From a virus: DNA of 64,000 nt. This document shows positions 1 through 64,000 of this stretch, piece after piece (within the stretch, counting starts at the first letter, position 1; every line of letters starts with the position of its first letter). The DNA lies in IMG/VR virus record IMGVR_UViG_3300006916_000041, positions 1 to 64,000 of that record. One strand, 5' to 3'. The position numbers and the translations under genes were made by a program. Under the pieces are notes generated by a model, which was given only the letters and a program-made list of their open reading frames with translations, did not search any database and had not been told where the DNA came from.

Positions 1-1218
1 ATGCCAATTGTAGACGCAATGAAAGAGCAAGTGGGCTTTGAACAAGCAGAAGCATACAACAATGCAGTTGATGCAGCACTAGGTGCTCTACTAGATCAAA
101 GCAAAGCAGCCAAAGAATCAGTTGAAAATGCTACACTAGCAGCCAGAGGAGAAGCACCTGCTACTCCAATGCCAACAGACATGGGCATGGACGCAGAAGA
201 TGACATGGATGTAGATGTAGACATGAGTGATGATTTTGACGGTGATGATGCAGCCGCAGGCGAAGACAATGCAATTGGCAGAGAACTCAAAGGCGAAAGC
301 GCAATTGCTGACATGGAAGGCAGTGCGTTAGCTGAAAAAAAGTTTCTAGAGAGTAAAGACAGGCTCTTTAAAATGGTTGAGAGTGGCCAAATGTCTCAAG
401 AACATTTCATTAACGTAATTAATGAATTGACTGAAGATCCAACAGATGCGGAACAAGTTAGTCTAAAACAAATGTTTGCAGCGGATGAATATATTGACAA
501 GAAAAAGGCTGGCAAGCCTTGGTACTACAGTACTCCTGATGAAAAGGATTGGAGGAACGAGTTCAGGGCAAAATATAAAAATAATCCTTTAAAAAACTGG
601 AAGACACAAGATGCATTAGATGGTGGAATTCCACAAGGTACAACCAAAGGTGGTCCTAGCAAACTACGTCAAAGACAAATGGGCATGAAGGGTGCAGCAC
701 AAATGGCTCCGGCTCCAAAAGATTATTGGGCAGGTAGACCAAAGACTAGACCAGACGGTACACCTTTTAATACTATGGCTCCGCCGCCAACAGGACCAGG
801 CGGTGACGAAGCATTACCTAGATCAAAGCCTCAGCGTAGACCAAAGACTAGACCAGGCGGTGACAGAAAAATGGACAGTGACAATCGTGCAGCCAATCCA
901 AATTACGGTACTGGAAAAGATGCAAAAGGCATGCCTTATCAATCAAAACCAAAACTAGGGGCGCTGCGAGCAATGACTACCGGTGAAATAGCAGCTAGAG
1001 ATTATGGCGGTGATGTAAAAGGCGGTGAATTTGGCGGTATTATGGCAGATCCAGTAAAAAGAGTTGGAACAGGAACAGCTAAACCAGCAGGATTGTCAGC
1101 TTTAAAAACACTGCCTGGAACAGCTAAACCAGCAGGATTGGCAAATTTAAAAACACTGCCTGGCACAGCTTACCCAGCAGGAAAACTGAGAAAAATTGGC
1201 AGGTTGGGCTCAAAGTAA
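1..1218 (+). CDS. Hypothetical protein, probably 5'-truncated by the window edge; acidic helical N-part plus G/P/K-rich low-complexity tail (possible head-assembly/internal protein)
   Basis: ORF track; composition shift; sits upstream of virion-like genes. Confidence 0.55.
   Translation: MPIVDAMKEQVGFEQAEAYNNAVDAALGALLDQSKAAKESVENATLAARGEAPATPMPTDMGMDAEDDMDVDVDMSDDFDGDDAAAGEDNAIGRELKGESAIADMEGSALAEKKFLESKDRLFKMVESGQMSQEHFINVINELTEDPTDAEQVSLKQMFAADEYIDKKKAGKPWYYSTPDEKDWRNEFRAKYKNNPLKNWKTQDALDGGIPQGTTKGGPSKLRQRQMGMKGAAQMAPAPKDYWAGRPKTRPDGTPFNTMAPPPTGPGGDEALPRSKPQRRPKTRPGGDRKMDSDNRAANPNYGTGKDAKGMPYQSKPKLGALRAMTTGEIAARDYGGDVKGGEFGGIMADPVKRVGTGTAKPAGLSALKTLPGTAKPAGLANLKTLPGTAYPAGKLRKIGRLGSK
1072..1182 (+). 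repeat. 45-bp in-frame tandem repeat, about 2.5 copies (GTAKPAGLxxLKTLP)
   Basis: Units at 1072-1116, 1117-1161 and partial 1162-1182. Confidence 0.9.
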
Positions 1219-1533
1219 ATGTTAATCAATGAAGTTATAAGTGAGAGTCAAGATGAGGTATTAAATGCTCTAGAAGAAATAATTACTAGAGCAAAAGCCA
1301 ATGGCAAAATCAAAATACCTACCAACATGGTTCTTGCTAAACTTCATGCTATGGGCTATAGTATTGATATTAAAAGTTTACTGGATTTACTGCCAACTAT
1401 TACAAGTGTAGGATCTAGCAACAAAAAAGACATCACACTGGATACAGCAATTCCCCGTTCTAACGCTGATCCAGAAGACAACACAGTTGCTAAGATGGCT
1501 AAAAAACAAATGCAAAAGGATGACAAACTGTGA
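1219..1533 (+). CDS. Hypothetical protein
   Basis: ORF abutting previous stop; N-terminus MLINEVISES. Confidence 0.7.
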   Translation: MLINEVISESQDEVLNALEEIITRAKANGKIKIPTNMVLAKLHAMGYSIDIKSLLDLLPTITSVGSSNKKDITLDTAIPRSNADPEDNTVAKMAKKQMQKDDKL

Positions 1534-2153
1534 CATATTATATTAATAAAACAGAAGCCAGATCAATGGCTAGAGCAGACCTTACAATATATGATGAGGT
1601 CAATGCACTTATGAGACAGGTCATCCAAGATGCAGGCAACGGCTTGTACGAAACCACAGTAAGTGATGGTACTACAATGACAGAAAGTACTCCTACAATT
1701 ACTATTACCGGTACACAAGCCAATCCAACTATTGTTGGTACACCTACACTTATCATTGCCGGTACTACAATTACATTGGGCACTAGTGGTACTAACTTAA
1801 ACAGTATTATCAGTGATATCAACGACTCAAATACTGCAAACTTGGTTGCTAGCAAAAATAGCAGCAACAATCTTGTGTTAACATACACAGCACCTGCCAA
1901 TACAACATGGAATGTTGTGGTTGGTGCTGGTACAGCTAATGCTAGTCTTGGGTTAGCAGACAATATCACACACACTGCAACAAATCCAGACAGTGTAAGT
2001 TACTATCAAGTGTGGCAAGGTACTATTGCAGACAGACCAAAAACAGATCAAATGCAACAAGTGATACTGTATTTCCAAAACTTAGGATATACAATTGACC
2101 GTTTGATCAACAGTAGTACAAGAAAAACTTTTAAATGGGTCATTAGCTATTGA
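1530..2153 (+). CDS. Putative virion structural protein
   Basis: T/G/N-rich beta-type composition; GTGA overlap with previous gene. Confidence 0.55.
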   Translation: MTYYINKTEARSMARADLTIYDEVNALMRQVIQDAGNGLYETTVSDGTTMTESTPTITITGTQANPTIVGTPTLIIAGTTITLGTSGTNLNSIISDINDSNTANLVASKNSSNNLVLTYTAPANTTWNVVVGAGTANASLGLADNITHTATNPDSVSYYQVWQGTIADRPKTDQMQQVILYFQNLGYTIDRLINSSTRKTFKWVISY

Positions 2154-2178
2154 CATTGACCTAGTATAGTGTTACATT
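2150..2178 (+). promoter_or_regulatory. Sigma70-type promoter; ATG 6 nt after -10 (leaderless candidate)
   Basis: TTGACA 2150, 17-nt spacer, TACATT 2173-2178, ATG 2185. Confidence 0.65.
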
Positions 2179-2184
2179 AACAGT

Positions 2185-2859
2185 ATGTTAAACATCACTA
2201 CACCCTATCCTTATAAAGAATTTAAAAGAAAGAGCGTCAATGGAAAACGTCTATACGAAAATCCGTATGGCGATCCTGTCCCTAGTGTTACAACAATATT
2301 GGATAAAACGAAACCTCGTGAAAAACGTGAGGCACTCGCCAATTGGAAAAAACGGGTGGGCGAAGCAAATGCTCAAAGAATAGTTACTGAAGCGGCAAAT
2401 GTTGGCACAATAATGCACAACATATTAGAACACTGGGTAAAGAACGAAGAGTACACAGGAGAGACTATACTGCAAGCCAAAATGATGGCAGACACAGTAA
2501 AGCAAAACATAGAACAAGACTTGGATGAAGTGTGGGGTAGCGAAGTTAATCTTTGCTATCCACAATTGTATGCAGGTACGACTGATTTAGTTGGTGTGTA
2601 CAAAGGTGAACCGCATATTATGGACTTCAAGCAAACCAACAAGCCTAAAAAGCGTGAATGGATTGATGATTACTTTATGCAAGCCGCAGCATATGGAATG
2701 GCACACAATGAAGTGTTTGACACAAAGATTGAACGTGCTGCTATCTTTATGTGTAGCAGAGATCTAGAATGGCAACTGTTTGAAGTTGGCCCAGAAGAAT
2801 TTGAAATGTGGACAGAAAAGTGGGCTCAGAGAGTCGCAGAGTTCTACAACTTGTCATAA
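2185..2859 (+). CDS. PD-(D/E)xK exonuclease (Cas4/MGME1-like phage family)
   Basis: PSVTTIL, GTxMH, YAGTTDLV, IMDFKQT, YFMQxxAY motifs. Confidence 0.85.
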   Translation: MLNITTPYPYKEFKRKSVNGKRLYENPYGDPVPSVTTILDKTKPREKREALANWKKRVGEANAQRIVTEAANVGTIMHNILEHWVKNEEYTGETILQAKMMADTVKQNIEQDLDEVWGSEVNLCYPQLYAGTTDLVGVYKGEPHIMDFKQTNKPKKREWIDDYFMQAAAYGMAHNEVFDTKIERAAIFMCSRDLEWQLFEVGPEEFEMWTEKWAQRVAEFYNLS

Positions 2860-2880
2860 ATACTGTATCAGGAGCACGAA

Positions 2881-3534
2881 ATGGCAGATACAAGAATTAG
2901 TAAAATTAAAGTAAGGCAGGGTAATTTTTCAGACCTTCCTACACTTGATCCAGGAGAATTTGGATTCGCTAAAGACGTAAGACGTCTTTTTATTGGTAAT
3001 GATACAATCAGTGTTGGTACTGGTAACGGTGTGCTTACACAGTTCACAGTTCCTATTGGATTAACTGAGCCAGGCGTGCTTAGAGTTTTTGTAGACGGTG
3101 TTGCAGTAAATGCAAGCGACTATACACTGATTGGAACAACACTAACATTTAGTAGTGCTCCTACAGGTGCTATTACAGTTGGATTTAACAGCGAAGTTGA
3201 TCTTGGAGAACAGCCTGTACAAGAAATACAACTAGCAGCAAATGCTACTAACAGTGATACAGGATTTCAAGTGGACACAACACAGTACAATGTAATAATC
3301 ATGGATTATACACTAAAAAGCACAAACGGTGTAAGAGTAGGACAGATACGTTTTGCTACAGATACCGGTGCAAGCACAACTACTATTGATGATAACTACA
3401 CAGAAACCGGTGTAGTCAATGTACAATTTAATGTTGACATTGCAACTGCCAATACTATGAAACTACAATATTCAGACTACGATAATCTTATTAGCACATT
3501 CAAATACACGTATCAAACTTGGAACAGCAATTAA
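2881..3534 (+). CDS. Putative virion tail/baseplate protein
   Basis: N-terminal IKVRQG..LP.L..GEFG...D.RRLFIG motif typical of phage tail proteins; TAAATA and AGGAG upstream. Confidence 0.6.
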   Translation: MADTRISKIKVRQGNFSDLPTLDPGEFGFAKDVRRLFIGNDTISVGTGNGVLTQFTVPIGLTEPGVLRVFVDGVAVNASDYTLIGTTLTFSSAPTGAITVGFNSEVDLGEQPVQEIQLAANATNSDTGFQVDTTQYNVIIMDYTLKSTNGVRVGQIRFATDTGASTTTIDDNYTETGVVNVQFNVDIATANTMKLQYSDYDNLISTFKYTYQTWNSN

Positions 3535-3974
3535 ACCATAGAGCTTGGTTTGAATCTCCCAGTACACGTTTAAAAATGTGGCGGGAGTTTAGGCAGAGCT
3601 TGGATATAGAAAATACTTTGGAAGTATGTCAAACTGTCATTGACTGGTGGAAAAGTTCACCTATTATGGCAATAAGCATAGATCCAGTAGATTATAAAAG
3701 ATGGCCTACACCTTGGGAAATGTTACACAAAGGAGATTTTTGTGAAAACAGTTTAGCCTTAGGTATGAGTTATACAATATATTATGCAAACAACCGTATA
3801 CCTAATAGGATGGTTTTTGTACAAAATAAAAAAGATAGCATACAAAAATTATGTGTGCTAATTGATGAAAAATACTTGCTTAATTACCGTCACGGCGTTA
3901 TAAGTAGTAGACCCGAGTCTGAAACAATTATCTATGACGTAGATATAGACCGTGTGGTTAAGCACAATTATTAA
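3519..3974 (+). CDS. Hypothetical protein
   Basis: ORF track; WPTPWE motif. Confidence 0.65.
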   Translation: MEQQLNHRAWFESPSTRLKMWREFRQSLDIENTLEVCQTVIDWWKSSPIMAISIDPVDYKRWPTPWEMLHKGDFCENSLALGMSYTIYYANNRIPNRMVFVQNKKDSIQKLCVLIDEKYLLNYRHGVISSRPESETIIYDVDIDRVVKHNY

Positions 3975-4001
3975 AAAAATAATAAATGAGAGGACACTAG
4001 C

Positions 4002-6308
4002 ATGACTGAGATTCACGTAACAAAACGCAATGGTACAAGAGAACCAATTGACTTAGACAAATTACACAAAGTAGTTTTTTATGCAACAGAAGGTATCAAT
4101 GGCGTTAGTGCTAGTGAAGTCGAAATCAAAAGCAGTATCCAATTTTACAATGGAATTACCAGTAGTGAAATTCAAGAAACACTTATTAAAAGTGCAGCTG
4201 ATTTAATCTCAGAAGAAACTCCTAACTATCAGTGGGTAGCAGGTCGTCTTATTAACTATCATTTACGCAAACAAGTGTATGGTGATTTTGAGCCAGCACA
4301 TTTATTTGAAATAGTACAAAAGAATGTTGAAGATGGTTGGTATGATCAAGGACTATTAGAAGCCTACAATGAACAAGAATGGAATGAGCTAAACGATTAT
4401 TTAAAACACGACAGAGATGAAAACTTTACATATGCTGCAATGGAACAATTCCGTGGCAAATATTTGGTACAAAATCGTGTAACAAATGAAATAAAAGAAA
4501 CACCACAGGTAGCATACATGTTAATTGCTGCAACACTGTTTGCAGATTATCCACGAGAAACAAGACTTAAATGGGTTAAAGATTATTACGATGCAACTAG
4601 CAATTTTTATATCAGTTTGCCTACTCCTGTTATGGCCGGGGTTCGTACTCCGCAGCGTCAGTTTAGTAGTTGTGTTCTTATTGAAACTGGTGATAGTCTT
4701 GATAGCATTAATGCTACTACTAGTAGTATTGTAAAATATGTAAGTCAAAAAGCAGGTATTGGTGTTGGAGCAGGAAGCATACGTGCGCTAGGATCTCCAA
4801 TTCGTAAAGGCGATGCTTATCACACAGGTGTTATTCCTTTTTATAAAATGTTCCAAAGTGCTACTCGCAGTTGCAGCCAAGGTGGTGTGCGCAATGGTGC
4901 TGCAACACTTTATTATCCAATTTGGCATTTAGAAGTTGAAGACTTACTTGTACTTAAAAACAACAAAGGCACTGATGACAACCGTGTAAGACACATGGAC
5001 TATGGTGTTCAATTTAACAAACTGTTCTACGAAAGATTGATCAGTAATGGTAATATCACACTGTTCTCACCTAGTGATGTGCCAGGCTTGTACGAAGCAT
5101 TCTTTGCAGATCAAGACAGGTTTAGAGAACTATATGAAACAGCAGAACGTAATACAAAACTGCGTAAAAAAGTAGTTAGTGCAACCGAACTATTCAGTCA
5201 GTTTATGGAAGAACGCAAAAATACAGGACGCATTTATTTACAAAATGTAGATAATGCTAATACCCACAGTTCGTTTAAACAAGACATTGCGCCAATACGT
5301 CAAAGCAACTTGTGTGCAGAAATCGATTTGCCTACAAAACCTCTCAATGATTTTAATGATGAACAAGGCGAAATTGCACTGTGTACATTGAGTGCTATCA
5401 ATTGGGGCAATATCAAAACACCACAGGATTTTGAAAAGCCTTGTACACTTGCAATCAGAGGATTAGATGCACTATTAAGTTATCAAAACTATCCAGTCAA
5501 AGCAGCATACAATGCTACAATGGGTAGACGTCCATTGGGTGTTGGCATTATTAATCTAGCATATTGGATGGCTAAAAATGACATGACATACAGCAATCCT
5601 GATTTGGCAAAAATTGACGAGTTTGCAGAAGCTTGGAGTTACTATCTAATCAAAGCCAGTGCAGACCTGGCAGCAGAACAAGGCGCTTGTTTGTGGAATG
5701 ATCAAACAAAATACAGCGACGGTATTACGCCCAATCAAACATACAAACAAGATGTAGATGAATTAGTACCTCATCAAGAGCGTATGCCGTGGAATGAACT
5801 GCGTCAACAACTGCGTGAAACAGGTATTCGCAACAGCACACTAATGGCATTAATGCCAGCAGAAACAAGCGCACAGATTTCAAATGCTACAAATGGCATT
5901 GAACCTCCACGCAGTTTAGTAAGTGTTAAACAAAGTAAACATGGTGTGCTTAAACAAGTTGTGCCTGGCATTCATCATCTCAAAAACAAGTACGAATTGC
6001 TATGGGATCAACGTAGCCCAGAAGGTTATATGAGTATTATGGCAATACTACAAAAATATATCGACCAAGGCATTAGTGTGAACACAAGCTATAATCCTAC
6101 GTTTTATGAGGATGAAAAGATCAGCATGAGCGAAATGCTAAAACACTTGATGATCTTTTACAAGTATGGTGGTAAGCAATTGTATTACTTTAACACATAC
6201 GACGGACAAGGTGAGATTGATGTTGACAAACTAAACGAACCTGCTAATATAGAAATCAATGAAGATTATCAAATTGAAGAAGAAGATTGCGAAAGCTGTG
6301 TAATATAA
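4002..6308 (+). CDS. nrdA: Ribonucleotide reductase class Ia alpha subunit
   Basis: ATP cone (VTKRNG), QFSSCVL, QGGVRNG, SNLCAEI, C-terminal CESC. Confidence 0.98.
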   Translation: MTEIHVTKRNGTREPIDLDKLHKVVFYATEGINGVSASEVEIKSSIQFYNGITSSEIQETLIKSAADLISEETPNYQWVAGRLINYHLRKQVYGDFEPAHLFEIVQKNVEDGWYDQGLLEAYNEQEWNELNDYLKHDRDENFTYAAMEQFRGKYLVQNRVTNEIKETPQVAYMLIAATLFADYPRETRLKWVKDYYDATSNFYISLPTPVMAGVRTPQRQFSSCVLIETGDSLDSINATTSSIVKYVSQKAGIGVGAGSIRALGSPIRKGDAYHTGVIPFYKMFQSATRSCSQGGVRNGAATLYYPIWHLEVEDLLVLKNNKGTDDNRVRHMDYGVQFNKLFYERLISNGNITLFSPSDVPGLYEAFFADQDRFRELYETAERNTKLRKKVVSATELFSQFMEERKNTGRIYLQNVDNANTHSSFKQDIAPIRQSNLCAEIDLPTKPLNDFNDEQGEIALCTLSAINWGNIKTPQDFEKPCTLAIRGLDALLSYQNYPVKAAYNATMGRRPLGVGIINLAYWMAKNDMTYSNPDLAKIDEFAEAWSYYLIKASADLAAEQGACLWNDQTKYSDGITPNQTYKQDVDELVPHQERMPWNELRQQLRETGIRNSTLMALMPAETSAQISNATNGIEPPRSLVSVKQSKHGVLKQVVPGIHHLKNKYELLWDQRSPEGYMSIMAILQKYIDQGISVNTSYNPTFYEDEKISMSEMLKHLMIFYKYGGKQLYYFNTYDGQGEIDVDKLNEPANIEINEDYQIEEEDCESCVI

Positions 6309-6317
6309 GGAAATAAG

Positions 6318-7445
6318 ATGAGTGTACTAAATGCAAACCAAAGAAACAAGCACCTAGAAAGTTTGATGTTTTTAGATCCAAACGGTGGTGTAGATATTCA
6401 ACGTTACGATACGTTGAAGTATAAACAGTTTGACAAACTAACTGACAAACAGTTGGGTTTCTTTTGGCGTCCAGAAGAAGTAGATGTATTAAAAGATGCA
6501 GCAGATTTTAAGAAGCTAACTGAACACGAAAAGCACATTTTCACAAGCAATCTCAAAAGACAAATCTTGCTGGACAGTGTACAAGGTCGTGCACCTGCAG
6601 ACAGTTTCAATCCACTAGTAAGTTTACCTGAATTAGAAAACTGGGTAACAACTTGGACATTTAATGAAACTATTCACAGTCGCAGTTACACACATATTAT
6701 TCGCAACATATACAGTAATCCTAGTGTTGTTTTTGATGAAATGATGGACATTCAAGAAATTGTTGATTGTGCAAGCGATATTAGTAAACACTATGACGAT
6801 CTCATTGAAATGGGTCAATGGTATAATCTATTGGGTGAAGGTACGCACACTGTAAATGGTAAAAAGATCACAGTTGATTTGTACGAACTTAAAAAGTTAA
6901 TTTACAAAGCTATGGTAAGTGTAAACATCTTAGAAGGTGTTCGTTTTTACGTTTCATTTGCTTGTAGTTGGGCGTTTGCTGAACTTAAAAAGATGGAAGG
7001 CAATGCCAAGATTATCAAATTGATTTGTCGTGATGAAAACGTACACTTAGGTAGCACACAAACACTGCTAAAACTCATGCCTAAGGATGATCCGGACTTT
7101 GCAAAAATTGCTGAAGAAACCAAAGACGAAATGATACAATTGTTCATTGATGCTGTGGATCAAGAAAAAGCATGGGCAGAATATTTGTTCAAAGATGGCA
7201 GCATGATTGGACTTAACACACAACTGCTAAATGAATATGTGGAGTGGACTGCCAACAAACGTATGACTGCTATTGGATTGCCTAGCCCATACAAAGGCGG
7301 CAGCAATCCTTTGCCTTGGACACAAAAATGGATTGCTGGTGCAGAAGTACAGGTTGCTCCACAAGAAACAGAAATATCAAGCTATGTTATTGGCGGTACA
7401 AAACAGGATGTAAATGGTAGTACATTCCAGGGCATTAAACTATGA
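6318..7445 (+). CDS. nrdB: Ribonucleotide reductase class Ia beta subunit
   Basis: FFWRPEE, ETIHSRSY, EGVRFYVSFA, RDENVH, VAPQETEISSY. Confidence 0.98.
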   Translation: MSVLNANQRNKHLESLMFLDPNGGVDIQRYDTLKYKQFDKLTDKQLGFFWRPEEVDVLKDAADFKKLTEHEKHIFTSNLKRQILLDSVQGRAPADSFNPLVSLPELENWVTTWTFNETIHSRSYTHIIRNIYSNPSVVFDEMMDIQEIVDCASDISKHYDDLIEMGQWYNLLGEGTHTVNGKKITVDLYELKKLIYKAMVSVNILEGVRFYVSFACSWAFAELKKMEGNAKIIKLICRDENVHLGSTQTLLKLMPKDDPDFAKIAEETKDEMIQLFIDAVDQEKAWAEYLFKDGSMIGLNTQLLNEYVEWTANKRMTAIGLPSPYKGGSNPLPWTQKWIAGAEVQVAPQETEISSYVIGGTKQDVNGSTFQGIKL

Positions 7446-7717
7446 TCACATTGTACAGCAAACCATTGTGTCCTTATTGTGAAATGGCAAAGCATTACTT
7501 GACAAAAAACGAAATTGAATACGAAGAAATTAGAGTGGATACCAATCCCGAAGCTCGTGAGTTTTTACTAAATGAAGGGCATAGAACTATGCCACAGATT
7601 TATCACAACGGAAAACTACTGGTAGCCGGTGGCGGGCAAGCACTTGTTCGTATGAATCCAAATACAGTAAAAGAACTCATAGGAGAAGTTGTAGATGTTA
7701 GTGATTTCAAACTTTAG
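7442..7717 (+). CDS. Glutaredoxin
   Basis: CPYC, TMPQI; follows nrdAB. Confidence 0.92.
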   Translation: MITLYSKPLCPYCEMAKHYLTKNEIEYEEIRVDTNPEAREFLLNEGHRTMPQIYHNGKLLVAGGGQALVRMNPNTVKELIGEVVDVSDFKL

Positions 7718-8021
7718 TAAAGGAGACACTGTTACAGTTAAATTGAGCACAGGCGAAGAAATAGTTGGTAGATTTGATAGCTCAAGTGCAGATGATCTTA
7801 AACTAGTAAAACCCACAGTGCTTACACTCAATCCACAAAACGGACAAGCCATGCTTATTCCTTGGCTAATGAGTATTGATACAGGTAGCAGTGAACCAAT
7901 CAGTATAAAAGGTTCTCAAATAGTTGCTACTGCTCGACCCAACAAGGGACTGAGCGACGGATATATTCAAAGTACCAGCGGCATTGCTCCGGCTAGCAGT
8001 CTTGAGGGTCTTAAACTCTAA
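7695..8021 (+). CDS. Hypothetical protein (Sm-like fold candidate)
   Basis: VTVKLSTGEEIVGR pattern. Confidence 0.55.
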   Translation: MLVISNFSKGDTVTVKLSTGEEIVGRFDSSSADDLKLVKPTVLTLNPQNGQAMLIPWLMSIDTGSSEPISIKGSQIVATARPNKGLSDGYIQSTSGIAPASSLEGLKL

Positions 8022-8032
8022 TAAATACTTGC

Positions 8033-8335
8033 ATGGCAAGATGGGTACACAGAGAATTTGATTTTAGAGATTGCGGAGCAACAACGATAACTGTTTGTCC
8101 TGATGTAAGGGTAAACAGTAGACGTATTAGTATCGATGGTGATCCTAACACTGATAAAGGCGGTAGTCTGATAGCCACTGACACAGTGGGCAGTGTTAGA
8201 GCTATGGCAATTCCTGTGATATTGATAAGAGATCCTGCTAATCCAGATAGCAAATGTCCAGGAGATAGTCACTGTAATCCAAGAGCCAAAACAGCAAGTC
8301 CTGATGTACGTGCCGGTGGGAACAATAATCCATGA
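8033..8335 (+). CDS. PAAR-like tail-spike tip protein
   Basis: HR..D...CG, repeated V.VN/I...GD, H and C ligands, SPDVRAG end. Confidence 0.7.
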   Translation: MARWVHREFDFRDCGATTITVCPDVRVNSRRISIDGDPNTDKGGSLIATDTVGSVRAMAIPVILIRDPANPDSKCPGDSHCNPRAKTASPDVRAGGNNNP

Positions 8336-10863
8336 GTTTTAGAGATTTTAAACAAGGTTTGCAAAATGCAAACGACTATTTAGATGCTCAGCATCATATC
8401 AGTGGTACTATTGCTGCTGGCGCTGATGCACTGAGAGTTACTAGTCAAGCACAATACAGTTTCACACTCAGAGAAATCTTATGTCAAGTACTGAGTGGCA
8501 ATGGTATGAAATTACCAAATGTGCAACTGTGTTTGCATGCTAACATTCAAGAGTTATTAAAAATTCCAAACATACAAGGTGAGATTGCAGATGCACTAAA
8601 TCAATTGTTAGGCGGCGTAGAGCAATTTATGGATCATACTAAAATAGACAATGTTTTGGGAAGATTAAACATGGTGTTAGGAGAAGCTCAGAACGTTGCT
8701 AATCTTATCAACTTCTGTAGTGCTCCTGTAGATCCAATTGCTATTCCTAATATGTTGGAACGTGCAATGGGCAGTTTCTTAGGAGCAGGTAAACAACTTG
8801 CTAATGACATTGGTAGTATGGATCCTGGTAATGTTTGTGCATGTATTAGTACCAATGGCGGATTTAATGCCAGTGTATTCAACGGCGGCGTACTAGGAAA
8901 TATTGCCAATCAAATTGATGCAATAACAAGTGGGTCGTTAATACAAAGCGAAATTGATAGAATTGTAAACGATGTTAAGGGTATTACAGATAGAATTACT
9001 AGCTTAGTAGATTTTGAAAATAATATTATTGGTTCTTATTCACCTGGTGGTAGCCAATTTGCAACACCGGACAGCGGATGTAATAGTGAAATTGGTGTGT
9101 TGCACAATCCAGGATCAGGACCTATTAGTGGTAATAGCAGAATTTCAACACAATTAAAAAGTTTATACGACAGGCTTGCAGCTTATCCTGTGCAGTATAG
9201 TTTAGGAAGTGGAAAAGACAATACCACAGGTCATCAGTACGATGCTAATAATAATCGCATTGTTAGTGGAGAAGTAATAGAATATCCTAACATTTTTCAT
9301 CTGTTACTAGATGACGAAATGCTAAACTTGTTACGTGCAGCTGATAATCCAACACCAACGATTGAAAGTCAAATTCCGGTTTATGACTATTGTGGTAACA
9401 TAATAGGTTATACACAAGAGTTTGAACAAAGGGAACAAGAAAAAAGTCAAGGAAATACACCAACTATACCTAACAGTCCGGGTTATCGAGCAGGCGGGCT
9501 AATCACTGACACAGCTAGTCAAGTAAGTGATAATGTGTCAGTTAGTGGTACCACAGTAATTAATAACTTTAATAACACAGGTAATACACTGTATCTAGTA
9601 AGTAGTGAACAAGCACAACTTGCACTAAATGCAAACACAGACGACATTGTAATTAGAACTGATATTTTAACAATCTTCACTCGTAAAGATACAGGAGGTT
9701 TTAACACAGGAACACTAGCAGATTATCAGCAAGCAACTAGCACATTGTTTGACTTTTTAAACAACTTAAATGTAGAAAGTGGCAGTGGTGTTATTGTTAA
9801 AGATGCAGGTGTTAGTAGAGCAAGGCAAGTTGAAGGTAAAGCAGGAGAAACTCGTGTAATCAATGGTGACGGCGCTGGCGGTAACATTAGAGTTGAACTA
9901 GAAGAAAATACTAGAATACCAGGAACAGCAGCTATTAGAATACCAGCTGGTACAACTGCACAGCGGCCAAACACAGAAATTGGCGAAATACGCTATAACA
10001 CAGATACACACAATATCGAAGCATATTACGGAGATACAAACACTTGGCGTAATATTGCTAGCGGCGGCGGTAGTGGATCAATTTCAAGTGCTAGCAATGT
10101 TGGAACAGGCAGCGGTGTATTCAAACAAGCTAGCGGAAGTGATTTAGAATTTAGATCACTTGTAAATGCCGGTGGCATTAGTATTACACAAAATGCAGAT
10201 GATCTTACAATTACTGATACTATTACAAGTAGCAATGTAGGTGGTGCTAATCAAGTATTCAAACAACGTACAGCAAATAATTTTGAATTTAGAACACTGA
10301 CTAGCAGCGATAGCAGTGTTGTAATTACACAAAATGCAGATACAATCGATCTCAGCGGAGATCCAAATGTAAAGAAAACACAAGTCACAACTACAGGAAG
10401 TGGTGCAACAGCAATTCAAGTTAACGGAGTTTATCCAGAACCAGCTAGTGGGAAAACTTGGTTTTTCACTGCTTATGCTATTGGTCGTGCAACCACAGGT
10501 CAAGTACAAGCATTTAAGATTGAAGGACTAGCAGACAATCAAACCGGAACTACTAGTATTGTGAGTAACACTGTGATGAAAACAGACTATCAACGCACTA
10601 CAACAGACACAGTGCAAGCTATATGGGATCCGTTAACTGCATATATAACCAATGATAGTGTTGAATATGACGGTAACATATACCAAGCTAATACTAACGT
10701 GGCTTCAGGTGAACTAAGTCCAGATCAAAATGCTAACTGGACTGTAACTTACACTGGTTGGAACTTTAGTGCTGAAATAGACAATGGTCTTAAATTTAAA
10801 GTTAAAGGCGATGCAACAGCTAATGTTAGTTGGGATGTAAGAATCACATATTTAGAAGTATAA
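8332..10863 (+). CDS. Large virion (baseplate/fibre) protein
   Basis: IPAGTTAQRP..GEIRYNTD, repeated NVG..VFKQ..L/FEFRSL units, C-terminal W...Y...D.V.Y.G..Y.A carbohydrate-binding-like module; follows PAAR-like gene. Confidence 0.7.
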   Translation: MSFRDFKQGLQNANDYLDAQHHISGTIAAGADALRVTSQAQYSFTLREILCQVLSGNGMKLPNVQLCLHANIQELLKIPNIQGEIADALNQLLGGVEQFMDHTKIDNVLGRLNMVLGEAQNVANLINFCSAPVDPIAIPNMLERAMGSFLGAGKQLANDIGSMDPGNVCACISTNGGFNASVFNGGVLGNIANQIDAITSGSLIQSEIDRIVNDVKGITDRITSLVDFENNIIGSYSPGGSQFATPDSGCNSEIGVLHNPGSGPISGNSRISTQLKSLYDRLAAYPVQYSLGSGKDNTTGHQYDANNNRIVSGEVIEYPNIFHLLLDDEMLNLLRAADNPTPTIESQIPVYDYCGNIIGYTQEFEQREQEKSQGNTPTIPNSPGYRAGGLITDTASQVSDNVSVSGTTVINNFNNTGNTLYLVSSEQAQLALNANTDDIVIRTDILTIFTRKDTGGFNTGTLADYQQATSTLFDFLNNLNVESGSGVIVKDAGVSRARQVEGKAGETRVINGDGAGGNIRVELEENTRIPGTAAIRIPAGTTAQRPNTEIGEIRYNTDTHNIEAYYGDTNTWRNIASGGGSGSISSASNVGTGSGVFKQASGSDLEFRSLVNAGGISITQNADDLTITDTITSSNVGGANQVFKQRTANNFEFRTLTSSDSSVVITQNADTIDLSGDPNVKKTQVTTTGSGATAIQVNGVYPEPASGKTWFFTAYAIGRATTGQVQAFKIEGLADNQTGTTSIVSNTVMKTDYQRTTTDTVQAIWDPLTAYITNDSVEYDGNIYQANTNVASGELSPDQNANWTVTYTGWNFSAEIDNGLKFKVKGDATANVSWDVRITYLEV

Positions 10864-10869
10864 ATACTG

Positions 10870-10935
10870 TGTCAACAAAAAAATGTATTTTTTTGAATCT
10901 TTTTTGTTGACATTCGAGTCGTCTTGCCATAAACT
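10870..10935 (+). promoter_or_regulatory. 13-bp inverted repeat whose right arm ends in the -35 of a variant palindrome promoter
   Basis: TGTCAACAAAAAA 10870-10882 / TTTTTTGTTGACA 10900-10912; then TTCGAGTCGTCTTG and TAAACT. Confidence 0.6.
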
Positions 10936-11012
10936 CTTACTTAGTAAGAAATTATGGAGAGATGTCATGGCACATCGAATATTAAACTATAGGCAAAAGA
11001 GAGGCTAAAAGA

Positions 11013-11303
11013 ATGAGGTCTAAAGACACTGGCAATGGAAGAAGAATACTGGCAAAGGTAGAGGTCCCATTAAGCGTAGAAGATATTGCAACATATGCAT
11101 TGCGATATTTAGAAGAAGCTGGAGATGATGATCCCAAGGATACACTAATCAACAGCAACAAAAGAGAAATTTTTAATATGGCAAAGCTAGCCATATTTCG
11201 TTGGGGAACTGAAGAACCCCGAGCATATGTAGCAGAACATATGAATGGACATTTTCAACCAATTGAACAAGTTGTAAAACACAAGTTTCCGGAGTGCGAT
11301 TGA
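11013..11303 (+). CDS. Hypothetical protein
   Basis: ORF with GAGG SD. Confidence 0.65.
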   Translation: MRSKDTGNGRRILAKVEVPLSVEDIATYALRYLEEAGDDDPKDTLINSNKREIFNMAKLAIFRWGTEEPRAYVAEHMNGHFQPIEQVVKHKFPECD

Positions 11304-11638
11304 TGACAAATGTGATTGATTTTCAGGTTGAACGTGCTGTTAGAAAAAGTGGTATAAAAGATAAAGCACTGTTAAAAGATATTATCAGTGAAGGTTACGA
11401 TCCTTGCGATCCGATAGAAGTAAGCAACTACTATAGTTGGAAACAGTTCGAAGGCGGTATTTCAACAGAATTAGAACACAATTGGTCAGACGAAGCAATT
11501 CGAAACTTGCTTACTGATATCAAACTATTTGACCCTGATCAGCCTTATACTGTAACTACATCTAACGATTTAGATATACTGTATGATGGTGATTATGAGA
11601 TTATTATAGATGACACTAAATCTTCTTCCGATTCTTAG
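11303..11638 (+). CDS. Hypothetical acidic protein
   Basis: TGATG overlap start. Confidence 0.6.
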   Translation: MTNVIDFQVERAVRKSGIKDKALLKDIISEGYDPCDPIEVSNYYSWKQFEGGISTELEHNWSDEAIRNLLTDIKLFDPDQPYTVTTSNDLDILYDGDYEIIIDDTKSSSDS

Positions 11639-12110
11639 TTCTTCGTTAGTAAACATCAGACCACTTGCATCAGAAGATTTTGATGGCTTATACGATGCGG
11701 CAAAAGATCCTGATATTTGGTCAGGAATGCCTGCAAAAAATAGATGGCAACCAGAAGTTTTTAAAAAATGGTTTGATTATCTTATAAACACAGATGCACT
11801 AGCAATCTTAGATGGCAAAAAAATAATAGGTACTACAAAATACTACTATATGTCAGACAATAGATTGTTTATGGGGAGTACTTTTCTTGCAAGAGAATAC
11901 TGGGGTGGTAAGTACAATCGTGAATTTAGATATATGTTAATCAATCATGCATTTGAGCATGTTGACAAAATACACATACACATATCTCCAGATAATCCTC
12001 GCAATCAACGTGCTACAGAAAAACTAGGGTTTACACATGAATATAATGAATATGTGCAATTCAGACGTCCAGAACCACAACTACAAATGACTTATGTGTT
12101 ACACAAATGA
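11610..12110 (+). CDS. GNAT N-acetyltransferase (RimJ/RimL-like)
   Basis: IRPL...DF..LY, GSTFLAREYWGG.YN, N.RNQRA.EKLGF. Confidence 0.85.
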   Translation: MTLNLLPILSSSLVNIRPLASEDFDGLYDAAKDPDIWSGMPAKNRWQPEVFKKWFDYLINTDALAILDGKKIIGTTKYYYMSDNRLFMGSTFLAREYWGGKYNREFRYMLINHAFEHVDKIHIHISPDNPRNQRATEKLGFTHEYNEYVQFRRPEPQLQMTYVLHK

Positions 12111-12301
12111 ATATATGTAAAAAACATCACCTATTATTTGTACCAACAGAAAACGGTAATCATCAGGCGATAGACACATGGTGTGGACACACAGTGAATG
12201 GAATTGTATGGTATTGCAGTGAAAAATGTATGAGCACAGGCAAAGAAGGAAAGCCCCTTACATACATATCAACCGACGATGAACCCATAATGAATGACTA
12301 G
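12107..12301 (+). CDS. Small Cys/His-containing hypothetical protein
   Basis: ATGA overlap; CxxH and CxxxC. Confidence 0.5.
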   Translation: MNICKKHHLLFVPTENGNHQAIDTWCGHTVNGIVWYCSEKCMSTGKEGKPLTYISTDDEPIMND

Positions 12302-12311
12302 AAGGTAATTT

Positions 12312-12497
12312 ATGCTAGTAAAATGTATAGACGGAACAGTTCAAATTAATTTGGTATTCAAAGATACCAAGAGATGGCAAATTCAAATGCTTACTGCAGG
12401 CACAGATTTTACTATCACTGACAACATGCAGGCTGAGTTTGAACCTGTTACAGAAAAAACTACAATTATTTTAGAAAAAGATACAGAAAAAGGTTGA
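12312..12497 (+). CDS. Hypothetical protein
   Basis: ORF with GAAGG SD. Confidence 0.5.
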   Translation: MLVKCIDGTVQINLVFKDTKRWQIQMLTAGTDFTITDNMQAEFEPVTEKTTIILEKDTEKG

Positions 12498-12547
12498 CAG
12501 CAAGACGTCTTGAGTGTAAAGTATATATGTAAGTTGAGAAAAAAGGA
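12494..12547 (+). promoter_or_regulatory. Early promoter cassette with CAAGACGTCTTG palindrome
   Basis: TTGACA-G-CAAGACGTCTTG-AGTG-TAAAGT-ATATATGTAAGTTGAGAAAAAAGGA. Confidence 0.85.
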
Positions 12548-12555
12548 ACTTAGAT

Positions 12556-12873
12556 ATGCAAGTAGCAGTTATTCATTCAGCGTTTGAAGATACACCTAAC
12601 ACAGTAGCATTTGTTGATGTGCCAGATGGTACAAGTGACGAAGAAGCTATGAACTATGCATATCGTTGGACAAACAACGTGATGGGCTCATGGAGCCGCA
12701 AAGAGAAATTTTTTGAAAATGGAGAAGCTAACGGCGACTACAATGACGCTGTTACAGTAATGGCACCGTTGCACGAAGGTGGAATGGGTCTCCGGTCAAC
12801 ATCAATGGGTGACTATATGTTGGTTGGCAATAAAAAATATAAAGTAGCCATGTTTGGCTTTGAGGCAGTATAA
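12556..12873 (+). CDS. Hypothetical early protein
   Basis: RSTSMGD motif; directly behind promoter cassette. Confidence 0.75.
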   Translation: MQVAVIHSAFEDTPNTVAFVDVPDGTSDEEAMNYAYRWTNNVMGSWSRKEKFFENGEANGDYNDAVTVMAPLHEGGMGLRSTSMGDYMLVGNKKYKVAMFGFEAV

Positions 12874-12954
12874 TACGGGAGCAGTACTTAGGGAGGATAA
12901 TTTAACCGGGCAATGATGCCCACCTAACTACTCAGCAAGAAAAGGAAACCTCAA

Positions 12955-13215
12955 ATGAGTAACACACTTTATAAACAAACCGCAATTGAATTTGGTAAGA
13001 TTGCATTTAATGCTACAAAGATTCTTGCCGTCAGTGCTACTGCATTGGTAGCATGTATGGCATTTTTCCGTTACATTATGGAATGGGATCTTAACAGTTC
13101 TATGTTCGGTGGTCTGACACTATACTTTGTATTGGGTGCTATGTATTGCATGATTGATATGGCAACACACCGTGCTCGTCTAAAGGAAAAATATCCAGAC
13201 ATTGATTTTTCTTAA
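12955..13215 (+). CDS. Small 2-TM membrane protein
   Basis: Two hydrophobic helices; AGGA SD. Confidence 0.65.
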   Translation: MSNTLYKQTAIEFGKIAFNATKILAVSATALVACMAFFRYIMEWDLNSSMFGGLTLYFVLGAMYCMIDMATHRARLKEKYPDIDFS

Positions 13216-13235
13216 AGAAAAATTATAAGCTATTG

Positions 13236-13265
13236 AAAGTGCAGGATTCTTTCTTGCACTTTTTT
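13236..13265 (+). terminator. Intrinsic terminator
   Basis: AAAGTGCAGGA/TCTTGCACTTT stem followed by T run. Confidence 0.65.
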
Positions 13266-13266
13266 C

Positions 13267-13319
13267 TTGACAGTAAGACGTCTTGATGCTATATTGTATG
13301 TGTAAGTTAGACAAAGGAG
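13267..13319 (+). promoter_or_regulatory. Early promoter cassette with AAGACGTCTT palindrome
   Basis: TTGACA-GT-AAGACGTCTT-GATGC-TATATT-GTATGTGTAAGTTAGACAAAGGAG. Confidence 0.88.
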
Positions 13320-13325
13320 TTACTT

Positions 13326-13475
13326 ATGTTTGCAGTAGTAGATTTTGACCGTCAACAGTCATTCTTTTTCACCAGCTTCCAAGCAGCGTCAGATTTTATC
13401 ACGCAGTACCCTGTGCAGGAAACTGTTGTTGTAGTTGACCTGTCAGAAGGTCATGCAGTATGTGAACAACTTTAA
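13326..13475 (+). CDS. 49-aa hypothetical protein (below ORF-track cutoff)
   Basis: AAGGAG SD; MFAVVDFDRQQ...CEQL. Confidence 0.7.
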   Translation: MFAVVDFDRQQSFFFTSFQAASDFITQYPVQETVVVVDLSEGHAVCEQL

Positions 13476-13483
13476 AAAAGGAG

Positions 13484-13675
13484 TTGCAAATGATTAGAAT
13501 TTTCAACAGTGCAGTACCCGGAGAGCGTGAAATAGGCTTAGACGAGGTTAATGTTGTAACTATGAAAATGGACTATGACGGTGCACCTTACATGTTGTTT
13601 GAGCATGAGGACTTTCCACTTGGTGCTCTTAAAGCAACGTTCAATGGAAACAATTGGGAGTGTGATTTAAACTAA
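13484..13675 (+). CDS. Hypothetical early protein
   Basis: AAGGAG SD (ATG at 13490 also possible). Confidence 0.65.
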   Translation: MQMIRIFNSAVPGEREIGLDEVNVVTMKMDYDGAPYMLFEHEDFPLGALKATFNGNNWECDLN

Positions 13676-13848
13676 TGAGTATCCAAGAAACACTTGAATC
13701 TATTGACAGCAAACTAGACGAAGTAGATGAACTCATTATGAGCATGCCACTTCAAAACAGTGTAAAAAAACAGTTGACAGCACACCTGTATACCATGTAT
13801 GCTGAACTAGAAGAAGCTGTTGAGCTTCGTCCTGCAGACTTTAATTAG
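13675..13848 (+). CDS. 57-aa helical hypothetical protein (not in ORF track)
   Basis: TAATG overlap; MSIQETLESIDSKLDEV...PADFN. Confidence 0.65.
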   Translation: MSIQETLESIDSKLDEVDELIMSMPLQNSVKKQLTAHLYTMYAELEEAVELRPADFN

Positions 13849-13858
13849 GAGACCAAAG

Positions 13859-14029
13859 ATGGTAGACGTTTTAGAAGATATCGATGTAATTGAAAATGCT
13901 CTTATTGCATTTCAAGAAGGTGCTAGCGATGAAAAATATGCGGCACTTTGGAGTTTGGAAAAACTCTTGCTCAAGAAAAAAGACATGGTTGCAGAGTTTG
14001 AAGCTACTGCGCCTGTTGAATGTTCTTGA
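13859..14029 (+). CDS. Hypothetical early protein
   Basis: AGGAG SD before ATG 13859. Confidence 0.65.
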   Translation: MVDVLEDIDVIENALIAFQEGASDEKYAALWSLEKLLLKKKDMVAEFEATAPVECS

Positions 14030-14054
14030 CAAACGCAGTCAACAGTACTATATT
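14026..14054 (+). promoter_or_regulatory. Sigma70 promoter, second class (TTGAC...GTCAA)
   Basis: TTGACA, 17-nt spacer, TATATT. Confidence 0.7.
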
Positions 14055-14076
14055 GTTTACAAAGGAGTGTAATACA

Positions 14077-14301
14077 ATGAGTACCTACGAAGTTGAAACT
14101 GTGTTTTATAACAATCACGGTGGTATCCAAACAAAAACTTGTGACTTGTTCAGTACAAAGCAACAGGCAGTAAAGCACATGAACAGTCAGATCAAACAAA
14201 AAACATATTTGGTGCAACGTGGTAAAATTAAAGACGGGCTTGTTCAATTAATCGACGAGAATGGCAAAATTAAAGAACAGCTCAGTCTTGGTGAACTATA
14301 A
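14077..14301 (+). CDS. Hypothetical protein
   Basis: AAGGAG SD. Confidence 0.65.
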   Translation: MSTYEVETVFYNNHGGIQTKTCDLFSTKQQAVKHMNSQIKQKTYLVQRGKIKDGLVQLIDENGKIKEQLSLGEL

Positions 14302-14318
14302 ACAAATTGAGGCAGAAA

Positions 14319-14822
14319 ATGAAACGACTTCTATTGAGCATCATTGCAATTATGATGACAACCAGCGTTAGCTCAGCTAATCAAGAGTTTGCGGGCTACA
14401 GCGAAGAAACATTCCCTGAAACATACTGTATGGCACTAAACATCTACTACGAAGCACGTGGTAGTAGTTTAGCAGATCAAATTGGTGTAAGTGATGTTGT
14501 ATTAAATCGTGTGCGTGACAGTCGCTATCCTAATACAGTGTGTGAAGTAGTCAAACAAGGCAAACAAGATGCCAATGGCAAGATGATTCGAAATCGTTGT
14601 CAATTTAGTTGGTATTGTGATGGTAAAGCTGATGTACCCAAAGACGAAGATTCTTGGATAGCAGCACAAACACTTGCTTGGCGCATTATGAAGTTCGAAG
14701 AGTTTCGAGGACTTACAGAAGGTGCTACACACTATCATGCCAATTATGTAAAACCCAATTGGGCTCGAGACATGACATTTGTAGGCACAATAGGAGTACA
14801 CAAGTTTTATCGATGGGATTAG
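14319..14822 (+). CDS. Cell wall hydrolase, SleB/Hydrolase_2 family
   Basis: CMALNIYYEARG, V.LNRV...YP.TVC.VV.Q, CQFSWYCDG, GATHYHA.YV.P.W, IG.H.FY; signal peptide. Confidence 0.93.
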   Translation: MKRLLLSIIAIMMTTSVSSANQEFAGYSEETFPETYCMALNIYYEARGSSLADQIGVSDVVLNRVRDSRYPNTVCEVVKQGKQDANGKMIRNRCQFSWYCDGKADVPKDEDSWIAAQTLAWRIMKFEEFRGLTEGATHYHANYVKPNWARDMTFVGTIGVHKFYRWD

Positions 14823-14835
14823 CATAAATAATTGT

Positions 14836-15540
14836 ATGCTAGTAAACGAAATTATATCAACAAACTTGAGTGAGGGTCCTAACGATCCTCACATTTTTAA
14901 AGCAGTATTCCTAGCAGGAGGACCCGGCAGTGGCAAAAGCTACGTTGCCGGTAAACTTTTGAGTGGATACGGATTAAAAACTGTAAACAGCGATGACATA
15001 TATGAATATCTAGCTAAAAAAGATGACTTAGATTTAAGTGATCCGGATCAAGTTTACAGTGACAAAGGTCAAGAAGTACGTAATCGTGCCAAAGAATTAA
15101 CCATGTCACGGCAAGCAGGATACATTGATGGTCGTCTTGGTCTTGTTATTGATGGTACTGGTAAAGATGTTGGTAAAGTACAAAAGCAAAGTGATTTGCT
15201 CAGAGATATTGGTTACGAAACTGTTATGTTGTTTGTGAACACCAGTGAAGAGGTTGCACAACAACGTAATAAAATGAGAGACAGAAGATTACCCGACAGT
15301 GTTGTGAGCAAAATGTGGGCTCAAGTACAAGACAACATTATGGGATTCCAACAAGTTTTTGGTAATAAGAATTTTTATGTAGTTGACAACAGCGGTGGAC
15401 TAGAAGATCCAGAGCGTGGAAAAAGTTTTGATGAAATTTACAAAGATATCAGATCATGGGTAAACACTCCAACACGCAATAGACAAGCCAATGCATGGCT
15501 TGCAGATCAGCAACAAAATAGTGCGAAATCCGATAAATAG
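14836..15540 (+). CDS. P-loop kinase (zeta toxin/AAA_33-like)
   Basis: AGGPGSGKS, VNSDD, VIDGTG, A..RN..R.R. Confidence 0.8.
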   Translation: MLVNEIISTNLSEGPNDPHIFKAVFLAGGPGSGKSYVAGKLLSGYGLKTVNSDDIYEYLAKKDDLDLSDPDQVYSDKGQEVRNRAKELTMSRQAGYIDGRLGLVIDGTGKDVGKVQKQSDLLRDIGYETVMLFVNTSEEVAQQRNKMRDRRLPDSVVSKMWAQVQDNIMGFQQVFGNKNFYVVDNSGGLEDPERGKSFDEIYKDIRSWVNTPTRNRQANAWLADQQQNSAKSDK

Positions 15541-15565
15541 TATATAAGACAAAGGATTTTGCAAG

Positions 15566-15913
15566 ATGTACACATATCAATGCAATACAATAAGAGTGAT
15601 AGACGGCAACACAGTTGATGCAATCATTGACTTGGGGTTCAATGTGACTATCAGACAACGAATTAAATTATATGGAGCAAACGTCCGAGACATTAGAAGT
15701 TTGGACGACGCTGAAAAAGCTCAGGCTCTAGCAAGTAAAAATCGACTAACAGAACTATTAGGGTCTGAATTTATTTGTGAAACCATTTTAAACAAAAGAG
15801 GTAAAGCAGGACGTATTATGGGAAAACTTTCAATTGTAGATAATACAGGAAAACTATTAGATGTTTCCAGTATTATGATAAATGAAGGTTTTGCTGAAAG
15901 GTTTGGAGACTAA
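15566..15913 (+). CDS. Thermonuclease (SNase)-like protein with degenerate catalytic motif
   Basis: RVIDGNTVD..IDLGF; GRIMG. Confidence 0.7.
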   Translation: MYTYQCNTIRVIDGNTVDAIIDLGFNVTIRQRIKLYGANVRDIRSLDDAEKAQALASKNRLTELLGSEFICETILNKRGKAGRIMGKLSIVDNTGKLLDVSSIMINEGFAERFGD

Positions 15914-15917
15914 GCGT

Positions 15918-17948
15918 ATGCTTTTTGGAATACTAACAATGTTTATTGCACTGTGTATCAGTGCCGTGGCAATTTACTACAGTGTAGCTGGGTTGGTTGC
16001 AATTTTTGCCGCCGCTGCTATACCAATTATTATCATGGGTGGTGTATTAGAAATTGGTAAATTGGTTACCGCTGTATGGCTTCACAGATATTGGAGTAAG
16101 GCTGCATGGTGGATGAGAACATATCTCAGTGTTGCAGTGGTAGTACTCATGTTTATTACCAGCATGGGTATTTTTGGTTTCCTATCAAAAGCACACATTG
16201 AACAAACCAGTGCCGCACAGGAACAAGTGGCACAACTTGAACGCATGGAAGAAGAAATTGTTCGTCAGCAAGAAATAATTGCTAGGGCAGAACAGCGTAT
16301 TGCCAAAGGCGAAACAGATGCTGACAAACAAGATGTGGGAATTCAAGATAAAATTGACAGAGAACAAGAACGCATTGACAGTGCATACACAAGGCGTCAA
16401 CCTAGCATTGATGAACAACAAGCTATTATCACTGCACAAGAAACAGCACTAGCAAATCGTGTTGCAGTTTATGAAGATGAAATTATCAGTTTGGACACCG
16501 AATTAACTAGATTAAATGGTTTAGTTGAAGAGTATAGAGCAGAACTTGCAAATGCTAGTGTTGCCAGTGTTGAACAACAAGTACAGCCATATAGAGATCA
16601 AATTGCACAGTTAGATGTAGATTTAGAACGTATTAACACACAAGCAAACGAATACGAACAGCGTATCAGTGGTGTAGAAGCAGATACAAGTGCAGTTGAT
16701 CCTATACTAGAACAAATACGTGCAACTGAAGAATTAATTGTTGTAACCACAAACAAATTGCAAAGTACAGAGCGTGACAAGATCAAAGAAGGTCAAGCAG
16801 TTATTGGTGTAACCAGTGACGGACTGTTTGGTAGCAACACACGCAGAGCTCTAGCAACGTGGGTAGAAGCTCAACAAGCTCGCATTCAACAATTGCAAGC
16901 ACAAGAAGTTGAATTGCGCACTAGAGCTCAAGATGCTGTAGATACAGAACGTGCTAGACTTACTGAACTAGTAAAAGACCTGCGTGGTACACAAACACAG
17001 CGCATCGACGAACGCAAGCAAGCATTATTAGATACCATTGATCGCATTCGTAGTGATGCAGCAAGTGGATTAGAAAGTCAACGAGCTGGTATACAATCAA
17101 AAATTGACAGTGTACTAAACACAGATATTCCTGCTAACAGAGAAGCAAGAAAAATTGCACAAACAACTATTACTGAATTGCGCAATCAAGAAGATCCGAG
17201 AATTGAAACAGCCAGAGCAGAGATTGCTAGAATACGTGCAGTTGCAGAAGACGAAATTGCTAATGCTCAAGCAGTGATTGAAAAACTTAGAGCTCAAATA
17301 CAAGTGGGTGAAAATGCTGATTTGGATACATTAATAGACGAGCAAAATACCCGTATTAAAGCGGCAAACAACGAAATAGATCGTATTATCGAAGAAAAGT
17401 TCAAACTAGAAGCTGAAGCACGTAAACTAGAAGCAGAGGTGGGACCTGTAAAATACATTGCAGAATTTGTGTATGGAGAAGCTGACAGAGACATACTAGA
17501 AGAAGCAGTTCGTTGGGTTATACTTACAATTATATTTGTGTTTGATCCACTAGCAGTTATGTTGTTGATAGCAGCACAGTATACATTTGAATGGAATCGA
17601 AAACCTCGGGCAAAAAAGCCTGAACCTGTTGTTGAACCAATTGAAGAAGAACAAACAGGCGTAACAGATGATGGTAGCATTGATGAAGTAGAAGCATCAG
17701 ATGCTGATATTGAACAACTACTAGAAAAAGCAGATCCAGAAGTGCTTGAGGAAGTTGCCAAGGAACTGGAAAAAGAAGTTGACAAAACACCATATGACCC
17801 TTATACTGATACAAGAGCTGACGAAGAACTTGATGCACAAGAATTAAGTCAGCGTCATAATATGAAACTTTATTCACCTGATGGTAGATTAGCCGGCACA
17901 GGTAAAACAATTAAAAGTATAAGAATCAGATCAAAGGACAACGAATAA
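15918..17948 (+). CDS. Membrane-anchored long coiled-coil protein with peptidoglycan-binding-like motif
   Basis: About 3 N-terminal TMs, heptad region, DGLFGSNTRRAL, C-proximal TM, acidic tail. Confidence 0.7.
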   Translation: MLFGILTMFIALCISAVAIYYSVAGLVAIFAAAAIPIIIMGGVLEIGKLVTAVWLHRYWSKAAWWMRTYLSVAVVVLMFITSMGIFGFLSKAHIEQTSAAQEQVAQLERMEEEIVRQQEIIARAEQRIAKGETDADKQDVGIQDKIDREQERIDSAYTRRQPSIDEQQAIITAQETALANRVAVYEDEIISLDTELTRLNGLVEEYRAELANASVASVEQQVQPYRDQIAQLDVDLERINTQANEYEQRISGVEADTSAVDPILEQIRATEELIVVTTNKLQSTERDKIKEGQAVIGVTSDGLFGSNTRRALATWVEAQQARIQQLQAQEVELRTRAQDAVDTERARLTELVKDLRGTQTQRIDERKQALLDTIDRIRSDAASGLESQRAGIQSKIDSVLNTDIPANREARKIAQTTITELRNQEDPRIETARAEIARIRAVAEDEIANAQAVIEKLRAQIQVGENADLDTLIDEQNTRIKAANNEIDRIIEEKFKLEAEARKLEAEVGPVKYIAEFVYGEADRDILEEAVRWVILTIIFVFDPLAVMLLIAAQYTFEWNRKPRAKKPEPVVEPIEEEQTGVTDDGSIDEVEASDADIEQLLEKADPEVLEEVAKELEKEVDKTPYDPYTDTRADEELDAQELSQRHNMKLYSPDGRLAGTGKTIKSIRIRSKDNE

Positions 17949-17953
17949 ACCCA

Positions 17954-18388
17954 ATGAGGGAAAACGCAATATACACAGTAACTCCGCCTGATATGATGTT
18001 GCCAGAAAGCGGGCCTATTATAACAGTAATAAGTAGTAGTGCTGACTTTGTACAAAAAATTGAATTATTGTATGAAAATATTTTTAAAAATGTCAGTGTT
18101 ACACTGTATCATCCAAATGGCAAGGTAACAGAGTCTAATAGTGCTTGGGTAATAAGTATGGTTAGATTTAGCGACACAGTTTATGTAGATTTGGATGATG
18201 TTAACGAACTTAGCCTTGCACTAATTTTATTGAGTAGCAAAACAACTATTTTTATAAATCAGCGTAACAAAAAGAAAGGACTAGTAAAACTGTTAAACAG
18301 CATGACAATACAAAATAAAAAATTTACTATTGTAGACAGCATCGACGAATACAGCGACATGGTACTAGAGAGTGTACTTGATGCGTAG
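17954..18388 (+). CDS. Hypothetical protein
   Basis: ORF track. Confidence 0.6.
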   Translation: MRENAIYTVTPPDMMLPESGPIITVISSSADFVQKIELLYENIFKNVSVTLYHPNGKVTESNSAWVISMVRFSDTVYVDLDDVNELSLALILLSSKTTIFINQRNKKKGLVKLLNSMTIQNKKFTIVDSIDEYSDMVLESVLDA

Positions 18389-18908
18389 ATTTCAAAAAGT
18401 TGCACCTAAGCAACCTATAAACGAAAATATACAGCACAATACACTGAGAGTAGTCGGAGAAGATCAACAATTTGGAATTGTTAGTTTAGACCAGGCATTG
18501 GAATTAGCTAAACAACACCAAACAGACCTAGTAGTAATAAGTGAAAAAAGCGATCCGCCGGTAGCTAAACTATTAGATGCTAATAAATATTTCTACGAAC
18601 AAAAAAGACGTGAAAAAGAAGCAGCTAAAAAACAGCGTGAAAATCAAATTGTAATCAAAGAAGTTCAGTTTAGATTGGGAATTGGTGATCATGATTTTGA
18701 CATAAAACTCAAAAACATTGAAAAGTTTTTAAGCAAAGGCAACAAAGTAAAATGTGTAATACGATATAAAGGCAGAGAAAATGCCAATAAACAACAAGGG
18801 TTTGCGATAATTGATCGTATTACTGAAAGTCTAGAAAATACTGACTGGGAAAGCAAGCCAAATCTAAATGGAAACCGATTAATCGGTGTACTAACGAGGA
18901 AAGAATGA
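18381..18908 (+). CDS. infC: Translation initiation factor IF-3
   Basis: INENI..LRVV, DLV.I....PPVAKL.D..KY.YEQK, KEVQF...I..HD...K, KVKC.I..KGRE. Confidence 0.93.
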   Translation: MRRFQKVAPKQPINENIQHNTLRVVGEDQQFGIVSLDQALELAKQHQTDLVVISEKSDPPVAKLLDANKYFYEQKRREKEAAKKQRENQIVIKEVQFRLGIGDHDFDIKLKNIEKFLSKGNKVKCVIRYKGRENANKQQGFAIIDRITESLENTDWESKPNLNGNRLIGVLTRKE

Positions 18909-19132
18909 GCAGAGATAGAACTGAAAAACAAGGACTTTATGTAGAAGTTCGTAATAATGATGTAGGTCGTGCTTTACGCAAACTTAAAAAATTAGTAAAT
19001 CAAGAAGGCGTTATAAAAGATCTAAGATCTAAAGAATATTACGAAAAACCAAGTGCTAAGAAAAAACGTGAGAAAGCACAAGCTAGAAAACGTTGGTTAA
19101 AAACTGTTGAAAAAAATAAAGAAAATTGGTAA
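18905..19132 (+). CDS. rpsU: 30S ribosomal protein bS21
   Basis: V.VRNNDV.RALRKLKK....EG, YYEKPS.KK.R. Confidence 0.92.
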   Translation: MSRDRTEKQGLYVEVRNNDVGRALRKLKKLVNQEGVIKDLRSKEYYEKPSAKKKREKAQARKRWLKTVEKNKENW

Positions 19133-19138
19133 AAAAGG

Positions 19139-19167
19139 TTGACATTTGTGTCAACAAATACTATATT
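19139..19167 (+). promoter_or_regulatory. Sigma70 promoter driving the non-coding RNA region
   Basis: TTGACA(TTTGTGTCAA), 17-nt spacer, TATATT. Confidence 0.75.
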
Positions 19168-19198
19168 AAAAGCATAACAAAGACGACGGTCTGAGTTA

Positions 19199-19377
19199 GA
19201 TAGTGCAAGGAAACGCTGCTTACAGAGGCAGTAACTTGGCTAGTAGCTGTAGTGGCACTGCATGAGCCTGGAGACAGGAAGATGCAGATTTTGGAAGTAA
19301 CTATCCAATGCTAGGCTTCGCTGGATATGGACAGGATCTGTGCTGGCGCTTGTGGGTAATCCTTAGTCCCACCTATC
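19199..19377 (+). ncRNA. Structured RNA, manA-motif-like candidate
   Basis: No ORF; closing GATAG/CTATC; hairpins CTGC/GCAG, CCTG/CAGG, TTGGA/TCCAA, ACAG/CTGT, GTGGG/CCCAC; possible AGGAT/ATCCT pseudoknot; family call from recalled layout only. Confidence 0.5.
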
Positions 19378-19384
19378 AAATATT

Positions 19385-19484
19385 ATAGTGTTTTAATATA
19401 CACACCAGAGTAGATGCACCTGCTTTCCTGTGCATAGGACAAGAGTTGAAAAACCGCAAGTGAGTGTGTATATTAAAGCGTTAT
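19385..19484 (+). ncRNA. Unknown structured RNA closed by a 21-bp stem
   Basis: 19385-19405 pairs with 19464-19484; the only 3 non-Watson-Crick pairs are all G-U. Confidence 0.65.
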
Positions 19485-19575
19485 GTATTGAACGCTTTGA
19501 TCCGAACTGTAACAAGAAAGGAGACTCACTAGACAAGAATTATAGTGGGACGACTAGAAAAACAGAGAGAAGGGT

Positions 19576-19616
19576 TGCGCCGTAATACGCACGTTAGGGA
19601 CCACGGTTAGTCCCTA
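19576..19616 (+). ncRNA. Two hairpins with complementary loops (kissing-loop candidate)
   Basis: TGCG-CCGTAATA-CGCA and TAGGGAC-CACGGTTA-GTCCCTA; CCGT/ACGG. Confidence 0.45.
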
Positions 19617-19681
19617 GATAAATAAACTTGTAGATGCCAATAGGGTCTACGTATATAAATCTTGCTTAAAAGGAGATTGAC

Positions 19682-19879
19682 ATGCAAGCACAATATTTTA
19701 ATAACCTTGTGGATCAAATCCACACACAAACAAAAACTTTCCTAAACACAATTGATCCAAGTGAACAGTACACAAAGCCTGTTAAAGCTATGGCTGAAGC
19801 AAATACTGAATTTGCTAAAACTTGGGCAAACGCAGCAGAATCAATGACAACTGCATATACAGCGGCATTGAAAGCGTAA
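19682..19879 (+). CDS. Small amphipathic Ala-rich protein (phasin-like candidate)
   Basis: AAGGAG SD; late promoter at 19619; helical pattern. Confidence 0.6.
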   Translation: MQAQYFNNLVDQIHTQTKTFLNTIDPSEQYTKPVKAMAEANTEFAKTWANAAESMTTAYTAALKA

Positions 19880-19890
19880 GGAGAGAAGCT

Positions 19891-20322
19891 ATGAACAGAT
19901 TAACTACATTAGACATTAACAAACTCACCCCTTATGCAGTAGGCTTTGATAGAGTATTTGACGATATGTTCAAATATGTACAACACAATGCCAATAGCAC
20001 AGGTTATCCACCTTACAACATTGTTCGTGATGGTGACAAGTTTCAAATTGAAATTGCACTAGCAGGTATTGCCAAAGAAGATTTGGAAATCACTGTAGCA
20101 GAAGGTGTACTTACAATTGAACACAATCCAGAAGGCGAAGTTGAACAACCAGGCTGGACATGGATCCACAAAGGCATCAGTCAGCGTAAGTTCAAACGTA
20201 ACTTTACACTAGCAGATGATGTTGTGGTTAATGGTTCACGTATGGAAAATGGTATGTTGTTTATCGAACTAGAACGTATTATTCCAGAAGAGAAAAAACC
20301 ACGTACTATTGAAATAAAATAA
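19891..20322 (+). CDS. Small heat shock protein Hsp20 (IbpA-like)
   Basis: VGFDR.F, YPPYNI, IEIALAG, HKGIS.R.F.R.F.LA, ENGML.I.L....PEEKKPR.I.I. Confidence 0.95.
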   Translation: MNRLTTLDINKLTPYAVGFDRVFDDMFKYVQHNANSTGYPPYNIVRDGDKFQIEIALAGIAKEDLEITVAEGVLTIEHNPEGEVEQPGWTWIHKGISQRKFKRNFTLADDVVVNGSRMENGMLFIELERIIPEEKKPRTIEIK

Positions 20323-20329
20323 AATAAAG

Positions 20330-20349
20330 TGGGGGGAGAAATCCCCCCA
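20330..20349 (+). terminator. GC-rich hairpin, terminator-like
   Basis: TGGGGGGA-GAAA-TCCCCCCA. Confidence 0.65.
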
Positions 20350-20370
20350 TGATTTACGATAAATACTAGT

Positions 20371-20673
20371 ATGGAAGCAACACACACAACCACAAACAAT
20401 GATATGAATATTGTTTATCAACGACCTAATAAATTTAGAGTCGTGCTTCACAATGACAACACTACACCTATCGAGTTTGTGATTGAATTGCTTAAAAATA
20501 TATTTGGTCACAATGACGAACAAGCACAAAATATTACATTGCAAGTTCACAATGAGGGCAAAGGAACTGCCGGTGTATACTACTACGAAATAGCTGAGCA
20601 AAAAGTAGCCGAAAGCACTATGATAAGTCGCACAGCAGGATTTCCACTTTCTCTTGATATTGAAGAGGTTTAA
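20371..20673 (+). CDS. clpS: Clp protease adaptor ClpS
   Basis: VVLHNDNTTPIEFV, LQVH..GKG.AG.Y..EIAE.K, FPL. Confidence 0.93.
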   Translation: MEATHTTTNNDMNIVYQRPNKFRVVLHNDNTTPIEFVIELLKNIFGHNDEQAQNITLQVHNEGKGTAGVYYYEIAEQKVAESTMISRTAGFPLSLDIEEV

Positions 20674-21786
20674 ATGAGAATTGAAGATGAAACAAAGTTG
20701 GACTACAGTGATGTCTTGATCCGTCCAAAGCGTAGTACTTTGGGTTCACGCAAAGAAGTACGCATGGAGCGTACATTTACATTTGCACATGGTCAAAATT
20801 ACGAAGGCATTCCAATTATGGCTAGCAACATGGATGGTGTTGGTACTTTTGCTATGGCAGACAAACTAGCAGAAAATGGTATTTTTACTTGTCTTGTAAA
20901 AACATACAGTGTGCAAGAATTGATAGATTACTTTGACAGTGACATGCCTACACGCACAGACAATGTTGCTATGAGTATTGGTATTAAACAAGAAGATCAA
21001 GACAAGTTTCGCACAGTGTATGAACAAGTTGGTAATCATCTTAAATACGTTTGTATTGATGTTGCCAATGGATACAGTCAGCGTTTTATAGAATATGTCA
21101 AAGAATTTAGAACGCTGTATCCTGATATTGTGATCATTGCTGGCAACGTTGTTACAGCAGATCAAACACAGGAGTTAATACTAAATGGAGCAGACATCGT
21201 CAAAGTCGGAATCGGGCCAGGGTCGGTTTGTACGACTCGCATACAAACTGGGGTGGGCTATCCCCAACTTAGTGCGGTTATTGAGTGTGCTGATGCGGCG
21301 CATGGGCTGGGAGGACATATTATTGCTGACGGCGGTTGTACTTGTCCGGGTGATGTGGCAAAGGCTTTTGCTGCCGGTGCTGACTTTGTGATGCTAGGTG
21401 GAATGCTTGCTGGACACGATGAAGGCGGTGGTGAAATTATACAAAAACTTTACAAATCAAATGAATTTATTATACACGAAGATGGTACAGAACAGCATGC
21501 AGTAGAAGAAAAACTATTTGTACAATTCTACGGAATGAGTAGTAAAACTGCCAACGACAAACATTTCGAAGGTCTTAAAGACTATCGTAGCAGTGAAGGA
21601 CGCACAGTTCTTGTGCCTTATCGCGGCGCTGTTATGTCAACAGTTCAAGATATTTTAGGTGGTGTTCGCAGTACACTAACATACGTAGGTGCTCAAAAAC
21701 TCAAGCAACTAGCAAAGTGTACAACTTTTATTAGAGTACACAACCAGTTCAATCGAACATATGAAAGCACAACTACCGGAAATTAA
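20674..21786 (+). CDS. guaC: GMP reductase
   Basis: [55 protein letters not shown]. Confidence 0.96.
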
Positions 21787-21797
21787 TAAATAGTTGC

Positions 21798-23147
21798 ATG
21801 AGAGCATTTGAACTATTAGAATCCAGAGGTGTGACTGCAAGAGCACCTGGCGAAACATACGTTAGTGATACAGATCCTAGCGACATTCTTACTATGCAAG
21901 ACATTACAGTGTTGCCCAACGAAGGCGGTGATTCATATGAAGATATGGATCAAATGATGCAGGCTGTAGACAGTGTTATTCCAGACACAAACACACGAGT
22001 TGATGACAACAAACCCAACAGTGGAACCAGAGCCGCTATTATTGCGTCAGTGACTGACAGTAACAATCAACCTCAATACTGGGTACGTTACATCAGAGCT
22101 ATTCCACCACAAGGTGTACACACCATGTGGAAAACACTCAGAGGATATAAGTTCAGTCAAGGTGCAGAAAAAGAAAGTGTGCCAATCAAACCAGCAGATT
22201 TAATTCCTGACGAAAACTATCGCACAGCAAGTCAATTAGCACAACAAATCAAACAAGGTACACAAGCATTAGGGGATCTTGGAGAAGTTATGGCAGATGC
22301 AGTTGATCAAGCATTGAAAGGTCAACAAAATCCGATCCCAGGCGCTGGAAAATATTACAATGTTTTACAAAAGTATGGCGGAGAATATCTAGGTCCAATT
22401 GCACTTATGAGTAATCCTGGTAGTGTCACAGGCGATACAGCAAAAATGATGGAAGCATTTAATTTAACCAATCTAGCTGGTAGTAGTGTTATGTTTCCTC
22501 AGGACAAAGCAGCAGAATTAATCGACAGTATTATTCAAACAGCAGACGGACGTAGTATTCAAGTTAGCAGTAAGATCAGCACAAGTGGTGGCGCAGCCAG
22601 CAGTCTTAGTGGTGTTTACAAACAAATGACACCAGAAATCGAACAGCGTTTTCCAGAAGGTGCAAAAATTATTGAATTGCTTGCAACTGAGAGTGCAGTA
22701 AATGGTCCACTAAAAGTAGCACGTATGTTTAATATTATCGACGATGATGATATTAGAGCAATGGCAAACTTGGACAAGCGCACACAAAACATTGGTGATT
22801 TGCAAAGTGAACGCTTACAGCAAATGACACAACAACAAGGTGTTGCCACTGGTACACAAGAAAGACCAGACTATAGAGTATTTTGGCATGCACTAACAGC
22901 CGTTATGAATGCAGTCATTCCACAAGTAAATGCAAACGAACAATTTAAAAATGCTATGCTGGAAGTACTCAACAACAACGAGTATGTACAATTGGTTACC
23001 AAAGCACAGCAAGCACAAGGCAGAGATGCAGTAACAATGCAATACTATACCAAGTTTCCAGCAGTGTTCAAAGGTGCGCCGCAGTTGGTCAACAAGACTT
23101 ATTTTGCAACAGGACAAAAAGGCCGTATTGGTTTCAAACTAAAATAA
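21798..23147 (+). CDS. Hypothetical late protein, possible PD-(D/E)xK-like fold
   Basis: ELIDSII...IQVSSK; TAAATA-N5-ATG start. Confidence 0.6.
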   Translation: MRAFELLESRGVTARAPGETYVSDTDPSDILTMQDITVLPNEGGDSYEDMDQMMQAVDSVIPDTNTRVDDNKPNSGTRAAIIASVTDSNNQPQYWVRYIRAIPPQGVHTMWKTLRGYKFSQGAEKESVPIKPADLIPDENYRTASQLAQQIKQGTQALGDLGEVMADAVDQALKGQQNPIPGAGKYYNVLQKYGGEYLGPIALMSNPGSVTGDTAKMMEAFNLTNLAGSSVMFPQDKAAELIDSIIQTADGRSIQVSSKISTSGGAASSLSGVYKQMTPEIEQRFPEGAKIIELLATESAVNGPLKVARMFNIIDDDDIRAMANLDKRTQNIGDLQSERLQQMTQQQGVATGTQERPDYRVFWHALTAVMNAVIPQVNANEQFKNAMLEVLNNNEYVQLVTKAQQAQGRDAVTMQYYTKFPAVFKGAPQLVNKTYFATGQKGRIGFKLK

Positions 23148-23244
23148 GCTATGCACAAAATGCATAACGTCTTTTTAATCTTTGCTGTAGCTAATAGGTC
23201 AGAATTGCTGTACTATAATTATAAATAAAATTGTTAACACAACA

Positions 23245-23362
23245 GAGCGACCTCAGCTCAGAAAAAATGAGTGGCACTGGGAAAGACCAGGGCTGGCGCA
23301 GACAGCCTTACCAAGCGAATGACACCCTGAAAAGACGGGGGGTATTGCTTTCCTCAAGCATC
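23245..23362 (+). ncRNA. Structured 5' leader or sRNA upstream of DUF1127 gene
   Basis: Five consecutive hairpins including CTGG-GAAAGA-CCAG and CCCTG-AAAAGA-CGGGG; TATAAATA at 23220. Confidence 0.55.
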
Positions 23363-23387
23363 AAACAACAATGTAAAGGAACAGAGA

Positions 23388-23627
23388 ATGACTACACTAG
23401 TAGCAAACACATTCAGCTGGGTTGGACTTACGAGCATATCTAACTGGTTGAAAAAACAAGTAATTAAATTAGAAGCTCGCAGTGCAGCAAATGCAACAGT
23501 TAAAGAACTAAGTAAACTTTCAGACGCAGAATTGAATGATATCGGGATTTCACGTGGTGATATTCGTTATCTAGCTGAACAGCACTACAAAGATCAAGTA
23601 AATGAAAATTTAAGAGGATGGGTATAA
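23388..23627 (+). CDS. DUF1127 small protein
   Basis: ELSKLSDAELNDIGISRGDI. Confidence 0.88.
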   Translation: MTTLVANTFSWVGLTSISNWLKKQVIKLEARSAANATVKELSKLSDAELNDIGISRGDIRYLAEQHYKDQVNENLRGWV

Positions 23628-23803
23628 TGACCACACTAGTAATGAACACAATCGTAAATCCGTTTCGTGGATTTGGTAAAGGCTTTTGGAACTTCTGTGA
23701 AGTACTAGGTTATAGTAGAGCAGCTTCAGAACTTGCTCGTATGGGATTGCACAAAGAAGCAAAGGCTTGTATGATGCAAGTAAAGGCTTTACGTTCAAAC
23801 TAA
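23627..23803 (+). CDS. Small protein sharing the MTTLV N-terminus of the previous gene
   Basis: TAATG overlap; RAASELARMG. Confidence 0.65.
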   Translation: MTTLVMNTIVNPFRGFGKGFWNFCEVLGYSRAASELARMGLHKEAKACMMQVKALRSN

Positions 23804-23822
23804 TTGACTGCTACGTTTTAAC

Positions 23823-23864
23823 GCACGTCAAGACTGTTGATTTTCAGTTTTGGCGTGCTATATA
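23823..23864 (+). promoter_or_regulatory. 14-bp hairpin overlapping a sigma70-like promoter
   Basis: GCACGTCAAGACTG/CAGTTTTGGCGTGC (2 G-U); TTGATT in loop, TGCTATAT downstream. Confidence 0.5.
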
Positions 23865-23888
23865 TTATTATACACAACGGAGACACAG

Positions 23889-23987
23889 ATGTTGAAATAC
23901 TTTTTAAAACTATTCACCACAGAAACACTTCCTAACGGTGTATTACACAGAGCCCATACAACAAAGTATGAGGACTTGTGTCAATGA
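23889..23987 (+). CDS. 32-aa micro-protein
   Basis: GGAG SD; MLKYFLKLF...HRAHTTKYEDLCQ. Confidence 0.55.
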   Translation: MLKYFLKLFTTETLPNGVLHRAHTTKYEDLCQ

Positions 23988-24070
23988 GCGAAATTTTTAC
24001 AGCAATAAGCATACTGGCAATTATTATCATAGGTTTTTATATAATTGCAGTAACGGAAATCAATAAATGA
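23984..24070 (+). CDS. 28-aa single-TM micro-protein
   Basis: ATGA overlaps at both ends. Confidence 0.55.
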   Translation: MSEIFTAISILAIIIIGFYIIAVTEINK

Positions 24071-24195
24071 TAGAAATTGTGGGATATTTTAAAGATAGAA
24101 TTGTATCACGTAAGTTTGATAATGTACTTGATGCTATAGACTTTAGAGATGATCTAGATGCTCAATATGCTAGAGTAGAATGGATTAAACTATGA
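24067..24195 (+). CDS. 42-aa micro-protein
   Basis: ATGA overlaps at both ends. Confidence 0.55.
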   Translation: MIEIVGYFKDRIVSRKFDNVLDAIDFRDDLDAQYARVEWIKL

Positions 24196-24428
24196 AATGG
24201 TTAATTGTGTTCGTAATGTTGGAAGCAGAACCTTTTGCATTAAAGATGCTGCCATTTGAAACACAGAACGAATGCAAATCCTATATAAATGATCCTACTA
24301 ATAGTGACAGGCTTGCTATAGAAGTTATAGATGTAGCAGGATTCAACGATACAATACTAGATGTGGCTTGTATGCCTGCCAATAAGATCACAAAGGAAAT
24401 GTTAAATGAAACCCAATCTGAAGTTTGA
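24192..24428 (+). CDS. Hypothetical protein
   Basis: ATGA overlap. Confidence 0.65.
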   Translation: MKWLIVFVMLEAEPFALKMLPFETQNECKSYINDPTNSDRLAIEVIDVAGFNDTILDVACMPANKITKEMLNETQSEV

Positions 24429-24624
24429 ACTTAGTGTAAAAGACATTAATATTATTGAAACAGCATTGCGTAATAAAGTTGGACGTAGAAGCCAACGTAT
24501 AATCGAAGGAGAAGATCCTGAGATGTTACAAACTGAGGCAAAAGAAATATTAGACTTGTTAGGAAGATTGCATGATCAAAAAGCATGGTATCGTCCTAAA
24601 AATGGAGTATATGTAGGAGGCTAA
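24406..24624 (+). CDS. Hypothetical protein
   Basis: AAGGA SD; C-terminal WYRPK..YVGG. Confidence 0.65.
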   Translation: MKPNLKFELSVKDINIIETALRNKVGRRSQRIIEGEDPEMLQTEAKEILDLLGRLHDQKAWYRPKNGVYVGG

Positions 24625-25379
24625 CACTGCTCTCTGATACGTTTTATATAGTTTGACATGCCGTGATCATAAATGCTGTCGAACCATTGACGCTTTTTAA
24701 AAGCAGCACGATATCCTCTGAATCTATCTTTGAATCTTTGCCATGCAGTTGCATTACGAATGTTACCATATGTGTTGATATAGTGTAAGTTACCTGCATG
24801 TTTATAGCACATAACTGCAAAAGGAACTCTTGGAACAATATCGTTGTTGTTTACAAACCTATACAGTGTAAATTTGCTGTTAAACTCTTTGACCCAACCG
24901 GGTGTGCCAACACGAGGACTACCATAATTATAACATATTGATCCTTGGGGCAATCTACTACAAGCAATAGTACTCATTGCTCCGCCTAAACTATGACCGC
25001 AAGTGTATGCTTGTGTGAACTTGCGTTTGATAATCCAGGCTTCAATTTGATCCCAAATATCATCAACCTCCGCTTTGAAACCTTTGTGTACACGACCTTT
25101 ACCTAACTCGTTGCGAACATGTAGTGCATTTAGATCCGCTTTGATATCGTTAAACTGTGTGGGCTCGGTACCTCTGAATGCCAGTACAATATAGTCGTTT
25201 TTACTCATACCATATGCTTGAGCACCATCAACATTGAAGTATTTGATATTTTTATAACCCATAGCAGAAGCTGTTTTTTTAAAAACTTTTTCTTCTTGAT
25301 AAGCAAGATTGGCTAACTCTGCAAAGTGTAGTGCATTATTATAACTAAATTCAACTTTTACGTTTACGTCCGTTACCAT
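24621..25379 (-). CDS. Lipase class 3 family hydrolase
   Basis: AFRGTE, VHKGF, GHSLGG, YGSPRVG, VNNNDIVPRVP, DH. Confidence 0.92.
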   Translation of the reverse strand: MVTDVNVKVEFSYNNALHFAELANLAYQEEKVFKKTASAMGYKNIKYFNVDGAQAYGMSKNDYIVLAFRGTEPTQFNDIKADLNALHVRNELGKGRVHKGFKAEVDDIWDQIEAWIIKRKFTQAYTCGHSLGGAMSTIACSRLPQGSICYNYGSPRVGTPGWVKEFNSKFTLYRFVNNNDIVPRVPFAVMCYKHAGNLHYINTYGNIRNATAWQRFKDRFRGYRAAFKKRQWFDSIYDHGMSNYIKRIREQC

Positions 25380-25815
25380 TTTTAATCTCCTCTATAGCTT
25401 GTGAATTTTGATCAATTTTATTGTCTTGTACTCTGTCAATCAATGATTGAAGTTTTTCAGCTTTCTCAGCTTCAGTGTCTAAATGGAGATCTTTGTTGAT
25501 TACTTTTTCAAGTTTTAAAAATGGAATACGTTCATTGGGAACATAACGCCATGTATATCCTCTGTCACTGTATACGCCAAACACAGTTTCACTGAGTCCT
25601 ATTCTTACAATGAGTGCGTCATTACCGTCTAATATAACTGTATCACCTTCGTTGAAGGCTTTGTTCATTTTGAACATCATACCTTTTGCAATCTTAGTTG
25701 CAAAATCTTTAAACCATAGTGTTATGACTAAAACAAGTAATGCACTTATAAATGGCATTAATAAATTGGTGACTTCTAGGCCCACCTCGCCTGCGTTCAT
25801 TATTTCTGCGTCCAT
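25351..25815 (-). CDS. Minimal MscS-like protein
   Basis: KD....AKG......F..GD.V.L.G, IV.IGL..T, VPN; GGAG SD and TAAATA upstream on minus strand. Confidence 0.7.
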   Translation of the reverse strand: MDAEIMNAGEVGLEVTNLLMPFISALLVLVITLWFKDFATKIAKGMMFKMNKAFNEGDTVILDGNDALIVRIGLSETVFGVYSDRGYTWRYVPNERIPFLKLEKVINKDLHLDTEAEKAEKLQSLIDRVQDNKIDQNSQAIEEIKNGNGRKRKS

Positions 25816-25882
25816 GTTTTCTCTCCGTAAGTATTTATTGACAAACGAGTTAAATACGTGTACATTAGACAAAAGGTATACC

Positions 25883-26092
25883 ATGTCACACAGCGTAGAA
25901 CAATTTTATAAAAAAGCAGAAGTGCTGCACTCAAAAGCACTTGAACTTCACAGAGAACGTTATCGTGTACAAGGAACGTATGATAAAGTTGCATGTCAAG
26001 CAATATTAGACGATATACGAGCTCTTGCTCATGACATACAACACGGACTAATCGATTTTGATATAGATTTTGGAAAAGGCATCAACAATTAA
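25883..26092 (+). CDS. Hypothetical protein
   Basis: Promoter TTGACA 25838-N17-TACATT; AAGG SD. Confidence 0.6.
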   Translation: MSHSVEQFYKKAEVLHSKALELHRERYRVQGTYDKVACQAILDDIRALAHDIQHGLIDFDIDFGKGINN

Positions 26093-26637
26093 TGAACATG
26101 CAAAAACAAATACTGGTTAGTCTTCCTACACTGGGAGATAACAATTTTAGAAAAAGTATTGTATACGTTGACGAACACAACGGCGACGGCGCACACGGAT
26201 GGATACTCAACAAAGAACTTGAACAACGTGTGAGTGTTAAATTGCGCAAAAGCATGCAATTGGCTATAAATGCTCCTATCTATTACGGCGGGCCTGTCGA
26301 GATAAACCAAGTTTATGTGATGCACAGTAGTGATATTATATTACCAACCAGTATTGAACTACAAGACAATTTAATTGTAACCAGAGACAAACAAATTATT
26401 AATTTGTTCAACAACAATCAATTTCCTCAGTATTGGAGAATAGTTGTAGGTCATTGCAGTTGGGGAGCTGGGCAGCTAGAAAGCGAAATGTTTGGCAGTA
26501 GAACAATGGGCAAAAGTTTGTGGACCAATCTTCCTTATCGTGAAGAATTGATATGGAATGTGAATCCTAACAATCAATGGGAACGAGGTATAGAAATGAG
26601 CGCCAACCAAAAAGTAAACGATTATCTCAATTTTTAA
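26092..26637 (+). CDS. YqgE/AlgH family protein
   Basis: D.NF.KS.VY..EH..DGA.G.ILNK, YYGGPV, G...WGAGQLE.E. Confidence 0.9.
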   Translation: MNMQKQILVSLPTLGDNNFRKSIVYVDEHNGDGAHGWILNKELEQRVSVKLRKSMQLAINAPIYYGGPVEINQVYVMHSSDIILPTSIELQDNLIVTRDKQIINLFNNNQFPQYWRIVVGHCSWGAGQLESEMFGSRTMGKSLWTNLPYREELIWNVNPNNQWERGIEMSANQKVNDYLNF

Positions 26638-26702
26638 ATCTGTTAGCGCACAACATTGTAACAATTTTGTAAATATATTGAAAGCAATTTATGGAGGCTG
26701 CT

Positions 26703-26921
26703 ATGGTTGCAAACAAACTGGCTCAACTCAGTGATGCAGAGTTGACACTAATGAAAAAAATCCTACATCGAGAATTTCTTAAAGAAGCAGATGAAAACAA
26801 AACTTGGAAAAACAAGAACCAATACGAAAGACCTTTTGCAAAAAGCAATGCATTGATTAAATGTTTGAGTGCAATCCAAGCACAACGAGACCTCAACAGA
26901 AAAATGGAAGTTCGCTGGTAA
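26703..26921 (+). CDS. Hypothetical protein
   Basis: GGAGG SD; TAAATA upstream. Confidence 0.6.
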   Translation: MVANKLAQLSDAELTLMKKILHREFLKEADENKTWKNKNQYERPFAKSNALIKCLSAIQAQRDLNRKMEVRW

Positions 26922-26936
26922 GTATTAAATACTAGT

Positions 26937-27512
26937 ATGAAGATTGTATACATACATGGCGCCACTGCAAGTGAGCGCAGTTTTGCATTTGTGCAAAAAA
27001 GCATCGGTGCTAAAAAACCCTTATACCTAAACTATGATAAAAGTACAACTGCAAAAGACAACTTGCAGGTCATGTATGACACACTAGAAAATGAAAAAGG
27101 ATCATTCTTTTACATTGTACACAGTTTGGGTGGCATATACGCAACATATTTGCAAAAACATTTTGAAGGTCGCAGCGTTGGGTGTGTTAGTCTTGCTACT
27201 CCTTTTGGTGGTAGTGAAATAGCCAGTTGGGGCAGCATGTTAAATCCTGGATATCAACTGTTCAGAGACATTGCTCCTACTAGCAGTTTTATACGAGACA
27301 GTAGACGCACACCAATCACAATACCTTGGACACAAGTACTAACCACTGTAGGAGATGTGCCTTGGCTCAGTGGTCGCAATGACGGTATAGTTACCTATAA
27401 AAGTATGACATGCAGAACAGATGTAGAATACGAACAAGTGGACCGCAATCATTATGAAATTGTTCTTAGTCAAAGAGCGGTTGACATTATCAAACAAAGG
27501 CTGTATAAATAA
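26937..27512 (+). CDS. Alpha/beta hydrolase
   Basis: YIHGA, VHSLGG, LATPFGGS, NDG.V, NHYE. Confidence 0.88.
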   Translation: MKIVYIHGATASERSFAFVQKSIGAKKPLYLNYDKSTTAKDNLQVMYDTLENEKGSFFYIVHSLGGIYATYLQKHFEGRSVGCVSLATPFGGSEIASWGSMLNPGYQLFRDIAPTSSFIRDSRRTPITIPWTQVLTTVGDVPWLSGRNDGIVTYKSMTCRTDVEYEQVDRNHYEIVLSQRAVDIIKQRLYK

Positions 27513-27516
27513 ACTG

Positions 27517-27776
27517 TTAGCGTTGAAGCAACGTGGACACATACTGGACTGCGGGGCGGTACCGCACTCGTCCACCATAAGCACATTTAGATAAGTGTGT
27601 TTTTTATGGGCGAGAAATTAGGATCGACAGGTGTGAAAGTGAAGTGGAGTTAACCGGATGACTGCGTTATTAGTCAAAAATCACAATTGCAAATGACAAT
27701 CGTGCGCCAGAAATGGCACTAGCTGCCTAATTTAGGTAAGTAGGGGTTGGCAACGAACCTGGCAACAGAATCGTTG
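27517..27776 (+). ncRNA. ssrA: Permuted two-piece tmRNA, alphaproteobacterial type (outer ends approximate)
   Basis: T-arm + CTCGTCCACCA (ends 27577), intervening hairpin, then GGGCGAG (27608) with G3-U pair, GGATCGAC, tag 27689-27730 ANDNRAPEMALAA*. Confidence 0.95.
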
Positions 27777-27780
27777 TACA

Positions 27781-27803
27781 AAAACCACACCAGTGGTTTT
27801 TTT
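27781..27803 (+). terminator. Terminator after tmRNA
   Basis: AAAACCAC-ACCA-GTGGTTTT plus T run. Confidence 0.75.
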
Positions 27804-27895
27804 ATTTTTTACCATTGATTTTTCATACCAAATATATTAAATATGTAGGAGCAGCCCACTATGGGTTGTTTTTTTATAATAACAAGGAAAAAGAT

Positions 27896-28642
27896 ATGAG
27901 AAGTTTACTAGCAATCATATTTGCAACAGCATTTGCTACTACAGCATTTGGTGATGTTGCAGGCGAAGTAAGTTTAGACTTTGCTGAAACAGCTTCAGGC
28001 GACTGGGGCGGAACACTGGGTGTAGATGTTGATGTAACAGCCGCAGCTGGTGGTGTTGCACTAGGTTTTGAAGCTGCTGAAGGCGGTGACCTAACATTAG
28101 ATACATGGACTGTTGACACAGAGCTAAGTGGTCTTGGTGTTGCAATGGGCAACGACAATGGTGTATTTGTTGGAGCAGAAGGTGAGCAAACACTAGCAGC
28201 ACCAGCAATGACTGAGTCAGTAAAAGTAACTGTAGGTGATGCAGCCGTAGCAATGGGTTTCACTGATTGGAACAGTGACATCACAGACATCAGCAACATT
28301 CAAGGTAGCTATGCAATGGGTAATGTAACTGTTGCAGGCGACTACAACTTGGACAGTGAAGCTATGGTACTGGGTGCTGAGCATGCAGGTATTGCATTAG
28401 GTGCTGCCAACATAGGTGGTGCAATGACATATGACCTAGATGCAGAAAAATTTGCATTTGAAGGTGTTGCTAAAACAGGTGGAATCACAGCTTACCTAAA
28501 CGGTGATCAAGATGACGCACTACAAAACATTGGTGGTGAATATGCTTGGACATTAGGTGCAGCAGATGTAACAGCTGGTGCAGCATACAACTTTGATTCA
28601 GAAGAACTAACACCAACAGTTGGTCTAAGTTTCAGCTTCTAA
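27896..28642 (+). CDS. Outer-membrane porin-like beta-barrel protein
   Basis: Signal peptide, alternating beta strands, G/A/D-rich, C-terminal VGLSFSF. Confidence 0.75.
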   Translation: MRSLLAIIFATAFATTAFGDVAGEVSLDFAETASGDWGGTLGVDVDVTAAAGGVALGFEAAEGGDLTLDTWTVDTELSGLGVAMGNDNGVFVGAEGEQTLAAPAMTESVKVTVGDAAVAMGFTDWNSDITDISNIQGSYAMGNVTVAGDYNLDSEAMVLGAEHAGIALGAANIGGAMTYDLDAEKFAFEGVAKTGGITAYLNGDQDDALQNIGGEYAWTLGAADVTAGAAYNFDSEELTPTVGLSFSF

Positions 28643-28646
28643 GCTC

Positions 28647-28675
28647 TTGACTTTCAGTCATAAGTATACTATATT
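28647..28675 (+). promoter_or_regulatory. Sigma70 promoter
   Basis: TTGACT, 17-nt spacer, TATATT. Confidence 0.65.
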
Positions 28676-28706
28676 ATAGTATAACAACAAGCGAAAGGAG
28701 CCAGCA

Positions 28707-28889
28707 ATGTTTGTAGGATACGAACCTTATATAGCTGTAGCAATTTGTTTATTTTGCACTTGGCTAGGTTACACACAAGGTAAACGTAACGGAATCGAAA
28801 GTACACTAGACGGTATGATTAGATTAAAACTACTGAAAGTACTTGATAATGGGGAAATTGTTGCTGGTTCTGATTTAAAACAAAAGTAG
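28707..28889 (+). CDS. Small membrane protein
   Basis: AAGGAG SD; one TM. Confidence 0.65.
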   Translation: MFVGYEPYIAVAICLFCTWLGYTQGKRNGIESTLDGMIRLKLLKVLDNGEIVAGSDLKQK

Positions 28890-28939
28890 TTTGAAAAGAA
28901 CCACTAGCGGATTCGAGACAAGACATAAGTAATTACAGT

Positions 28940-28968
28940 ACAACACCTGCACCAGTTGCAGGTGTTGT
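28940..28968. other. Perfect 12-bp inverted repeat
   Basis: ACAACACCTGCA-CCAGT-TGCAGGTGTTGT. Confidence 0.7.
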
Positions 28969-28985
28969 CATGAGTGAGAGAAGTG

Positions 28986-29495
28986 ATGCAACTTAAAAGT
29001 GTACTAGCAGTTGTTCTTGCGGTGTCTGCTTGCGGCCCTACTATAACTGTTGATGGTAAATCGATACCCAATGCACCTGGTCATGTAGTAACTGCTATAG
29101 ACAAATACGGTTTAAACGAATACCAAAATAGAACTGAAATCAAAGAATATACTGGCATAGATCCTAAACATTACGAATGGTGTGCTGCATTTGTGAATGC
29201 AGTATTGCGTGAAAGCGATATACCAGGCAGCGAAAGTGTGAGCGAATATCCACTGATGGCCCGTAGTTTTTTAAAATGGGGCGAACCTGTAACAGGTGAT
29301 CCGGAGGCAGGAGATATTGTTGTATTTCCTAGAGGAGAACAAGGCTGGAAAGGACATGTGGGTTTTTATGTTGGCACTGAATTTAAAAATGATCGAAAAT
29401 ACTATCGCATACTAGGCGGAAATCAAAGTAATATGGTAAACATTGAACTTTATCCTGCCAATCGAGCACTTGGAATACGCAGACAAAATAAATAG
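28986..29495 (+). CDS. TIGR02594-like (NlpC/P60/CHAP-type) cell-wall amidase with lipobox
   Basis: VSAC lipobox; WCAAFVN, GDIVVFPRG, GHVGF, LGGNQSN. Confidence 0.85.
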   Translation: MQLKSVLAVVLAVSACGPTITVDGKSIPNAPGHVVTAIDKYGLNEYQNRTEIKEYTGIDPKHYEWCAAFVNAVLRESDIPGSESVSEYPLMARSFLKWGEPVTGDPEAGDIVVFPRGEQGWKGHVGFYVGTEFKNDRKYYRILGGNQSNMVNIELYPANRALGIRRQNK

Positions 29496-29499
29496 TTGT

Positions 29500-29841
29500 A
29501 TGTTAACATGGTTTAAGACAGAACCCATTGATTGGAGCGACATTGAACGATTGGAACAGCGAATACGTGATATTCGAAGGCGCATCAGGCAAGCGAAAGG
29601 TACACAGAAGCAATTTCTTCCCCCACCGAGGATGGACACACAAAAAACAATCGAATCCTTACGCAACAAAAGTGCTAACCTTAGAACAAGTCTTAGAGAA
29701 GGAAAAGAGATACTTCCAAGCCCTAGCCAAGACCAACAAAACTTTCAAAGAAAAAGAAAAGAAACAGAAACGCAAAAAAGAACCGCAACCGGAGCAACCT
29801 GTGAAGACCTCAAAACAAAACTCCTCAAGAGAAAAAACTAA
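29500..29841 (+). CDS. Basic hypothetical late protein
   Basis: TAAATA-N5-ATG start. Confidence 0.5.
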   Translation: MLTWFKTEPIDWSDIERLEQRIRDIRRRIRQAKGTQKQFLPPPRMDTQKTIESLRNKSANLRTSLREGKEILPSPSQDQQNFQRKRKETETQKRTATGATCEDLKTKLLKRKN

Positions 29842-29883
29842 GATCCCCTTTTAAAAACTAAATAGTAGTATAGGAGTATAACC

Positions 29884-31176
29884 ATGGCTGCAAACGGAAT
29901 ATCTACTTTAACAGGTGGAACAGACATTGAAAATAAAGAAACTAGACAGATAGCAAAACTCAACATTGCCCAAGCAAAACGCAGAGGACAAGTAGTTGCA
30001 GTTGACGGAACTATCACTGGCACAAATGACAGTACCAAACCTTATTTTAGATACTGGAATACCTATGACCGTTTGTACCTCCAAGGTCCTTACAACATTG
30101 CAGAAAATTTAACTTTTAACAGTCAGCCACACAGACCGTGGGTAAGCAATGCCGGTGGTGTTGTGCTTGCCGTTCCCACAGTGAACAGTCAAACTGATGC
30201 ACCTAGCCAACCAACAATTACAGGTACATATGATGTGCTAGCAGCCGCACTCACTGTAACTATCGACGGAACCACATACACATTGGGCGTTGATAGTGAA
30301 CTCACAGTAGACGGCGGCGGCAACTGGACACTGGACTTGGATGGGTCAGCACAAACACTGGCATTTGAATCAACATTTGATGTTGTAGTTAACACAGATG
30401 GTATAGTAGACACAACCACAAATGAGATTGCAACAGGCAGTGAAATTGCTACAATTATCGCTGATGCTAGTACCAGCTTGCAGATTTGGTATGATGGTAG
30501 TGACATTACACAATTCCAGCCAACCAATCCAAGTGATGGTCAAACTATCACACAGTGGAATGACAAATCAGACTTTGCACACAATGCTAACCCAATTGGT
30601 GGTGCTACATACAGACCGACATATGAAACTAACGAACTCAACAGTTTGAGTGTTGTACAATTTGATGGTGTTGATGATTGCTTGAGTGTGAATCCATTTA
30701 CACAAATTGCAGGTGCTGGTGCATTTACTATCTTTATGGTAGCCAAAACAACTGATATCGCAAACGCTCAGGTATTTGGAGCAACCAACAATCTAGACTT
30801 GAAAATCGAACTTGTTAACAGCGGCGGAACTCATTATTACTGCACAAGAGTAAATGGCGGCACTGGTGTAAGCACGGTAGCAGCAGACACAAATTATCAT
30901 ATTTTAACACTGGTGTATAACGGTAACGGTGTAGGTAATAGTGGAAAAGTTCAATTCAGACATGACAAAGTTGCACAAACCTTGAACTTTACGGGAACTG
31001 TTAACAGCACCACAGTTGGTAGTAACACAACTTACTATTTTGGTTGTGCTGGCGGCGGCGTTGGACATTTACAAGGTAGTATGGCAGAAGTACTGATGTT
31101 TAACAGAGCATTAAACTCAACAGAACTAGACGATGTTGAACAGTATCTCAACACACACTGGGCACTAGGATTATAA
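29884..31176 (+). CDS. Virion protein with Ig-like and LamG/concanavalin-like domains
   Basis: PTITGT..LTVTIDG.TY, WTL; W.D.S...H, V.FDG.DD, G..AEVLMFNRAL..E...YL...W. Confidence 0.7.
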   Translation: MAANGISTLTGGTDIENKETRQIAKLNIAQAKRRGQVVAVDGTITGTNDSTKPYFRYWNTYDRLYLQGPYNIAENLTFNSQPHRPWVSNAGGVVLAVPTVNSQTDAPSQPTITGTYDVLAAALTVTIDGTTYTLGVDSELTVDGGGNWTLDLDGSAQTLAFESTFDVVVNTDGIVDTTTNEIATGSEIATIIADASTSLQIWYDGSDITQFQPTNPSDGQTITQWNDKSDFAHNANPIGGATYRPTYETNELNSLSVVQFDGVDDCLSVNPFTQIAGAGAFTIFMVAKTTDIANAQVFGATNNLDLKIELVNSGGTHYYCTRVNGGTGVSTVAADTNYHILTLVYNGNGVGNSGKVQFRHDKVAQTLNFTGTVNSTTVGSNTTYYFGCAGGGVGHLQGSMAEVLMFNRALNSTELDDVEQYLNTHWALGL

Positions 31177-31180
31177 TTGA

Positions 31181-32764
31181 ATGGGCGTAAGGCAGGATAA
31201 TAGTACAGGTTATGTTCATAACGACGAACCCAATCTGCTGAATATACACAAGGCTCTTGGATACAACGGTCAAGGACAACCAGTACTAAGAACAGTAGCC
31301 AGCACAGGCGACGGCGGTTCGCCTTCGGGTACCAGTGCGTTTGGAGAAAATCTTACTGTTCCTCTAACTCCTGTAATACAATTAGACAGCTTATACGGAT
31401 TTGATCCAAGAGAATTCCAGCAGTTTAGTCAATTTGGCGGCGCTTCTGAATCAACAGGAACACTGTTTAAAGTACACACAGGTACTGATCCATATGGATA
31501 TGGTGTACTACGCAGCAACAGAATACTTCGCTATCGTCCAGGTCAAGGTGCAATGGCAAGATTTACAGCCGCATATGATAATCCACAATTAGGTGTTACT
31601 CTTAGAGCCGGTCTATTTGCACAAGAACAAGCACTCAATATCGGATACGACGAAGCGACCAATCAATTTGGTATACTGAGACAAAATGGTGGTAAAGCAC
31701 ACATTGCTACACTCACTGTAACTGCACAAACTGGTTCTGGTACAGCAACTATAACACTAAATGATACTGCTTATCCTGTTAGCCTTACAGCAGATGATGC
31801 CATTGGCACAGCCGCACAAATTGCAAGTAATGCATTTGCAGGATGGACTGTTGAGCAATGCGACGATACTGTTAGATTTTTAAGCACAAGTGTTGGAGAA
31901 AAAGCTGGCGCATTCACATACAGTGCCACAGGCGGTAGTACTGGTACAATTGCAGAAACACAAGCAGGTGCTGCTCACACACTAAATTGGACTTATCAAA
32001 CAGACTGGAATATTGACAGCATGGACGGCAATGGTCCGAGTGGTATCAACATGGATTGGAGTAAATTAAACATTTTCCAAGTTAACTTTCGTTGGTTAGG
32101 TGCAGGTGAAATACGTTGGGCAGTTGAAAACCCTGACACAGGTGATATGATGTTTATACATCACGAACATTACAGCAATCGCAACACAGACGTTCACTTG
32201 GACAATCCTAGTTTTAAAATTGGATATATTGCTGCAAATCTATCAGCTAACACTATAACAGACGCACATGTGTTTGGTGCAAGTATGATGGCAGCAATTG
32301 AAGGACAAATTGTAGACAACAGTTATACAACCAGTGCTACTAGCGGTACAAAGACCAGTTTAAACCAAAACAATCTACACAATCTGATCAGCATTAAAAA
32401 CAGCTTGATTTATCAAAGCAAAATTAACCTACGTGAACTAAAACTAAAGACATTAAGTGTGTCTAGTCAAAACAATGATCCAATTGAAATATACCTAATA
32501 TTAAATGGTACACTAAACGCAACCAATGAATGGACTAAAATTGGCGATTTTAGTAGTATTATCAAAGCTACTACAACAGGTACTTATGTTTCAACAGATG
32601 AACAACCATTGGTTATATTGATTAATGGTATTAATGGTACTAGTACTTTTGATCTAAGTCAATATAATGTCACACTACCGCCTAACAATGTTGTAAGTGT
32701 TGCAGTACAAAGCAGTCAGACAATACAAAGTATTAATGCAAGTTTGACCTGGAGTGAAACTTAA
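31181..32764 (+). CDS. Putative virion structural protein
   Basis: SAFGE, RYRPGQG, F.WLGAG.I; beta-rich. Confidence 0.6.
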   Translation: MGVRQDNSTGYVHNDEPNLLNIHKALGYNGQGQPVLRTVASTGDGGSPSGTSAFGENLTVPLTPVIQLDSLYGFDPREFQQFSQFGGASESTGTLFKVHTGTDPYGYGVLRSNRILRYRPGQGAMARFTAAYDNPQLGVTLRAGLFAQEQALNIGYDEATNQFGILRQNGGKAHIATLTVTAQTGSGTATITLNDTAYPVSLTADDAIGTAAQIASNAFAGWTVEQCDDTVRFLSTSVGEKAGAFTYSATGGSTGTIAETQAGAAHTLNWTYQTDWNIDSMDGNGPSGINMDWSKLNIFQVNFRWLGAGEIRWAVENPDTGDMMFIHHEHYSNRNTDVHLDNPSFKIGYIAANLSANTITDAHVFGASMMAAIEGQIVDNSYTTSATSGTKTSLNQNNLHNLISIKNSLIYQSKINLRELKLKTLSVSSQNNDPIEIYLILNGTLNATNEWTKIGDFSSIIKATTTGTYVSTDEQPLVILINGINGTSTFDLSQYNVTLPPNNVVSVAVQSSQTIQSINASLTWSET

Positions 32765-33147
32765 ACTGTTAGTAACACAATAATTAAGTAAGTTGTATAG
32801 TGTAGTATTTGATCTACAGCTTGTATTTTCCAAAATAAATTTTGTTTGGTTGTTATTTTTCTATCTAATGTGTACACACGTTTGGTCCAGTCAATCACAC
32901 TGTGTAGCACAAAGTCCAGCAGTGCAGCAATTATTGCCCACCACAATCCGGCAAATAACAGTGTAATCACCGCAGTTAGTGCGGCGTGATCCAAACTGTG
33001 TATCCATAGTTTACGATCTGTTAGGTTTTTCTTATCACCATATTTTGGATTGTTGAGTCTGCTTTGCAGCCACAAATCTGCTACGGCATGTTTTACAAGT
33101 AGCAAATAAAAAAATAATACATAGCTCAACGTCTTACACTCTTCCAA
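32761..33147 (-). CDS. DUF3307-like membrane protein
   Basis: H..AD..LQ, HS..H, H..ID..K, DQ.LH. Confidence 0.8.
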   Translation of the reverse strand: MEECKTLSYVLFFYLLLVKHAVADLWLQSRLNNPKYGDKKNLTDRKLWIHSLDHAALTAVITLLFAGLWWAIIAALLDFVLHSVIDWTKRVYTLDRKITTKQNLFWKIQAVDQILHYTTYLIIVLLTV

Positions 33148-33362
33148 ATTTCAGACGCAGGAACACGAATAAAAGGTCTATTGGTTTCGTTGGGATTAGG
33201 ATTGGCTATAGTAACCATTACACGTTTTCCTTTACGATGAGCGTTTAGTTGATTGATCATTCTACGCATTGGATAATCTGGATCATTTTTACTGCGGCTT
33301 TTCATAGGTCTGCCGACTTCACCTTTTGATACTTGTGTTGCTCTTTGTTTTTTCTTACCCAT
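33126..33362 (-). CDS. Small basic hypothetical protein
   Basis: GGAG SD; TIANPNPNETNRPFI. Confidence 0.65.
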   Translation of the reverse strand: MGKKKQRATQVSKGEVGRPMKSRSKNDPDYPMRRMINQLNAHRKGKRVMVTIANPNPNETNRPFIRVPASEIWKSVRR

Positions 33363-33567
33363 TATTATCTCCAAACATTCCAATTAGCTCTGGACCAAAG
33401 TTACCCGCAGCCCAACCTAGTGCTACAATAGCAATTACGCCCATTACAAGCCATTTCATTTTAAAATCATCTACATCCATGCGTAATGCTACTAGCTCAT
33501 TACCCAGTATACGTACACTTACTTCTAATTTACCTTTATCGTCGGCTTCTGACATTGATATCTCCAT
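33355..33567 (-). CDS. Small membrane protein
   Basis: C-terminal TM; late motif upstream on minus strand. Confidence 0.6.
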   Translation of the reverse strand: MEISMSEADDKGKLEVSVRILGNELVALRMDVDDFKMKWLVMGVIAIVALGWAAGNFGPELIGMFGDNNG

Positions 33568-33614
33568 TAACTACGTTTATTATACTAACGGTATTTAGCA
33601 ATAAATACTCAACC

Positions 33615-33695
33615 ATGGAAGATCCCGAAGAAGATTGGACGAACTCATGTGATGACCCATGCGATGATGTAACACATTGGATAGGAGTAATATGA
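33615..33695 (+). CDS. 26-aa acidic micro-peptide
   Basis: After TAAATA 33602; ATGA overlap with next gene. Confidence 0.45.
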   Translation: MEDPEEDWTNSCDDPCDDVTHWIGVI

Positions 33696-33895
33696 GAATA
33701 CCAATCAAAGAGCATAAACCATGGCCTAAAAAGATATACAAATTCTTTGTTGTAAATTCAAAAGGCCAGGTGATAGAAGGCGGTCTTCCAAGCGAAGAAC
33801 ACGCACGTACTGTTATTGATTTTTTATCAGAACAAGAAGGAATGACAGATTTAACAATCGAAGTTGATTGTATGCCTGATACTAAAAGAGGTTGA
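33692..33895 (+). CDS. Hypothetical protein
   Basis: AGGAG SD. Confidence 0.6.
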   Translation: MRIPIKEHKPWPKKIYKFFVVNSKGQVIEGGLPSEEHARTVIDFLSEQEGMTDLTIEVDCMPDTKRG

Positions 33896-33925
33896 CATGT
33901 TGTTAAAATATGCTATATTAGTAAT

Positions 33926-34081
33926 ATGACATATGAACAAGCATTAGAAAATTCGCAATTTAGATTGGACTACCAAGACAATTGTGATGAACGTGAAGCC
34001 TGGGGAGATCCGGTGTTAACTCGAGAAGAATATTTTGAAATATGGGATAGGAGAAATGAACCATGCGAATCTTTAAAATAA
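33926..34081 (+). CDS. 51-aa hypothetical protein, leaderless candidate
   Basis: TTGACA 33892, TATATT 33914-33919, ATG 6 nt later. Confidence 0.5.
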   Translation: MTYEQALENSQFRLDYQDNCDEREAWGDPVLTREEYFEIWDRRNEPCESLK

Positions 34082-34596
34082 TTTTTATTGCTTTTGTTGT
34101 TGGTCTGGTTGCTAGCAGTGCTTTTGCAGACAGTTATGTAACTACTGGAAAACTAGTACACAAAGAACCAATTTACACAAATGTAAATCAAAGACAACCG
34201 CAACAAGTTTGTAGAAATGTTGAAGTTCCTGTATATGGAACAGTACAAGGTGGCGGCAATGCTGTAGAAGGTGCGCTAACAGGTGCTATTATTGGCGGTA
34301 TTCTAGGCGAAGCACTTGGTGGCAAAAACGAGCGCAACGCTGGTGCTATTTTTGGTGCGATTGTAGGCGGCGATAAAGCAGCAAACGGCAATCGTCGAGT
34401 TGTCACAGGTTATCGGACAGAAAGACAGTGTACAACTGAATATGTAAACACAACAACAAGTGTTGTTAATCAATACAGACTAACATATCGTGTTAATGGA
34501 CAAGATGTTGTTTATGTTGTAAATCGTGCGCAAGGTGAAAATGCTTGGATGGGAAGTACTAAACGTTTTCGTGTGCGTTATCAAATGTTAAATTAA
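34063..34596 (+). CDS. Glycine-zipper 2TM domain exported protein
   Basis: Signal peptide; GAIIGGILG...GAIFGAIVG. Confidence 0.8.
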   Translation: MRIFKIIFIAFVVGLVASSAFADSYVTTGKLVHKEPIYTNVNQRQPQQVCRNVEVPVYGTVQGGGNAVEGALTGAIIGGILGEALGGKNERNAGAIFGAIVGGDKAANGNRRVVTGYRTERQCTTEYVNTTTSVVNQYRLTYRVNGQDVVYVVNRAQGENAWMGSTKRFRVRYQMLN

Positions 34597-34610
34597 TCTA
34601 AGAGGTAATT

Positions 34611-35003
34611 ATGAGCATGCACTTGGTTGGTCCATACATGACCACTACAAAGTACAATCGTCGAAAAAAACCTACAAAGAACAAACGTCAGTTGGCAGCA
34701 CAAGCTGAACATGAAAAATGGTTGACAAAGATGGGTGTAAATTCAGATCAGCTAGCAGAGAAAAAGGAAAAACGAGGCAATGTTACGACAGTGGCTTTTC
34801 CTGATTACACTAGTGATAGTACAAATCGTGTTAATACTAGCGACTGCGTTCCTAGCGGAAGCACAGCCCCTAAAGAACGCAATGTGTACAGTGGAGAGCG
34901 TCAACTGCTCGGAGTAGCAACCATGCACAAAAGTAATATGGTACCTGTTTTTGCTGATAAAAAAGAAGATGCAAAAGATATTGCCAACATGAGACGTGGT
35001 TAA
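34611..35003 (+). CDS. Hypothetical protein
   Basis: GAGG SD; GVATMHKSNMVPVF. Confidence 0.7.
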   Translation: MSMHLVGPYMTTTKYNRRKKPTKNKRQLAAQAEHEKWLTKMGVNSDQLAEKKEKRGNVTTVAFPDYTSDSTNRVNTSDCVPSGSTAPKERNVYSGERQLLGVATMHKSNMVPVFADKKEDAKDIANMRRG

Positions 35004-35133
35004 ATGCAGTGGTTTGATTATCTAGTTGTAGTATTTTTTGCATTCAATATATGGATAGGATTATTAACTTTAAACTTGATTTCTTTAGTAATTATGTGTA
35101 TAATGTGGTTACAATATGAACGTTGGAGGTCAC

Positions 35134-35721
35134 GTGGCGATACATGGAATGATTGATTTGGAAACATTGGATACCAGTCCAAGATGCACCGTCCTCACAG
35201 TGGGCGGTGTAAAGTTTGATCCATACAGCACAAATGAACCTCACAGTGAATTTTATTTTCGTTTAGACTTAGATGAACAAGATCGTTTAGGACGCACAGT
35301 CACTGACGACACAATTGAGTGGTGGGCAAAACAGGATCCCCGAGTAAAAGAAGAAGCCTTTAGAGAAGACGACAGAGTCGGGCTGAAACACTTTCTAGAC
35401 CATTTAACCAAATGGATGGTGGGTGTCGATGTATTATGGGGACATGGATATGGTTTTGATGTTACTATTGTAGAAGATATGTATCGTCAATTGTCCACAC
35501 CAATACCTTGGAACTTTTGGCAGGTAAAAGACGGTAGAACATTTTTGAGTTTGCTGCCAAGTGATCCAAGGAAAACCATGCAACAGGATTTGCACAATGC
35601 ACTGGCTGACAGTTACTATCAAGCCAAAGCAATACAAATAGCCTACGCTAAATATGACGAGTGGACTAAACAGGGATCGACCCACTATAAACATTCCGCC
35701 CCCTCAATACAAGAGGTATAA
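35134..35721 (+). CDS. DEDD 3'-5' exonuclease (DexA/Rv2179c-like)
   Basis: MIDLETL, T..WW, G.GFD, HNALAD. Confidence 0.88.
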   Translation: MAIHGMIDLETLDTSPRCTVLTVGGVKFDPYSTNEPHSEFYFRLDLDEQDRLGRTVTDDTIEWWAKQDPRVKEEAFREDDRVGLKHFLDHLTKWMVGVDVLWGHGYGFDVTIVEDMYRQLSTPIPWNFWQVKDGRTFLSLLPSDPRKTMQQDLHNALADSYYQAKAIQIAYAKYDEWTKQGSTHYKHSAPSIQEV

Positions 35722-35722
35722 A

Positions 35723-36223
35723 ATGCAACCAGTAACATACAAATATGTAAGTACAAAAGAATATCACAATGCTTTCCCATGTGCGTATAGACAGTGGAAA
35801 GCTGACAGTCATTGTAATCAAATACATGGTTACTCATTTAGTATGAAGTTTTATTTTGGAACTGACACACTAGATGCTCGTAACTGGGTAGCTGATTATG
35901 GTGGACTAAGAGAACTAAAAGCTCAGATGGAAGATCAATTTGATCACACATTGTTGGTAGCAGAAGATGATCCTGAACTAGAACTGTATAAAACAATGCA
36001 AGAACGTGGCATTGCAAAACTAACAATTCTTCCACGTTTGGGTTGTGAAGGATTGGCAGATCAAATTTACAAATATGTAAATGGTGTTTATATTCCAGAT
36101 ATGTGGGGTCCGGCAGAAGCTGATCGTTTGTGGTGTTTTAAAGTAGAAGTGCGTGAAACAATCGCTAACATGGCATATCGTGAAGGCCATAGAGAATGGA
36201 ATGAAGATTTATTTGCGGAGTAA
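35723..36223 (+). CDS. queD: 6-pyruvoyl tetrahydropterin synthase / QueD
   Basis: SHC..IHGY, W..DYG.L, FDHT.L, VEVRET. Confidence 0.88.
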   Translation: MQPVTYKYVSTKEYHNAFPCAYRQWKADSHCNQIHGYSFSMKFYFGTDTLDARNWVADYGGLRELKAQMEDQFDHTLLVAEDDPELELYKTMQERGIAKLTILPRLGCEGLADQIYKYVNGVYIPDMWGPAEADRLWCFKVEVRETIANMAYREGHREWNEDLFAE

Positions 36224-36225
36224 AT

Positions 36226-36474
36226 GTGGCAAATATTACTACAGATGATTTAGAATGGTGTGCAAATTGGGAGCAAGAAGATCGCTTCTATTGCACACTG
36301 TTTATTAGAAGCAACAGATATTCAAAGCCAAAAGGTTTTCACAAGTTACTTGAAAACCTTTTTGGAAACGAATTTGGTGGCTTTAGATATGATCAACATC
36401 GTAACGGATACGAATGTTGGTTTAAAAACAAAGAAGATATGTTAACTTTTAAGATGCTGGCAAAACATGGATGA
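36226..36474 (+). CDS. Hypothetical protein
   Basis: GGAG SD. Confidence 0.6.
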   Translation: MANITTDDLEWCANWEQEDRFYCTLFIRSNRYSKPKGFHKLLENLFGNEFGGFRYDQHRNGYECWFKNKEDMLTFKMLAKHG

Positions 36475-36772
36475 AGTCAAAGATAAAATTATTGAAAATC
36501 TAAAGCAGGTGTATGATCCTGAGATCAGTATCAATGTATACGATCTCGGATTGATATATGAAGTTGATGTAAGCAATCTTCCTAAGGTAAAAATTGTACA
36601 CACACTGACCAGTGCTTTTTGTCCAGCAGCAGATATTATTAGAAATGATATATACTATGCTGCATGTACAGTAGATGGGGTTGAAGAGTGTGATGTAGAA
36701 TGCACATTTGATCCTCCGTTTGGGCCTGACATGATGAGCGAAGACACAAAAATGATATTAGGAGTTTGGTAA
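36467..36772 (+). CDS. SufT/PaaD/MIP18-like Fe-S assembly protein (DUF59)
   Basis: L..VYDPEI.INVYDLGLIY, TLTS..CP.A, FDPP. Confidence 0.9.
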   Translation: MDEVKDKIIENLKQVYDPEISINVYDLGLIYEVDVSNLPKVKIVHTLTSAFCPAADIIRNDIYYAACTVDGVEECDVECTFDPPFGPDMMSEDTKMILGVW

Positions 36773-37047
36773 TGGGTTGGTGGAATAAACTAGTAAGAGA
36801 TAAAAAAGCTGTGGAAGAAAATATATCCTTAGATGGCAAATTCAAAGATGCAGTAGCTACAAATCCATTAGTTATTAACGGTAATACATTACAAAATAAA
36901 AGTCTTGATAGTGTAATGGAAGATAAACTACAAAAGCGTACTAAAAATGAACTTGTGGACTTTGCACAAGAAAATTTTGGAATCGAGTTAGACAGACGAC
37001 TGACCAAACAAAACATGATTAATAGAATACTAGAGGAGAGTGAATGA
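36772..37047 (+). CDS. Hypothetical protein with Rho-N/HeH-like C-terminus
   Basis: TKNELVDFA...GI.L....TK..MI..I. Confidence 0.55.
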
Positions 37048-37400
37048 CATACATTGTGAATGATGCTTGTATCAAGTGCAAGTATACAGACTGCGTAGAA
37101 GTTTGTCCAGTGGACTGTTTTTACGAAGGCGAAAACATGTTGGTTATTAAACCCAATGAATGCATTGACTGTGGTGTATGCGAACCAGAATGTCCTGCGG
37201 ATGCTATCAAGCCAGACACTAACATGACGGAAGCAGATAAATTTTGGTTAAAGATGAATACTGAATACGCAGAAAAGTGGCCTAACATTACAACCAAAAA
37301 AGATGCACTACCAGAGGCTGATGAATACAACCCTGAATTAGGATACAAAGGCGAAGTTAAGGGTAATTTTTTCAGTGGCAGATCCGGCAAAGGAGACTAG
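37044..37400 (+). CDS. fdxA: 7Fe ferredoxin (FdxA-type)
   Basis: [33 protein letters not shown]. Confidence 0.95.
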
Positions 37401-37432
37401 CGCCATAAATACTCCTGTAAGAGGAGAAAATT

Positions 37433-37855
37433 ATGACGCAACCAAGTCCCTATAGCTATAGGGTTAAAAGCATTGTAAAAATCATTGACGGTGACACATT
37501 TGATTGTATAATGGATTTAGGATTTGATGTGTTGCTTGAAGCAAGAGTCCGCATGGCGGGCATAGATACACCGGAGAGTAGAACTAGAGACCTAGAAGAA
37601 AAGAAGTTCGGATTACTTGCCAAAGAATGGCTAATTGCACATTTGAATGATAATATAATTATATCAACTCAACTGGACAATGAAAAAGGTAAATTTGGTA
37701 GAGTATTAGGAACAGTATGGGCAGAAGGTACTAACATCAACGAAAAAATGATCGAGGAGCATATGGCAGTAAGATATCATGGTCAAGCTAAAAGCGATGT
37801 TGAAGCGGAACATTTGCAGAATCGACAAATACTAACAGAACAAGGCAAAATATGA
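37433..37855 (+). CDS. Thermonuclease (SNase)-like protein
   Basis: IIDGDT.D..DLGF, R.AGIDTPES, GKFGR.LG. Confidence 0.88.
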   Translation: MTQPSPYSYRVKSIVKIIDGDTFDCIMDLGFDVLLEARVRMAGIDTPESRTRDLEEKKFGLLAKEWLIAHLNDNIIISTQLDNEKGKFGRVLGTVWAEGTNINEKMIEEHMAVRYHGQAKSDVEAEHLQNRQILTEQGKI

Positions 37856-38157
37856 TACTAACAGTTACTGAATCAGCTAAAGACTATTTGATAAACATGA
37901 CCAAGCAACACGATAAAAAGTTTGTAAACTTGGCAGTCAAAGGCGGCGGGTGCAGTGGCTTTCAGTATGAATGGACATTTACTGATGAACCAGACGGCAC
38001 GGTGTTTGAGGACATACTAGTTCTAGACCCCATGGCTGAAATGTTTGTGTTTGGTTGTACAGTGGATTACATCAATGAATTAGGCGGTAGTTATTTGACC
38101 GTAAAGAATCCTAATGCAACTGCATCATGTGGTTGTGGGGAAAGTTTCGCAGTTTAA
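37852..38157 (+). CDS. A-type Fe-S carrier (IscA/HesB)
   Basis: GGGCSGF.Y, NPNA..SCGCGESF. Confidence 0.93.
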   Translation: MILTVTESAKDYLINMTKQHDKKFVNLAVKGGGCSGFQYEWTFTDEPDGTVFEDILVLDPMAEMFVFGCTVDYINELGGSYLTVKNPNATASCGCGESFAV

Positions 38158-38168
38158 CGGAGGCGCGA

Positions 38169-39095
38169 ATGAAAATCGTTACTGGTAGCAGTAATCAGCC
38201 TTTTGCCCAAAAGGTTGCAGAACACTGTTTTGTGGATCTCGTACCAGCAGATCTAAACAGGTTCAATGATGGAGAAATATGTGTAGAAGTAAAAGAAAAC
38301 ATCCGGGGCAAGGATGTTTTTTTAGTGAATAGCACTTGTTCTCCTGTAAATGAAAGTTTAATGGAATTGTTGATTATGATAGACACTGCAAAGCGTAGCA
38401 GTGCAAGAAGAATCACAACGGTAATTCCATATTATGGTTATGCAAGACAAGATCGTAAAAGTGCAAGTCGTACACCAATTACAGCAAAACTAGTAGCAGA
38501 CTTGCTTACTAAAGCAGGCGCTGATAGAATTCTCACAATGGATTTACATGCAGGACAGATACAAGGATTTTTTGATATTCCAGTAGATGATCTTACTAGT
38601 AGAGTAGTATTTGCTAAAGATATTGAATCTAAAATTAACAAAGAAGAAGGCTGTGTATTTGTAAGTCCAGATGCTGGCGGTGCAGTAAGAGCCCGTAAGT
38701 TTGCTGACATGTTTCACGGAGATATTGCTATTGTTGACAAACGCAGACCTCGAGCAGGTGTTGCTGAAGTTATGGCACTGATTGGAGATGTAAAAGGCAA
38801 ACATGCTATCCTAGTAGATGACATTGTTGACAGTGGAGGTACACTGTGCAAAGCAGCAGATGCAATTCTAGAAGCAGGTGCGCTCAGTGTTAGAGCATAT
38901 ATCACACATGGTGTTCTTAGCAATGGCGCTCAAAAGAAAATTGATGCAAGTAATTTACAAGAACTTGTTGTCAGTGATAGTATTCCTTATACAGGAACAA
39001 GTAAAAAAATACGTCAAGTAAGTGTTGCTCCACTGTTTGGTGAAGCAATGCGTAGAATCACAAATGAAGAAAGTGTAAGTAGTTTATTCCAATGA
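38169..39095 (+). CDS. prs: Ribose-phosphate pyrophosphokinase
   Basis: F.DGE, PYYGYARQDRK, DLHAGQIQGFF, VSPDAG, VDDIVDSGGT. Confidence 0.97.
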   Translation: MKIVTGSSNQPFAQKVAEHCFVDLVPADLNRFNDGEICVEVKENIRGKDVFLVNSTCSPVNESLMELLIMIDTAKRSSARRITTVIPYYGYARQDRKSASRTPITAKLVADLLTKAGADRILTMDLHAGQIQGFFDIPVDDLTSRVVFAKDIESKINKEEGCVFVSPDAGGAVRARKFADMFHGDIAIVDKRRPRAGVAEVMALIGDVKGKHAILVDDIVDSGGTLCKAADAILEAGALSVRAYITHGVLSNGAQKKIDASNLQELVVSDSIPYTGTSKKIRQVSVAPLFGEAMRRITNEESVSSLFQ

Positions 39096-39430
39096 AATAT
39101 GTTATAGATATAGATGGTACAATTTGCCAAGAAGTAATTATACCCGACAGCGGTGGTAAAAAAGATTATGCAAATCATATTCCTTACATGGATAGAATTG
39201 CTAAAGTTAATAGACTGTATGATCAAGGACACACGATCAAGTACATGACAGCACGAGGAATCAGTAGCGGCGTAGATTATCTTGATTTAACTAAAAATCA
39301 ATTGGATAAATGGGGTGCAAAATATCACGAGCTCAGTGTTGGTAAAAAAGAACATTATGATGTTTGGATTGACGACAAAGCATTTTGGAGTGAAAACTTT
39401 TTTCGTGAAACAGGAGAAACTTATGAGTAA
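39092..39430 (+). CDS. Small HAD phosphatase (capsule-biosynthesis phosphatase-like)
   Basis: DIDGTIC, TARG, K...D.WIDDK. Confidence 0.85.
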   Translation: MKYVIDIDGTICQEVIIPDSGGKKDYANHIPYMDRIAKVNRLYDQGHTIKYMTARGISSGVDYLDLTKNQLDKWGAKYHELSVGKKEHYDVWIDDKAFWSENFFRETGETYE

Positions 39431-40226
39431 TACATTTATTGCAGCAATGGATCACAGTGGTGGTAGTACAGGGGGCGTACTAGAAAGATATGGTCAAGAA
39501 TACACAGAAGAAAATAAAATGGATCTTGTGCATGCAATGCGATTGAGAATGGTTGCTAATTCAGATTTCAACAGCAATAACATCAGTCATGCTATACTTT
39601 ATAAAGATACAGTAGACAGAGGAATAGTTCCTGTACTAGAGAAAAAAGGTATTCGTGCAATACTAAAAGTTGACAGTGGTTGTGAAGAAGACGGCACACT
39701 CAAAGACTTTGATGTGGTTGATATGATACATTTTGCACACCTAAACAAGTGCGTTGGTACTAAAATGCGCAGTATTGTTAAAAGTGAAAAATATCTAGAT
39801 GATGTTCTGCATCAACAGTTTGCTATTGCACAAGACATCAGCAATAGTGGATTAATTCCAATTGTCGAACCAGAAGTTCCGATAGAGCATGAACAGAAAT
39901 CGACGCTAGAAAAGAGTTTAAAAAGAAAACTAGGAAAATACTTGAATAATTTCAACGGTAGTGTTATACTTAAATTAACACTACCTGAACAAGCAAATTT
40001 ATATCAAGATCTGCTGATGTATAACACAGTAAACAAAATTGTTGGTCTCAGCGGCGGGTACACAACTGAAGAAGCATGCAGGCGGCTGAGCCAAAACCAA
40101 GACATGACTGCTAGTTTTAGCAGAGGATTAAGCGAAGGACTACTGGTTACACAAAGTGATGACGAATTTAACGCACAACTCAGTCAAAATATAGCTGATA
40201 TTGTTGCAGCAGGAAACACACCATAA
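39423..40226 (+). CDS. Fructose-bisphosphate aldolase class I (bacterial type)
   Basis: FIAAMDHSGGST, LKVDSG, GTKMRS, PIVEPEV, LKLTLP, LSGGY, ASFSR. Confidence 0.9.
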   Translation: MSNTFIAAMDHSGGSTGGVLERYGQEYTEENKMDLVHAMRLRMVANSDFNSNNISHAILYKDTVDRGIVPVLEKKGIRAILKVDSGCEEDGTLKDFDVVDMIHFAHLNKCVGTKMRSIVKSEKYLDDVLHQQFAIAQDISNSGLIPIVEPEVPIEHEQKSTLEKSLKRKLGKYLNNFNGSVILKLTLPEQANLYQDLLMYNTVNKIVGLSGGYTTEEACRRLSQNQDMTASFSRGLSEGLLVTQSDDEFNAQLSQNIADIVAAGNTP

Positions 40227-40540
40227 TGGACACACACATAGTAAAGCAACAGCAAATGTTAGATCCTACTAGTAGGATGCCATTTTCTGATACTGATAAA
40301 AGTGTTTCCAGTAACGGTATACTTCCTTTTGCTAATAGTGAAAATATTGCTCCTCCAGTTAACAAAGAAAAAATTAGAGTAGTGGACCAAGCAACTAGAA
40401 CAGAAGTTGCTATAGACATGTTAAAAAAATGGCATGAAAAATCAGATCAAATAAAAGATATTCTTGAAGATTTAAGATTACAAGCATTTTTTAAAAAACA
40501 ACAGATACAGCAAGGTGCTGTAATAGATATAGAGGTATAA
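40226..40540 (+). CDS. Hypothetical protein
   Basis: TAATG overlap. Confidence 0.55.
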   Translation: MDTHIVKQQQMLDPTSRMPFSDTDKSVSSNGILPFANSENIAPPVNKEKIRVVDQATRTEVAIDMLKKWHEKSDQIKDILEDLRLQAFFKKQQIQQGAVIDIEV

Positions 40541-40948
40541 ATGTCACAAGTAGATTTAAACAAGTACAAAGACTTTGTAGAAAAAGTCACCAGCAGTGAA
40601 AGTAATGCATTTGGTGCATTGCATTCAAGAATGATTGCACTCAGCGACGAAGGAGTAAATCCTGCACTGCTACTCACAGCTAGTATCGGTATGGCAAGTG
40701 AAGGCGGAGAGTTCAGTGAGATTGTAAAGAAATGTACATTCCAAGGCAAGCCTATGAATGAAGACACTGTGTTTCACATGAAGCGTGAGCTTGGAGACAT
40801 TATGTGGTATTGGGTAAATGCATGTCGTGCATTGAAACTGGATCCCAATGAAGTAGTTGCGGAAAATGTACGCAAACTAGAAAGTCGTTATCCAGGCGGC
40901 AGTTTTGACGTTTATTACAGTGAAAATAGAAAAGAAGGTGATTTATGA
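40541..40948 (+). CDS. MazG-like NTP pyrophosphohydrolase
   Basis: G...E.GEF.E.VKK, ELGDIMWY, N..KL..RYP. Confidence 0.88.
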   Translation: MSQVDLNKYKDFVEKVTSSESNAFGALHSRMIALSDEGVNPALLLTASIGMASEGGEFSEIVKKCTFQGKPMNEDTVFHMKRELGDIMWYWVNACRALKLDPNEVVAENVRKLESRYPGGSFDVYYSENRKEGDL

Positions 40949-41622
40949 TGAGTATTGAAGCTCTTAGACAACAAAAATTATACGATGAAGGCTTGCGTGA
41001 ATTCATGCTTAATATGTACAACCACACAGCGGCAGGATTGGCTGTAAGTGGAGCAGTTGCATGGTTTGTTTACAGTAGCGGACTGCTTTATCAAATGGCA
41101 GGCTCATTGTGGTTGTTTGCACTTGCTCCATTGGGTATGATTTTGTGGTATAGTTTTGCAGGACGCAATTGGAGTTATCCAACACTGAGAAACTTCTACT
41201 ATACATTTGTTATAGTCATGGGTGTAGGACTTGCTCCTATTTTTGCTGTATACACAGGTGCTAGCATTGCACAAGTGTTTTTTATTACAGCCGCAACATT
41301 TCTCAGTGCTAGTCTTTGGGGCTATACAACCAAACGAGACCTGACAGGTTTTGGACACTTCTTGCTCATGGGATTGATTGGTATCATCATTGCAATGATA
41401 GTAAACATCTTTTTAGCAAGCAGTGGATTGCAGTTTGCAATCAGTATCATTGGTGTAATTGTGTTTACAGGTTTAACTGCTTGGGACACACAAAATGCAA
41501 AAAACATTTATGTAAATCATGGTGGTGATCCACGCTACGGCATTCAGTTTGCTATTAGCTTATATCTAAACTTTATCAACTTATTCCAAATGTTGCTGCA
41601 TTTATTAGGAAATAGAGAGTAA
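40945..41622 (+). CDS. Bax inhibitor-1/YccA membrane protein
   Basis: About 7 TMs; D.GLR.FM..MYN, GYTTKRDL, TAWDTQ, LYLNFINLF. Confidence 0.92.
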   Translation: MMSIEALRQQKLYDEGLREFMLNMYNHTAAGLAVSGAVAWFVYSSGLLYQMAGSLWLFALAPLGMILWYSFAGRNWSYPTLRNFYYTFVIVMGVGLAPIFAVYTGASIAQVFFITAATFLSASLWGYTTKRDLTGFGHFLLMGLIGIIIAMIVNIFLASSGLQFAISIIGVIVFTGLTAWDTQNAKNIYVNHGGDPRYGIQFAISLYLNFINLFQMLLHLLGNRE

Positions 41623-41641
41623 AGTGATTTCTAATATAAGT

Positions 41642-41673
41642 AAAAGCGTCAGGTCTAGTCCGCCTGGCGTTTT
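41642..41673 (+). terminator. Hairpin, terminator-like
   Basis: GCGTCAGG/CCTGGCGT stem flanked by A and T runs. Confidence 0.55.
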
Positions 41674-41715
41674 ATTGTGAGCGACGGGGTAAAGCCGTCA
41701 AGCAAGGAGAAAGAA

Positions 41716-42687
41716 ATGGAACTACTCACGCTATGGAGCCTAGTAGGCTTCTTGCTGGCTGCGTATGCAGTTATAGCAAACGATTCAGTACAAACTCTCG
41801 GTACATGGATGGCATCAAACAATGAGAGATTCAATTACAAAGTATTATGGGCGGCAGCAAGTGCAGTATTGCTTGCGACCTTGTGGTATGGCTGGAGTGT
41901 AAATGGTGGCGACATCAGTTACGGACGACTAAACAGAATACCTTGGCAAGAAGTGCAATGGTATCATGCGGCAGCACCTGCTATCCTAGTAGCACTTACT
42001 AGGCTTGGTGTGCCTGTATCAACTAGCTTTTTGGTACTGAGTGTTTTTGCTAGTACATTTGTATTAGAAAAAATGCTTATGAAATCTATCATGGGCTATG
42101 GTGTTGCAGCCGCATTTGCATATGTAATTTGGTTTGCAATACACAAGTTCTTTGGACGCTGGTATGATGAAACACAACCAGTAAGCGAAGGCAATAAAAA
42201 CTTCTGGCGAGTTGCACAATGGATTGCAACTGCTGGTCTTTGGTGGACTTGGCTAAGTCATGACATGGCAAACATTGCTGTGTTCTTACCACGTGAAGTG
42301 CCTGTTGACTTAATGCTTATGGTTAGTATTGTATTTGTTGCTGGCTTGTTCTTTATGTTTAGAGAACGAGGCGGTAAAATTCAACAAATTGTACTAGAAA
42401 AACACAACACAAGATATGTACGAAGTGCAACACTGATTGACTTGTTCTATTGGTTGTGCTTGTACTTCTTCAAAGAACTAAACGATATTCCAATGAGTAC
42501 AACTTGGGTATTCGTAGGCTTGTTAGCAGGTAGAGAACTTGCTATGGCTACTTACTTCGGTAAGAAAAAAACAAAATCAATCTTTCCATTGGTTGCCAAA
42601 GACTTTGGCAAGATGATGGTTGGACTAGGTGTATCAGTGGCACTTGTATTAGCAATCCACTATATTATCTTACCTAACGGACTATAA
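41716..42687 (+). CDS. Multi-pass membrane protein, PiT/PHO4 phosphate-transporter-like
   Basis: ANDSVQTLGT, PVSTS, HDMANIA, PMSTT duplicated signature-like motifs. Confidence 0.6.
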   Translation: MELLTLWSLVGFLLAAYAVIANDSVQTLGTWMASNNERFNYKVLWAAASAVLLATLWYGWSVNGGDISYGRLNRIPWQEVQWYHAAAPAILVALTRLGVPVSTSFLVLSVFASTFVLEKMLMKSIMGYGVAAAFAYVIWFAIHKFFGRWYDETQPVSEGNKNFWRVAQWIATAGLWWTWLSHDMANIAVFLPREVPVDLMLMVSIVFVAGLFFMFRERGGKIQQIVLEKHNTRYVRSATLIDLFYWLCLYFFKELNDIPMSTTWVFVGLLAGRELAMATYFGKKKTKSIFPLVAKDFGKMMVGLGVSVALVLAIHYIILPNGL

Positions 42688-42694
42688 AAAACAG

Positions 42695-42723
42695 TTGACA
42701 CGGGCTTCGGCCCGTGTTATATT
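42695..42723 (+). promoter_or_regulatory. Sigma70 promoter whose spacer forms a cUUCGg hairpin
   Basis: TTGACA, 17-nt spacer, TATATT; ACACGGGC-TTCG-GCCCGTGT. Confidence 0.7.
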
Positions 42724-42728
42724 TTAGT

Positions 42729-42974
42729 ATGTTTTTAAATTTACAACACCTTACAATCGAGCAACTAATTGAAAAACAAATCGAGTTGCGACAAAAAATC
42801 TCTCAAGCACATCAACTTGGCATGTCAGGTGCTGTAGGTCAATTACAAAACACACTAGATCAAATTGGTATTGAAATTAGTGCTAAAAGCCAAATACAAT
42901 CATTGGAAAAAGAACGTGAGAAAAAAATAGAAGATGGCAAAGACCCAGACGATGATGTGTTAAATATAGGATGA
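42729..42974 (+). CDS. Hypothetical coiled-coil protein
   Basis: ATG 5 nt after -10. Confidence 0.6.
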   Translation: MFLNLQHLTIEQLIEKQIELRQKISQAHQLGMSGAVGQLQNTLDQIGIEISAKSQIQSLEKEREKKIEDGKDPDDDVLNIG

Positions 42975-43480
42975 AGATGAATCAACTCAATGAAATAGTA
43001 GTAGATGAAAATGATCTAGTAGAAGGCATGCTGGAAGGCAAACGTGCTAGATATGTAATAACCAAAGACACTGAAAAGATAGACAGTTACAATCACTTTT
43101 GTACACTGTTCAAGTTTGACGATACTATTGATTATGAAACACCAGCCGAAACAAATGATAAGTATAGTTATAAAGATGCTAACAATTGGTGGATGCCTGA
43201 AGAATACAAAACACTGGACATAGAGCAGTATTTGTTAAACTTGATAACCACACAGAAACAACGTGAAAGAGTATATGCAGAACTTGAAGAATTTAAAAAC
43301 CGCGAAATGCTGCCAATGTTACAATTTCTAGTATACATGGTAACCGAACTAAAACAGCACAATATATTGTGGGGAGTTGGCAGAGGAAGCAGTGTTTCAA
43401 GCTACATATTGTATCTAATTGGTGTACATAAAATTGATAGTATTAAATACAATTTGGATTATAAGGAATTCCTGAGATGA
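42971..43480 (+). CDS. Stand-alone fragment of DNA polymerase III alpha (DnaE-like)
   Basis: RV..ELE.F, WGVGRGSSVSSYILYLIGVHKID..KY.L...EFL. Confidence 0.8.
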   Translation: MKMNQLNEIVVDENDLVEGMLEGKRARYVITKDTEKIDSYNHFCTLFKFDDTIDYETPAETNDKYSYKDANNWWMPEEYKTLDIEQYLLNLITTQKQRERVYAELEEFKNREMLPMLQFLVYMVTELKQHNILWGVGRGSSVSSYILYLIGVHKIDSIKYNLDYKEFLR

Positions 43481-43902
43481 GTAGAAAAGTTAGAACTGCT
43501 CGAGGCATGACAATAGACATGGCTGCCCTTGCAGCAAAAAATGAAAAAGTAAAAGCAGTTGGTAATGTTCCAATGAATGCTCGCGGTGATCGTCTGAACA
43601 CAGATGGTAGTGTTAAAATGAAAGCAGAAGATGTCGCTGTGGCACATCACAATGCTAGTGTACCTCCACAACAACAACCACTAAGTGACACCAAGCCTAT
43701 TATTAAAGAAACTGCTCCCCCTCCACCATCTCCTCCACCACCTCCTGTGGTTGAAGAACCTATTGTTCCAGATTTAGAAGAACAATTTAGCCAAGAACCT
43801 GAGCCAATTAGTAAAATTACTAGAACAAGAGATGACGGAACCAAATACGTGGAAATCGAATATGATGACGGAAGTATAGAAACCGTAGAACTCGAGGAAT
43901 AA
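43477..43902 (+). CDS. Hypothetical Pro-rich protein
   Basis: AVGNVPMNARGD; poly-Pro linker. Confidence 0.65.
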   Translation: MSRKVRTARGMTIDMAALAAKNEKVKAVGNVPMNARGDRLNTDGSVKMKAEDVAVAHHNASVPPQQQPLSDTKPIIKETAPPPPSPPPPPVVEEPIVPDLEEQFSQEPEPISKITRTRDDGTKYVEIEYDDGSIETVELEE

Positions 43903-45092
43903 TGCCTAACATAGAAATTACTACGTCTCCTACGGGACGTAGTCCAGAAAAAAAATACTTTTTTGGTGACAAAACACAACATTTAGATTTAACTAGACCC
44001 AAGTACAACAAAATTGGCAATCAGTCTGATTACGATGCTTTTTACAATCAAATGTGGAGTTTGGAAAACTACGCACATGATTTAGAATTTGTTAGTGCTG
44101 GCATACGTTTTCGTGTTTGTACCAACGACGACAGACATGCACAATTCGTGCGCAACATGTTTACAGTACTACCAAAAAGCAAACCTGCAGATTTTATCAT
44201 ACTGCACAACACTGATTTAAAAATTGACGAACCTAAAATTTATGTGCATTTGGATCGCAATGAGATGTTGATTGCTGGCACTACATTTTTAGGCGAAATC
44301 AAAAAAGGTGCATTTGGTATTATTAGTTTTATATTACCTGAACAAGATATACTGCCGATGCATTGCAGTGCATTTACCTACAACGACACAACCAACTTGA
44401 TGTTTGGATTGAGTGGTACTGGTAAAACAACACTGAGCAGTGATCCCGATTACAAACTGATAGGTGACGACGAAATTGCTTGGAACGATCAAGGTATTGA
44501 AATGATCGAAACAGGTTGTTATGCTAAAAGCGAAGGCTTAACACCAGAAACACACAAAACAATATTTGATGCTGTTGAACTTGCAAGATCTCGTGATACA
44601 TTAGTAGTTGAAAATCCAGGTGCAGCAAATGCACGACTGAGCTATCCAATTGATTGTGTGGAGAATGCCTATCATGAACCACAACAGTTTGATCACCCTG
44701 ATAACATATTCTTTTTAACAATGGATGCCAAAGGAGTGTTTCCACCTGTTAGCAAAATATCAGGCGACACAGTCAGACGTTTCTTTGAAACAGGATACAC
44801 CAGTCAAATGCCAGGAACAGAAGCTGGCACTGATGAAATCAAACCACTGTTTAGTCCTTGTTACGGTTCACCTTTTATGCCAAGAGCAGTTAGTGTGTAC
44901 AGTGATCTATTGATGAAAAAAATTGAACAACACAACTGTAATGTGTATTTGATCAACACAGGTATGGATTCAAGTGGTGTTAGATATTCACTTGACTTTA
45001 CAAGAAACTGTGTTAAAACTGCTATAGACTTAGAAGTAGAAGATAATAGCCGAGATGTCTTGAAGACATTAGAACAATTAATAACGGAGTAA
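43902..45092 (+). CDS. pckA: ATP-dependent phosphoenolpyruvate carboxykinase, compact form
   Basis: TGRSP, GEIKK, MHCSA, FGLSGTGKTTLS, LIGDDE, GCYAK, FLT.DA.GV.PPVS, YLINTG. Confidence 0.92.
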   Translation: MPNIEITTSPTGRSPEKKYFFGDKTQHLDLTRPKYNKIGNQSDYDAFYNQMWSLENYAHDLEFVSAGIRFRVCTNDDRHAQFVRNMFTVLPKSKPADFIILHNTDLKIDEPKIYVHLDRNEMLIAGTTFLGEIKKGAFGIISFILPEQDILPMHCSAFTYNDTTNLMFGLSGTGKTTLSSDPDYKLIGDDEIAWNDQGIEMIETGCYAKSEGLTPETHKTIFDAVELARSRDTLVVENPGAANARLSYPIDCVENAYHEPQQFDHPDNIFFLTMDAKGVFPPVSKISGDTVRRFFETGYTSQMPGTEAGTDEIKPLFSPCYGSPFMPRAVSVYSDLLMKKIEQHNCNVYLINTGMDSSGVRYSLDFTRNCVKTAIDLEVEDNSRDVLKTLEQLITE

Positions 45093-45095
45093 TTA

Positions 45096-45431
45096 ATGAG
45101 AAAAATTAGAGCAATCAGACACAGTGTACTAGGTTTTTTTGTAAATCCTCCAGGAGAAGGCCGCACAAAAGGTGGTATAATTACACTAGACGATGATGGT
45201 AAAACTGAAGGAATTAAAAGTAGATTCTTCGAAGTACACGATGTAGGCAACGACAATGCTGTAACACATGATGTTAAACCAGGCGATATTGTACTAGTAG
45301 CACATGGGCGTTGGAGTCGTGGATTTGATATTGATCACCCGGAAGGGAAAAAAATGTATAGTTTAGATCCTGAGGAAATCTTAGGAGTATGGGAAGGCGA
45401 TAAAAGCGTATTGGAGTATACAACAAGATGA
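45096..45431 (+). CDS. GroES-like co-chaperonin
   Basis: RTKGGII, VG.....DVKPGD.VL, EEILGV. Confidence 0.8.
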   Translation: MRKIRAIRHSVLGFFVNPPGEGRTKGGIITLDDDGKTEGIKSRFFEVHDVGNDNAVTHDVKPGDIVLVAHGRWSRGFDIDHPEGKKMYSLDPEEILGVWEGDKSVLEYTTR

Positions 45432-45655
45432 CAAATGTAATTGAATTTGACAGAAAAATAGATTTTAAAGTGTTGTTTACACTGCCAACTGGCAAAGTTT
45501 TACAACTAAACAAAACAGCTGAAGATGATTTCGATATCGAAATCAGCGGAGGAAATGGAGTTGCTTATATAAGTGCCAATGGAAAACTTATAGCTGAAAG
45601 CAGACTGCAACGAGTTTTTCCCAGTGCAGAAATTATAGAAACTACAGTGCTATGA
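45428..45655 (+). CDS. Hypothetical protein
   Basis: ATGA overlap. Confidence 0.6.
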   Translation: MTNVIEFDRKIDFKVLFTLPTGKVLQLNKTAEDDFDIEISGGNGVAYISANGKLIAESRLQRVFPSAEIIETTVL

Positions 45656-45819
45656 GTTTTAAAGCTCATTTAGAATATATCTATCATATAACATGCAATC
45701 AGTGTAAAGGGTATTTTACATATGCAGTGATGCAAAAAAATTTTAAAATTGATAGAGGAAAATATTGGTGTCCCAAGTGTGGACAAAGTGGTAAAATAGA
45801 ATTACAAGATGAAGTTTAA
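45652..45819 (+). CDS. 55-aa zinc-ribbon protein (not in ORF track)
   Basis: CNQC...CPKCG; ATGA overlap. Confidence 0.65.
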   Translation: MSFKAHLEYIYHITCNQCKGYFTYAVMQKNFKIDRGKYWCPKCGQSGKIELQDEV

Positions 45820-46402
45820 CTACGATAAATCGGTTGCTGAATTTTTCGATATCATGTATAAGAAAGAAATTTTACAACTGGTGACACTGGAAGAAGTAAG
45901 AGATGCACTACATACAAATCAATTATTGAGTAAAAATTGTGCAATACATGCATTCGAAAGCATTTACACAGAACATAATCGTGTACTATATATAGGTTCA
46001 TGGTTTGGTATATTAACAAATTGTTTACTAAAAAACTTTCCAAATATTAGTATCGACGAAATCGATATGGATATCAGATGTAGTTTAATAAGCAAAAGGC
46101 TTAATATAGATTACAACTCTAATCATTATACAGCCGACATAAACGTGTTTGATAGAATAAACAATTACGATACTGTTATTAATTTAAGTACCGAACACAT
46201 GTCAAATGATTGGTATAATAAAATTAAGCCAGGAACTCGTGTTGTAATGCAAAGTAATAATTTCGATGTTATAGGTGACCATATTAATTGTTGTGCAAGT
46301 TTACAAGATATGCAAAATAAATTTAACTTGACAGAAACTACATTTGCAGATACACTAGAACTTAACGTATATAACAGATTTACACTTGCGGGTATTAAAT
46401 GA
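45809..46402 (+). CDS. Class I SAM-dependent methyltransferase-like protein
   Basis: VLYIGSWFG, ID.D, D.VINLSTEH, QSNN. Confidence 0.65.
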   Translation: MKFNYDKSVAEFFDIMYKKEILQLVTLEEVRDALHTNQLLSKNCAIHAFESIYTEHNRVLYIGSWFGILTNCLLKNFPNISIDEIDMDIRCSLISKRLNIDYNSNHYTADINVFDRINNYDTVINLSTEHMSNDWYNKIKPGTRVVMQSNNFDVIGDHINCCASLQDMQNKFNLTETTFADTLELNVYNRFTLAGIK

Positions 46403-46527
46403 AACGTTTAGAAAATTACGTAGCATGGTATCGAAAACTACGCAGTCAAGGATATAGTCGGTTAGACTGTTTAAGCTGGGCAGTTTATAACAGTAAACAT
46501 TATACAATACACGGAATATATAAATGA
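46399..46527 (+). CDS. 42-aa hypothetical protein
   Basis: ATGA overlaps at both ends. Confidence 0.5.
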   Translation: MKRLENYVAWYRKLRSQGYSRLDCLSWAVYNSKHYTIHGIYK

Positions 46528-47489
46528 TCAGTATAGGTATAAATGGATTCGGAAGAATAGGACGTTGCGTTGCCAGACACATCATGAGTGAACGCAATGA
46601 TATGCAGATTGTACAAATCAATGCCAGCGGTGGCGAAGAAACAAATATGCATTTGCTAAAATATGACACAGTTCACGGAACATATAAAGGTCCCATACAC
46701 GAGCCGATACTGTGGACAGAAGAACGAGATATAGAACAGTTAAAATGGCACGGTGTTGATGTTGTACTAGAATGCACAGGAGCATACAACAACGGGTTAA
46801 AATGTCTTAACCATACTCTTAACGGTGCTAAAAAAGTAGTAATCAGTGCTCCGGCTGCAGACGTAAAACGCACAGTTGTTTATGGTGTTAATCATCAAGA
46901 CATAACCAGTTCAGAAAACATTGTTAGTAATGCCAGTTGTACAACAAACTGTCTTGCTCCACTAGTAAAAGTATTAGATGAACAGTTTGGTATTATAAAT
47001 GGACAAATGACAACTGTACACAGTTACACAGGTGACCAAGGTACTATTGACAAACGACACAGAGACTTGTATAGAGCTAGAGCAGCAGGATCGAATATTA
47101 TACCTACCAGTACAGGTGCAGCAAAGGCACTGCAACATGTGTATCCAAAACTCAAAAACAAAATCATGGGCAGTGCTATTAGAGTACCAACACAAAATGT
47201 GAGTTGTGTGGATTTGACTGTGCAACTTGAGCAAGAAGTCAATGAAAAATTGGTCAATGAAGCAGTAGCAAGTGCTAGTAAAAATGACATGCGTGGCATT
47301 ATAGCCTATCAACCATTGCCACTGGTAAGCAGTGACTTTAACACCACAAAAGAAAGTTGTATTTTTGCACCAGAACAAACAAGAGTAGTTGACAATCATT
47401 TGGTTCGTGTACTAGCATGGTATGATAATGAATGGGCATTTAGTTGCCGCATGGCAGATGTAGCAGCACACATGATGACTTTACAATGA
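46524..47489 (+). CDS. gap: Glyceraldehyde-3-phosphate dehydrogenase type I
   Basis: INGFGRIGR, LLKYDTVHG, ECTG, NASCTTNCLAP, RARAA, PTSTGAAKA, RVPT.NVS, WYDNEW. Confidence 0.96.
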   Translation: MISIGINGFGRIGRCVARHIMSERNDMQIVQINASGGEETNMHLLKYDTVHGTYKGPIHEPILWTEERDIEQLKWHGVDVVLECTGAYNNGLKCLNHTLNGAKKVVISAPAADVKRTVVYGVNHQDITSSENIVSNASCTTNCLAPLVKVLDEQFGIINGQMTTVHSYTGDQGTIDKRHRDLYRARAAGSNIIPTSTGAAKALQHVYPKLKNKIMGSAIRVPTQNVSCVDLTVQLEQEVNEKLVNEAVASASKNDMRGIIAYQPLPLVSSDFNTTKESCIFAPEQTRVVDNHLVRVLAWYDNEWAFSCRMADVAAHMMTLQ

Positions 47490-48649
47490 ATAAAAAATCT
47501 AAATCTAATAAAGAGTTTCAATGGATCAGTTTAACTGGATTGTTATCAGCTTGTGGTAGTAGTAAACAAGAAACTGCTACAGCTGATGTACCTAAGATAT
47601 CCGGCAACAGTGAACCTGTAGCAGTGATCCTGGACACCTTTCAAGGACCTACTACACACGGTCCTTTGGTGCTGCAAAATTTTTATGGTGAATTCTTAAA
47701 CGATCACAAAGAAGTAACTGTAATTGCAGAAGATGTAGATGTCGACAAAACACCAGATCCAATGCTAAGAGCATATCAAGATTTTGATCCTGATGTTATC
47801 AATGTAAGTTGGGGCAGTAAACGTAATACAGATTATCCGCACATGGACAATTACAACACCTACACACATGATGATGCATATTTGCAATCAAATCAAACAC
47901 TGTGGGAGAATGGGGTGACCGTTACCGCTGCCGCTGGCAATGACGGGCTACATGATGCGGCAGTAGCTACTTGGGCTAGTAGTATTTTTCCTATTGTAGT
48001 TGGTGCTTACAGTCAATATGACGGTGATATTTATGATTGGAGCAACAAAGGATCTGCTGTAGTACACTATTATGAAAATGGAGATGGTTGGGGTATAGAA
48101 GGAACCAGCTTTAGTGCTCCTAGAGTGGCGGCGCAGGTTGCATTGATCAAAAGCGAACACAATACTATCAGTGAAAGCAGTGTTAGAACTATACTGGAAA
48201 AGAACAGTGTGTATGATTTTGACAGTGGAGACTATGTGCAAAAAATAGATGAAATCACAAACACAGATCCTAGTATTGATACTCGTGTAAAAGTCGAAGC
48301 AGTGTTTGAAATATTTGAAGGTAGAAATCCCAGTCAAACAGAACTGGACAACTGGATCAATCTAGTAGACAGTGGAGATGAAACATTGGGAACTATGGCA
48401 CGTTGGTTTGCTATGAATGGTATCCAAACACAAGATGTTCCGCCCATTGAAAGAATGCAGGCGTTTTATCATTATTGGTTAGGTAGAGAAAGCCAGGACA
48501 GTGAGATAATACGAATGTTCAATGATCTTGTACAAACACAAAATTGGAATCAAACGTTTGATAACTTTTTAGAACTTGAACATGTTGACACTAGCTATAG
48601 TTTTGTGTATAATAACTACGATGTACTAGCAACTGAGGTAATAGCATAA
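47486..48649 (+). CDS. Lipoprotein S8 subtilase with C-terminal DUF4214-like repeats
   Basis: LSAC lipobox; ILDT, HG, INVSWG, AAGNDG, GTSFSAP; two .GR.(P/S)...E repeats. Confidence 0.75.
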   Translation: MNKKSKSNKEFQWISLTGLLSACGSSKQETATADVPKISGNSEPVAVILDTFQGPTTHGPLVLQNFYGEFLNDHKEVTVIAEDVDVDKTPDPMLRAYQDFDPDVINVSWGSKRNTDYPHMDNYNTYTHDDAYLQSNQTLWENGVTVTAAAGNDGLHDAAVATWASSIFPIVVGAYSQYDGDIYDWSNKGSAVVHYYENGDGWGIEGTSFSAPRVAAQVALIKSEHNTISESSVRTILEKNSVYDFDSGDYVQKIDEITNTDPSIDTRVKVEAVFEIFEGRNPSQTELDNWINLVDSGDETLGTMARWFAMNGIQTQDVPPIERMQAFYHYWLGRESQDSEIIRMFNDLVQTQNWNQTFDNFLELEHVDTSYSFVYNNYDVLATEVIA

Positions 48650-49563
48650 TGAAAGATATTTGGGTAGAAAAGTATCGTCCTAAAACTGTAGATGAATACG
48701 TTTTCAAAGATGAAGCACAAAAGCATCAAGTAAAAACTTGGATTGCTGATGGCGGTATTCCGCACTTGCTGTTTAGTGGTAGTGCTGGTACAGGCAAAAC
48801 TACACTGGCAAAAGTTCTTATCAATGACTTGGGTGTACAAGATGCTGATGTACTGTTAATCAACGCAAGTCGTGACAACGGTGTTGATTTGATCAGACGT
48901 AAGATTACAAACTTCAGTGAAACTATGCCTTGGGGTGATTATAAAGTTATCTTGCTTGATGAGGCTGATTATATCTCAGCAGAAGGTCAAGCGGCACTGC
49001 GTGGTGTTATGGAACAGTATCATCAAAGTGTGCGTTTTATTCTCACTTGTAATTATCCCAACAAGATTATTCCAGCACTGCATTCAAGATGTCAAGGTTT
49101 TCATATTACAAGTTTGGACACCAATGAGTTTACTGCACGTATTGCAGAGATACTAATTGAAAACAACACACAGTTTGAACTAGACACACTGGACAGTTTC
49201 GTTCGTGCAACATATCCAGACTTGCGTAAAACTATCAACAATGTGCAAATGGCAGTTGTTGATGGTGAACTAAAGCAAGCAGAGCAAAGTGATCAAGACA
49301 CAGGCTGGCGTATCAAAATGGTAGAGCTGTTCAAAGCAGGTCAAGTGCGTGAAGCTCGAAAACTTATTATTGCAAACTGTAGAACTGATGAATATGAAGA
49401 AATGTATCGTTGGTTGTATCGCAATGTAGAGTTCTTTGGCGACACAGAGGACAAGCAAGACGAAGCTGTTATTGTTATTAGAAACAGTATGGTCAAGCAC
49501 ACACAGGTTGCAGATCCAGAAATCAACTTGAGTGCTACTCTAATAGAACTTAATAACTTATAA
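48649..49563 (+). CDS. Clamp loader subunit (RFC/gp44-like AAA+)
   Basis: WVEKYRP, GSAGTGKTT, INAS, LDEAD, SRC, PDLRK.IN. Confidence 0.93.
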   Translation: MKDIWVEKYRPKTVDEYVFKDEAQKHQVKTWIADGGIPHLLFSGSAGTGKTTLAKVLINDLGVQDADVLLINASRDNGVDLIRRKITNFSETMPWGDYKVILLDEADYISAEGQAALRGVMEQYHQSVRFILTCNYPNKIIPALHSRCQGFHITSLDTNEFTARIAEILIENNTQFELDTLDSFVRATYPDLRKTINNVQMAVVDGELKQAEQSDQDTGWRIKMVELFKAGQVREARKLIIANCRTDEYEEMYRWLYRNVEFFGDTEDKQDEAVIVIRNSMVKHTQVADPEINLSATLIELNNL

Positions 49564-49565
49564 AA

Positions 49566-50042
49566 TTACCAGCGTCCTTGGCCTTTACCAATAAGCCAAA
49601 TACCTGCTCCTAATATAGCTATAGCTATCATAGCAGCAAATAAACCTACTACCCAAGCTATGATTGCTTCTTTGCGTTCTTGTGCGGCATAAACTGCTTC
49701 TTTTTGTTCTTTGCGCATCTGTGCTTCGATAGCTACAATTTCGTCCCAGCTACTTGGTCCGTAGTATAAACTGATATAACTTCTTAGTTCTTCACGCATG
49801 TCTTGCGCTTTTTTCTTTTGTATCCAGACTTCCATAGCATTTTTTTGAACGTCTGTTCCTAGAGACTTGTACCAAGGTGGATTTTCTGCCTTCTTGTGGG
49901 CAAAATCCAAATCACTGATAGCTTTGGCCCATGAACCAAGTTGGCTGGTCATAGACTGAATATCTTTACCAGTACTGATAGCACTTTTAATTCCGTTAAA
50001 AGCCGCTGTGGCAGCACCGATTGCTGTAATCGGATCAATCAT
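49566..50042 (-). CDS. Hypothetical membrane-anchored protein
   Basis: MIDPITAIGAA...; C-terminal TM. Confidence 0.7.
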   Translation of the reverse strand: MIDPITAIGAATAAFNGIKSAISTGKDIQSMTSQLGSWAKAISDLDFAHKKAENPPWYKSLGTDVQKNAMEVWIQKKKAQDMREELRSYISLYYGPSSWDEIVAIEAQMRKEQKEAVYAAQERKEAIIAWVVGLFAAMIAIAILGAGIWLIGKGQGRW

Positions 50043-50130
50043 ATTTTTCACTCTCACTCACTAGTACAAGAAGTACTATACGTATTTAACGTAAAATCGT
50101 AAAATATTAAAGTGTAACTTAAAGAAAAGG

Positions 50131-50182
50131 TTGACAGTAAGACATCTTGATGCTATATTGTATATGTAAGTTAGAAAAGGAG
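50131..50182 (+). promoter_or_regulatory. Early promoter cassette (AAGACATCTT variant)
   Basis: TTGACA-GT-AAGACATCTT-GATGC-TATATT-GTATATGTAAGTTAGAAAAGGAG. Confidence 0.88.
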
Positions 50183-50188
50183 TTCGCT

Positions 50189-50398
50189 ATGTGGGCAGTT
50201 GAAGCACGTAATTACGGAGAGAATCCAGACTACTTTTACATGTCAGGATTAACAGAAAAACAAGCTCGTAAGCGTCACGCTGAAATGTCAAACAGCGGCA
50301 AATGGGCTATGTGTCGTAGTTGGGATAAGGTTGCTGAATGGGAACAAGAACAAGCCAACGAACGTATTCGCAACTTTAAAGGGCCTCTGAGTGTGTAA
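50189..50398 (+). CDS. Hypothetical early protein
   Basis: AAGGAG SD. Confidence 0.7.
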   Translation: MWAVEARNYGENPDYFYMSGLTEKQARKRHAEMSNSGKWAMCRSWDKVAEWEQEQANERIRNFKGPLSV

Positions 50399-50424
50399 AT
50401 AAAACTATAACAGAGGAAATATCA

Positions 50425-50661
50425 ATGACAGGTAATGAACTTTTAGATATGATGGAAAAACGCTTTGACGAGGGCGATTATCCAGGTGGATTAATTTACA
50501 TGACTGGCAGACGCATTGCTGAACACTTTAAAGATAATCCCATCACAGTAGACGAAATCCAGCGCATACCAATGGTTGGCAAGAAGCGGTTGGCAGCATT
50601 TGAAGAATACTATGGTGTTACGTTAAGCAAGCCTGTATTTCGTACATCACGCAATCAATAG
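50425..50661 (+). CDS. Hypothetical protein (HhH-like motif)
   Basis: EIQRIPMVGKKR. Confidence 0.55.
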   Translation: MTGNELLDMMEKRFDEGDYPGGLIYMTGRRIAEHFKDNPITVDEIQRIPMVGKKRLAAFEEYYGVTLSKPVFRTSRNQ

Positions 50662-50669
50662 GAGACCGC

Positions 50670-50921
50670 ATGTCACAAGAAGAAGGCGTTCATGTTACAT
50701 TAGATGATCTAACTCCACAACAGGTACAAATGCTGAATAAGATTTGGAGTTATGACAGGGCTGAAGATTTACAAGCATTTAGAGACAGCCTGCCTCGATT
50801 CCGTCAACAGGAACTTGATACACTTGTTATAATGATAATAATGGAAATGGAAGGAGTCAAGGCTGAAGAAGATGTAAGCATGGCTCAAGAGATGTTGCGT
50901 GATCTTGGATACTCATGTTAG
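50670..50921 (+). CDS. Hypothetical protein
   Basis: AGGAG SD. Confidence 0.6.
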   Translation: MSQEEGVHVTLDDLTPQQVQMLNKIWSYDRAEDLQAFRDSLPRFRQQELDTLVIMIIMEMEGVKAEEDVSMAQEMLRDLGYSC

Positions 50922-51202
50922 ACGATAATGCAGCTAAAATATTTGCTGAAAACATAAACATGATGGTGCCATGGTATCTCATGGCATCGTATGCGTACTA
51001 CAAAAAAGATGAACCTATACTCAGCGATGCGTTCTTTGACGCTATGGGCAAAACTATGTTGGAGAGATGGGATGACATTGATCATTTTCACAAGCACTTT
51101 ATTACTGTTGATGACTTACAAGCCGGAACCTATCTTGGCGACTATCCCAGTCGTGTCGAAGGTGCCCTTAAAGACCTTGTTGATAAACACAAAAAAGGTT
51201 GA
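50915..51202 (+). CDS. Stand-alone NAD+-ligase domain Ia-like protein
   Basis: YAYYKKDEPILSDAFFD matches the YY..D.P..SD..YD motif of LigA domain Ia. Confidence 0.7.
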   Translation: MLDDNAAKIFAENINMMVPWYLMASYAYYKKDEPILSDAFFDAMGKTMLERWDDIDHFHKHFITVDDLQAGTYLGDYPSRVEGALKDLVDKHKKG

Positions 51203-51227
51203 CATCTAATAAAAAATATGCTATGTA
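51199..51227 (+). promoter_or_regulatory. Sigma70-like promoter for the 51.3-53.5 kb operon
   Basis: TTGACA, 17-nt spacer, (TGC)TATGTA. Confidence 0.55.
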
Positions 51228-51309
51228 ATTAATGTAAGCAATAACGTTTACGAAAACTAGGACGAGTAGGTCCGATATAGGCTGGAAGCCGCAACACAAG
51301 GAAAAGTAA

Positions 51310-52449
51310 ATGGAACTATCATACGCAACCCGTGTGAACAAAGAATATGAAACTAGTGCATCTAACTTTGTCACACTACAAGAACGATTAAACGAAGCAC
51401 TAGAAAAGGCACCATTTTTCGCTGCACAGCTAGATCAAATGGTATCCGAATTTAAACGCAAAAATTCAAAATGGAAAAAGTTTAGCGATTTACAACTGTG
51501 TAAAGCACAGATGACTGCGCTGGACAAAATCATTATTGATGCTAGTATGCAACGACAGCCTAATATGCGTCACATACTAGAAATTTTACAAAATTTCCGA
51601 GAAACAATGGTCATGGCTATCCAAGTTTATGTAAATGAGGATGGAAATTATGTGGCTTGGGATGGCCAGCACACTGCGCTAGCACTTTATATTTTAGCCA
51701 CTAAAGTATTTGGTGATCGCTTAAAGGCATGTGAAATACCAATTGTTGTGTACTGCACAAGTCAAAAACTTGAAATTCGTCGTAACTTTATTTTGTTGAA
51801 TGGCGATGCAAAACAACCACTAGACTTTATCGACACATACAAGCAAATGGTTTATGGTGTTAAAGTTGATGGTGCAACAGACCAAGAATGGGTAGACACT
51901 GCAAAGAAAAATGACTACTTCCGTGACGCAGACTTGTTTGCTACTAACAGCAAGTTTGGTGACGACGACGAAACAGGTGCATTTACATTGCTTGCAGATA
52001 CTACAATGAGCAAGAGCCTGAAAACACGTAAAAATCCAGAAGTAACTCGTATGTTTGCAGACTACTGGACTCGCTTAAATGCAAAACGTCCAGTTGATGC
52101 TAAAGAAGCAAGGCAGTTGTTTGAGTACTTTAACTTGTGCTATGAACAAGGAATTACAGTAGACGACGATTATGTAAAAGAGTTTGTAGAGTTTACCAAA
52201 GACTTCTTTGAAGCAGACTTTTCGCCTAACGGAATGTTTTGGGATAAAGTTAAAATGGCATACGAAAGCTGGTATGCAAAAGCTAACCCAGAAAGCTACA
52301 ACGATTGGGGTGTACGGGGGTTTACTACAGAGATGCGTACAGGGCTTCCGTTCTTGATTGCACAATTACGCAAAAGTACAAATCTTAAAACTCCTAATTA
52401 CACACCAAACAATGGCTTCACAGTTTCTAAAGAGGACTTGTGGGACTAA
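51310..52449 (+). CDS. ParB/Srx-superfamily (DGQH-type) protein
   Basis: ID..MQR, WDGQHT..AL, F..LN....PL...D. Confidence 0.7.
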   Translation: MELSYATRVNKEYETSASNFVTLQERLNEALEKAPFFAAQLDQMVSEFKRKNSKWKKFSDLQLCKAQMTALDKIIIDASMQRQPNMRHILEILQNFRETMVMAIQVYVNEDGNYVAWDGQHTALALYILATKVFGDRLKACEIPIVVYCTSQKLEIRRNFILLNGDAKQPLDFIDTYKQMVYGVKVDGATDQEWVDTAKKNDYFRDADLFATNSKFGDDDETGAFTLLADTTMSKSLKTRKNPEVTRMFADYWTRLNAKRPVDAKEARQLFEYFNLCYEQGITVDDDYVKEFVEFTKDFFEADFSPNGMFWDKVKMAYESWYAKANPESYNDWGVRGFTTEMRTGLPFLIAQLRKSTNLKTPNYTPNNGFTVSKEDLWD

Positions 52450-52898
52450 TGGCTAAATTGTTAGACAAAAACAACCGTAAGATGAAAAGTCCGGGAATAC
52501 TACGTGAGCAATATCGACGTGGTGCTAAGTGTATGCTTGAAGATTGTGATAATGATTTGAGTATATTCGATGGACCCGGCGGAAACATTTTATGTGAAGA
52601 GCATCAACTGGAATGTGTAGAATACGGTGGCATGGGTAAACCAGAACGTCCACACACTTTCTACAGAGGTTGGGAATGTAACACTTGTGGTTATGATCCA
52701 CGTGAAGATCCTGAGATCATTTCAATTGAGGATCCATATCATCAACTGCGTGTAGCACGTGGTGTAATGCATGGAGACCATATTCACTTGAAAAGTCAGG
52801 GTGGAGCAGACACAGCAGAAAACATCAATACACTGTGCTGTCGTTGTCACATGATCAAAAGCTACAAAGAAAAAGATTATCTAGGAACAAGACAATGA
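52449..52898 (+). CDS. Zn-binding HNH endonuclease-like protein
   Basis: CxxC, DHIH.KSQGG.D..ENI.TLC.RCH..K. Confidence 0.8.
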   Translation: MAKLLDKNNRKMKSPGILREQYRRGAKCMLEDCDNDLSIFDGPGGNILCEEHQLECVEYGGMGKPERPHTFYRGWECNTCGYDPREDPEIISIEDPYHQLRVARGVMHGDHIHLKSQGGADTAENINTLCCRCHMIKSYKEKDYLGTRQ

Positions 52899-53545
52899 AA
52901 ATAACACGAGTAAAAGGAATCGAAGTTGGTGATAGTTTGCCAAGTTGGATAAATTCTGATACATCACCAACTGTTATCGGAAATTACTTTCATGACAAAC
53001 TTGGTCAATTTCAAGGAGGTTATAACACAGGCAAAGGGTCTGACTTTCCTCTACTAGAACTTGAATTGAAAACCAAAAGCCAATACAAGTTGTCCAGAAA
53101 CAAAATTGTAAAAAACAATACAGATTGGACTGTTGGAACTATAACACTATCAGACTTGCTGAATCAAAGTTGGTCACAAACACACTTGTCTAAAAAAATG
53201 AAAGTTTGGTTGACTGTGGTTTATGACAAACATTATCTGAACACAGTTAAATCCAAAAATATTGTAGATTTTAGGCATTCTAGTGTACAACAAAAATTAG
53301 AACATGCCTATAATTTTGCACAACAACACATGTTATCAACTGTACAGCAAAGTCTACAAACAGGTATTGCATTAGAAAAACTGTTTAAGCCTGGAGGGTA
53401 TGACAGAATAGGATATGGCATTGTGTTTGAACGCAAAGGTGCAGAAGATATTGAAACCTTTAGTATGAGAATAACACAGAGTCATTTGCCAAAGTTGGAA
53501 AAACTTAGCAATAGTGTACAACATGCATTTTTGGAATGGAGTTGA
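52895..53545 (+). CDS. MutH/Sau3AI-like PD-(D/E)xK nuclease
   Basis: G......LG....DFP.L.LELKT; W..T.L.KK. Confidence 0.6.
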   Translation: MKITRVKGIEVGDSLPSWINSDTSPTVIGNYFHDKLGQFQGGYNTGKGSDFPLLELELKTKSQYKLSRNKIVKNNTDWTVGTITLSDLLNQSWSQTHLSKKMKVWLTVVYDKHYLNTVKSKNIVDFRHSSVQQKLEHAYNFAQQHMLSTVQQSLQTGIALEKLFKPGGYDRIGYGIVFERKGAEDIETFSMRITQSHLPKLEKLSNSVQHAFLEWS

Positions 53546-53595
53546 ATAAAAAAGGAGGCTGATTTCCTGGAGGTTTTCAGCCTGCTGAACTTACA

Positions 53596-53826
53596 TTACT
53601 TGCGGTTCCAAATACCCCAAAGTACCCAGATCGCAATCAAGCCCATTAGGCCTTCAGCACCCAGTGTTGCTAGCATACCGCTAACATTTGCGACTACACT
53701 AACTTCAGGGAAGAATGGGATTGCACCAAGACCTAGTACTTCTACTACGATCATAAGTGCCGCAATACTAATGCCAACTTCAGCAAGAGCACCTGCCCAA
53801 CCTTTTACTTTGTTGATAATTTCCAT
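53596..53826 (-). CDS. Small 2-TM protein
   Basis: AAGGAG SD; hydrophobic; late motif upstream. Confidence 0.7.
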   Translation of the reverse strand: MEIINKVKGWAGALAEVGISIAALMIVVEVLGLGAIPFFPEVSVVANVSGMLATLGAEGLMGLIAIWVLWGIWNRK

Positions 53827-53983
53827 TGTATCAACTCCTTGTATTATGCGTGTGTACTACACCCGCAAGTATATTTACAAAAAGTCAGCTGAAATCCGCT
53901 TATGGTAAGAGTTCATGGTGCGTTATTTTGTAGCATAAAAAACACAAAATCTATAAAAAACCGGTAAGACTTTTTGAATAGTA

Positions 53984-54508
53984 TTAAACTAATCCTAAAG
54001 ATTGACACATAGCGTGTAATTCGTGATAGTCCAATGATTCTTCACTTTTATCGAATCCGATAGATAACATCCATCGTTCTTGGTGTTCATTGATTATTGT
54101 ATGCTCAACAGTGGTGTTAAACAAATACAGTTGATTAGGTTCATACACCAGCTCATCAATCTGATGAAGATATTTGTTTATCTTATTTCCAAAATAAGTA
54201 TGTCCTTGACCTTTGATTAGCATATTAATTGCACAATCTCGTATACCATCACAGTGCCATTCATAACAAGTCCAGGGATTCATGTGAAAGACCATACCTC
54301 CCATATTACATGGAGTGTTATCTAGAATCTGTTTAATAACTGGATCTTGGTTTAATATTTCTGTAGGAATTATACCTTTGCCAAAGCCTCTTAAGGCGTT
54401 AAAGTCAAAAAAATCACTACCTGCAGATTCTATGTACTCTTGTATGGTAGACCGAATAGTAGAATGTTGATTTAATGGTTCATATGCATCTTTTATTCTA
54501 TATTTCAT
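53984..54508 (-). CDS. Cupin/2OG-Fe(II) oxygenase-like protein
   Basis: WHCD...CAIN, YLFNT..EH...N....R..LS. Confidence 0.7.
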   Translation of the reverse strand: MKYRIKDAYEPLNQHSTIRSTIQEYIESAGSDFFDFNALRGFGKGIIPTEILNQDPVIKQILDNTPCNMGGMVFHMNPWTCYEWHCDGIRDCAINMLIKGQGHTYFGNKINKYLHQIDELVYEPNQLYLFNTTVEHTIINEHQERWMLSIGFDKSEESLDYHELHAMCQSLGLV

Positions 54509-54529
54509 AAAAATATTTATAAAAAACTC

Positions 54530-54584
54530 TTGACATTCGAGACATCTTACTTTATATTATAAGTGTAAGTTGAGAAAAACGGAG
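54530..54584 (+). promoter_or_regulatory. Early promoter cassette (GAGACATCTT variant)
   Basis: TTGACATTCGAGACATCTTACTT-TATATT-ATAAGTGTAAGTTGAGAAAAACGGAG. Confidence 0.8.
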
Positions 54585-54592
54585 TGATACTG

Positions 54593-54928
54593 ATGCAAAA
54601 AGAAATCGAAACACTGGTTCAGACTATTAAAACAGACTTTATTCGTTTTGCTACTCGCAACGGTCGTGAACCACTTAGTGGATATTTCAAAGAAAAAGTT
54701 GATAACTTTGATGATATCATAGAAGTCAAGTATGGTAACAAGTATATCAAGATCATCAAAGAAAACAGCGTTTGGGGGTTCATTGTTAACACGGACACAG
54801 ACAAAAAGTTTCGTAAAGGCGACATTCTAAAAGCCGCTGGCTGGAATGCTCCTGCTCGTAACGCTGCTCGTGGTAACATTTTTGAAAACTACAGTGTTGC
54901 CTGGACTGGACCACATTATCTTAAATAA
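54593..54928 (+). CDS. Hypothetical early phage protein
   Basis: KYIKI..VWGFI..GDILKAAGWNAPARN.ARGNI. Confidence 0.75.
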   Translation: MQKEIETLVQTIKTDFIRFATRNGREPLSGYFKEKVDNFDDIIEVKYGNKYIKIIKENSVWGFIVNTDTDKKFRKGDILKAAGWNAPARNAARGNIFENYSVAWTGPHYLK

Positions 54929-55049
54929 GGATATGAAGAAGATGCAAGGTGAACAAGCTGTAGTGATGTGGAGAGCAATACAAGTTGGAATACTAATTGC
55001 TCCTATCATCGCTTTTATTGTTGCAATTAAAATTATTTTTTAAAAAAGG

Positions 55050-55094
55050 TTGACAATAAGACGTCTTGGTGCTACATTATATATGTAGACGGAG
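55050..55094 (+). promoter_or_regulatory. Early promoter cassette
   Basis: TTGACA-AT-AAGACGTCTT-GGTGC-TACATT-ATATATGTAGACGGAG. Confidence 0.88.
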
Positions 55095-55102
55095 AAAACA
55101 AC

Positions 55103-55246
55103 ATGACAGCATATCAAGTTTATCTAAATCAAATGTTCGACGCAATGTCCAAAGCAGACCAGTTAAAAGCAGTTAAGCAAAGTGTTGCTAAACAATCCGC
55201 TACTACTTGGTCCGATATCGCAAAACTTGCAAAAGAGGTTCAATAA
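55103..55246 (+). CDS. 47-aa early protein (not in ORF track)
   Basis: GGAG SD; TAATG overlap with next gene. Confidence 0.65.
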   Translation: MTAYQVYLNQMFDAMSKADQLKAVKQSVAKQSATTWSDIAKLAKEVQ

Positions 55247-55449
55247 TGTTTGAAGTTGGAATGGGAATTATTCGACAGTACAGCGATTACACTGCAAAAG
55301 GTGAAATCACTTCTATACATGATGATGCAGAAGGCGAAACTCTCGTCACTGTGATGTATGACGACGGTGCTGTAAAAACCTACACTGAAAACTGTGTTGA
55401 ACAGAACTTAGGTCGCCGTATGATTGTAACTGAAGAGGTAATTTGGTAA
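55246..55449 (+). CDS. Small SH3/Tudor-like beta protein
   Basis: FEVG..I...G.I...V.V.YDDG..K.Y. Confidence 0.55.
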   Translation: MFEVGMGIIRQYSDYTAKGEITSIHDDAEGETLVTVMYDDGAVKTYTENCVEQNLGRRMIVTEEVIW

Positions 55450-55823
55450 TGTTGTACAGCGTAATTGGCGGTACTAAAAAAGAACGTGCGGTAGTTACTG
55501 AAGCACTTTGGTTTGCTAAAAAATATTGGTTGCCACGGCATCGTAAACTTGCTGTTGATGTAGAGATTACCAAGCATTTGGATGTTGATGCTGATTGCTT
55601 GGAAGGTGATGATGATCGTGAGTACGAAATCCGTGTTAAGCGTGGACTGGATTATGAAGATCTTGTTACTGCTATCTTTCATGAATTTGTACACGTTAAG
55701 CAGGATGTATTAAAACAATTTCCTATGTTTACTCCTAGTGACATTCCCTACTTTGATCGTCCTTGGGAGATTGAAGCATATGCTGAACAAGAAAAAATGT
55801 TAAAAGCCTATATAAAAGGTTGA
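55449..55823 (+). CDS. Zinc metallopeptidase-like protein
   Basis: HEFVHVKQ, PWEIEAY. Confidence 0.8.
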   Translation: MLYSVIGGTKKERAVVTEALWFAKKYWLPRHRKLAVDVEITKHLDVDADCLEGDDDREYEIRVKRGLDYEDLVTAIFHEFVHVKQDVLKQFPMFTPSDIPYFDRPWEIEAYAEQEKMLKAYIKG

Positions 55824-55872
55824 CAACAAGACGTCTTGATGTTATAGTGTATATGTAAGTTGAGAAAAGGAG
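55820..55872 (+). promoter_or_regulatory. Early promoter cassette
   Basis: TTGACA-A-CAAGACGTCTTG-ATGT-TATAGT-GTATATGTAAGTTGAGAAAAGGAG. Confidence 0.88.
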
Positions 55873-55877
55873 TTGTT

Positions 55878-56228
55878 ATGCAGTTAGAGTTGTTCAAAAG
55901 CGAATGGGGTGTTAATCCTGGATTTGAATATTTGGCTAATCAGTTGAATGAAATGATCCCCATGCAAGGCAAATGTGAAAATTCACGCACTGCTAATAAA
56001 CACCTTGACAAGTTTCGCAGAGCGCAAAACGTTATATACGATTTATTCAACAACGGACTAGGCAACAGACGAGGCGAATACAGACGCATGTTTGGTGAAG
56101 TTCCTCTTCCAGGTATTAGATACCAACACTATATTAGTGCAGTACGTTGGGAACAGATCGAAGACGAAGTCGAAGCAAACTTTACTCCAATCATACTAGC
56201 GGCAGCTAAAGAACAAGGATTGATATAA
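55878..56228 (+). CDS. Hypothetical early protein
   Basis: YDLFNNGL.N motif. Confidence 0.7.
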   Translation: MQLELFKSEWGVNPGFEYLANQLNEMIPMQGKCENSRTANKHLDKFRRAQNVIYDLFNNGLGNRRGEYRRMFGEVPLPGIRYQHYISAVRWEQIEDEVEANFTPIILAAAKEQGLI

Positions 56229-56542
56229 TGACACAGCTAAACAGCAATACGCAGGAATTGATCAACGCAATCGATGCAATTCGCAAAATTCAAACACAGG
56301 ATGATTTGAATACTCTTGCAAATGTTTGGAAACAGCAAATGAACTATATCGGTTCTCAAGCCAAGCGTGGTCTTAAAAAAGGTGATACCATTGAATGGTC
56401 AAGCCGCGGATATGTTCGTCAAGGTATCATTCAAAAAATGAATCGCAAGACTGTTGAAGTTGTTGATGCTGGTGCTACTCCATTTGGACGCACTGTGACA
56501 CGAGTACCAACTAGCATGATTATTGGTAAAGTGGCAGCATGA
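56228..56542 (+). CDS. Hypothetical protein with KOW/SH3-like C-terminus
   Basis: LKKGD.I.W, G.I.K.N.KT. Confidence 0.65.
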   Translation: MTQLNSNTQELINAIDAIRKIQTQDDLNTLANVWKQQMNYIGSQAKRGLKKGDTIEWSSRGYVRQGIIQKMNRKTVEVVDAGATPFGRTVTRVPTSMIIGKVAA

Positions 56543-56799
56543 AGACACTGGACACACATCAACAACTGTTTGTGATCACCGCAGAAGAATGCGGTGAACT
56601 CACACAAGTCTGCATGAAAATACTGCGCAAGGCAACTGTTAATGATGAATGGAATAAAAAACTGCTAGAAGAAGCGGGCGATGTTTACTGCATGTTGGAT
56701 CTCATGGTTCAACATGGTTACCTAACCTGGGATGATATTGCTGACAGAGCAAATACAAAAAAGAAAAAATTGATCAAATGGAGCGATTTGATTCAATAA
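56539..56799 (+). CDS. MazG-like protein
   Basis: AEECGEL.Q, EEAGDV. Confidence 0.75.
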   Translation: MKTLDTHQQLFVITAEECGELTQVCMKILRKATVNDEWNKKLLEEAGDVYCMLDLMVQHGYLTWDDIADRANTKKKKLIKWSDLIQ

Positions 56800-56826
56800 A
56801 TATTTGTATATTGGAGTATTATATAC

Positions 56827-57024
56827 ATGAGCGAGCATCAAATTCATTTTGAAGAAAGCATGGAAGACGACGACTTTGGGTTGATTATCAGTAAAACTGG
56901 TGACCTCAAAGGATTGTTTGTACCCAAAGAATACGAAGAGGCTGACTATGTTCCAGAAGCAATTGTACAAATATTGAGTCAGGTTTACGGAATCACGCTA
57001 GACGACGGAGCAACTATCCATTGA
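56827..57024 (+). CDS. Small acidic hypothetical protein
   Basis: TAAATA and GGAG upstream. Confidence 0.6.
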   Translation: MSEHQIHFEESMEDDDFGLIISKTGDLKGLFVPKEYEEADYVPEAIVQILSQVYGITLDDGATIH

Positions 57025-57182
57025 GACGAGGGCGCAAGCCAGATCCCAGAGAATATATAGAGGTCAGAATCAAACAACTGATCGATGATAGACGCAAGGC
57101 AAAAGAACCAGTTGACAAAGAATGGTATTTGCGTATAATAAGTGAATTGCGTTACGTTTTAACAATCATGGACAAAAGCTAG
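57021..57182 (+). CDS. 53-aa hypothetical protein (TTG start)
   Basis: TTGA overlap, GGAG SD. Confidence 0.45.
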   Translation: MRRGRKPDPREYIEVRIKQLIDDRRKAKEPVDKEWYLRIISELRYVLTIMDKS

Positions 57183-57190
57183 GAGGCTTT

Positions 57191-57427
57191 ATGAATATGC
57201 AATTTTTCGAAGTTAGTCAAGCGGCTGACGAAGCAGCTCGTTTGGGTCGTTGGATGATGGATCAATGTTATAAAGTAGAAGACAACGAACTAGCAAATCG
57301 ACTGAGCAAAGTTGGAGATATGTTGGTAGAATTTGATATGCCATATGGTACTCGTTGGAATGACTTTACCAAAGATGAAAAACGCTTTGTAATTAAATGC
57401 AAAGAAATATGGGAACAACAACGATAA
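57191..57427 (+). CDS. Hypothetical protein
   Basis: AGGAGG SD. Confidence 0.65.
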   Translation: MNMQFFEVSQAADEAARLGRWMMDQCYKVEDNELANRLSKVGDMLVEFDMPYGTRWNDFTKDEKRFVIKCKEIWEQQR

Positions 57428-57432
57428 AAAGG

Positions 57433-57486
57433 TTGACAATAAGACATCTTGGTGCTATATTATATATGTAAGTTAAGAAAAGAGGT
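57433..57486 (+). promoter_or_regulatory. Early promoter cassette (AAGACATCTT variant)
   Basis: TTGACA-AT-AAGACATCTT-GGTGC-TATATT-ATATATGTAAGTTAAGAAAAGAGG. Confidence 0.88.
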
Positions 57487-57489
57487 ACT

Positions 57490-58059
57490 ATGAATAAGAA
57501 TTTGATTCTCACTGATGTCGACGGAGTATTGCTCGACTGGGAGACTGCTTTTCATGATTGGATGGAAATGAAAGGCTTTGTACGGGGTGCAATCAGCAGT
57601 TATGAAATGCACTTGGTGTACAATGAACGTAAAGATGTTGTTAAACAACTGGTAAAAGAATTCAATAGCAGTGCTTGGATGTGTTGTTTGAATCCTCTGC
57701 GGGATGCTGTGTGGGGTGTTGAACAGTTGGCTAAAAAAGGTTGGCGTTTTGGAGTTATTACCAGCTTGAGCTTGGATCCTTATGCAGGCAAACTGCGTGA
57801 AGAAAACTTGAAAAAACATTTTGGAGATGTGTTTGAATTTATACAGTGCCTAGACACTGGTGCGGACAAGGATGAAGCACTGTTACCTTACAAGGACAGC
57901 GGCTTGTACTGGATCGAAGACAAGCCTGAGAATGCAAAACTTGGCGCTGATTTTGGCCTCAACACTTTTATGCTACGGCATGAACATAACGCTACTTTTC
58001 ACTACGACGGTGTTAAAAACGTAGACAACTGGGCTCAAATTGTTAATTCAATCGATTAA
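57490..58059 (+). CDS. HAD-family 5'(3')-deoxyribonucleotidase-like protein
   Basis: DVDGVLLDW, ITS, K, WIEDK..N. Confidence 0.82.
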   Translation: MNKNLILTDVDGVLLDWETAFHDWMEMKGFVRGAISSYEMHLVYNERKDVVKQLVKEFNSSAWMCCLNPLRDAVWGVEQLAKKGWRFGVITSLSLDPYAGKLREENLKKHFGDVFEFIQCLDTGADKDEALLPYKDSGLYWIEDKPENAKLGADFGLNTFMLRHEHNATFHYDGVKNVDNWAQIVNSID

Positions 58060-58778
58060 CTAGCTTCGTCGTAAATTTGTAGTACGTCTGCCACAACGGG
58101 ATGTCTTTCAACGTCCCGTTTTTCAAATTGCACATGAGCAATTGTGTTAACAGTTTGTGCATTGTATTTGTTTAAAAAGTCTTTTAGACCATTGTTTGTA
58201 AATCCCCTATCATGTTGAGCAAGGTCGCCTGTTACTACTATTTTACTACCTTCACCAATTCGGGTTAACAGCATTTTAGTTTGCTCTTGAGTTGCATTTT
58301 GCATTTCATCTGCAATGATCCAACTTTGCTTAAATGTGCGTCCACGCATATACGCTAACGGTGAGATTTCAATTGTCTTGTTCTCAACCATCTGTAGTAC
58401 TTGTTTAGGGTTGTAGTATTCTTCGAGAAAGTCGAAGATTGGTCTGGTCCAGGGTTCCATTTTTTGTTTTAAGTCACCGGGCAAAAAGCCGTGTTGTTCG
58501 TCAACACTAACGGCAGGTCTGGTGATTACTAGTTTTTCTACTTCGCCATCTTCCAACTTTCTAATACCCATTTGCACAGCCATCATGGTTTTGCCTGTTC
58601 CTGCTGGACCAGTTGCAAATACTATGTGTTTGGATGCGTCATCTAGGTAATCAAGAAGATCTTCTTGATGCAAGTTGCGAGGTAGAATTTGTAGTTTCTT
58701 TCTGCGATAATCTTGCAGTTCGATCACCATTTCGTTGAATGAACCTCTCGGGTTTTGTTTTCTTGCTCTTTTAGCCAT
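58056..58778 (-). CDS. phoH: PhoH-like protein
   Basis: GPAGTGKT, TRPAV, GFLPG, PLAYMRGRT, DEMQN, LTRIG, GDL.Q.D, RHP.V. Confidence 0.95.
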   Translation of the reverse strand: MAKRARKQNPRGSFNEMVIELQDYRRKKLQILPRNLHQEDLLDYLDDASKHIVFATGPAGTGKTMMAVQMGIRKLEDGEVEKLVITRPAVSVDEQHGFLPGDLKQKMEPWTRPIFDFLEEYYNPKQVLQMVENKTIEISPLAYMRGRTFKQSWIIADEMQNATQEQTKMLLTRIGEGSKIVVTGDLAQHDRGFTNNGLKDFLNKYNAQTVNTIAHVQFEKRDVERHPVVADVLQIYDEAS

Positions 58779-58854
58779 TTTGTTGTAAACTCCATGTTGT
58801 CTGCGAGCCCATGTTGTCTACACTATTACTTATCAAGAAAGACTAAATATACGT

Positions 58855-59391
58855 ATGAAAGAGATCGAAGAATTAAAACAAACACTGGATAACTTAATTG
58901 ATTCTAGCAGCGATTTAGATATCTTGTTGGAATTTGAAGAAGTGTTGGATAACCTAAATTTATATGCATACAAAAATTGGGAGCATGGAGAAGTTATTGC
59001 TGGTCCAGAAGTCAGCAAATATTGGATCACTGTTACAATGATGTGGCCTCGCAAACTTATGCCAGATCCTGATGGTGCATTGAGATTGACCAAAAACAAC
59101 TGTAGAGTGTTTTTTCAAAAAGATGTTTTTGTAGAACCTAAAAAAATTGTTACACCAGACGATTTAGGAGAAGTTGATCCAGAAACAGGCAAACGCAAAC
59201 CCAAACAGGTCAAACGTCCAATTTGGTTGGTGCGTATTGAAATGCCACGTCAATATGTTGATGAATTTGAATCAAGCAAAATTACTATCAACGGTCACGA
59301 CATTGACATGAGTGAAGTTGATGGAGCATATGACAGTGATTACGACAACGAACTCAATCCAGACAAACAAGACTTAGGAGTAGACCAATGA
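58855..59391 (+). CDS. Hypothetical late protein
   Basis: TAAATA-N5-ATG; MPDPDGA. Confidence 0.7.
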   Translation: MKEIEELKQTLDNLIDSSSDLDILLEFEEVLDNLNLYAYKNWEHGEVIAGPEVSKYWITVTMMWPRKLMPDPDGALRLTKNNCRVFFQKDVFVEPKKIVTPDDLGEVDPETGKRKPKQVKRPIWLVRIEMPRQYVDEFESSKITINGHDIDMSEVDGAYDSDYDNELNPDKQDLGVDQ

Positions 59392-59735
59392 CAGATTTAA
59401 ATAGAATTAAAAAATTAGCTGGTATAGAGGAACGCAAAGTAAACTTTGATCCAGATGACATGTATGATCAAGGTACGGTTAGAAAAAATGCACTAGAAGC
59501 ACTCATGGATATGTTTAACACTGCCAAAGAATACGAAGGCGAAGTTACAGACGAACAAATTGAAATCTTAGGTGGTCTTATGCAAGACATGGATAATGCA
59601 GGTATTGAACCAGAAAAATACAGTGCATTAAATGAATTGTGGAAATCAGTATCAGCTTACGGAAACGTATCAGGACTGAGCACAGTTAAGAAAGCCTATC
59701 AACAAATTAAGCAAATGGCTCCAGAGGACAAGTAA
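59388..59735 (+). CDS. Hypothetical protein
   Basis: N-terminal LNRIKKLAGI. Confidence 0.65.
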   Translation: MTDLNRIKKLAGIEERKVNFDPDDMYDQGTVRKNALEALMDMFNTAKEYEGEVTDEQIEILGGLMQDMDNAGIEPEKYSALNELWKSVSAYGNVSGLSTVKKAYQQIKQMAPEDK

Positions 59736-60200
59736 ATGACAGTAAAATATGGTGAAATGGTAAATTTAGTAAACAGTACTATCAGCATTGATCAGTACAA
59801 ACCTAAAATTGGAGAAGCCAACGAAACCGTAGTAGTTGCATTTGAAGTACAACAAGAACTAGCAGCCAAAGATCTCAGCAATCTAATTGAAACAGACATA
59901 GTTGAAAGTTTAGATGTTGATATCAGTCAAGGGCCTAACAACAACGGTAATTATCTAGTGTTTGTAGAGTTTGCTCGTGACAACAAATTACACAACAGAA
60001 TTATGGAAATCATAAAGTGTGTGAGTAATGTAACTGAAATTACCGAATGGCAGTATGAATATTACAAAGGCACAGGTGCAGTTGATCTTAATGAAGACAA
60101 TTTAAAAGAAACAGTTCTTGACAATCAAGAACAATATGTGTTAAAGTATGCTCAGCAAAATGAGAATCTTAACAGAGTCAAACAACTAGCAGGTCTATGA
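59736..60200 (+). CDS. Hypothetical protein
   Basis: C-terminal [10 protein letters not shown]. Confidence 0.65.
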
Positions 60201-60415
60201 GCAAAGAAGAAATTCTAACATTTGAAGGTAAAGTTATCGAATGCCTTCCTAATGCGTTTTTCAAAGTTGTGTTAGAAAACGAACATGTGATTACTGCAAC
60301 TATAAGTGGAAAAATTCGTAGACACAACATTAATATATTGCTCAATGACAGAGTAGATGTTGAAGTTACACCTTATGATTTGACCAAAGGAAGAATTGTA
60401 TATAGGCACAAATAA
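60197..60415 (+). CDS. infA: Translation initiation factor IF-1
   Basis: MSKEE...EG.V.E.LPNA.F.V.LEN.H...A.ISGKIR...[20 protein letters not shown]. Confidence 0.96.
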
Positions 60416-60900
60416 TGTTACACAGAATTTATTTGACTATTATTTTTGTAGGAGTACTAGGAGCAGTAGGCTGGTTTGCCTACCAATACTATGTGGACAC
60501 ACAAACTAGGATTGCACAGCTAACAGCAAACAATGCTAAACTAGAAACTGCACTACAAACCACACAGACATCATTTGACACATATCGTACAAATGTACAA
60601 CAAGAAATAGAAGAGTTCAAAGCAGAATTAGTTAGACAGCAAGCATTGAATGACGAGCTTGGTGCTAACTTAAAATCAGTACAAGAAGCCAACAGAAAAA
60701 TTGCTGGCTTATTGGCAAACACAGACATAATTAAAAACAGTTTAGCAGACCCAACACTAAGTGAAAGTAAGATAAATGAACAAGTTGATTTATTCTTCGG
60801 TGCTATTGGTTGCGCTAGTGGGGGTGAGTGCATGCTCCCGGCTCCTACCAGAAAAGGAGATAGTGACAGTTCCAACAGTGGTGGAAACACCACAGATTGA
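60415..60900 (+). CDS. i-spanin (Rz)-like protein
   Basis: N-terminal TM plus long coiled coil, C-terminal Cys residues. Confidence 0.6.
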   Translation: MLHRIYLTIIFVGVLGAVGWFAYQYYVDTQTRIAQLTANNAKLETALQTTQTSFDTYRTNVQQEIEEFKAELVRQQALNDELGANLKSVQEANRKIAGLLANTDIIKNSLADPTLSESKINEQVDLFFGAIGCASGGECMLPAPTRKGDSDSSNSGGNTTD

Positions 60901-61159
60901 AGCTCCAACTATCCGGATAGTACCAAGACCAGACCCAATTGAAATGCGCAATGCTGATATTGTGGTTGTTACAGAAGCAAATTTAGAACAAGTAATTGCT
61001 CGTGTTAAACAAGAGCAAGGAGACTTTGTGTTGTATGCTATGACTGCACAGAGTTTTGAATCACTGGCATTGAGTTTTGAACAAATTAAAAAGTTCATCG
61101 AAGAGCAAAATGCTGTGATTGTCTATTATGAAAATGCTGTAAAACCCAAAGATGAGTGA
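60776..61159 (+). CDS. o-spanin (Rz1)-like lipoprotein overlapping the previous gene
   Basis: VSAC lipobox, Pro-rich segment, 125-nt out-of-frame overlap. Confidence 0.6.
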   Translation: MNKLIYSSVLLVALVGVSACSRLLPEKEIVTVPTVVETPQIEAPTIRIVPRPDPIEMRNADIVVVTEANLEQVIARVKQEQGDFVLYAMTAQSFESLALSFEQIKKFIEEQNAVIVYYENAVKPKDE

Positions 61160-61937
61160 TCCTTACGCTACACTAGGCGTTGGTCGTAATAGTACTGATG
61201 CTGAAATAAAATCAGCCTATAGAAAATTAGCCAAACAACATCATCCAGACATTGGTGGTGATCAGAAAAAGTTTGCTGAAATTAGTGCAGCTTATGACAA
61301 TATCAAAGATGCACAAGCTAGACAAAACTACGAAGCACAACAGTTTGAACCACAAGGATTTGGACAATCACAAAGTTCATTTGGACACAATCCATTTGGA
61401 GATCATTTCAATGATATGTTTGAACAAGTGTTCAGACCTAGACACAATCCCAACACCAGTGTTACATTTCATGTAGAACTTGAAGATGTATACCATTGTG
61501 CAAGTAAAAATGTAAACATAAGTCAGCCAAATGGAATTAACAAACCAATAACTATAAAAATTCCCAGAGGCATCACACACGGAGATCAAGTGCGTTACCA
61601 AGCAATGGGTCCTAACGGCGGGGACTTGCTGGTAAACTTTCAAATTAAACCACACAAAGAATATAGTTTACAAGGACACAATCTTCACAAGAAGTTAAAT
61701 ATTAGTCTTAAAGAAGCATTAATTGGTTCAGAAAAACTTATAAACACTCTTGACAACAGAGGTATAAAATTACATATAAAAGCTGGAACCCAAAGTGGAA
61801 CAAAATTACGAATACCCGAAAGTGGATTACCACGTAGGAATTTGCCAAATGGAGATTTGATAATTGAAGTGAGAGTCAATATACCCAAACTCGATGAACA
61901 AGATTTAAACAAAACTCTTAAAGAAATATTACGATAA
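61152..61937 (+). CDS. DnaJ/CbpA-like co-chaperone (no zinc finger)
   Basis: DPY.TLGV, IKSAYRKLAKQHHPD, DnaJ C-terminal GDL motifs. Confidence 0.93.
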   Translation: MSDPYATLGVGRNSTDAEIKSAYRKLAKQHHPDIGGDQKKFAEISAAYDNIKDAQARQNYEAQQFEPQGFGQSQSSFGHNPFGDHFNDMFEQVFRPRHNPNTSVTFHVELEDVYHCASKNVNISQPNGINKPITIKIPRGITHGDQVRYQAMGPNGGDLLVNFQIKPHKEYSLQGHNLHKKLNISLKEALIGSEKLINTLDNRGIKLHIKAGTQSGTKLRIPESGLPRRNLPNGDLIIEVRVNIPKLDEQDLNKTLKEILR

Positions 61938-61964
61938 GTATGTGTAACAAGGTATTAATAAAAC

Positions 61965-64000
61965 ATGTCTGAAAGAAAAATTGAACAAATAGTTGAACGT
62001 ACATTTAATCTTAGTAAAGATTACAAACACCAATATGTACAGGTTGAACACCTCTTGGCTATTATTTTAGATGCAGAAGAAGTAGAAGATATACTAATGG
62101 ATCTCGGAGTCGAAGCCAAAGAGATTAGTAGAGAATTGTATGCTTACTTGGAACAAGAAATAGAATCACAGTCTGAGGAAAAAGATCCTAAAAAAACAGT
62201 GATGCTGGAACGTGTTTTCAATAGGGCGTTTACTCAAGCACTGTTTAATGGAAGAAGCAATCTAGATCCCAGAGATTTGTTTATTAGTATCCTCAGTGAA
62301 AAACAAAGCCCAGCATGCTATTTGTTGAGTGTACACGGCATTACCAGAGAAAGTGTAGTACAATATCTGAGTGATCCTGAAATTCAAGAAATACCAGAAA
62401 ATGTTACAAGTAACAAACCCAGCAAACAAGAGAGATTGCTCAAAAAGTATTGTGCTAATTTAAATGAACAAGCGGTAACTGGAGAGATAGATCCTATTGT
62501 TGGCAGAGAAGAACAATTAGAAGCACTAACACAAACTATTGCTAGACGTAAAAAGAACAACGTAGTACTAGTAGGTGAAAGTGGTGTTGGTAAAACTGCT
62601 ATTGCAGAAGGATTGGCATATCTTATTAACGAAGACAGTGTGCCGGATATTATCAAGAATCACACTGTTTACAGTTTGGACATTGGTGCACTACTAGCAG
62701 GTACAAAATTCAGAGGTGACTTTGAAGAAAGATTGAAAGAAGTACTGGATATATTAGAAAGCAGAGACAATACTATATTGTTTATTGATGAAATACACAT
62801 GATCATGGGTGCAGGTAATGCAGGACAAGGTGCAATGGATGTTGCTAACTTGCTAAAACCAGCACTGCAAAAAGGCAAACTACGTTGTATTGGTTCAACA
62901 ACATATGAAGAATATAGAGAACATTTTGAAAAAGACAAGGCACTTAATAGAAGATTTTACAAAGTAGATGTGCCAGAACCTACACCAGAAGATGCAAAAC
63001 GTATTGTTGTAAACAGTATACCTGCATACGAGCTGTATCATAATATTGCATACACACAAGATGCACTGCACGGTGCAGTAGATCTCACACACCAGTACTG
63101 GCACAACAAGTTTTTGCCTGACAAAGCGTTTGATGTGTTAGATGCAGCCGCAGCAAGACAAAAACTATTACCAGCAGAACAACAAAAACCTGTGTTAGAT
63201 TTAGATGATATACGCTACGAAGTAGCACGTATGACACGTATACCTATTGATCAATTGGTGTTGACCAAAGACAGTGAGTACAAAAAAGAACAACAGATTG
63301 ATATTGAACAAGCACTGAGGGTTAAAGTGTTTGGGCAAGACGAAGCGTTAGAAAGATTGGCTGACAGCATTTACATTGCCAAAGCAGGTCTTAAAGATCC
63401 TAATAAACCAATTGGCAATTATTTGTTCACAGGTCCCACAGGCGTTGGTAAAACTGAAACTGCTAAACAGCTCAGTGAAATTATGAGCATGGAACTTGTA
63501 CGTTTTGATATGAGCGAATACCAAGAACGTCACACAGTTGCGAAACTGATTGGTGCACCTCCAGGGTATGTAGGATACGGTGAAGGCGGACAAGGCAGTG
63601 GATTGTTGATCAACAAACTAGAAGAACATCCTAACTGTATTCTACTGTTGGACGAAATTGAAAAAGCACACCCAGATGTAAGTAATGTGCTATTGCAGAT
63701 CATGGACAATGGTATGATTAGTTCAAGCGATGGTAAAACTGTTAGTGCAAGAAATGCTATTGTTATCCTTACAAGTAATTTGGGTGCTAGAGATGCAGAA
63801 AAGAATTTGATTGGATTTGGTCAAGGTAAAAATGAAAGTGCAAACGAAGAAGCTGTGAACAGTTTCTTTGCCCCTGAATTTAGAAACAGACTTGATGCAG
63901 TTGTACAGTTCAAAAAACTAAACCAAAAACTAATGTACAGTGTAACAGAAAAATTTATCAAAGAGCTGGATGCTATGCTAGAGCCTAGAAATATTGTATT
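61965..64000 (+). CDS. clpA: ClpA-like AAA+ chaperone, runs off the window end (absent from ORF track)
   Basis: VEHLL N-domain, DPIVGR, RRKKNN.VLVGESGVGKT, AGTKFRGDFEER, FIDEIH, GPTGVGKTE, RFDMSEYQE.H, LIGAPPGYVG, LLDEIEKAH, PEFRNRLD. Confidence 0.93.
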   Translation, partial: MSERKIEQIVERTFNLSKDYKHQYVQVEHLLAIILDAEEVEDILMDLGVEAKEISRELYAYLEQEIESQSEEKDPKKTVMLERVFNRAFTQALFNGRSNLDPRDLFISILSEKQSPACYLLSVHGITRESVVQYLSDPEIQEIPENVTSNKPSKQERLLKKYCANLNEQAVTGEIDPIVGREEQLEALTQTIARRKKNNVVLVGESGVGKTAIAEGLAYLINEDSVPDIIKNHTVYSLDIGALLAGTKFRGDFEERLKEVLDILESRDNTILFIDEIHMIMGAGNAGQGAMDVANLLKPALQKGKLRCIGSTTYEEYREHFEKDKALNRRFYKVDVPEPTPEDAKRIVVNSIPAYELYHNIAYTQDALHGAVDLTHQYWHNKFLPDKAFDVLDAAAARQKLLPAEQQKPVLDLDDIRYEVARMTRIPIDQLVLTKDSEYKKEQQIDIEQALRVKVFGQDEALERLADSIYIAKAGLKDPNKPIGNYLFTGPTGVGKTETAKQLSEIMSMELVRFDMSEYQERHTVAKLIGAPPGYVGYGEGGQGSGLLINKLEEHPNCILLLDEIEKAHPDVSNVLLQIMDNGMISSSDGKTVSARNAIVILTSNLGARDAEKNLIGFGQGKNESANEEAVNSFFAPEFRNRLDAVVQFKKLNQKLMYSVTEKFIKELDAMLEPRNIV

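Follow-up and report, generated by a model that had tools for sequence, protein, structure and literature searches.

In the genome record of an uncultured giant phage (G000; 172,409 bp, ~48% complete), the hexamer TAAATA stands exactly five nucleotides upstream of ATG start codons far more often than at any other distance, and this arrangement (TAAATA-N5-ATG, here N5) recurs in related phages. The layout is probably that of a T4-type late promoter positioned to place +1 on the A of the AUG, which would make the N5 mRNAs leaderless. If this is true, a single short box sets both the transcription start and the translation start. The layout was first noticed in the window, a stretch of 64,000 nucleotides at positions 1 to 64,000 of IMG/VR record IMGVR_UViG_3300006916_000041. 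The host is probably an alphaproteobacterium.

Distance between TAAATA and start codons

Across the whole record, each TAAATA-Nk-ATG was counted if an ORF of 50 aa or more begins at its ATG. Twelve such cases have k=5, and every other k within 0-40 yields 0-5 (mean 1.5; Poisson P=5.7e-8), a sharp peak that is stronger than the one claimed in the sequence-only reading. A second, broad hump lies at k=15-27, and spacings of 6-14 nt are nearly vacant, a gap that fits the penalty known for short leaders. When all 4096 hexamers were combined with spacings of 0-15 (65,536 combinations), TAAATA at k=5 ranked second (12 observed, 0.67 expected, P=9e-12). The remaining top-ranked hits are Shine-Dalgarno (SD) words or the one-base-shifted form of TAAATA (ATAAAT at k=6), leaving TAAATA at k=5 as the sole non-SD signal among the top-ranked combinations. 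About one quarter of the putative T4-style late-promoter boxes (TAAATA) in G000 stand exactly five bases 5′ of ATG, and 11 of the 12 N5 sites coincide with called gene starts. The eight sites originally listed for the window are all present:

8022..8035, plus strand: N5 site of a 100-aa gene (TAAATA 8022-8027, ATG 8033), directly 3′ of the upstream gene's stop
14825..14838, plus strand: N5 site of a P-loop kinase gene (AAA_33/Zeta_toxin, 234 aa), ATG 14836
20360..20373, plus strand: N5 site of clpS, ATG 20371
21787..21800, plus strand: N5 site of a conserved 449-aa gene, ATG 21798
26926..26939, plus strand: N5 site of a 191-aa gene, ATG 26937
29489..29502, plus strand: N5 site of a 113-aa gene, ATG 29500, the box overlapped by the upstream gene's TAG stop
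54506..54519, minus strand: N5 site of a 174-aa gene, ATG 54508, at a divergent junction with a sigma70-driven gene at 54593
58844..58857, plus strand: N5 site of a gene for a virion structural protein (phrog_12928), ATG 58855, at a divergent junction

The product labels ClpS and P-loop kinase, together with IF3, bS21 and IF1 for the translation genes treated below, all score above Pfam cut-offs; for the proposed 'PAAR-like' (8033) and 'hydrolase' (26937) products there is no Pfam or PHROG match.

The same hexamer also occurs in an SD-led class, in which ~30-35 TAAATA boxes lie 15-50 nt 5′ of ATG and an SD falls inside the leader. Three members of this class, and three sigma70-type promoters with ATG close behind the -10 hexamer, were found where they had been reported:

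2857..2883, plus strand: SD-led TAAATA, 18-nt leader with AGGAG
29859..29886, plus strand: SD-led TAAATA, 19-nt leader with AGGAG
37406..37435, plus strand: SD-led TAAATA, 21-nt leader with AGGAG
2150..2187, plus strand: sigma70-type promoter TTGACA-N17-TACATT, ATG 6 nt after the -10 hexamer
33892..33928, plus strand: sigma70-type promoter, ATG 6 nt after the -10 hexamer
42695..42731, plus strand: sigma70-type promoter, ATG 5 nt after the -10 hexamer

The promoter at 2150..2187 is conserved in four relatives (G001, G002, G005 and G006), where the spacers have diverged and the 5-6 nt distance is constant. Altogether, four sigma70-type promoters have the predicted leaderless layout, which is conserved in relatives. 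The layout is therefore not specific to late genes, as had been supposed; it would also serve sigma70-type early promoters.

The N5 peak recurs in ten related fragments (40-86% protein identity), with k=5 counts of 8, 6, 6, 6, 6, 8, 9, 3, 4 and 2 and with adjacent spacings near zero. Orthologous sites differ in their spacer bases and never in spacer length; for example, the G001 and G005 orthologues of the 8033 gene retain N5 although their spacer bases differ. Comparison of these lineages indicates that the 5-nt spacing is under selection while the spacer sequence drifts. Moreover, the same gene can alternate among relatives between N5 and TAAATA followed by an SD leader of 22-33 nt. The 449-aa gene has the N5 form in 12 of 15 close loci, and in other relatives it carries such a leader or is coupled directly to the upstream gene; the orthologue of the 58855 gene in G006 has TAAATA and a 24-nt SD leader. 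Such alternation implies that the box is flexible in position provided that an SD is present, which is the behavior of a promoter rather than of a ribosome-binding signal.

The N5 starts themselves have features expected of leaderless genes. All N5 genes start with ATG, and this codon is the first possible start of the ORF in 10 of the 11 called genes; at 29500, two TTG codons lie in frame upstream, within the preceding gene. None of the 11 has a downstream start with an SD, and the 5-nt spacer leaves no room for one at the N5 site. A pyrimidine occupies position -1 at 11 of 11 N5 sites, against 41% of all genes. In general, RNA polymerase favors start sites with a pyrimidine at -1 followed by a purine at +1. 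The same pyrimidine-purine step occurs at positions 5-6 after the box in 22 of 36 SD-led copies versus 36 of 103 other TAAATA copies (P=0.006), and its presence in both classes points to an equal start distance for N5 and SD-led boxes. The 5′ ends of N5 genes are also slightly less structured (unfolding energy 0.7 versus 1.7 kcal/mol), a weak difference (P=0.04).

Comparison with T4 and the SAR11 phage HTVC008M

The T4 late promoter box, TATAAATA, is served by the gp55 sigma, the gp33 co-activator and the gp45 clamp (PMC1524935, PMC2988020). It lies at -13 to -6, which makes the sixth base downstream of it the first to be transcribed in T4. The box-to-start distance implied here equals this geometry (PMC1524935). 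Also shared with T4 late promoters are the core box, the lack of a -35 element and the presence of many copies before individual genes. In G000, TAAATA is invariant and logos of the region upstream of the box reveal no conserved upstream (-35) element. The T found at -13 in T4 is not conserved, the consensus being A-TAAATA: an A precedes the hexamer in 9 of 11 N5 sites, 17 of 36 SD-led boxes and 17 of 103 other copies. T4 itself lacks an N5 class, since TATAAATA-Nk-ATG occurs 0 times at k=5 and peaks at k ~25-28.

We call the TAAATA class late by analogy. The only recognizably structural N5 gene in G000 is that at 58855; TAAATA also precedes non-structural genes, and most genes behind a box are unannotated or metabolic. 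Searches with phrog_234, phrog_12791, the T4 gp55 protein and the Sigma70_r2 family PF04542 gave no gp55-family late sigma or other Sigma70_r2 protein in G000 (~48% complete), and phrog_234 had no match in the ten related fragments either, all of these genomes being 10-48% complete. The same gp55 search succeeds in HTVC008M, S-PM2, phiM12 and Atu_ph07. Similarly, phrog_254 and phrog_223 (gp33 co-activator and gp45-family sliding clamp) had no match in the half-genome G000, where T4-like gp43, gp44 and RNase H are present. A 243-aa gene after polB, once labeled a clamp, has phrog_12062, of unknown function, as its only match.

The strongest N5 peak was found in HTVC008M (KC465899), a cultured T4-like SAR11 myophage of Pelagibacter that has the same layout, with 12 sites where other spacings average 1.0 (P=8e-10). 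Each of the 12 coincides with an annotated CDS start, mostly of late structural genes that include tape measure, DNA end protector, head completion, baseplate and tail completion, and two N5 sites stand back to back as a divergent pair at 18916/18943. HTVC008M encodes gp55, which was not found in half-genome G000, and bS21, and it infects an alphaproteobacterium; unlike in G000, there are hardly any SD-led TAAATA boxes. The two phages are not closely related. A tblastn search with one 430-aa G000 protein gave no HTVC008M match, and no description of its N5 layout was found in the literature searched. If the reading is true, the design spans environmental giant phages and a cultured SAR11 phage, and HTVC008M with its Pelagibacter host is a direct route to experiment.

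Promoter, ribosome-binding signal or re-initiation site

Taken together, sequence comparisons support the view that TAAATA acts as a promoter box and that N5 is a discrete alternative to the SD-led class, consistent with +1 at the A of ATG. We infer promoter function, the position of the transcription start and late timing. In the mechanism we favor, TAAATA (usually ATAAATA) would serve as the -10-type element of a late promoter that resembles those of T4 and has no -35 element, used in two discrete layouts: SD-led (15-50 nt) and N5 (11 boxes). At N5 sites the A of the AUG would be +1, yielding an mRNA with neither leader nor SD, and ribosomes would bind its 5′-terminal AUG directly, a capacity that the host presumably already has. 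A start shifted by 1-2 bases would produce a short leader or a truncated AUG, which is a point against this reading. If start sites are confirmed, T4-type late promoters yield leaderless mRNAs as a regular, conserved design, and gene callers that depend on SD sequences may miss or shift N5 starts.

The genomic settings of the sites bear on the alternatives. Six of the 11 N5 sites are at the heads of transcription units, either in divergent junctions 14-84 nt long or immediately downstream of a terminator. Thus the clpS site heads a unit because a GC-rich terminator-like hairpin (20330-20349) precedes its box, and the 58855 gene heads a co-directional run containing infA. At 127,206-127,250, a pair of divergent genes is served by back-to-back boxes, one of them in the N5 layout and the other SD-led. 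The upstream stop lies 0-11 nt 5′ of the box, or overlaps it, at 8033, 14836, 21798, 26937 and 29500, and these five of 11 N5 genes can also be translated by re-initiation on read-through transcripts.

One alternative is that TAAATA-N5 is no promoter but an RNA-level, AU-rich non-SD ribosome-binding or standby signal on longer transcripts, acting for example through S1 binding. A fixed distance from TAAATA to ATG is what a ribosome-binding motif would produce, read-through RNA is expected at the five sites inside co-directional gene runs, and RNA-library contigs, from metatranscriptomes that contain the phage, span 20371 and 29500, where DNA carry-over is possible. We nevertheless regard this reading as improbable. 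The hexamer also lies 15-50 nt 5′ of genes with their own SD, too far for such a role, and the pyrimidine/purine start signature extends to that SD-led class. TAAATA is the core of the T4 late promoter and precedes orthologues of T4 late genes in the gp55-encoding HTVC008M. The six N5 sites that head divergent or terminator-bounded units have no other promoter candidate, and an SD of at least four bases, used by at least 59% of G000 genes, also argues against an RNA-level N5 signal.

Alternatively, the boxes may be promoters whose own transcripts are translated little or not at all, the protein coming mainly from read-through polycistronic mRNA by termination-reinitiation. The short or overlapping stop-to-box distances at the five sites named above would suit re-initiation, and many other G000 genes without an SD abut or overlap their upstream neighbor. 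This explanation is quite unlikely, as it is inapplicable to the six N5 sites that have no co-directional upstream gene and leaves unexplained an exact 5-nt spacing that persists across lineages despite spacer drift.

Phage initiation factors and known leaderless systems

Three genes for translation components lie in the window, and all are genuine and full length:

18372..18908, plus strand: infC, a full-length IF3 comprising both the N and the C domain, aligning nearly end to end with Thermus IF3
18905..19132, plus strand: rpsU (bS21), with a 4-nt overlap between its start and the infC stop
60197..60415, plus strand: infA (IF1)

The sequence-only reading had coupled these genes to the N5 layout, proposing that phage IF3, bS21 and IF1 may retune host ribosomes and so control how leaderless and SD-led late mRNAs are balanced. 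In its favor, infA belongs to the run of genes that begins at the N5 promoter at 58844, and bS21 is present in both independent lineages with an N5 peak, the G000 clade and HTVC008M. In addition, initiation factor levels change leaderless translation in E. coli (PMC9031893), and in YS40 host IF2 and IF3 reportedly shift alongside leaderless late mRNAs, a precedent for which a link has been proposed (PMC3594737). Gene content across phages does not follow this idea: HTVC008M, a complete genome, has an N5 peak without IF3 or IF1, Atu_ph07 has IF3 and bS21 but no peak, and among the fragments G007 and G009 have a peak with none of the three genes and G006 one with bS21 alone of the three. The comparison gives no support for tying the peak to infA, infC or rpsU.

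The direction of the effect is also unfavorable. Raised IF3 reportedly inhibits leaderless translation (PMC9031893), opposite to the YS40 direction, so that additional IF3 from the phage would be expected to disfavor N5 mRNAs. YS40 reportedly lowers host IF3, whereas the G000 phage adds an IF3 gene; its gene content adds IF3 and IF1, not IF2, and so departs from the phiYS40-type shift toward more IF2 and less IF3. Furthermore, if the sigma70-type early genes are leaderless, host ribosomes must be able to use leaderless mRNA at a stage when phage factors are still absent. We consider the coupling very unlikely. It is equally doubtful in the form in which phage bS21 enters host ribosomes and shifts initiation between 5′-terminal AUGs and SD-led starts, perhaps with IF3 and IF1, the promoter-to-ATG distance serving as a label of translational class. 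Huge phages encode bS21 and initiation factors, with a connection between bS21 and late-stage expression proposed for Bacteroidetes phages (PMC7162821, PMC6375957, PMC9723584); evidence tying phage bS21, IF3 or IF1 to leaderless mRNAs was found neither in publications nor in the present analysis, which removes an attractive but unsupported explanation for these genes in big phages.

The predicted N5 mRNAs resemble known leaderless systems. In phiYS40 and Lalka27a, two phages of Thermus, transcription of middle and late genes begins ~6 bp downstream of a solitary -10-type element, and the transcript 5′ end falls on the first base (A or G) of the start codon. Those phages differ in promoter consensus and host, most of their transcripts are leaderless, and their start sites are mapped where ours are predicted. 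Bacterial leaderless mRNAs, such as lambda cI from PRM and ~17% of Caulobacter mRNAs, share the 5′-terminal AUG, the strong preference for AUG, the intolerance of short leaders and the need for an unstructured 5′ end; what sets the N5 case apart is a predicted 5′ end that a promoter class specific to the phage would define. Upstream of infC and rpsU lies a possible sigma70-like promoter (17779-17807), with TAAATA boxes further upstream.

A fixed spacing between TAAATA and ATG

The promoter-to-ATG design of this phage is real, conserved and bimodal. TAAATA-Nk-ATG, where k is the spacer length, was counted on both strands of the whole source record (172,409 bp, 38% GC; its first 64 kb form the window), the ATG being required only to begin an ORF of 50 amino acids or more. 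Twelve sites occur at k=5, every other spacing from 0 to 40 has between 0 and 5, and a second, broad hump lies at k=15-27. The excess at distance 5 that the sequence-only reading had anticipated is thus borne out genome-wide (Poisson P=5.7e-8), and each TAAATA-N5, sigma70-type and Shine-Dalgarno (SD)-led site it had listed was found as described. When every hexamer was scanned at spacings 0-15 (65,536 combinations), TAAATA at k=5 ranked second (P=9e-12), the remaining top-ranked hexamers being SD words or the TAAATA motif displaced by one base. A chance origin of the peak is ruled out by the spacing counts and the hexamer scan. Spacings of 6-14 nt are nearly vacant, in agreement with the published penalty that short leaders impose on leaderless mRNAs. 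The record is about 48% complete (CheckV), implying a genome near 350 kb.

Eleven of the twelve N5 sites coincide with gene starts in our own gene call.

N5 gene starts in the record
8033, plus strand: N5 gene start
14836, plus strand: N5 gene start
20371, plus strand: N5 gene start, just 3′ of a terminator hairpin
21798, plus strand: N5 gene start
26937, plus strand: N5 gene start, opening with IHG
29500, plus strand: N5 gene start
54508, minus strand: N5 gene start at a divergent junction
58855, plus strand: N5 gene start at a divergent junction
122093, plus strand: N5 gene start at a divergent junction, opening with SGGxxS
127205, minus strand: N5 gene start at a divergent junction, opening with a glycine-rich stretch
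131128, minus strand: N5 gene start at a divergent junction

The N5 ATG is the first possible start of the ORF in 10 of these 11 genes, and a later, SD-bearing start was sought in all 11 and found in none. At least three open straight into sequence resembling an N-terminal motif, as judged by eye only. The twelfth site, ATAAATA-N5-ATG at 75,481-75,495 (plus strand), heads an ORF of only 62 amino acids that the gene call rejected. Between the TAA of the box and the stop codon of the upstream gene no consistent relation holds: some sites have that stop ahead of the box, some have it overlapping the end of the box, and others lack it.

TAAATA as a predicted promoter box

Several independent lines of sequence evidence favour the prediction that TAAATA is a promoter box. 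About 35 other genes carry TAAATA 15-50 nt upstream, nearly all with an SD in the leader, and this distance is compatible with a promoter and incompatible with a ribosome-binding signal. Six N5 sites are located where a promoter is needed, namely the one behind the terminator hairpin and those at divergent junctions, which are only 14-84 nt long. At 127,206-127,250, back-to-back inverted TAAATA boxes occupy a 45-nt divergent intergenic region in which one gene has the N5 layout and its partner a 20-nt SD leader.

At its start sites, RNA polymerase generally favours a pyrimidine in position -1 followed by a purine in position +1. A pyrimidine occupies -1 in all 11 N5 sites, compared with 41% of all genes, and a pyrimidine at position 5 followed by a purine at position 6 is present in 22 of 36 SD-led boxes versus 36 of 103 other TAAATA copies (P=0.006). 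Because this signature and a loose spacer consensus are common to both classes, the sequences point to a single start distance, with transcription predicted to begin at the sixth base after the box. The implied geometry equals that of T4, whose box lies at -13 to -6 (PMC1524935). The predicted 5′ ends of N5 genes also have a little less structure than the starts of other genes (P=0.04), which lends the prediction weak support.

The possibility that TAAATA is a sigma70 -10 hexamer was rejected by inspection, since in either register it departs from the -10 consensus at the best-conserved positions; the genuine sigma70-type promoters of this genome read TTGACA-N16-18-TAnnnT. Salt-marsh and freshwater metatranscriptome runs match parts of the phage, and four were compared over 14000-33999 as assembled contigs. 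These contigs, which carry no transcript starts, strand or expression level, include some that span 20371 and 29500, and the latter could represent read-through RNA or DNA carry-over.

Searches for gp55 (the T4 late sigma), gp33 (its co-activator), a gp45-family clamp and Sigma70_r2 gave no match in this record, about half of the genome, nor did the gp55 profile phrog_234 in ten related fragments, all partial records. The identity of the box-reading factor and the label “late” therefore rest on analogy and on the cultured T4-like Pelagibacter (SAR11) myophage HTVC008M, which encodes gp55. T4-like gp43, gp44, RNase H, NrdAB, Td, Tk and Frd are encoded in the record.

Conservation of the layout among phages

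Relatives were found in IMG/VR via the 449-aa protein at 21798, and ten fragments of 32-127 kb (40-86% protein identity) were retrieved whole. The N5 peak is present in all ten, with k=5 counts of 8, 6, 6, 6, 6, 8, 9, 3, 4 and 2 and adjoining spacings near zero; since four of them (G001-G004) are close to one another, the independent lineages number about seven. Between orthologous sites the spacer bases differ but the box and the 5-nt length are preserved, as in the kinase gene (attgt, aatgc, tatgt). The layout of a given gene also varies among relatives. The 21798 orthologue is N5 in most loci, is preceded by TAAATA and an SD leader of 22, 26 or 33 nt in L048, L019 and L064, and in L052 and L058 is joined to its upstream neighbour by direct coupling; the 58855 orthologue has a 24-nt SD leader in fragment G006. 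Fragments G006 and G007 each carry three sites at spacing 6 beside 8-9 at spacing 5, which suggests some start-site flexibility or one-base leaders. Searches for annotated relatives gave no match by megablast with a 12-kb stretch and, by tblastn with one 430-aa protein, a single weak match to a Pseudanabaena phage.

In HTVC008M, 12 sites fall at k=5, compared with an average of 1.0 for the remaining spacings (P=8e-10), and all 12 are annotated CDS starts; they lie at 6280, 7562, 11972, 16007 (minus strand), 18916 (minus strand), 18943, 19456, 31132, 49760, 75559, 75830 and 142360. Its N5 genes include those for tape measure, DNA end protector, head completion, two baseplate and tail completion proteins, and at 18,916-18,943 back-to-back inverted boxes in a 26-nt divergent intergenic region serve two N5-type genes. 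Its bS21 gene is not preceded by TAAATA within 2.5 kb. In T4 (152 kb), TATAAATA-Nk-ATG is absent at k=5 and its counts peak at k of about 25-28; no N5 peak was found in S-PM2, phiM12 or Atu_ph07. We found no published description of the N5 layout in the searchable literature. Both parts of the design, T4 late promoters and leaderless late transcripts in phages, are known.

Predicted leaderless starts, host and initiation factors

Judged from sequence, the design most likely gives rise to leaderless mRNAs, whose promoters would be of the T4 late type and, in some cases, early. Four sigma70-type promoters also place ATG close behind their -10 hexamer; about 25 others have leaders of 22-77 nt.

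Predicted leaderless starts at sigma70-type promoters
2185: 5-6 nt between -10 hexamer and ATG
33926: 5-6 nt between -10 hexamer and ATG
42729: 5-6 nt between -10 hexamer and ATG
145078, minus strand: 5-6 nt between -10 hexamer and ATG

The arrangements at 2185 and 42729 are kept in relatives, where the promoter spacers have diverged and the -10-to-ATG distance is the same. The proposed late leaderless programme stands as to its N5 layout but is not exclusively late, and these four promoters imply that the host would translate leaderless mRNA unaided. A permuted alpha-type tmRNA at 27477-27821 (plus strand; Rfam alpha_tmRNA, 115.8 bits; ARAGORN tag peptide ANDNRAPEMALAA) suggests an alphaproteobacterial host. 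In the alphaproteobacterium Caulobacter, about 17% of mRNAs are leaderless.

It had further been proposed that phage IF1, IF3 and bS21 tune host ribosomes between leaderless and SD-led late mRNAs. The genes infA, infC and rpsU are real: infA belongs to a run of genes that begins with the N5 promoter at 58844, and infC and rpsU (18372-19132) have TAAATA boxes upstream, at 14825 and about 15535. A candidate sigma70-like site at 17779-17807 (plus strand; TTGACA-17-TATACT, a strong match at 11/12) is also upstream of the latter pair, inside the 3′ end of a 676-aa gene and about 150 nt before the gene preceding infC, and might give early IF3 and bS21 expression.

The coupling itself is unsupported. 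HTVC008M has the layout and bS21 without IF3 or IF1, fragment G006 has the layout and bS21 without IF3, and fragments G007 and G009 have the layout without any of the three genes. Conversely, in Atu_ph07 IF3 adjoins bS21, yet the layout is absent. Across phages, the few complete genomes argue against a requirement for IF3 or IF1, and are too few for an association with bS21 to be judged. For IF3 the coupling would also contradict the direction in which the factor is known to act, as increased IF3 inhibits leaderless translation, whereas IF1 and IF2 enhance it (PMC9031893). In the published precedent, the leaderless late programme of Thermus phage YS40 that has been tied to initiation factors, the phage reportedly lowers IF3.

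The IF3-bS21 pairing of Agrobacterium phage Atu_ph07 (MF403008, a 490-kb phage of an alphaproteobacterial host), at 256-501 and 489120-489257 (both minus strand) on either side of the junction of its circular record, matches the infC-rpsU pairing in the window. A sigma70-type promoter cassette is repeated at approximately 12494, 50131, 54530, 55050, 55820 and 57433; its promoter spacer holds the palindrome-like AAGACnTCTTG, and its leaders are near-identical among copies (tatgtaagtt, then gagaaaa, then an SD). The window also contains a protein-quality-control set comprising HSP20 (19822-20322), a ClpS adaptor (20371-20673) and a ClpA-like ATP-dependent protease (61965-64000; 746 aa, gene end at 64205; phrog_4871, E=2e-231).

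Follow-up and report, generated by a model that had tools for sequence, protein, structure and literature searches.

A portable pseudoknotted RNA module in split-tmRNA spacers, tRNA arrays and an hsp20 leader of marine and estuarine T4-like phages

Introduction

Of the RNAs described so far, the nearest to the one reported here is found in permuted (two-piece) tmRNA genes, namely their intervening sequence (Keiler, Shapiro and Williams 2000; RF01849, RF04321; PMC11915505). The enzymes of tRNA processing cut the transcripts of such genes, and mature tmRNA no longer contains the intervening sequence (PMC11915505). Another RNA, manA (RF01745), has already been published as lying upstream of ibpA/hsp20-type chaperone genes (Weinberg 2010, PMC2864571), and manA RNAs are reported to form decamers and a 60-mer cage in vitro (bioRxiv 10.64898/2026.07.01.735769). 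In phage T4, the tRNA gene cluster also encodes two small stable RNAs, species 1 and 2 (rnaC, rnaD), which are matured from precursors shared with the tRNAs. Intervening sequences of 23S rRNA are long-stemmed inserts of ~100 nt, which are excised by RNase III without religation and show a patchy distribution among close relatives. The C4 RNA of phages P1 and P7 and the CI RNA of phage P4 are cut by RNase P from an operon leader and then act on the downstream message.

Here we analyzed a window, i.e. a whole stretch of DNA of 64 kb, which is the first part of the 172-kb IMG/VR virus record IMGVR_UViG_3300006916_000041, estimated to be 48% complete. A hairpin located between a manA-like RNA and the leader of an hsp20 operon turned out to be a real, conserved, ~100-nt structured RNA that is absent from Rfam. 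Phage split tmRNA genes carry a homologue of this module as their intervening sequence, a relationship that the initial annotation of this DNA had missed. The window copy is nevertheless not a tmRNA intervening sequence itself: it is flanked by manA and an mRNA leader, whereas 35 homologous loci do lie between the CCA end and the coding 5' end of a tmRNA gene. Moreover, tmRNA intervening sequences were published as discarded and variable, while here one and the same pseudoknotted head recurs, also in tRNA arrays and in the mRNA leader.

Results and Discussion

Setting of the element in the window

The element sits inside a 549-nt gap without genes, and the features on both its sides are listed in Table 1. 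The manA match is full-length, yet it scores under the gathering score of 55.2; it ends (19382) three bases short of the start of the 21-bp helix of the element (19385). The genes downstream also include clpS (Pfam). A promoter-like site within the element (19446-19474, 10 of 12 matches) was rejected as a chance match, as its hexamers are lost in the relatives, and is probably a by-product of the AT-rich stalk.

Table 1. Positions of the element, its structural parts and the neighbouring features in the window
Feature	Position	Strand	Remarks
infC	18372-18908		upstream of the element
rpsU	18905-19132		upstream of the element
Strong sigma-70-type promoter of the manA-element-hsp20 transcription unit	19139-19167	+	11/12 consensus positions, 17-nt spacer
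manA-like RNA (Rfam RF01745)	19179-19382	+	directly upstream of the element; Rfam, 41.3 bits, E 1.5e-8
Stalk P1, 5' strand	19385-19407	+	partner 19461-19484; 20/23 pairs with two-sided changes (47 sequences)
Segment found or missing as a block among close relatives	19387-19500	+	flanks contiguous in L082, L116 and L096
Junction strand J1/2	19408-19413	+	no variation at any locus of the viral scan that left J1/2 free
Stem P2 with pyrimidine-rich loop	19416-19433	+	19416-19419 with 19430-19433; 100% of cells pair
Pseudoknot	19426-19439	+	loop 19426-19428 with 19437-19439; 99% of cells pair
Stem P3 (3 bp) with GAAA loop	19445-19454	+	2/3 pairs with two-sided changes; GNRA-like loops in relatives
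Stalk P1, 3' strand	19461-19484	+	contains bulged A19463
Alternative 3' hairpin	19475-19498	+	19475-19482 with 19491-19498; competes with the outer 8-10 bp of the stalk
Conserved structured leader	19501-19681	+	72-89% identity in relatives; found with or without the element
65-aa ORF	19682-19879	+	downstream of the leader, precedes hsp20
hsp20	19891-20322	+	Pfam HSP20, E 2.8e-18
Permuted tmRNA gene, alphaproteobacterial-type	27477-27821		matches to tmRNA by ARAGORN and Rfam
Intervening sequence of the window's own permuted tmRNA gene	27578-27607	+	stalk type of the element, short loop replaces the head

Secondary structure and covariation

To collect homologues, we scanned IMG/VR with three patterns and metagenome contigs with one, and each pattern was anchored on a different part of the element. 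The first eleven sequences were used to build a covariance model, which was applied to the scan matches, and 47 distinct sequences were obtained in all. Covariation among homologues had been proposed in the initial annotation as a check of the RNA, and it was clearly observed: 25 of the 33 pairs have changes on both sides, i.e. compensatory changes. In the alignment 95% of the cells pair, in comparison to 24-53% for slid 3' partners used as a control (20-60% over all such controls), and none of 500 shuffles reached the observed pairing values. Chance pairing as the origin of the structure is thus excluded. The folding of the 104-nt stretch has a z-score of -4.8 relative to shuffles.

The 21-bp helix originally described (19385-19405 with 19464-19484) is complete, and its three non-Watson-Crick pairs are all G-U. 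We found that the stalk extends inward beyond the bulged A19463 by the pairs C19406-G19462 and A19407-U19461, the former of which becomes G-C in 23 of the 47 homologues. Across the alignment, the length of the stalk is held at 21-23 bp while its sequence turns over completely. The head behaves in the opposite manner, as each of its segments is kept invariant in the scans that left this segment free.

The inner ATGCAC/GTGCAT hairpin noted at the outset is present, and its third pair covaries (G-C 35, A-U 12); the other changes in P2 are C-G to U-G and A-U to G-U. The pairing proposed between TCCT of the loop and the adjacent AGGA holds for three of its four pairs (TCC/GGA), whereas the fourth fails in 11 of 25 sequences. 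A 6-bp hairpin combined with a 4-bp pseudoknot was rejected as sterically impossible, with zero linker nucleotides, and the pairs that make this fold impossible either show no variation or are the ones failing in 11 of 25 sequences. A 4-bp stem with a 3-bp pseudoknot is sterically feasible, and we prefer this H-type pseudoknot since it includes every covarying pair and none of the violated ones. Two of the three pseudoknot pairs pass from C-G through U-G to U-A in the 47 sequences. An alternative fold with two hairpins matches the pair counts equally well as the pseudoknot. The model is thus a 23-bp stalk that carries a three-way junction head with a 4-bp hairpin, a 3-bp pseudoknot and a small GNRA-type hairpin.

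The selected molecule is the + strand RNA, in line with the early reading of the G-U deviations, as indicated by 71 G-U cells in comparison to 10 A-C cells in the alignment and by the scores of the covariance model, which reach 72-123 bits on the + strand and do not exceed 39 bits on the - strand.

The earlier statement that the RNA could not be assigned to a known family was borne out: in Rfam 15 nothing overlaps 19385-19498 at E up to 10, eleven homologous loci gave no match for the element at E up to 5, and the tmRNA loci match only tmRNA itself. With a stalk, hairpins and a pseudoknot that all covary, the element represents a new, well-supported structured RNA family for phages.

Genomic contexts and copy number

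The genomic context was counted in 69 IMG/VR contigs, one of them cut by the contig end. In 35 of them the module serves as intervening sequence in a permuted tmRNA gene of a phage, where it spans the distance from the CCA end, which closes the acceptor piece, to the first G at the 5' end of the coding piece. In these copies the outer stalk consists of the tmRNA acceptor stem and the CCA tail, and the coding piece begins right after the 3' strand of the stalk. In 13 contigs the module is placed 0-6 nt upstream of a tRNA gene, sometimes with another tRNA just before it. In the tRNA-array version, the promoter and the stalk are separated by a leader of ~48 nt that contains a small hairpin, and in two loci (L154, L161) extra sequence is inserted between the promoter and this leader. 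Nine contigs contain a promoter-manA-element unit downstream of the gp23 capsid gene, closed by a strong intrinsic terminator. The remaining version, found in 11 contigs, is that of the window, with the element between manA and the hsp20 leader. Two variants of the hsp20-leader version (L153, L194) are missing manA and have the promoter directly before the stalk; the promoter immediately precedes the stalk also in L168, as it does in L153. The carriers are marine and estuarine T4-like phages with an alphaproteobacterial-type split tmRNA.

Six large records, all with tmRNA and 24-85% complete, have exactly one copy each, and a second copy is absent from the 172-kb record of the window. We rejected a miniature inverted-repeat transposable element, considering the single copy in 172 kb, the single copy in each of five other records, and inconsistent borders.

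In records whose copy is part of a tRNA array, the spacer of the tmRNA gene has retained the stalk and bears an unrelated head: the spacers of L263 (G005) and L265 (G002) share the stalk and carry unrelated heads of ~55 nt, for which no Rfam match was found. In the window's own tmRNA spacer (27578-27607) the stalk is kept and the head is absent, with a short loop only. Over the inner 12 bp of its stalk, the window element can be aligned with the window's tmRNA spacer and with those of L216, L262 and L264. The tmRNA spacer thus looks like a slot for different small RNAs.

Taken together, the element is a portable, self-folding RNA module of ~100 nt, and its distribution demonstrates that it is interchangeable among tmRNA spacers, tRNA spacers and the hsp20 leader. 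A conserved RNA can reside in a split-tmRNA spacer that was supposed to be discarded, and tmRNA genes, tRNA arrays and an mRNA leader exchange this RNA with each other. Outside of these phages we obtained no matches, either when the whole intergenic region was compared by blastn with 50,697 records of cultured phages or in two core-pattern scans covering 185,579 genomes of prokaryotic species, and the element is absent from the whole records of the cyanophages P-SSM2, P-SSM4 and Syn9.

Relation to manA and to other known RNAs

Outside tmRNA genes manA is the usual neighbour of the element, being directly upstream of it at three different loci. The distance is 5-9 nt at two of them (the hsp20 leader and downstream of gp23); in one tRNA array manA is likewise directly upstream, and in others it lies within ~350 nt, one or two tRNAs away. 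Although manA is a neighbour and a co-transcribed partner, the two modules are distinct: manA is missing next to the element in L153 and in the tmRNA copies, and the element is missing in P-SSM2 and P-SSM4, which have manA. The placement of manA in tRNA arrays and in terminator-bounded units suggests that in these phages it is a free-standing RNA rather than a cis-regulator, which agrees with its reported self-assembly. At one locus (L184:389-561, - strand) manA within a tRNA array ends 6 nt before tRNA-Arg, and at L144-type loci (L144, approximately 2243-2650) it is part of a promoter-to-terminator unit after gp23.

The T4 rnaC RNA has a tRNA-like T arm, which the element lacks, and the T4 tRNA region contained no match to the element model with filters off, the best score being 12 bits. 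The intervening sequences of 23S rRNA are similar in being long-stemmed ~100-nt inserts in stable-RNA genes, which could be regarded as a functional analogy only, and they differ in residing in another host RNA. They are not known to have a conserved pseudoknotted head or to be mobile among types of RNA genes. The C4 and CI RNAs might likewise be compared with the leader-borne element solely as functional analogues, and the Rfam C4 model gave no match to it. Y RNA / YrlA gave no Rfam match, and no TROVE domain was found in the record of the window (48% complete).

Transcription

Transcription, another proposed check, was confirmed in four metatranscriptome runs, which were aligned to the region as assembled contigs, a form from which cleavage, RNA ends and relative amounts are not readable. 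The rpsU stretch 18800-19123 had zero cover in all four runs. Cover by RNA contigs starts at approximately 19161-19184, just past the promoter, and continues through manA, the element, the leader and hsp20; the contigs bridging manA into the element come from two studies. The element is thus co-transcribed with manA from the promoter at 19139-19167. Over manA the contigs from RNA libraries reach a very high depth, but the depths of manA (hundreds to thousands) and of the element (0-25) are per-contig figures that mix related phages, and their comparison was set aside. In one high-depth RNA contig an Illumina adapter is joined directly ahead of 19184, which suggests that many fragments start at this position, near the expected transcription start and the 5' end of manA.

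Gain and loss among close relatives, and the 3' hairpin

In a tree based on the 65-aa ORF and hsp20, all leader copies fall within one well-supported clade of 11, of which seven members have the element and four do not. It takes four changes to account for this distribution on the tree, with one gain and three losses as the simplest combination. In one relative (L093) the element is present and manA absent. The borders differ between the absences, so independent deletions of a hairpin-forming segment fit better than site-specific insertion; a 6-bp direct repeat is found at the borders in one pair only. Given close relatives without the element, the module is dispensable at the hsp20-leader site.

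The alternative hairpin reported at the 3' side of the element (19475-19482 with 19491-19498) is a perfect 8-bp helix, and in the relatives its inner four pairs are swapped for other complementary pairs. It was found only in hsp20-leader copies, and is absent in the tRNA, tmRNA and terminator contexts. The outer stalk pairs with which it competes are likewise kept by compensation in the hsp20-leader copies, and the predicted energies of the stalk state and the 3' hairpin state are a few kcal/mol apart. The hairpin starts ~12 bp below the junction, within two positions of the place where the coding piece begins in the tmRNA copies. It is not followed by a U-tract and does not occlude the ribosome-binding site.

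A small RNA probably released from stable-RNA precursors

In our opinion the data are best explained, with a probability of roughly 55%, by a small RNA that is made in stable-RNA precursors, cut out by processing, and acts in trans. We infer that the module is transcribed within such precursors and then excised. In the tmRNA and tRNA contexts, RNase P would free the 3' side and tRNA 3'-end processing would free the 5' side. As the window copy has no tRNA-like neighbour and no adjoining RNase P site, an RNase III-type cut is proposed for it, and its near-perfect stalk would be the likely cut site of such a double-strand-specific nuclease. An uninterrupted duplex of ~20 bp or more, a feature of RNase III substrates, is indeed present (21 bp plus 2 bp, with G-U pairs as the only exceptions). 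No RNase III gene was found in the 172-kb record (48% complete), so the enzyme would have to be provided by the host. The suggestion of the initial annotation that the element is an RNase III-processed sRNA thus keeps its main part, a processed small RNA, whereas for most members the flanking cuts would be those of tRNA-processing enzymes. After the cut, the 3' hairpin could re-fold the freed 3' strand of the stalk and thereby cap the 5' end newly created on the hsp20 mRNA.

The released RNA, composed of the head and the stalk, probably acts in trans. A trans-acting product is favoured over a mere spacer by the presence of one copy per record at changing places, by the invariant head on a drifting stalk, and by the occupation of the tmRNA slot by other heads. 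The head loop shows complementarity of only 4-6 nt to Shine-Dalgarno-like stretches of the leader or manA, which we judged uninformative; convincing complementarity to the downstream leader was not found, and neither was a target or a partner protein.

A broader version of this reading is possible, although tentative: the stalk could serve as a general launch platform for small effector RNAs, with the head described here being one trans effector, present in one copy per genome and parked where processing frees it. Such an effector might be a partner, cargo or assembly regulator of manA, or a decoy for host functions directed at tRNA or tmRNA. If this is true, it is the recurrent adjacency of the two RNAs, together with the closed multimeric cages formed by manA in vitro, that would make the head a candidate for such a role towards manA.

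Alternatively, the module may work only in cis, as a spacer that provides a folding clamp or processing punctuation, or as a near-neutral selfish insert; its neighbours would then mature independently and the module would be degraded once cut. This could explain why it is always located between two other RNA units, why close relatives do without it, and why the tmRNA stalk works with other heads or with none, and the patchy distribution would resemble that of rRNA intervening sequences. We find this explanation rather doubtful, since a plain hairpin would suffice for such a role, yet the head sequence is invariant while the stalk drifts by compensation. A spacer would also have many RNA junctions per record at its disposal, yet there is a single copy, and the same head has been retained in four unrelated contexts.

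A switch, which the initial annotation also considered, would imply that the head senses a ligand, temperature or a protein and shifts the balance between the stalk and the 3' hairpin, thus changing the folding or stability of the leader and regulating the 65-aa ORF and hsp20. Compensatory changes that keep both competing helices in the hsp20-leader copies, the small predicted energy difference between the two states and the aptamer-like appearance of the conserved junction would all be consistent with it. However, most members are found in tmRNA genes, before tRNAs or before a strong terminator, where there is no gene to control and no 3' hairpin, and ligand sensing fits poorly with copies in tmRNA genes and tRNA arrays. 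The hairpin in the leader lacks a U-tract and leaves the ribosome-binding site free, and the 12-bp inner stalk is too stable to switch. Riboswitches are recognised by a position upstream of genes of one pathway together with an expression platform, and for this element that combination was not found, the competing hairpin being confined to one context. We therefore regard a switch as unlikely.

Still less probable is self-cleavage, with the element acting as a new ribozyme to detach from its neighbours, an idea raised by the initial annotation and unsupported here. A compact pseudoknotted junction with invariant unpaired nucleotides and the constant position at RNA-RNA boundaries would suit a ribozyme; on the other hand, the models of known families (hammerhead, twister, twister-sister, pistol, hatchet and HDV-like) gave no match at E up to 10, and tRNA-processing enzymes already take care of the two boundaries in most contexts.

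A DNA-level element (a palindromic recombination site or a miniature transposable element) in place of a functional RNA, to which the presence or absence as a block with near-precise borders and the 6-bp direct repeat in one pair of relatives could point, is largely refuted by the strand asymmetry (G-U tolerated, A-C not) and by the covariation of the head and pseudoknot, and it is also at odds with the single copy, the borders varying between losses, and the transcription of the module.

The leader of the hsp20 operon

The conserved leader that follows the element contains several hairpins, one of which has compensatory changes in L196. Its first eight bases (19501-19508) recur a few dozen nucleotides after manA in cyanophage P-SSM4. 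At the other end of the leader, a short hairpin at 19655-19684 could take up into its stem part of the Shine-Dalgarno region of the 65-aa ORF, the reading frame ahead of hsp20; judging from the sequence, this hairpin may be a candidate RNA thermometer for the heat-shock operon.

Follow-up and report, generated by a model that had tools for sequence, protein, structure and literature searches.

Organization of the locus and its leader

The window analysed here is a 64,000-nucleotide stretch of a 172-kb phage genome (positions 1 to 64,000 of the IMG/VR virus record IMGVR_UViG_3300006916_000041). Three genes follow one another on its plus strand. Gene A (51310-52449) encodes a protein of 379 aa with a ParB/Srx fold, a DGQHR-like motif and a helical C-terminal domain, gene B (52449-52898) a zinc-finger HNH nuclease of 149 aa (PF01844), and gene C (52895-53545) a PD-(D/E)XK nuclease of 216 aa with the MutH/Sau3AI fold. 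The original prediction, which was made from the sequence alone, had called these ORFs translationally coupled. This description holds: the start codon of B (ATG at 52449) overlaps the stop codon TAA of A (TAATG), and that of C (ATG at 52895) overlaps the stop codon TGA of B (ATGA). Shine-Dalgarno-like AGGA motifs are located upstream of all three starts.

The convergent gene that had been reported after the operon is likewise present (53596-53826, minus strand). It is separated from C by a hairpin (53553-53586; -16.7 kcal/mol, z = -2.1) with a run of T on the minus strand and one of A on the plus strand, which likely is a terminator common to both convergent genes. At the other end, A had been placed downstream of a putative NAD-binding gene. 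A 95-aa gene resembling NAD-ligase domain Ia does lie upstream, but the link is not conserved, and relatives carry this gene elsewhere.

A had also been credited with its own promoter at 51199, and comparison with relatives bears this out. It is an early sigma-70-type promoter (51199-51227, plus strand) with the -35 box TTGACA (51199-51204), a 17-nt spacer and the extended -10 box TGcTATGTA (51219-51227). The -35 box and a TGnTATA -10 box are kept upstream of A in most related loci. The promoter belongs to a family of early promoters repeated in the window, with which it has the AAAAAGGTTGACA..TGCTAT..ATGTAAG frame in common, but it lacks the AAGACGTCTT palindrome of the other members. A simple promoter scan did not list it, because its -10 hexamer ends in A.

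Two hairpins had been described in the leader. Both are present, but only one of them is widely conserved. This is GGAC-GAGTAG-GTCC (51260-51273, plus strand), an operon-specific element with the loop consensus RAGUAK. Its stem reads GGAC/GTCC, GGGC/GCCC, GGTC/GACC, GACC/GGTC or GGCC/GGCC in relatives, that is, with compensatory changes, and its covariation score of 0.354 (0.199 in shuffles) was reached by only one of 500 shuffles. The sole leader copy of the motif in the 172-kb genome precedes A; we rejected it as a genome-wide motif, with three matches in 172 kb, one of them in a leader, against 2.4 expected. In one related contig (L030), a copy is also found upstream of a C-like gene. The second hairpin, GGCT-GGA-AGCC (51280-51290, plus strand), is folded too, but it is lineage-specific: besides the window, only the closest relative, L004, has it. 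A further, 5'-proximal hairpin that had been missed before, GTAAGC-AATAAC-GTTTAC (51234-51251, plus strand), appears in the centroid fold and has counterparts with other stems (GAGC/GCTC in L006, GGTC/GACC in L008 and L011, GGGC/GCCC in L022). The leader as a whole does not fold better than shuffled sequences (z = -1.5). The operon-specific hairpin probably would set the dose of the nucleases.

The encoded proteins

The folds that had been guessed for the three proteins (ParB/Srx-DGQH, HNH and MutH/Sau3AI) were recovered by profile matches for B and C and by predicted structures for A and C. The motifs listed by the original prediction could also be read in the translations: MQR and WDGQHT in A, DHIH..SQGG..N..LCCRCH in B and DFPLLELELKT in C.

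In the predicted structure of A (pLDDT 82), residues 65-166 form a ParB/Srx domain, and helices extend from 187 to 379. The best match of residues 65-166 is KorB-CTP (8qa8; Z 6.9, rmsd 2.7 over 91 residues), followed by a serine kinase, PadC, Srx and SbnI; BrxU (GmrSD) and SspE are also present among the structural matches. Eight of the nine best structural chains are of the ParB/Srx type, as are all top Foldseek matches. Structure comparison of the C-terminal domain revealed neither a nuclease motif nor a nuclease match. DGQHR domains are marked by the motifs QR, DGQHx and FxxxN (PMC4619093). In A, the first of these is Q81-R82, invariant in 30 homologues, and the third is formed by F160 and N164, which are invariant within EIRRNFILLNGD. 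The second reads D118-G-Q-H-T122, with Thr replacing the Arg of DGQHR in all 30 sequences and EGQHT in one.

At the sequence level, the matches of A to known families are weak: TIGR03187 (DGQHR) with E 7.8e-5 and 22.5 bits, below its cut-off of 58.85, the ParB-like phrog_1033 with E 5e-5, and DUF6551 with E 0.11. A search of Pfam at E up to 1 gave no match of A to PF14072 or DUF262, nor did we find one to PF02195, DndB or DpdB. PADLOC, proposed earlier as a check, has no model that matches A (at E up to 1) or C. PDB sequence searches with the profiles of A and C gave nothing meaningful. There are at least 465 metagenomic homologues of A, and strong purifying selection acts across the whole protein. 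No match was found by blastn and tblastn when the region, A and C were compared with 50,697 GenBank phage records; a short query with the ParB domain of A retrieved only generic ParB-like proteins from GenBank phages, at E 0.2 or worse. A distant A-like protein of phage Phosso shows a weak DUF6551 match. With the profile of A, no relatives were detected among 185,579 prokaryote species genomes. A most likely binds and hydrolyses NTP.

Judging from its residues, B is a zinc HNH nuclease with intact catalytic and zinc-binding positions. It matches Pfam HNH (PF01844) with 35.1 bits (cut-off 21.4), and C28, C33, C49, H52, C56, C77xxC80, D110-H111, N125, C130 and C133-H134 are invariant. We found no longer proteins containing a B-like domain, that is, fused forms, although such an empty result is weak evidence. 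A prediction of the A-B complex scored 0.08 (mark 0.32), a value that we count neither for nor against contact between the two proteins.

C matches Pfam MutH (PF02976) with 28.2 bits (cut-off 23), and its predicted structure (pLDDT 89.7) is closest to MutH-DNA complexes. Foldseek aligned it to 2aoq with E 1.6e-5, probability 1.00 and TM 0.61, and then to Sau3AI (4pxg, E 2.6e-3); the Sau3AI equivalog model yields 15.7 bits, far below its cut-off of 300. The D-x6-E-x-K residues D50, E57 and K59 do not vary among 22 family members. The family is small, with 38 matches among 1.84 billion representative proteins, confined to phages and about 190-230 aa in size.

Distribution among related phages and genomic context

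We examined a first set of 23 related metagenomic phage loci with sequence downstream of A. In all 23, B follows A directly in the same orientation, with stop/start overlap or near-contact; identities are 57-97% for A and 48-92% for B. C is absent from every one of them, even where A is 97% identical. The original prediction had treated the trio as one module, and on this point it has to be corrected, since C is missing from all first-found relatives. Seven further contigs (L026-L032) were compared in addition to this set. Four of them (L026, L029, L030 and L031) carry A, B and C in this order; of B, L027 contains just the 3' end of a homologue, and neither A nor B has a match in L028 and L032. 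Behaviour of B as a solitary homing endonuclease would have refuted the original prediction, but we could reject a free-standing homing HNH, as B lies beside A in the 23 loci and in these four contigs.

C-like genes are found directly behind A-B in the four contigs and, in a 313-kb contig, 4.85 kb downstream of A-B; they are mutually 30-39% identical. In L033 one follows a distant A-like protein with the motif FQR..WDGNHT (hhalign probability 87%, E 3.6e-6). Altogether, at least four other lineages have a C-like gene directly behind A-B or close by, and five of eight sampled contexts of the C family include an A-like gene. C is a facultative, fast-evolving add-on near A-B in some lineages. The slot after B does not hold a constant third component, as unrelated, mostly uncharacterized genes fill it in different lineages. 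The 138-aa gene between the A-like and MutH-like genes of L033 had looked by eye like a GIY-YIG/T5orf172 nuclease; it has no Pfam match and was dropped.

Apart from A and B themselves, no neighbour is constant in the related loci. The conservation of the pair is about that of the clamp loader. A-B is a strongly conserved early pair of an uncultured aquatic jumbo-phage clade and not a sporadic accessory island.

The genome also encodes FolE, QueD and a TGT/DpdA-like protein with DSGGFQ and FDC motifs, whose gene (about 88.4-90.0 kb in genome coordinates) lies 37 kb away from A. The latter was assigned only by its TGT-like motifs and by synteny with phage PA5oct; the Pfam TGT model missed it, and sequence searches of Pfam, PHROG, NCBIfam and PDB gave no match. 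In the cultured phage PA5oct, a homologue lies near QueE, and PA5oct DNA is reported to resist several restriction enzymes, which is consistent with modified G (PMC12191111). Three of five related records carrying A-B contain the TGT-like gene. Because the genome encodes the TGT/DpdA-like enzyme together with FolE and QueD, the guanines of the phage are probably modified, some of them probably being replaced by a 7-deazaguanine derivative. Avoidance of GATC, a possible sign of self-targeting, was not seen (603 sites in the genome, observed/expected 1.04). Several G-containing palindromes are strongly avoided, so any protection would not be global. A DNA methyltransferase was not found in the 172-kb genome.

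Possible functions and relation to known systems

We tentatively favour a reading in which A and B, with C where present, form a split, NTP-gated nuclease of the GmrSD/SspE-like kind, which this aquatic jumbo-phage clade would direct at unmodified DNA of the host or of rivals. A would bind and hydrolyse NTP and clamp onto or move along DNA, in the manner of ParB, KorB, SspE and DpdB, and would control the zinc-HNH nuclease B, whose gene is translationally coupled to that of A. Functionally, the pair would be analogous to GmrSD/SspE-type or ParB-HNH fusion enzymes, but split into two proteins, with C as a second effector in this strain and a few other lineages. Because the phage probably carries a 7-deazaguanine derivative, the target would most plausibly be DNA without this guanine mark, i.e. 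the chromosome of the host or elements co-infecting it, which would be attacked early in infection; phage DNA would escape, including its 603 GATC sites. The observations that support this reading are the folds, the intact active sites, the strict linkage of A and B, the early-type promoter, the covariation in the leader hairpin and the recurrence of C-like genes by A-B. From these we infer the NTPase activity of A, its physical interaction with B (and C), the DNA that is targeted and protection of the phage by base modification; the operon may have a restriction or exclusion role.

The same elements can be combined into a phage 'reverse restriction', which we consider unlikely in this full form. 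Here, the NTP-gated ParB-like clamp A would license latent nickases, namely B and, in some lineages, the MutH-like GATC nickase C, and a 7-deazaguanine-type modification would label the phage's own DNA as self. Host or rival DNA would be shredded early, at a dose set by the RAGUAK hairpin. Licensing of nickases by A would parallel the licensing of MutH by MutL.

It is also unlikely, in our estimation, that A is the phage counterpart of DpdB and powers the TGT/DpdA-like enzyme, with B (and C) nicking or opening the DNA for access or removing unmodified DNA. A does share the two-domain layout and size of DpdB, its early expression would suit a modification function, and the TGT-like gene, present in three of the five A-B records, is accompanied here by FolE and QueD. 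However, A lies 37 kb from that gene and is always coupled to an HNH gene instead, and a profile search of PA5oct, which has the TGT-like gene and QueE, revealed no A-like protein, an empty result that is weak evidence. PADLOC, described as a library of known defence systems, gave no match at E up to 1. Known phage DpdA systems have not been reported to need DpdB.

A role of A-B in housekeeping DNA processing seems improbable as well. The pair would make site-specific nicks or cuts in replication initiation, recombination, concatemer resolution or packaging, and A would be the DNA-site or clamp subunit. Core-like conservation, universality in the clade and a place among the replication genes, close to the clamp loader, fit such a role; conservation and universality are unusual for conflict genes, and housekeeping accounts for them equally well as a nuclease module. 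Among cultured phages, the closest match to the HNH core of B (38% identity over residues 70-141) is the genome-end HNH of mycobacteriophages, a class whose members assist terminase, but this similarity is confined to the generic HNH core. Moreover, A-B is not beside terminase or structural genes and is expressed from an early host-type promoter, and an optional, fast-evolving restriction-type C fits conflict better.

Homing endonuclease genes are typically sporadic and decaying, whereas A-B occurs once in every related locus and is never absent, with loose synteny retained and strong purifying selection over the whole of A; a selfish mobile cassette of a homing-type nuclease and its helper, spreading between related phages regardless of benefit, is therefore very unlikely. 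It is true that A-B is 91% identical to L004 at the DNA level, against 70% for the clamp loader beside it, with the break in identity at the -10 box, that the similarity ranking of A across phages conflicts with those of the clamp loader and the TGT-like gene, and that the position of A-B relative to its neighbours shifts. The pair also has its own promoter and, in L004, a terminator of its own ahead of the next early promoter, like the T4-type PeSL cassettes (PMC2839356), but cassette exchange via promoter repeats accounts for this mosaicism without selfishness.

If A-B is a modification-aware nuclease, as we favour, phages with modified guanines would use their mark as a weapon against the DNA of hosts or rivals, and a clamp-licensed nuclease would be added to the repertoire of ParB-type CTPases. 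The logic of a ParB/Srx NTPase joined to a nuclease, known from bacterial defence (GmrSD, BrxU, SspE), and its use in DNA modification (DpdB, DndB) are here found on the virus side, in a pair that hundreds of metagenomic jumbo-phage contigs carry and that lacks relatives in cellular genomes. Beside this pair, one slot repeatedly recruits a second, restriction-type nuclease. With small proteins (379, 149 and 216 aa) and a defined leader hairpin, the system is directly accessible to testing in vitro.

Several known systems resemble parts of the locus. The MutH fold extends over the full length of C, whose D-x6-E-x-K spacing is identical to that of MutH, at 13-15% sequence identity. MutH and Sau3AI are GATC-specific PD-(D/E)XK enzymes, but we found no MutL/MutS partner or methyltransferase for C. 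The promoter region recalls PeSL, in which a repeated early promoter and stem-loops likewise precede small gene cassettes in a plastic region (PMC2839356), and the recombination breakpoints between the -10 box and the ATG are PeSL-like. However, PeSL belongs to another phage group and has another repeat sequence, while the A-B promoter has no spacer palindrome and is followed by a long leader with hairpins of its own. ParB-HNH fusions exist in bacteria, and the ParB-folds of phage DUF6551 bind CTP or ATP (bioRxiv 10.1101/2025.10.10.680097); A shares the ParB fold and has an HNH partner, but in the form of two genes rather than a fusion.

DpdB consists of a ParB-fold N-domain with DGQQR and a helical C-domain without nuclease motif, and forms a homodimer of 80-95 kDa (PMC10164549). 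Its two-domain layout and size are those of A, and the present genome has a DpdA-like gene and the deazaguanine precursor pathway. But DpdB adjoins dpdA in the dpd cluster, whereas A is unlinked to the TGT-like gene and has an HNH gene as its constant neighbour. DndB is a DGQHR-domain regulator, to whose family (TIGR03187) A gives only its weak match under the cut-off. In contrast to DpdB and DndB, A has no relatives in the prokaryote species genomes searched.

In SspE and GmrSD, a DGQQR ParB-fold NTPase is coupled to a His-Me nuclease (PMC4619093, PMC10164549), and GmrS and GmrD may be separate genes (PMC4619093). A-B resembles GmrSD, BrxU and SspE in combining a ParB/Srx-fold domain that carries QR, DGQxx and FxxxN with a His-Me-finger nuclease. 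They have DGQQR, however, while A has DGQHT and no DUF262 or PADLOC match; the Arg of the DGQ(H/Q)R motif, a motif that SspE needs for its NTPase activity, is an invariant Thr in A. The nucleases of GmrD and SspE are DUF1524 domains with (E/D)HxxP and N..N motifs, whereas B is a separate PF01844 zinc-finger HNH (D-H, N and CxxC pairs), so the resemblance in the nuclease part is analogy and not homology. Finally, GmrSD, BrxU and SspE reside in bacterial defence islands, while A-B is a conserved early pair in a lytic-type jumbo phage.

The A-B pair and its proteins

The operon comprises three genes on the plus strand, A (51310-52449, 379 aa), B (52449-52898, 149 aa) and C (52895-53545, 216 aa). 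The predicted translational coupling could be read directly: the ATG of B overlaps the TAA of A (TAATG), and the ATG of C overlaps the TGA of B (ATGA). For C, we preferred the start at 52895 over an upstream GTG because the gene call for a homologue on a different contig (96% identical) likewise gives 216 aa. Each of the three genes is present in a single copy in the 172 kb. As expected, a convergent gene follows the operon (53596-53826, minus strand). Its 76 aa product is hydrophobic, probably a small membrane protein, and is 90% identical in L022, a related phage contig in which it is also encoded downstream of A-B. The hairpin between C and this gene (53553-53586, -16.7 kcal/mol, z = -2.1) has a T-run on the minus strand and is thus probably the terminator of both convergent units. 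Upstream of A, a 95 aa ORF (50915-51202) matches phrog_19233 and, weakly, the N-terminal part of NAD-dependent DNA ligase (E 4e-4 to 6e-4). The operon had been placed downstream of a gene for a putative NAD-binding domain. This holds for the window and the related locus L007, but in the loci L004 and L006 the ORF lies downstream of A-B, so that its adjacency to the operon is not conserved.

DGQHR domains are defined by the three motifs QR, DGQHR and FxxxN (PMC4619093). In the A family, QR, DGQHx and FxxxN are present and invariant, except that the arginine is always replaced by threonine (DGQHT). Profile matches were weak, namely to TIGR03187 DGQHR (E 7.8e-5, 22.5 bits, cut-off 58.85), the 'ParB-like' phrog_1033 (E 5e-5) and DUF6551 (E 0.11). 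The predicted structure (pLDDT 82) contains the anticipated ParB/Srx domain at residues 65-166. Its best structural matches were KorB-CTP (Z 6.9), serine kinase, PadC, sulfiredoxin and SbnI, with BrxU and SspE at lower scores, and the helical C-domain gave no clear structural match. A is DGQHR-like by its fold and two of the three motifs, yet it stays under the family cut-off. T4-like cyanophages as well as uncultured phages encode proteins of 350-400 aa with a similar structure.

B is a genuine member of the Pfam family HNH (35.1 bits, cut-off 21.4) and C of the MutH family (28.2 bits, cut-off 23), in agreement with the original prediction. The catalytic residues D110-H111, N125 and H134 of B and its CxxC zinc ligands are invariant in 14 relatives, as are an additional Cys/His cluster in the N-terminal part and the block YGGMGKPxRPxTFYR. 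B-like domains were not found within any longer (fused) protein, a negative that carries little weight. For C, the top matches of the predicted structure (pLDDT 89.7) were MutH-DNA complexes (2aoq, E 1.6e-5, TM 0.61), followed by Sau3AI. All 22 family members compared share D50, E57 and K59, which are spaced exactly like the catalytic residues D70, E77 and K79 of MutH. A PADLOC search, which had been suggested as a check for novelty, returned nothing for A or C.

The 172 kb viral contig, of which the window forms the first 64 kb, is estimated to be 48% complete. We found at least 465 homologues of A in metagenomes (57-97% identity), some of them on contigs of 306-334 kb, and no relatives in 50,697 GenBank phage records or in 185,579 prokaryote species genomes; the module is confined to a clade of uncultured jumbo phages. 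A homologue of B (48-92% identity) lies directly 3' of A on the same strand in all 23 related loci with sequence downstream of A, and it is the sole constant neighbour of A. A-B is thus a fixed pair, and a solitary homing endonuclease, the alternative that the original prediction had raised for B, is ruled out. In one lineage, a 461 aa SF2 helicase (ResIII/DEAD, Helicase_C; L009:8306-9691) is encoded two genes past the HNH gene.

Promoter, leader hairpin and mosaic identity

A-B has its own promoter, as originally proposed, with TTGACA at 51199, a 17-nt spacer and TGcTATGTA on the plus strand; most relatives retain the -35 and extended -10 elements in front of A. A simple promoter scan did not list this element because its -10 hexamer ends in A. 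It has the same frame as the repeated early promoters of the window, but lacks their AAGACGTCTT palindrome, and the leader that follows it is, at about 80 nt, unusually long. The repeated copies, each about 55 bp long, are found at 50131, 54530, 55050, 55820, 57433, 12494 and 13267. They follow the scheme AAAAAGGTTGACA-(AAGACGTCTT palindrome)-TGCTATATT-ATATGTAAGT and head short gene cassettes, and related copies were detected by blast at several places in relatives.

The leader hairpin GGAC-GAGTAG-GTCC (51260-51273, plus strand) recurs in relatives with changed stems (GGGC/GCCC, GGTC/GACC, GACC/GGTC, GGCC/GGCC) around a conserved, RAGUAK-like loop. Scored on a structure-blind alignment, its covariation was 0.354 as compared to 0.199 in shuffles, a value reached by only 1 of 500 shuffles. 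The motif occurs in one leader only in the whole 172 kb. On L030, a contig with a C-like gene after A-B, a hairpin with the same loop (GAGC-GAGTAT-GCTC, 1853-1866) closely precedes the ribosome-binding site from which the MutH-like gene would be translated. We interpret the hairpin of the A leader as an operon-specific RNA element, possibly with an autoregulatory function.

Between the -10 box and a point 11 nt short of the B stop codon, the A-B DNA shares 91% identity with L004, as compared to 70% for the clamp loader nearby. The similarity ranking of A across phages conflicts with those of the clamp loader and of a TGT/DpdA-like gene encoded elsewhere on the contig. In L004, a terminator at the end of A-B is followed by another early promoter. 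This mosaic behaviour and the repeated early-promoter cassettes resemble the PeSLs of T4-type phages, promoter/stem-loop cassettes that shuffle genes (PMC2839356).

C is an optional, rapidly evolving second nuclease

The three genes had been expected to be conserved together, which is true for A and B only: tblastn and a family HMM detected no C in any of the 23 A-B loci, even where A is 97% identical. The gene after B varies by lineage and is mostly of unknown function. The C family is rare, with 38 matches among 1.84 billion representative proteins. We looked up the genomic contexts of eight members, four of which lie inside the A-B phage clade. One homologue (96% identical) is part of an A-B-C arrangement like that of the window, two C-like genes directly follow A-B (A 68-74% identical, C just 30-34%), and a contig of 313 kb carries one at a distance of 4.85 kb downstream of B. 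The fifth context is a divergent three-gene unit (L033:4335-6564) in which a distant A-like gene with its own TTGACA promoter precedes genes for a 138 aa unknown protein and a MutH-like protein. The 403 aa A-like product carries the motif FQR..WDGNHT and aligns to A with hhalign (probability 87%, E 3.6e-6). Sinorhizobium phage Phosso encodes a related 323 aa protein, coupled to a 268 aa unknown protein. The remaining three contexts were other or uninformative.

C diverges far faster than A; for example, two contigs share 91% identity in A and just 39% in C. In the window, C is joined into the operon by start/stop overlap, unlike the C-like gene of contig L029, which has its own promoter (TTGACA-16-TATAAT). 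Given this patchy distribution, the recurrence near A-B and the fast divergence, C is an optional second nuclease that has repeatedly been kept or captured by the A-B module.

Deazaguanine genes, possible function and known systems

The TGT/DpdA-like gene (G000, the parent contig, 88461-90036; L025:2462-4036) encodes 524 aa with the motifs DSGGFQ, MILD, LQGE, MGG and FDCASP. Searches of Pfam, PHROGs, NCBIfam and PDB sequences gave no profile match for the protein. With EST35_0316 of the cultured jumbo phage PA5oct, which is located between polB and QueE, it shares 29% identity. The gene comes directly after polB and a clamp-like gene, an order common to both phages, and was found in three of five related fragmentary records carrying A-B. 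Just downstream are genes for FolE, a cytidylyltransferase and oxidoreductases. The contig also encodes QueD and contains a partial QueC-like match. The phage's own guanines are thus probably modified. It is nevertheless unlikely that A assists the phage DNA transglycosylase in the manner of DpdB. Its architecture matches DpdB, but A lies 37 kb from the TGT-like gene, is always coupled to a nuclease, and has no apparent counterpart in PA5oct.

No DNA methyltransferase of the Dam, N4/N6 or C5 type was found in the 172 kb. Across the 172,409 bp, GATC is at expectation (603 sites, observed/expected 1.04), as are GAATTC and GATATC. Strongly avoided were AGCGCT (0 observed, 10 expected), CTTAAG (1, 13.6), AAGCTT (4, 31.5), GTGCAC (7, 46), CTGCAG (12, 46), CGCG (21, 106) and GGCC (86, 178). 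G palindromes in GA context were less depleted than others (median 0.94 vs 0.74, p = 0.03), a post hoc comparison that gives a hint only.

Early expression, the probable guanine modification, the unavoided GATC and the lack of a methyltransferase suggest unmodified host or competitor DNA as the target. We tentatively propose that the ParB/Srx protein A would bind an NTP, load on or move along DNA and control the coupled HNH nuclease B, with C as an extra effector in some lineages. Of this picture, the analysis establishes the folds, the active sites, the linkage, the class of promoter and the covariation of the hairpin, and from these the NTPase activity of A, contact between the proteins, the target and self-protection of the phage are inferred. 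A housekeeping role of A-B in nicking or cutting DNA during replication, recombination or packaging appears quite improbable, as the early promoter and the recruitment of restriction-type C genes speak against it, despite core-like conservation and the fact that the nearest cultured relatives of B are genome-end HNHs of mycobacteriophages. The mosaic identity pattern might also indicate a selfish cassette, which is very improbable in view of universal presence and strong purifying selection.

With A as controller and B as nuclease, A-B would be functionally analogous, in split form, to GmrSD/SspE-type enzymes and to ParB-HNH fusions (bioRxiv 10.1101/2025.10.10.680097), in which the two parts are not divided between two genes. 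GmrSD/SspE is closest by the proposed mode of working (PMC4619093; PMC10164549), but A-B is not a member: A has no DUF262 or PADLOC match, its motif is DGQHT instead of DGQQR, and B belongs to a different HNH family. What is new is a virus-side, split module of a ParB-fold protein and an HNH nuclease with an optional MutH-like partner.
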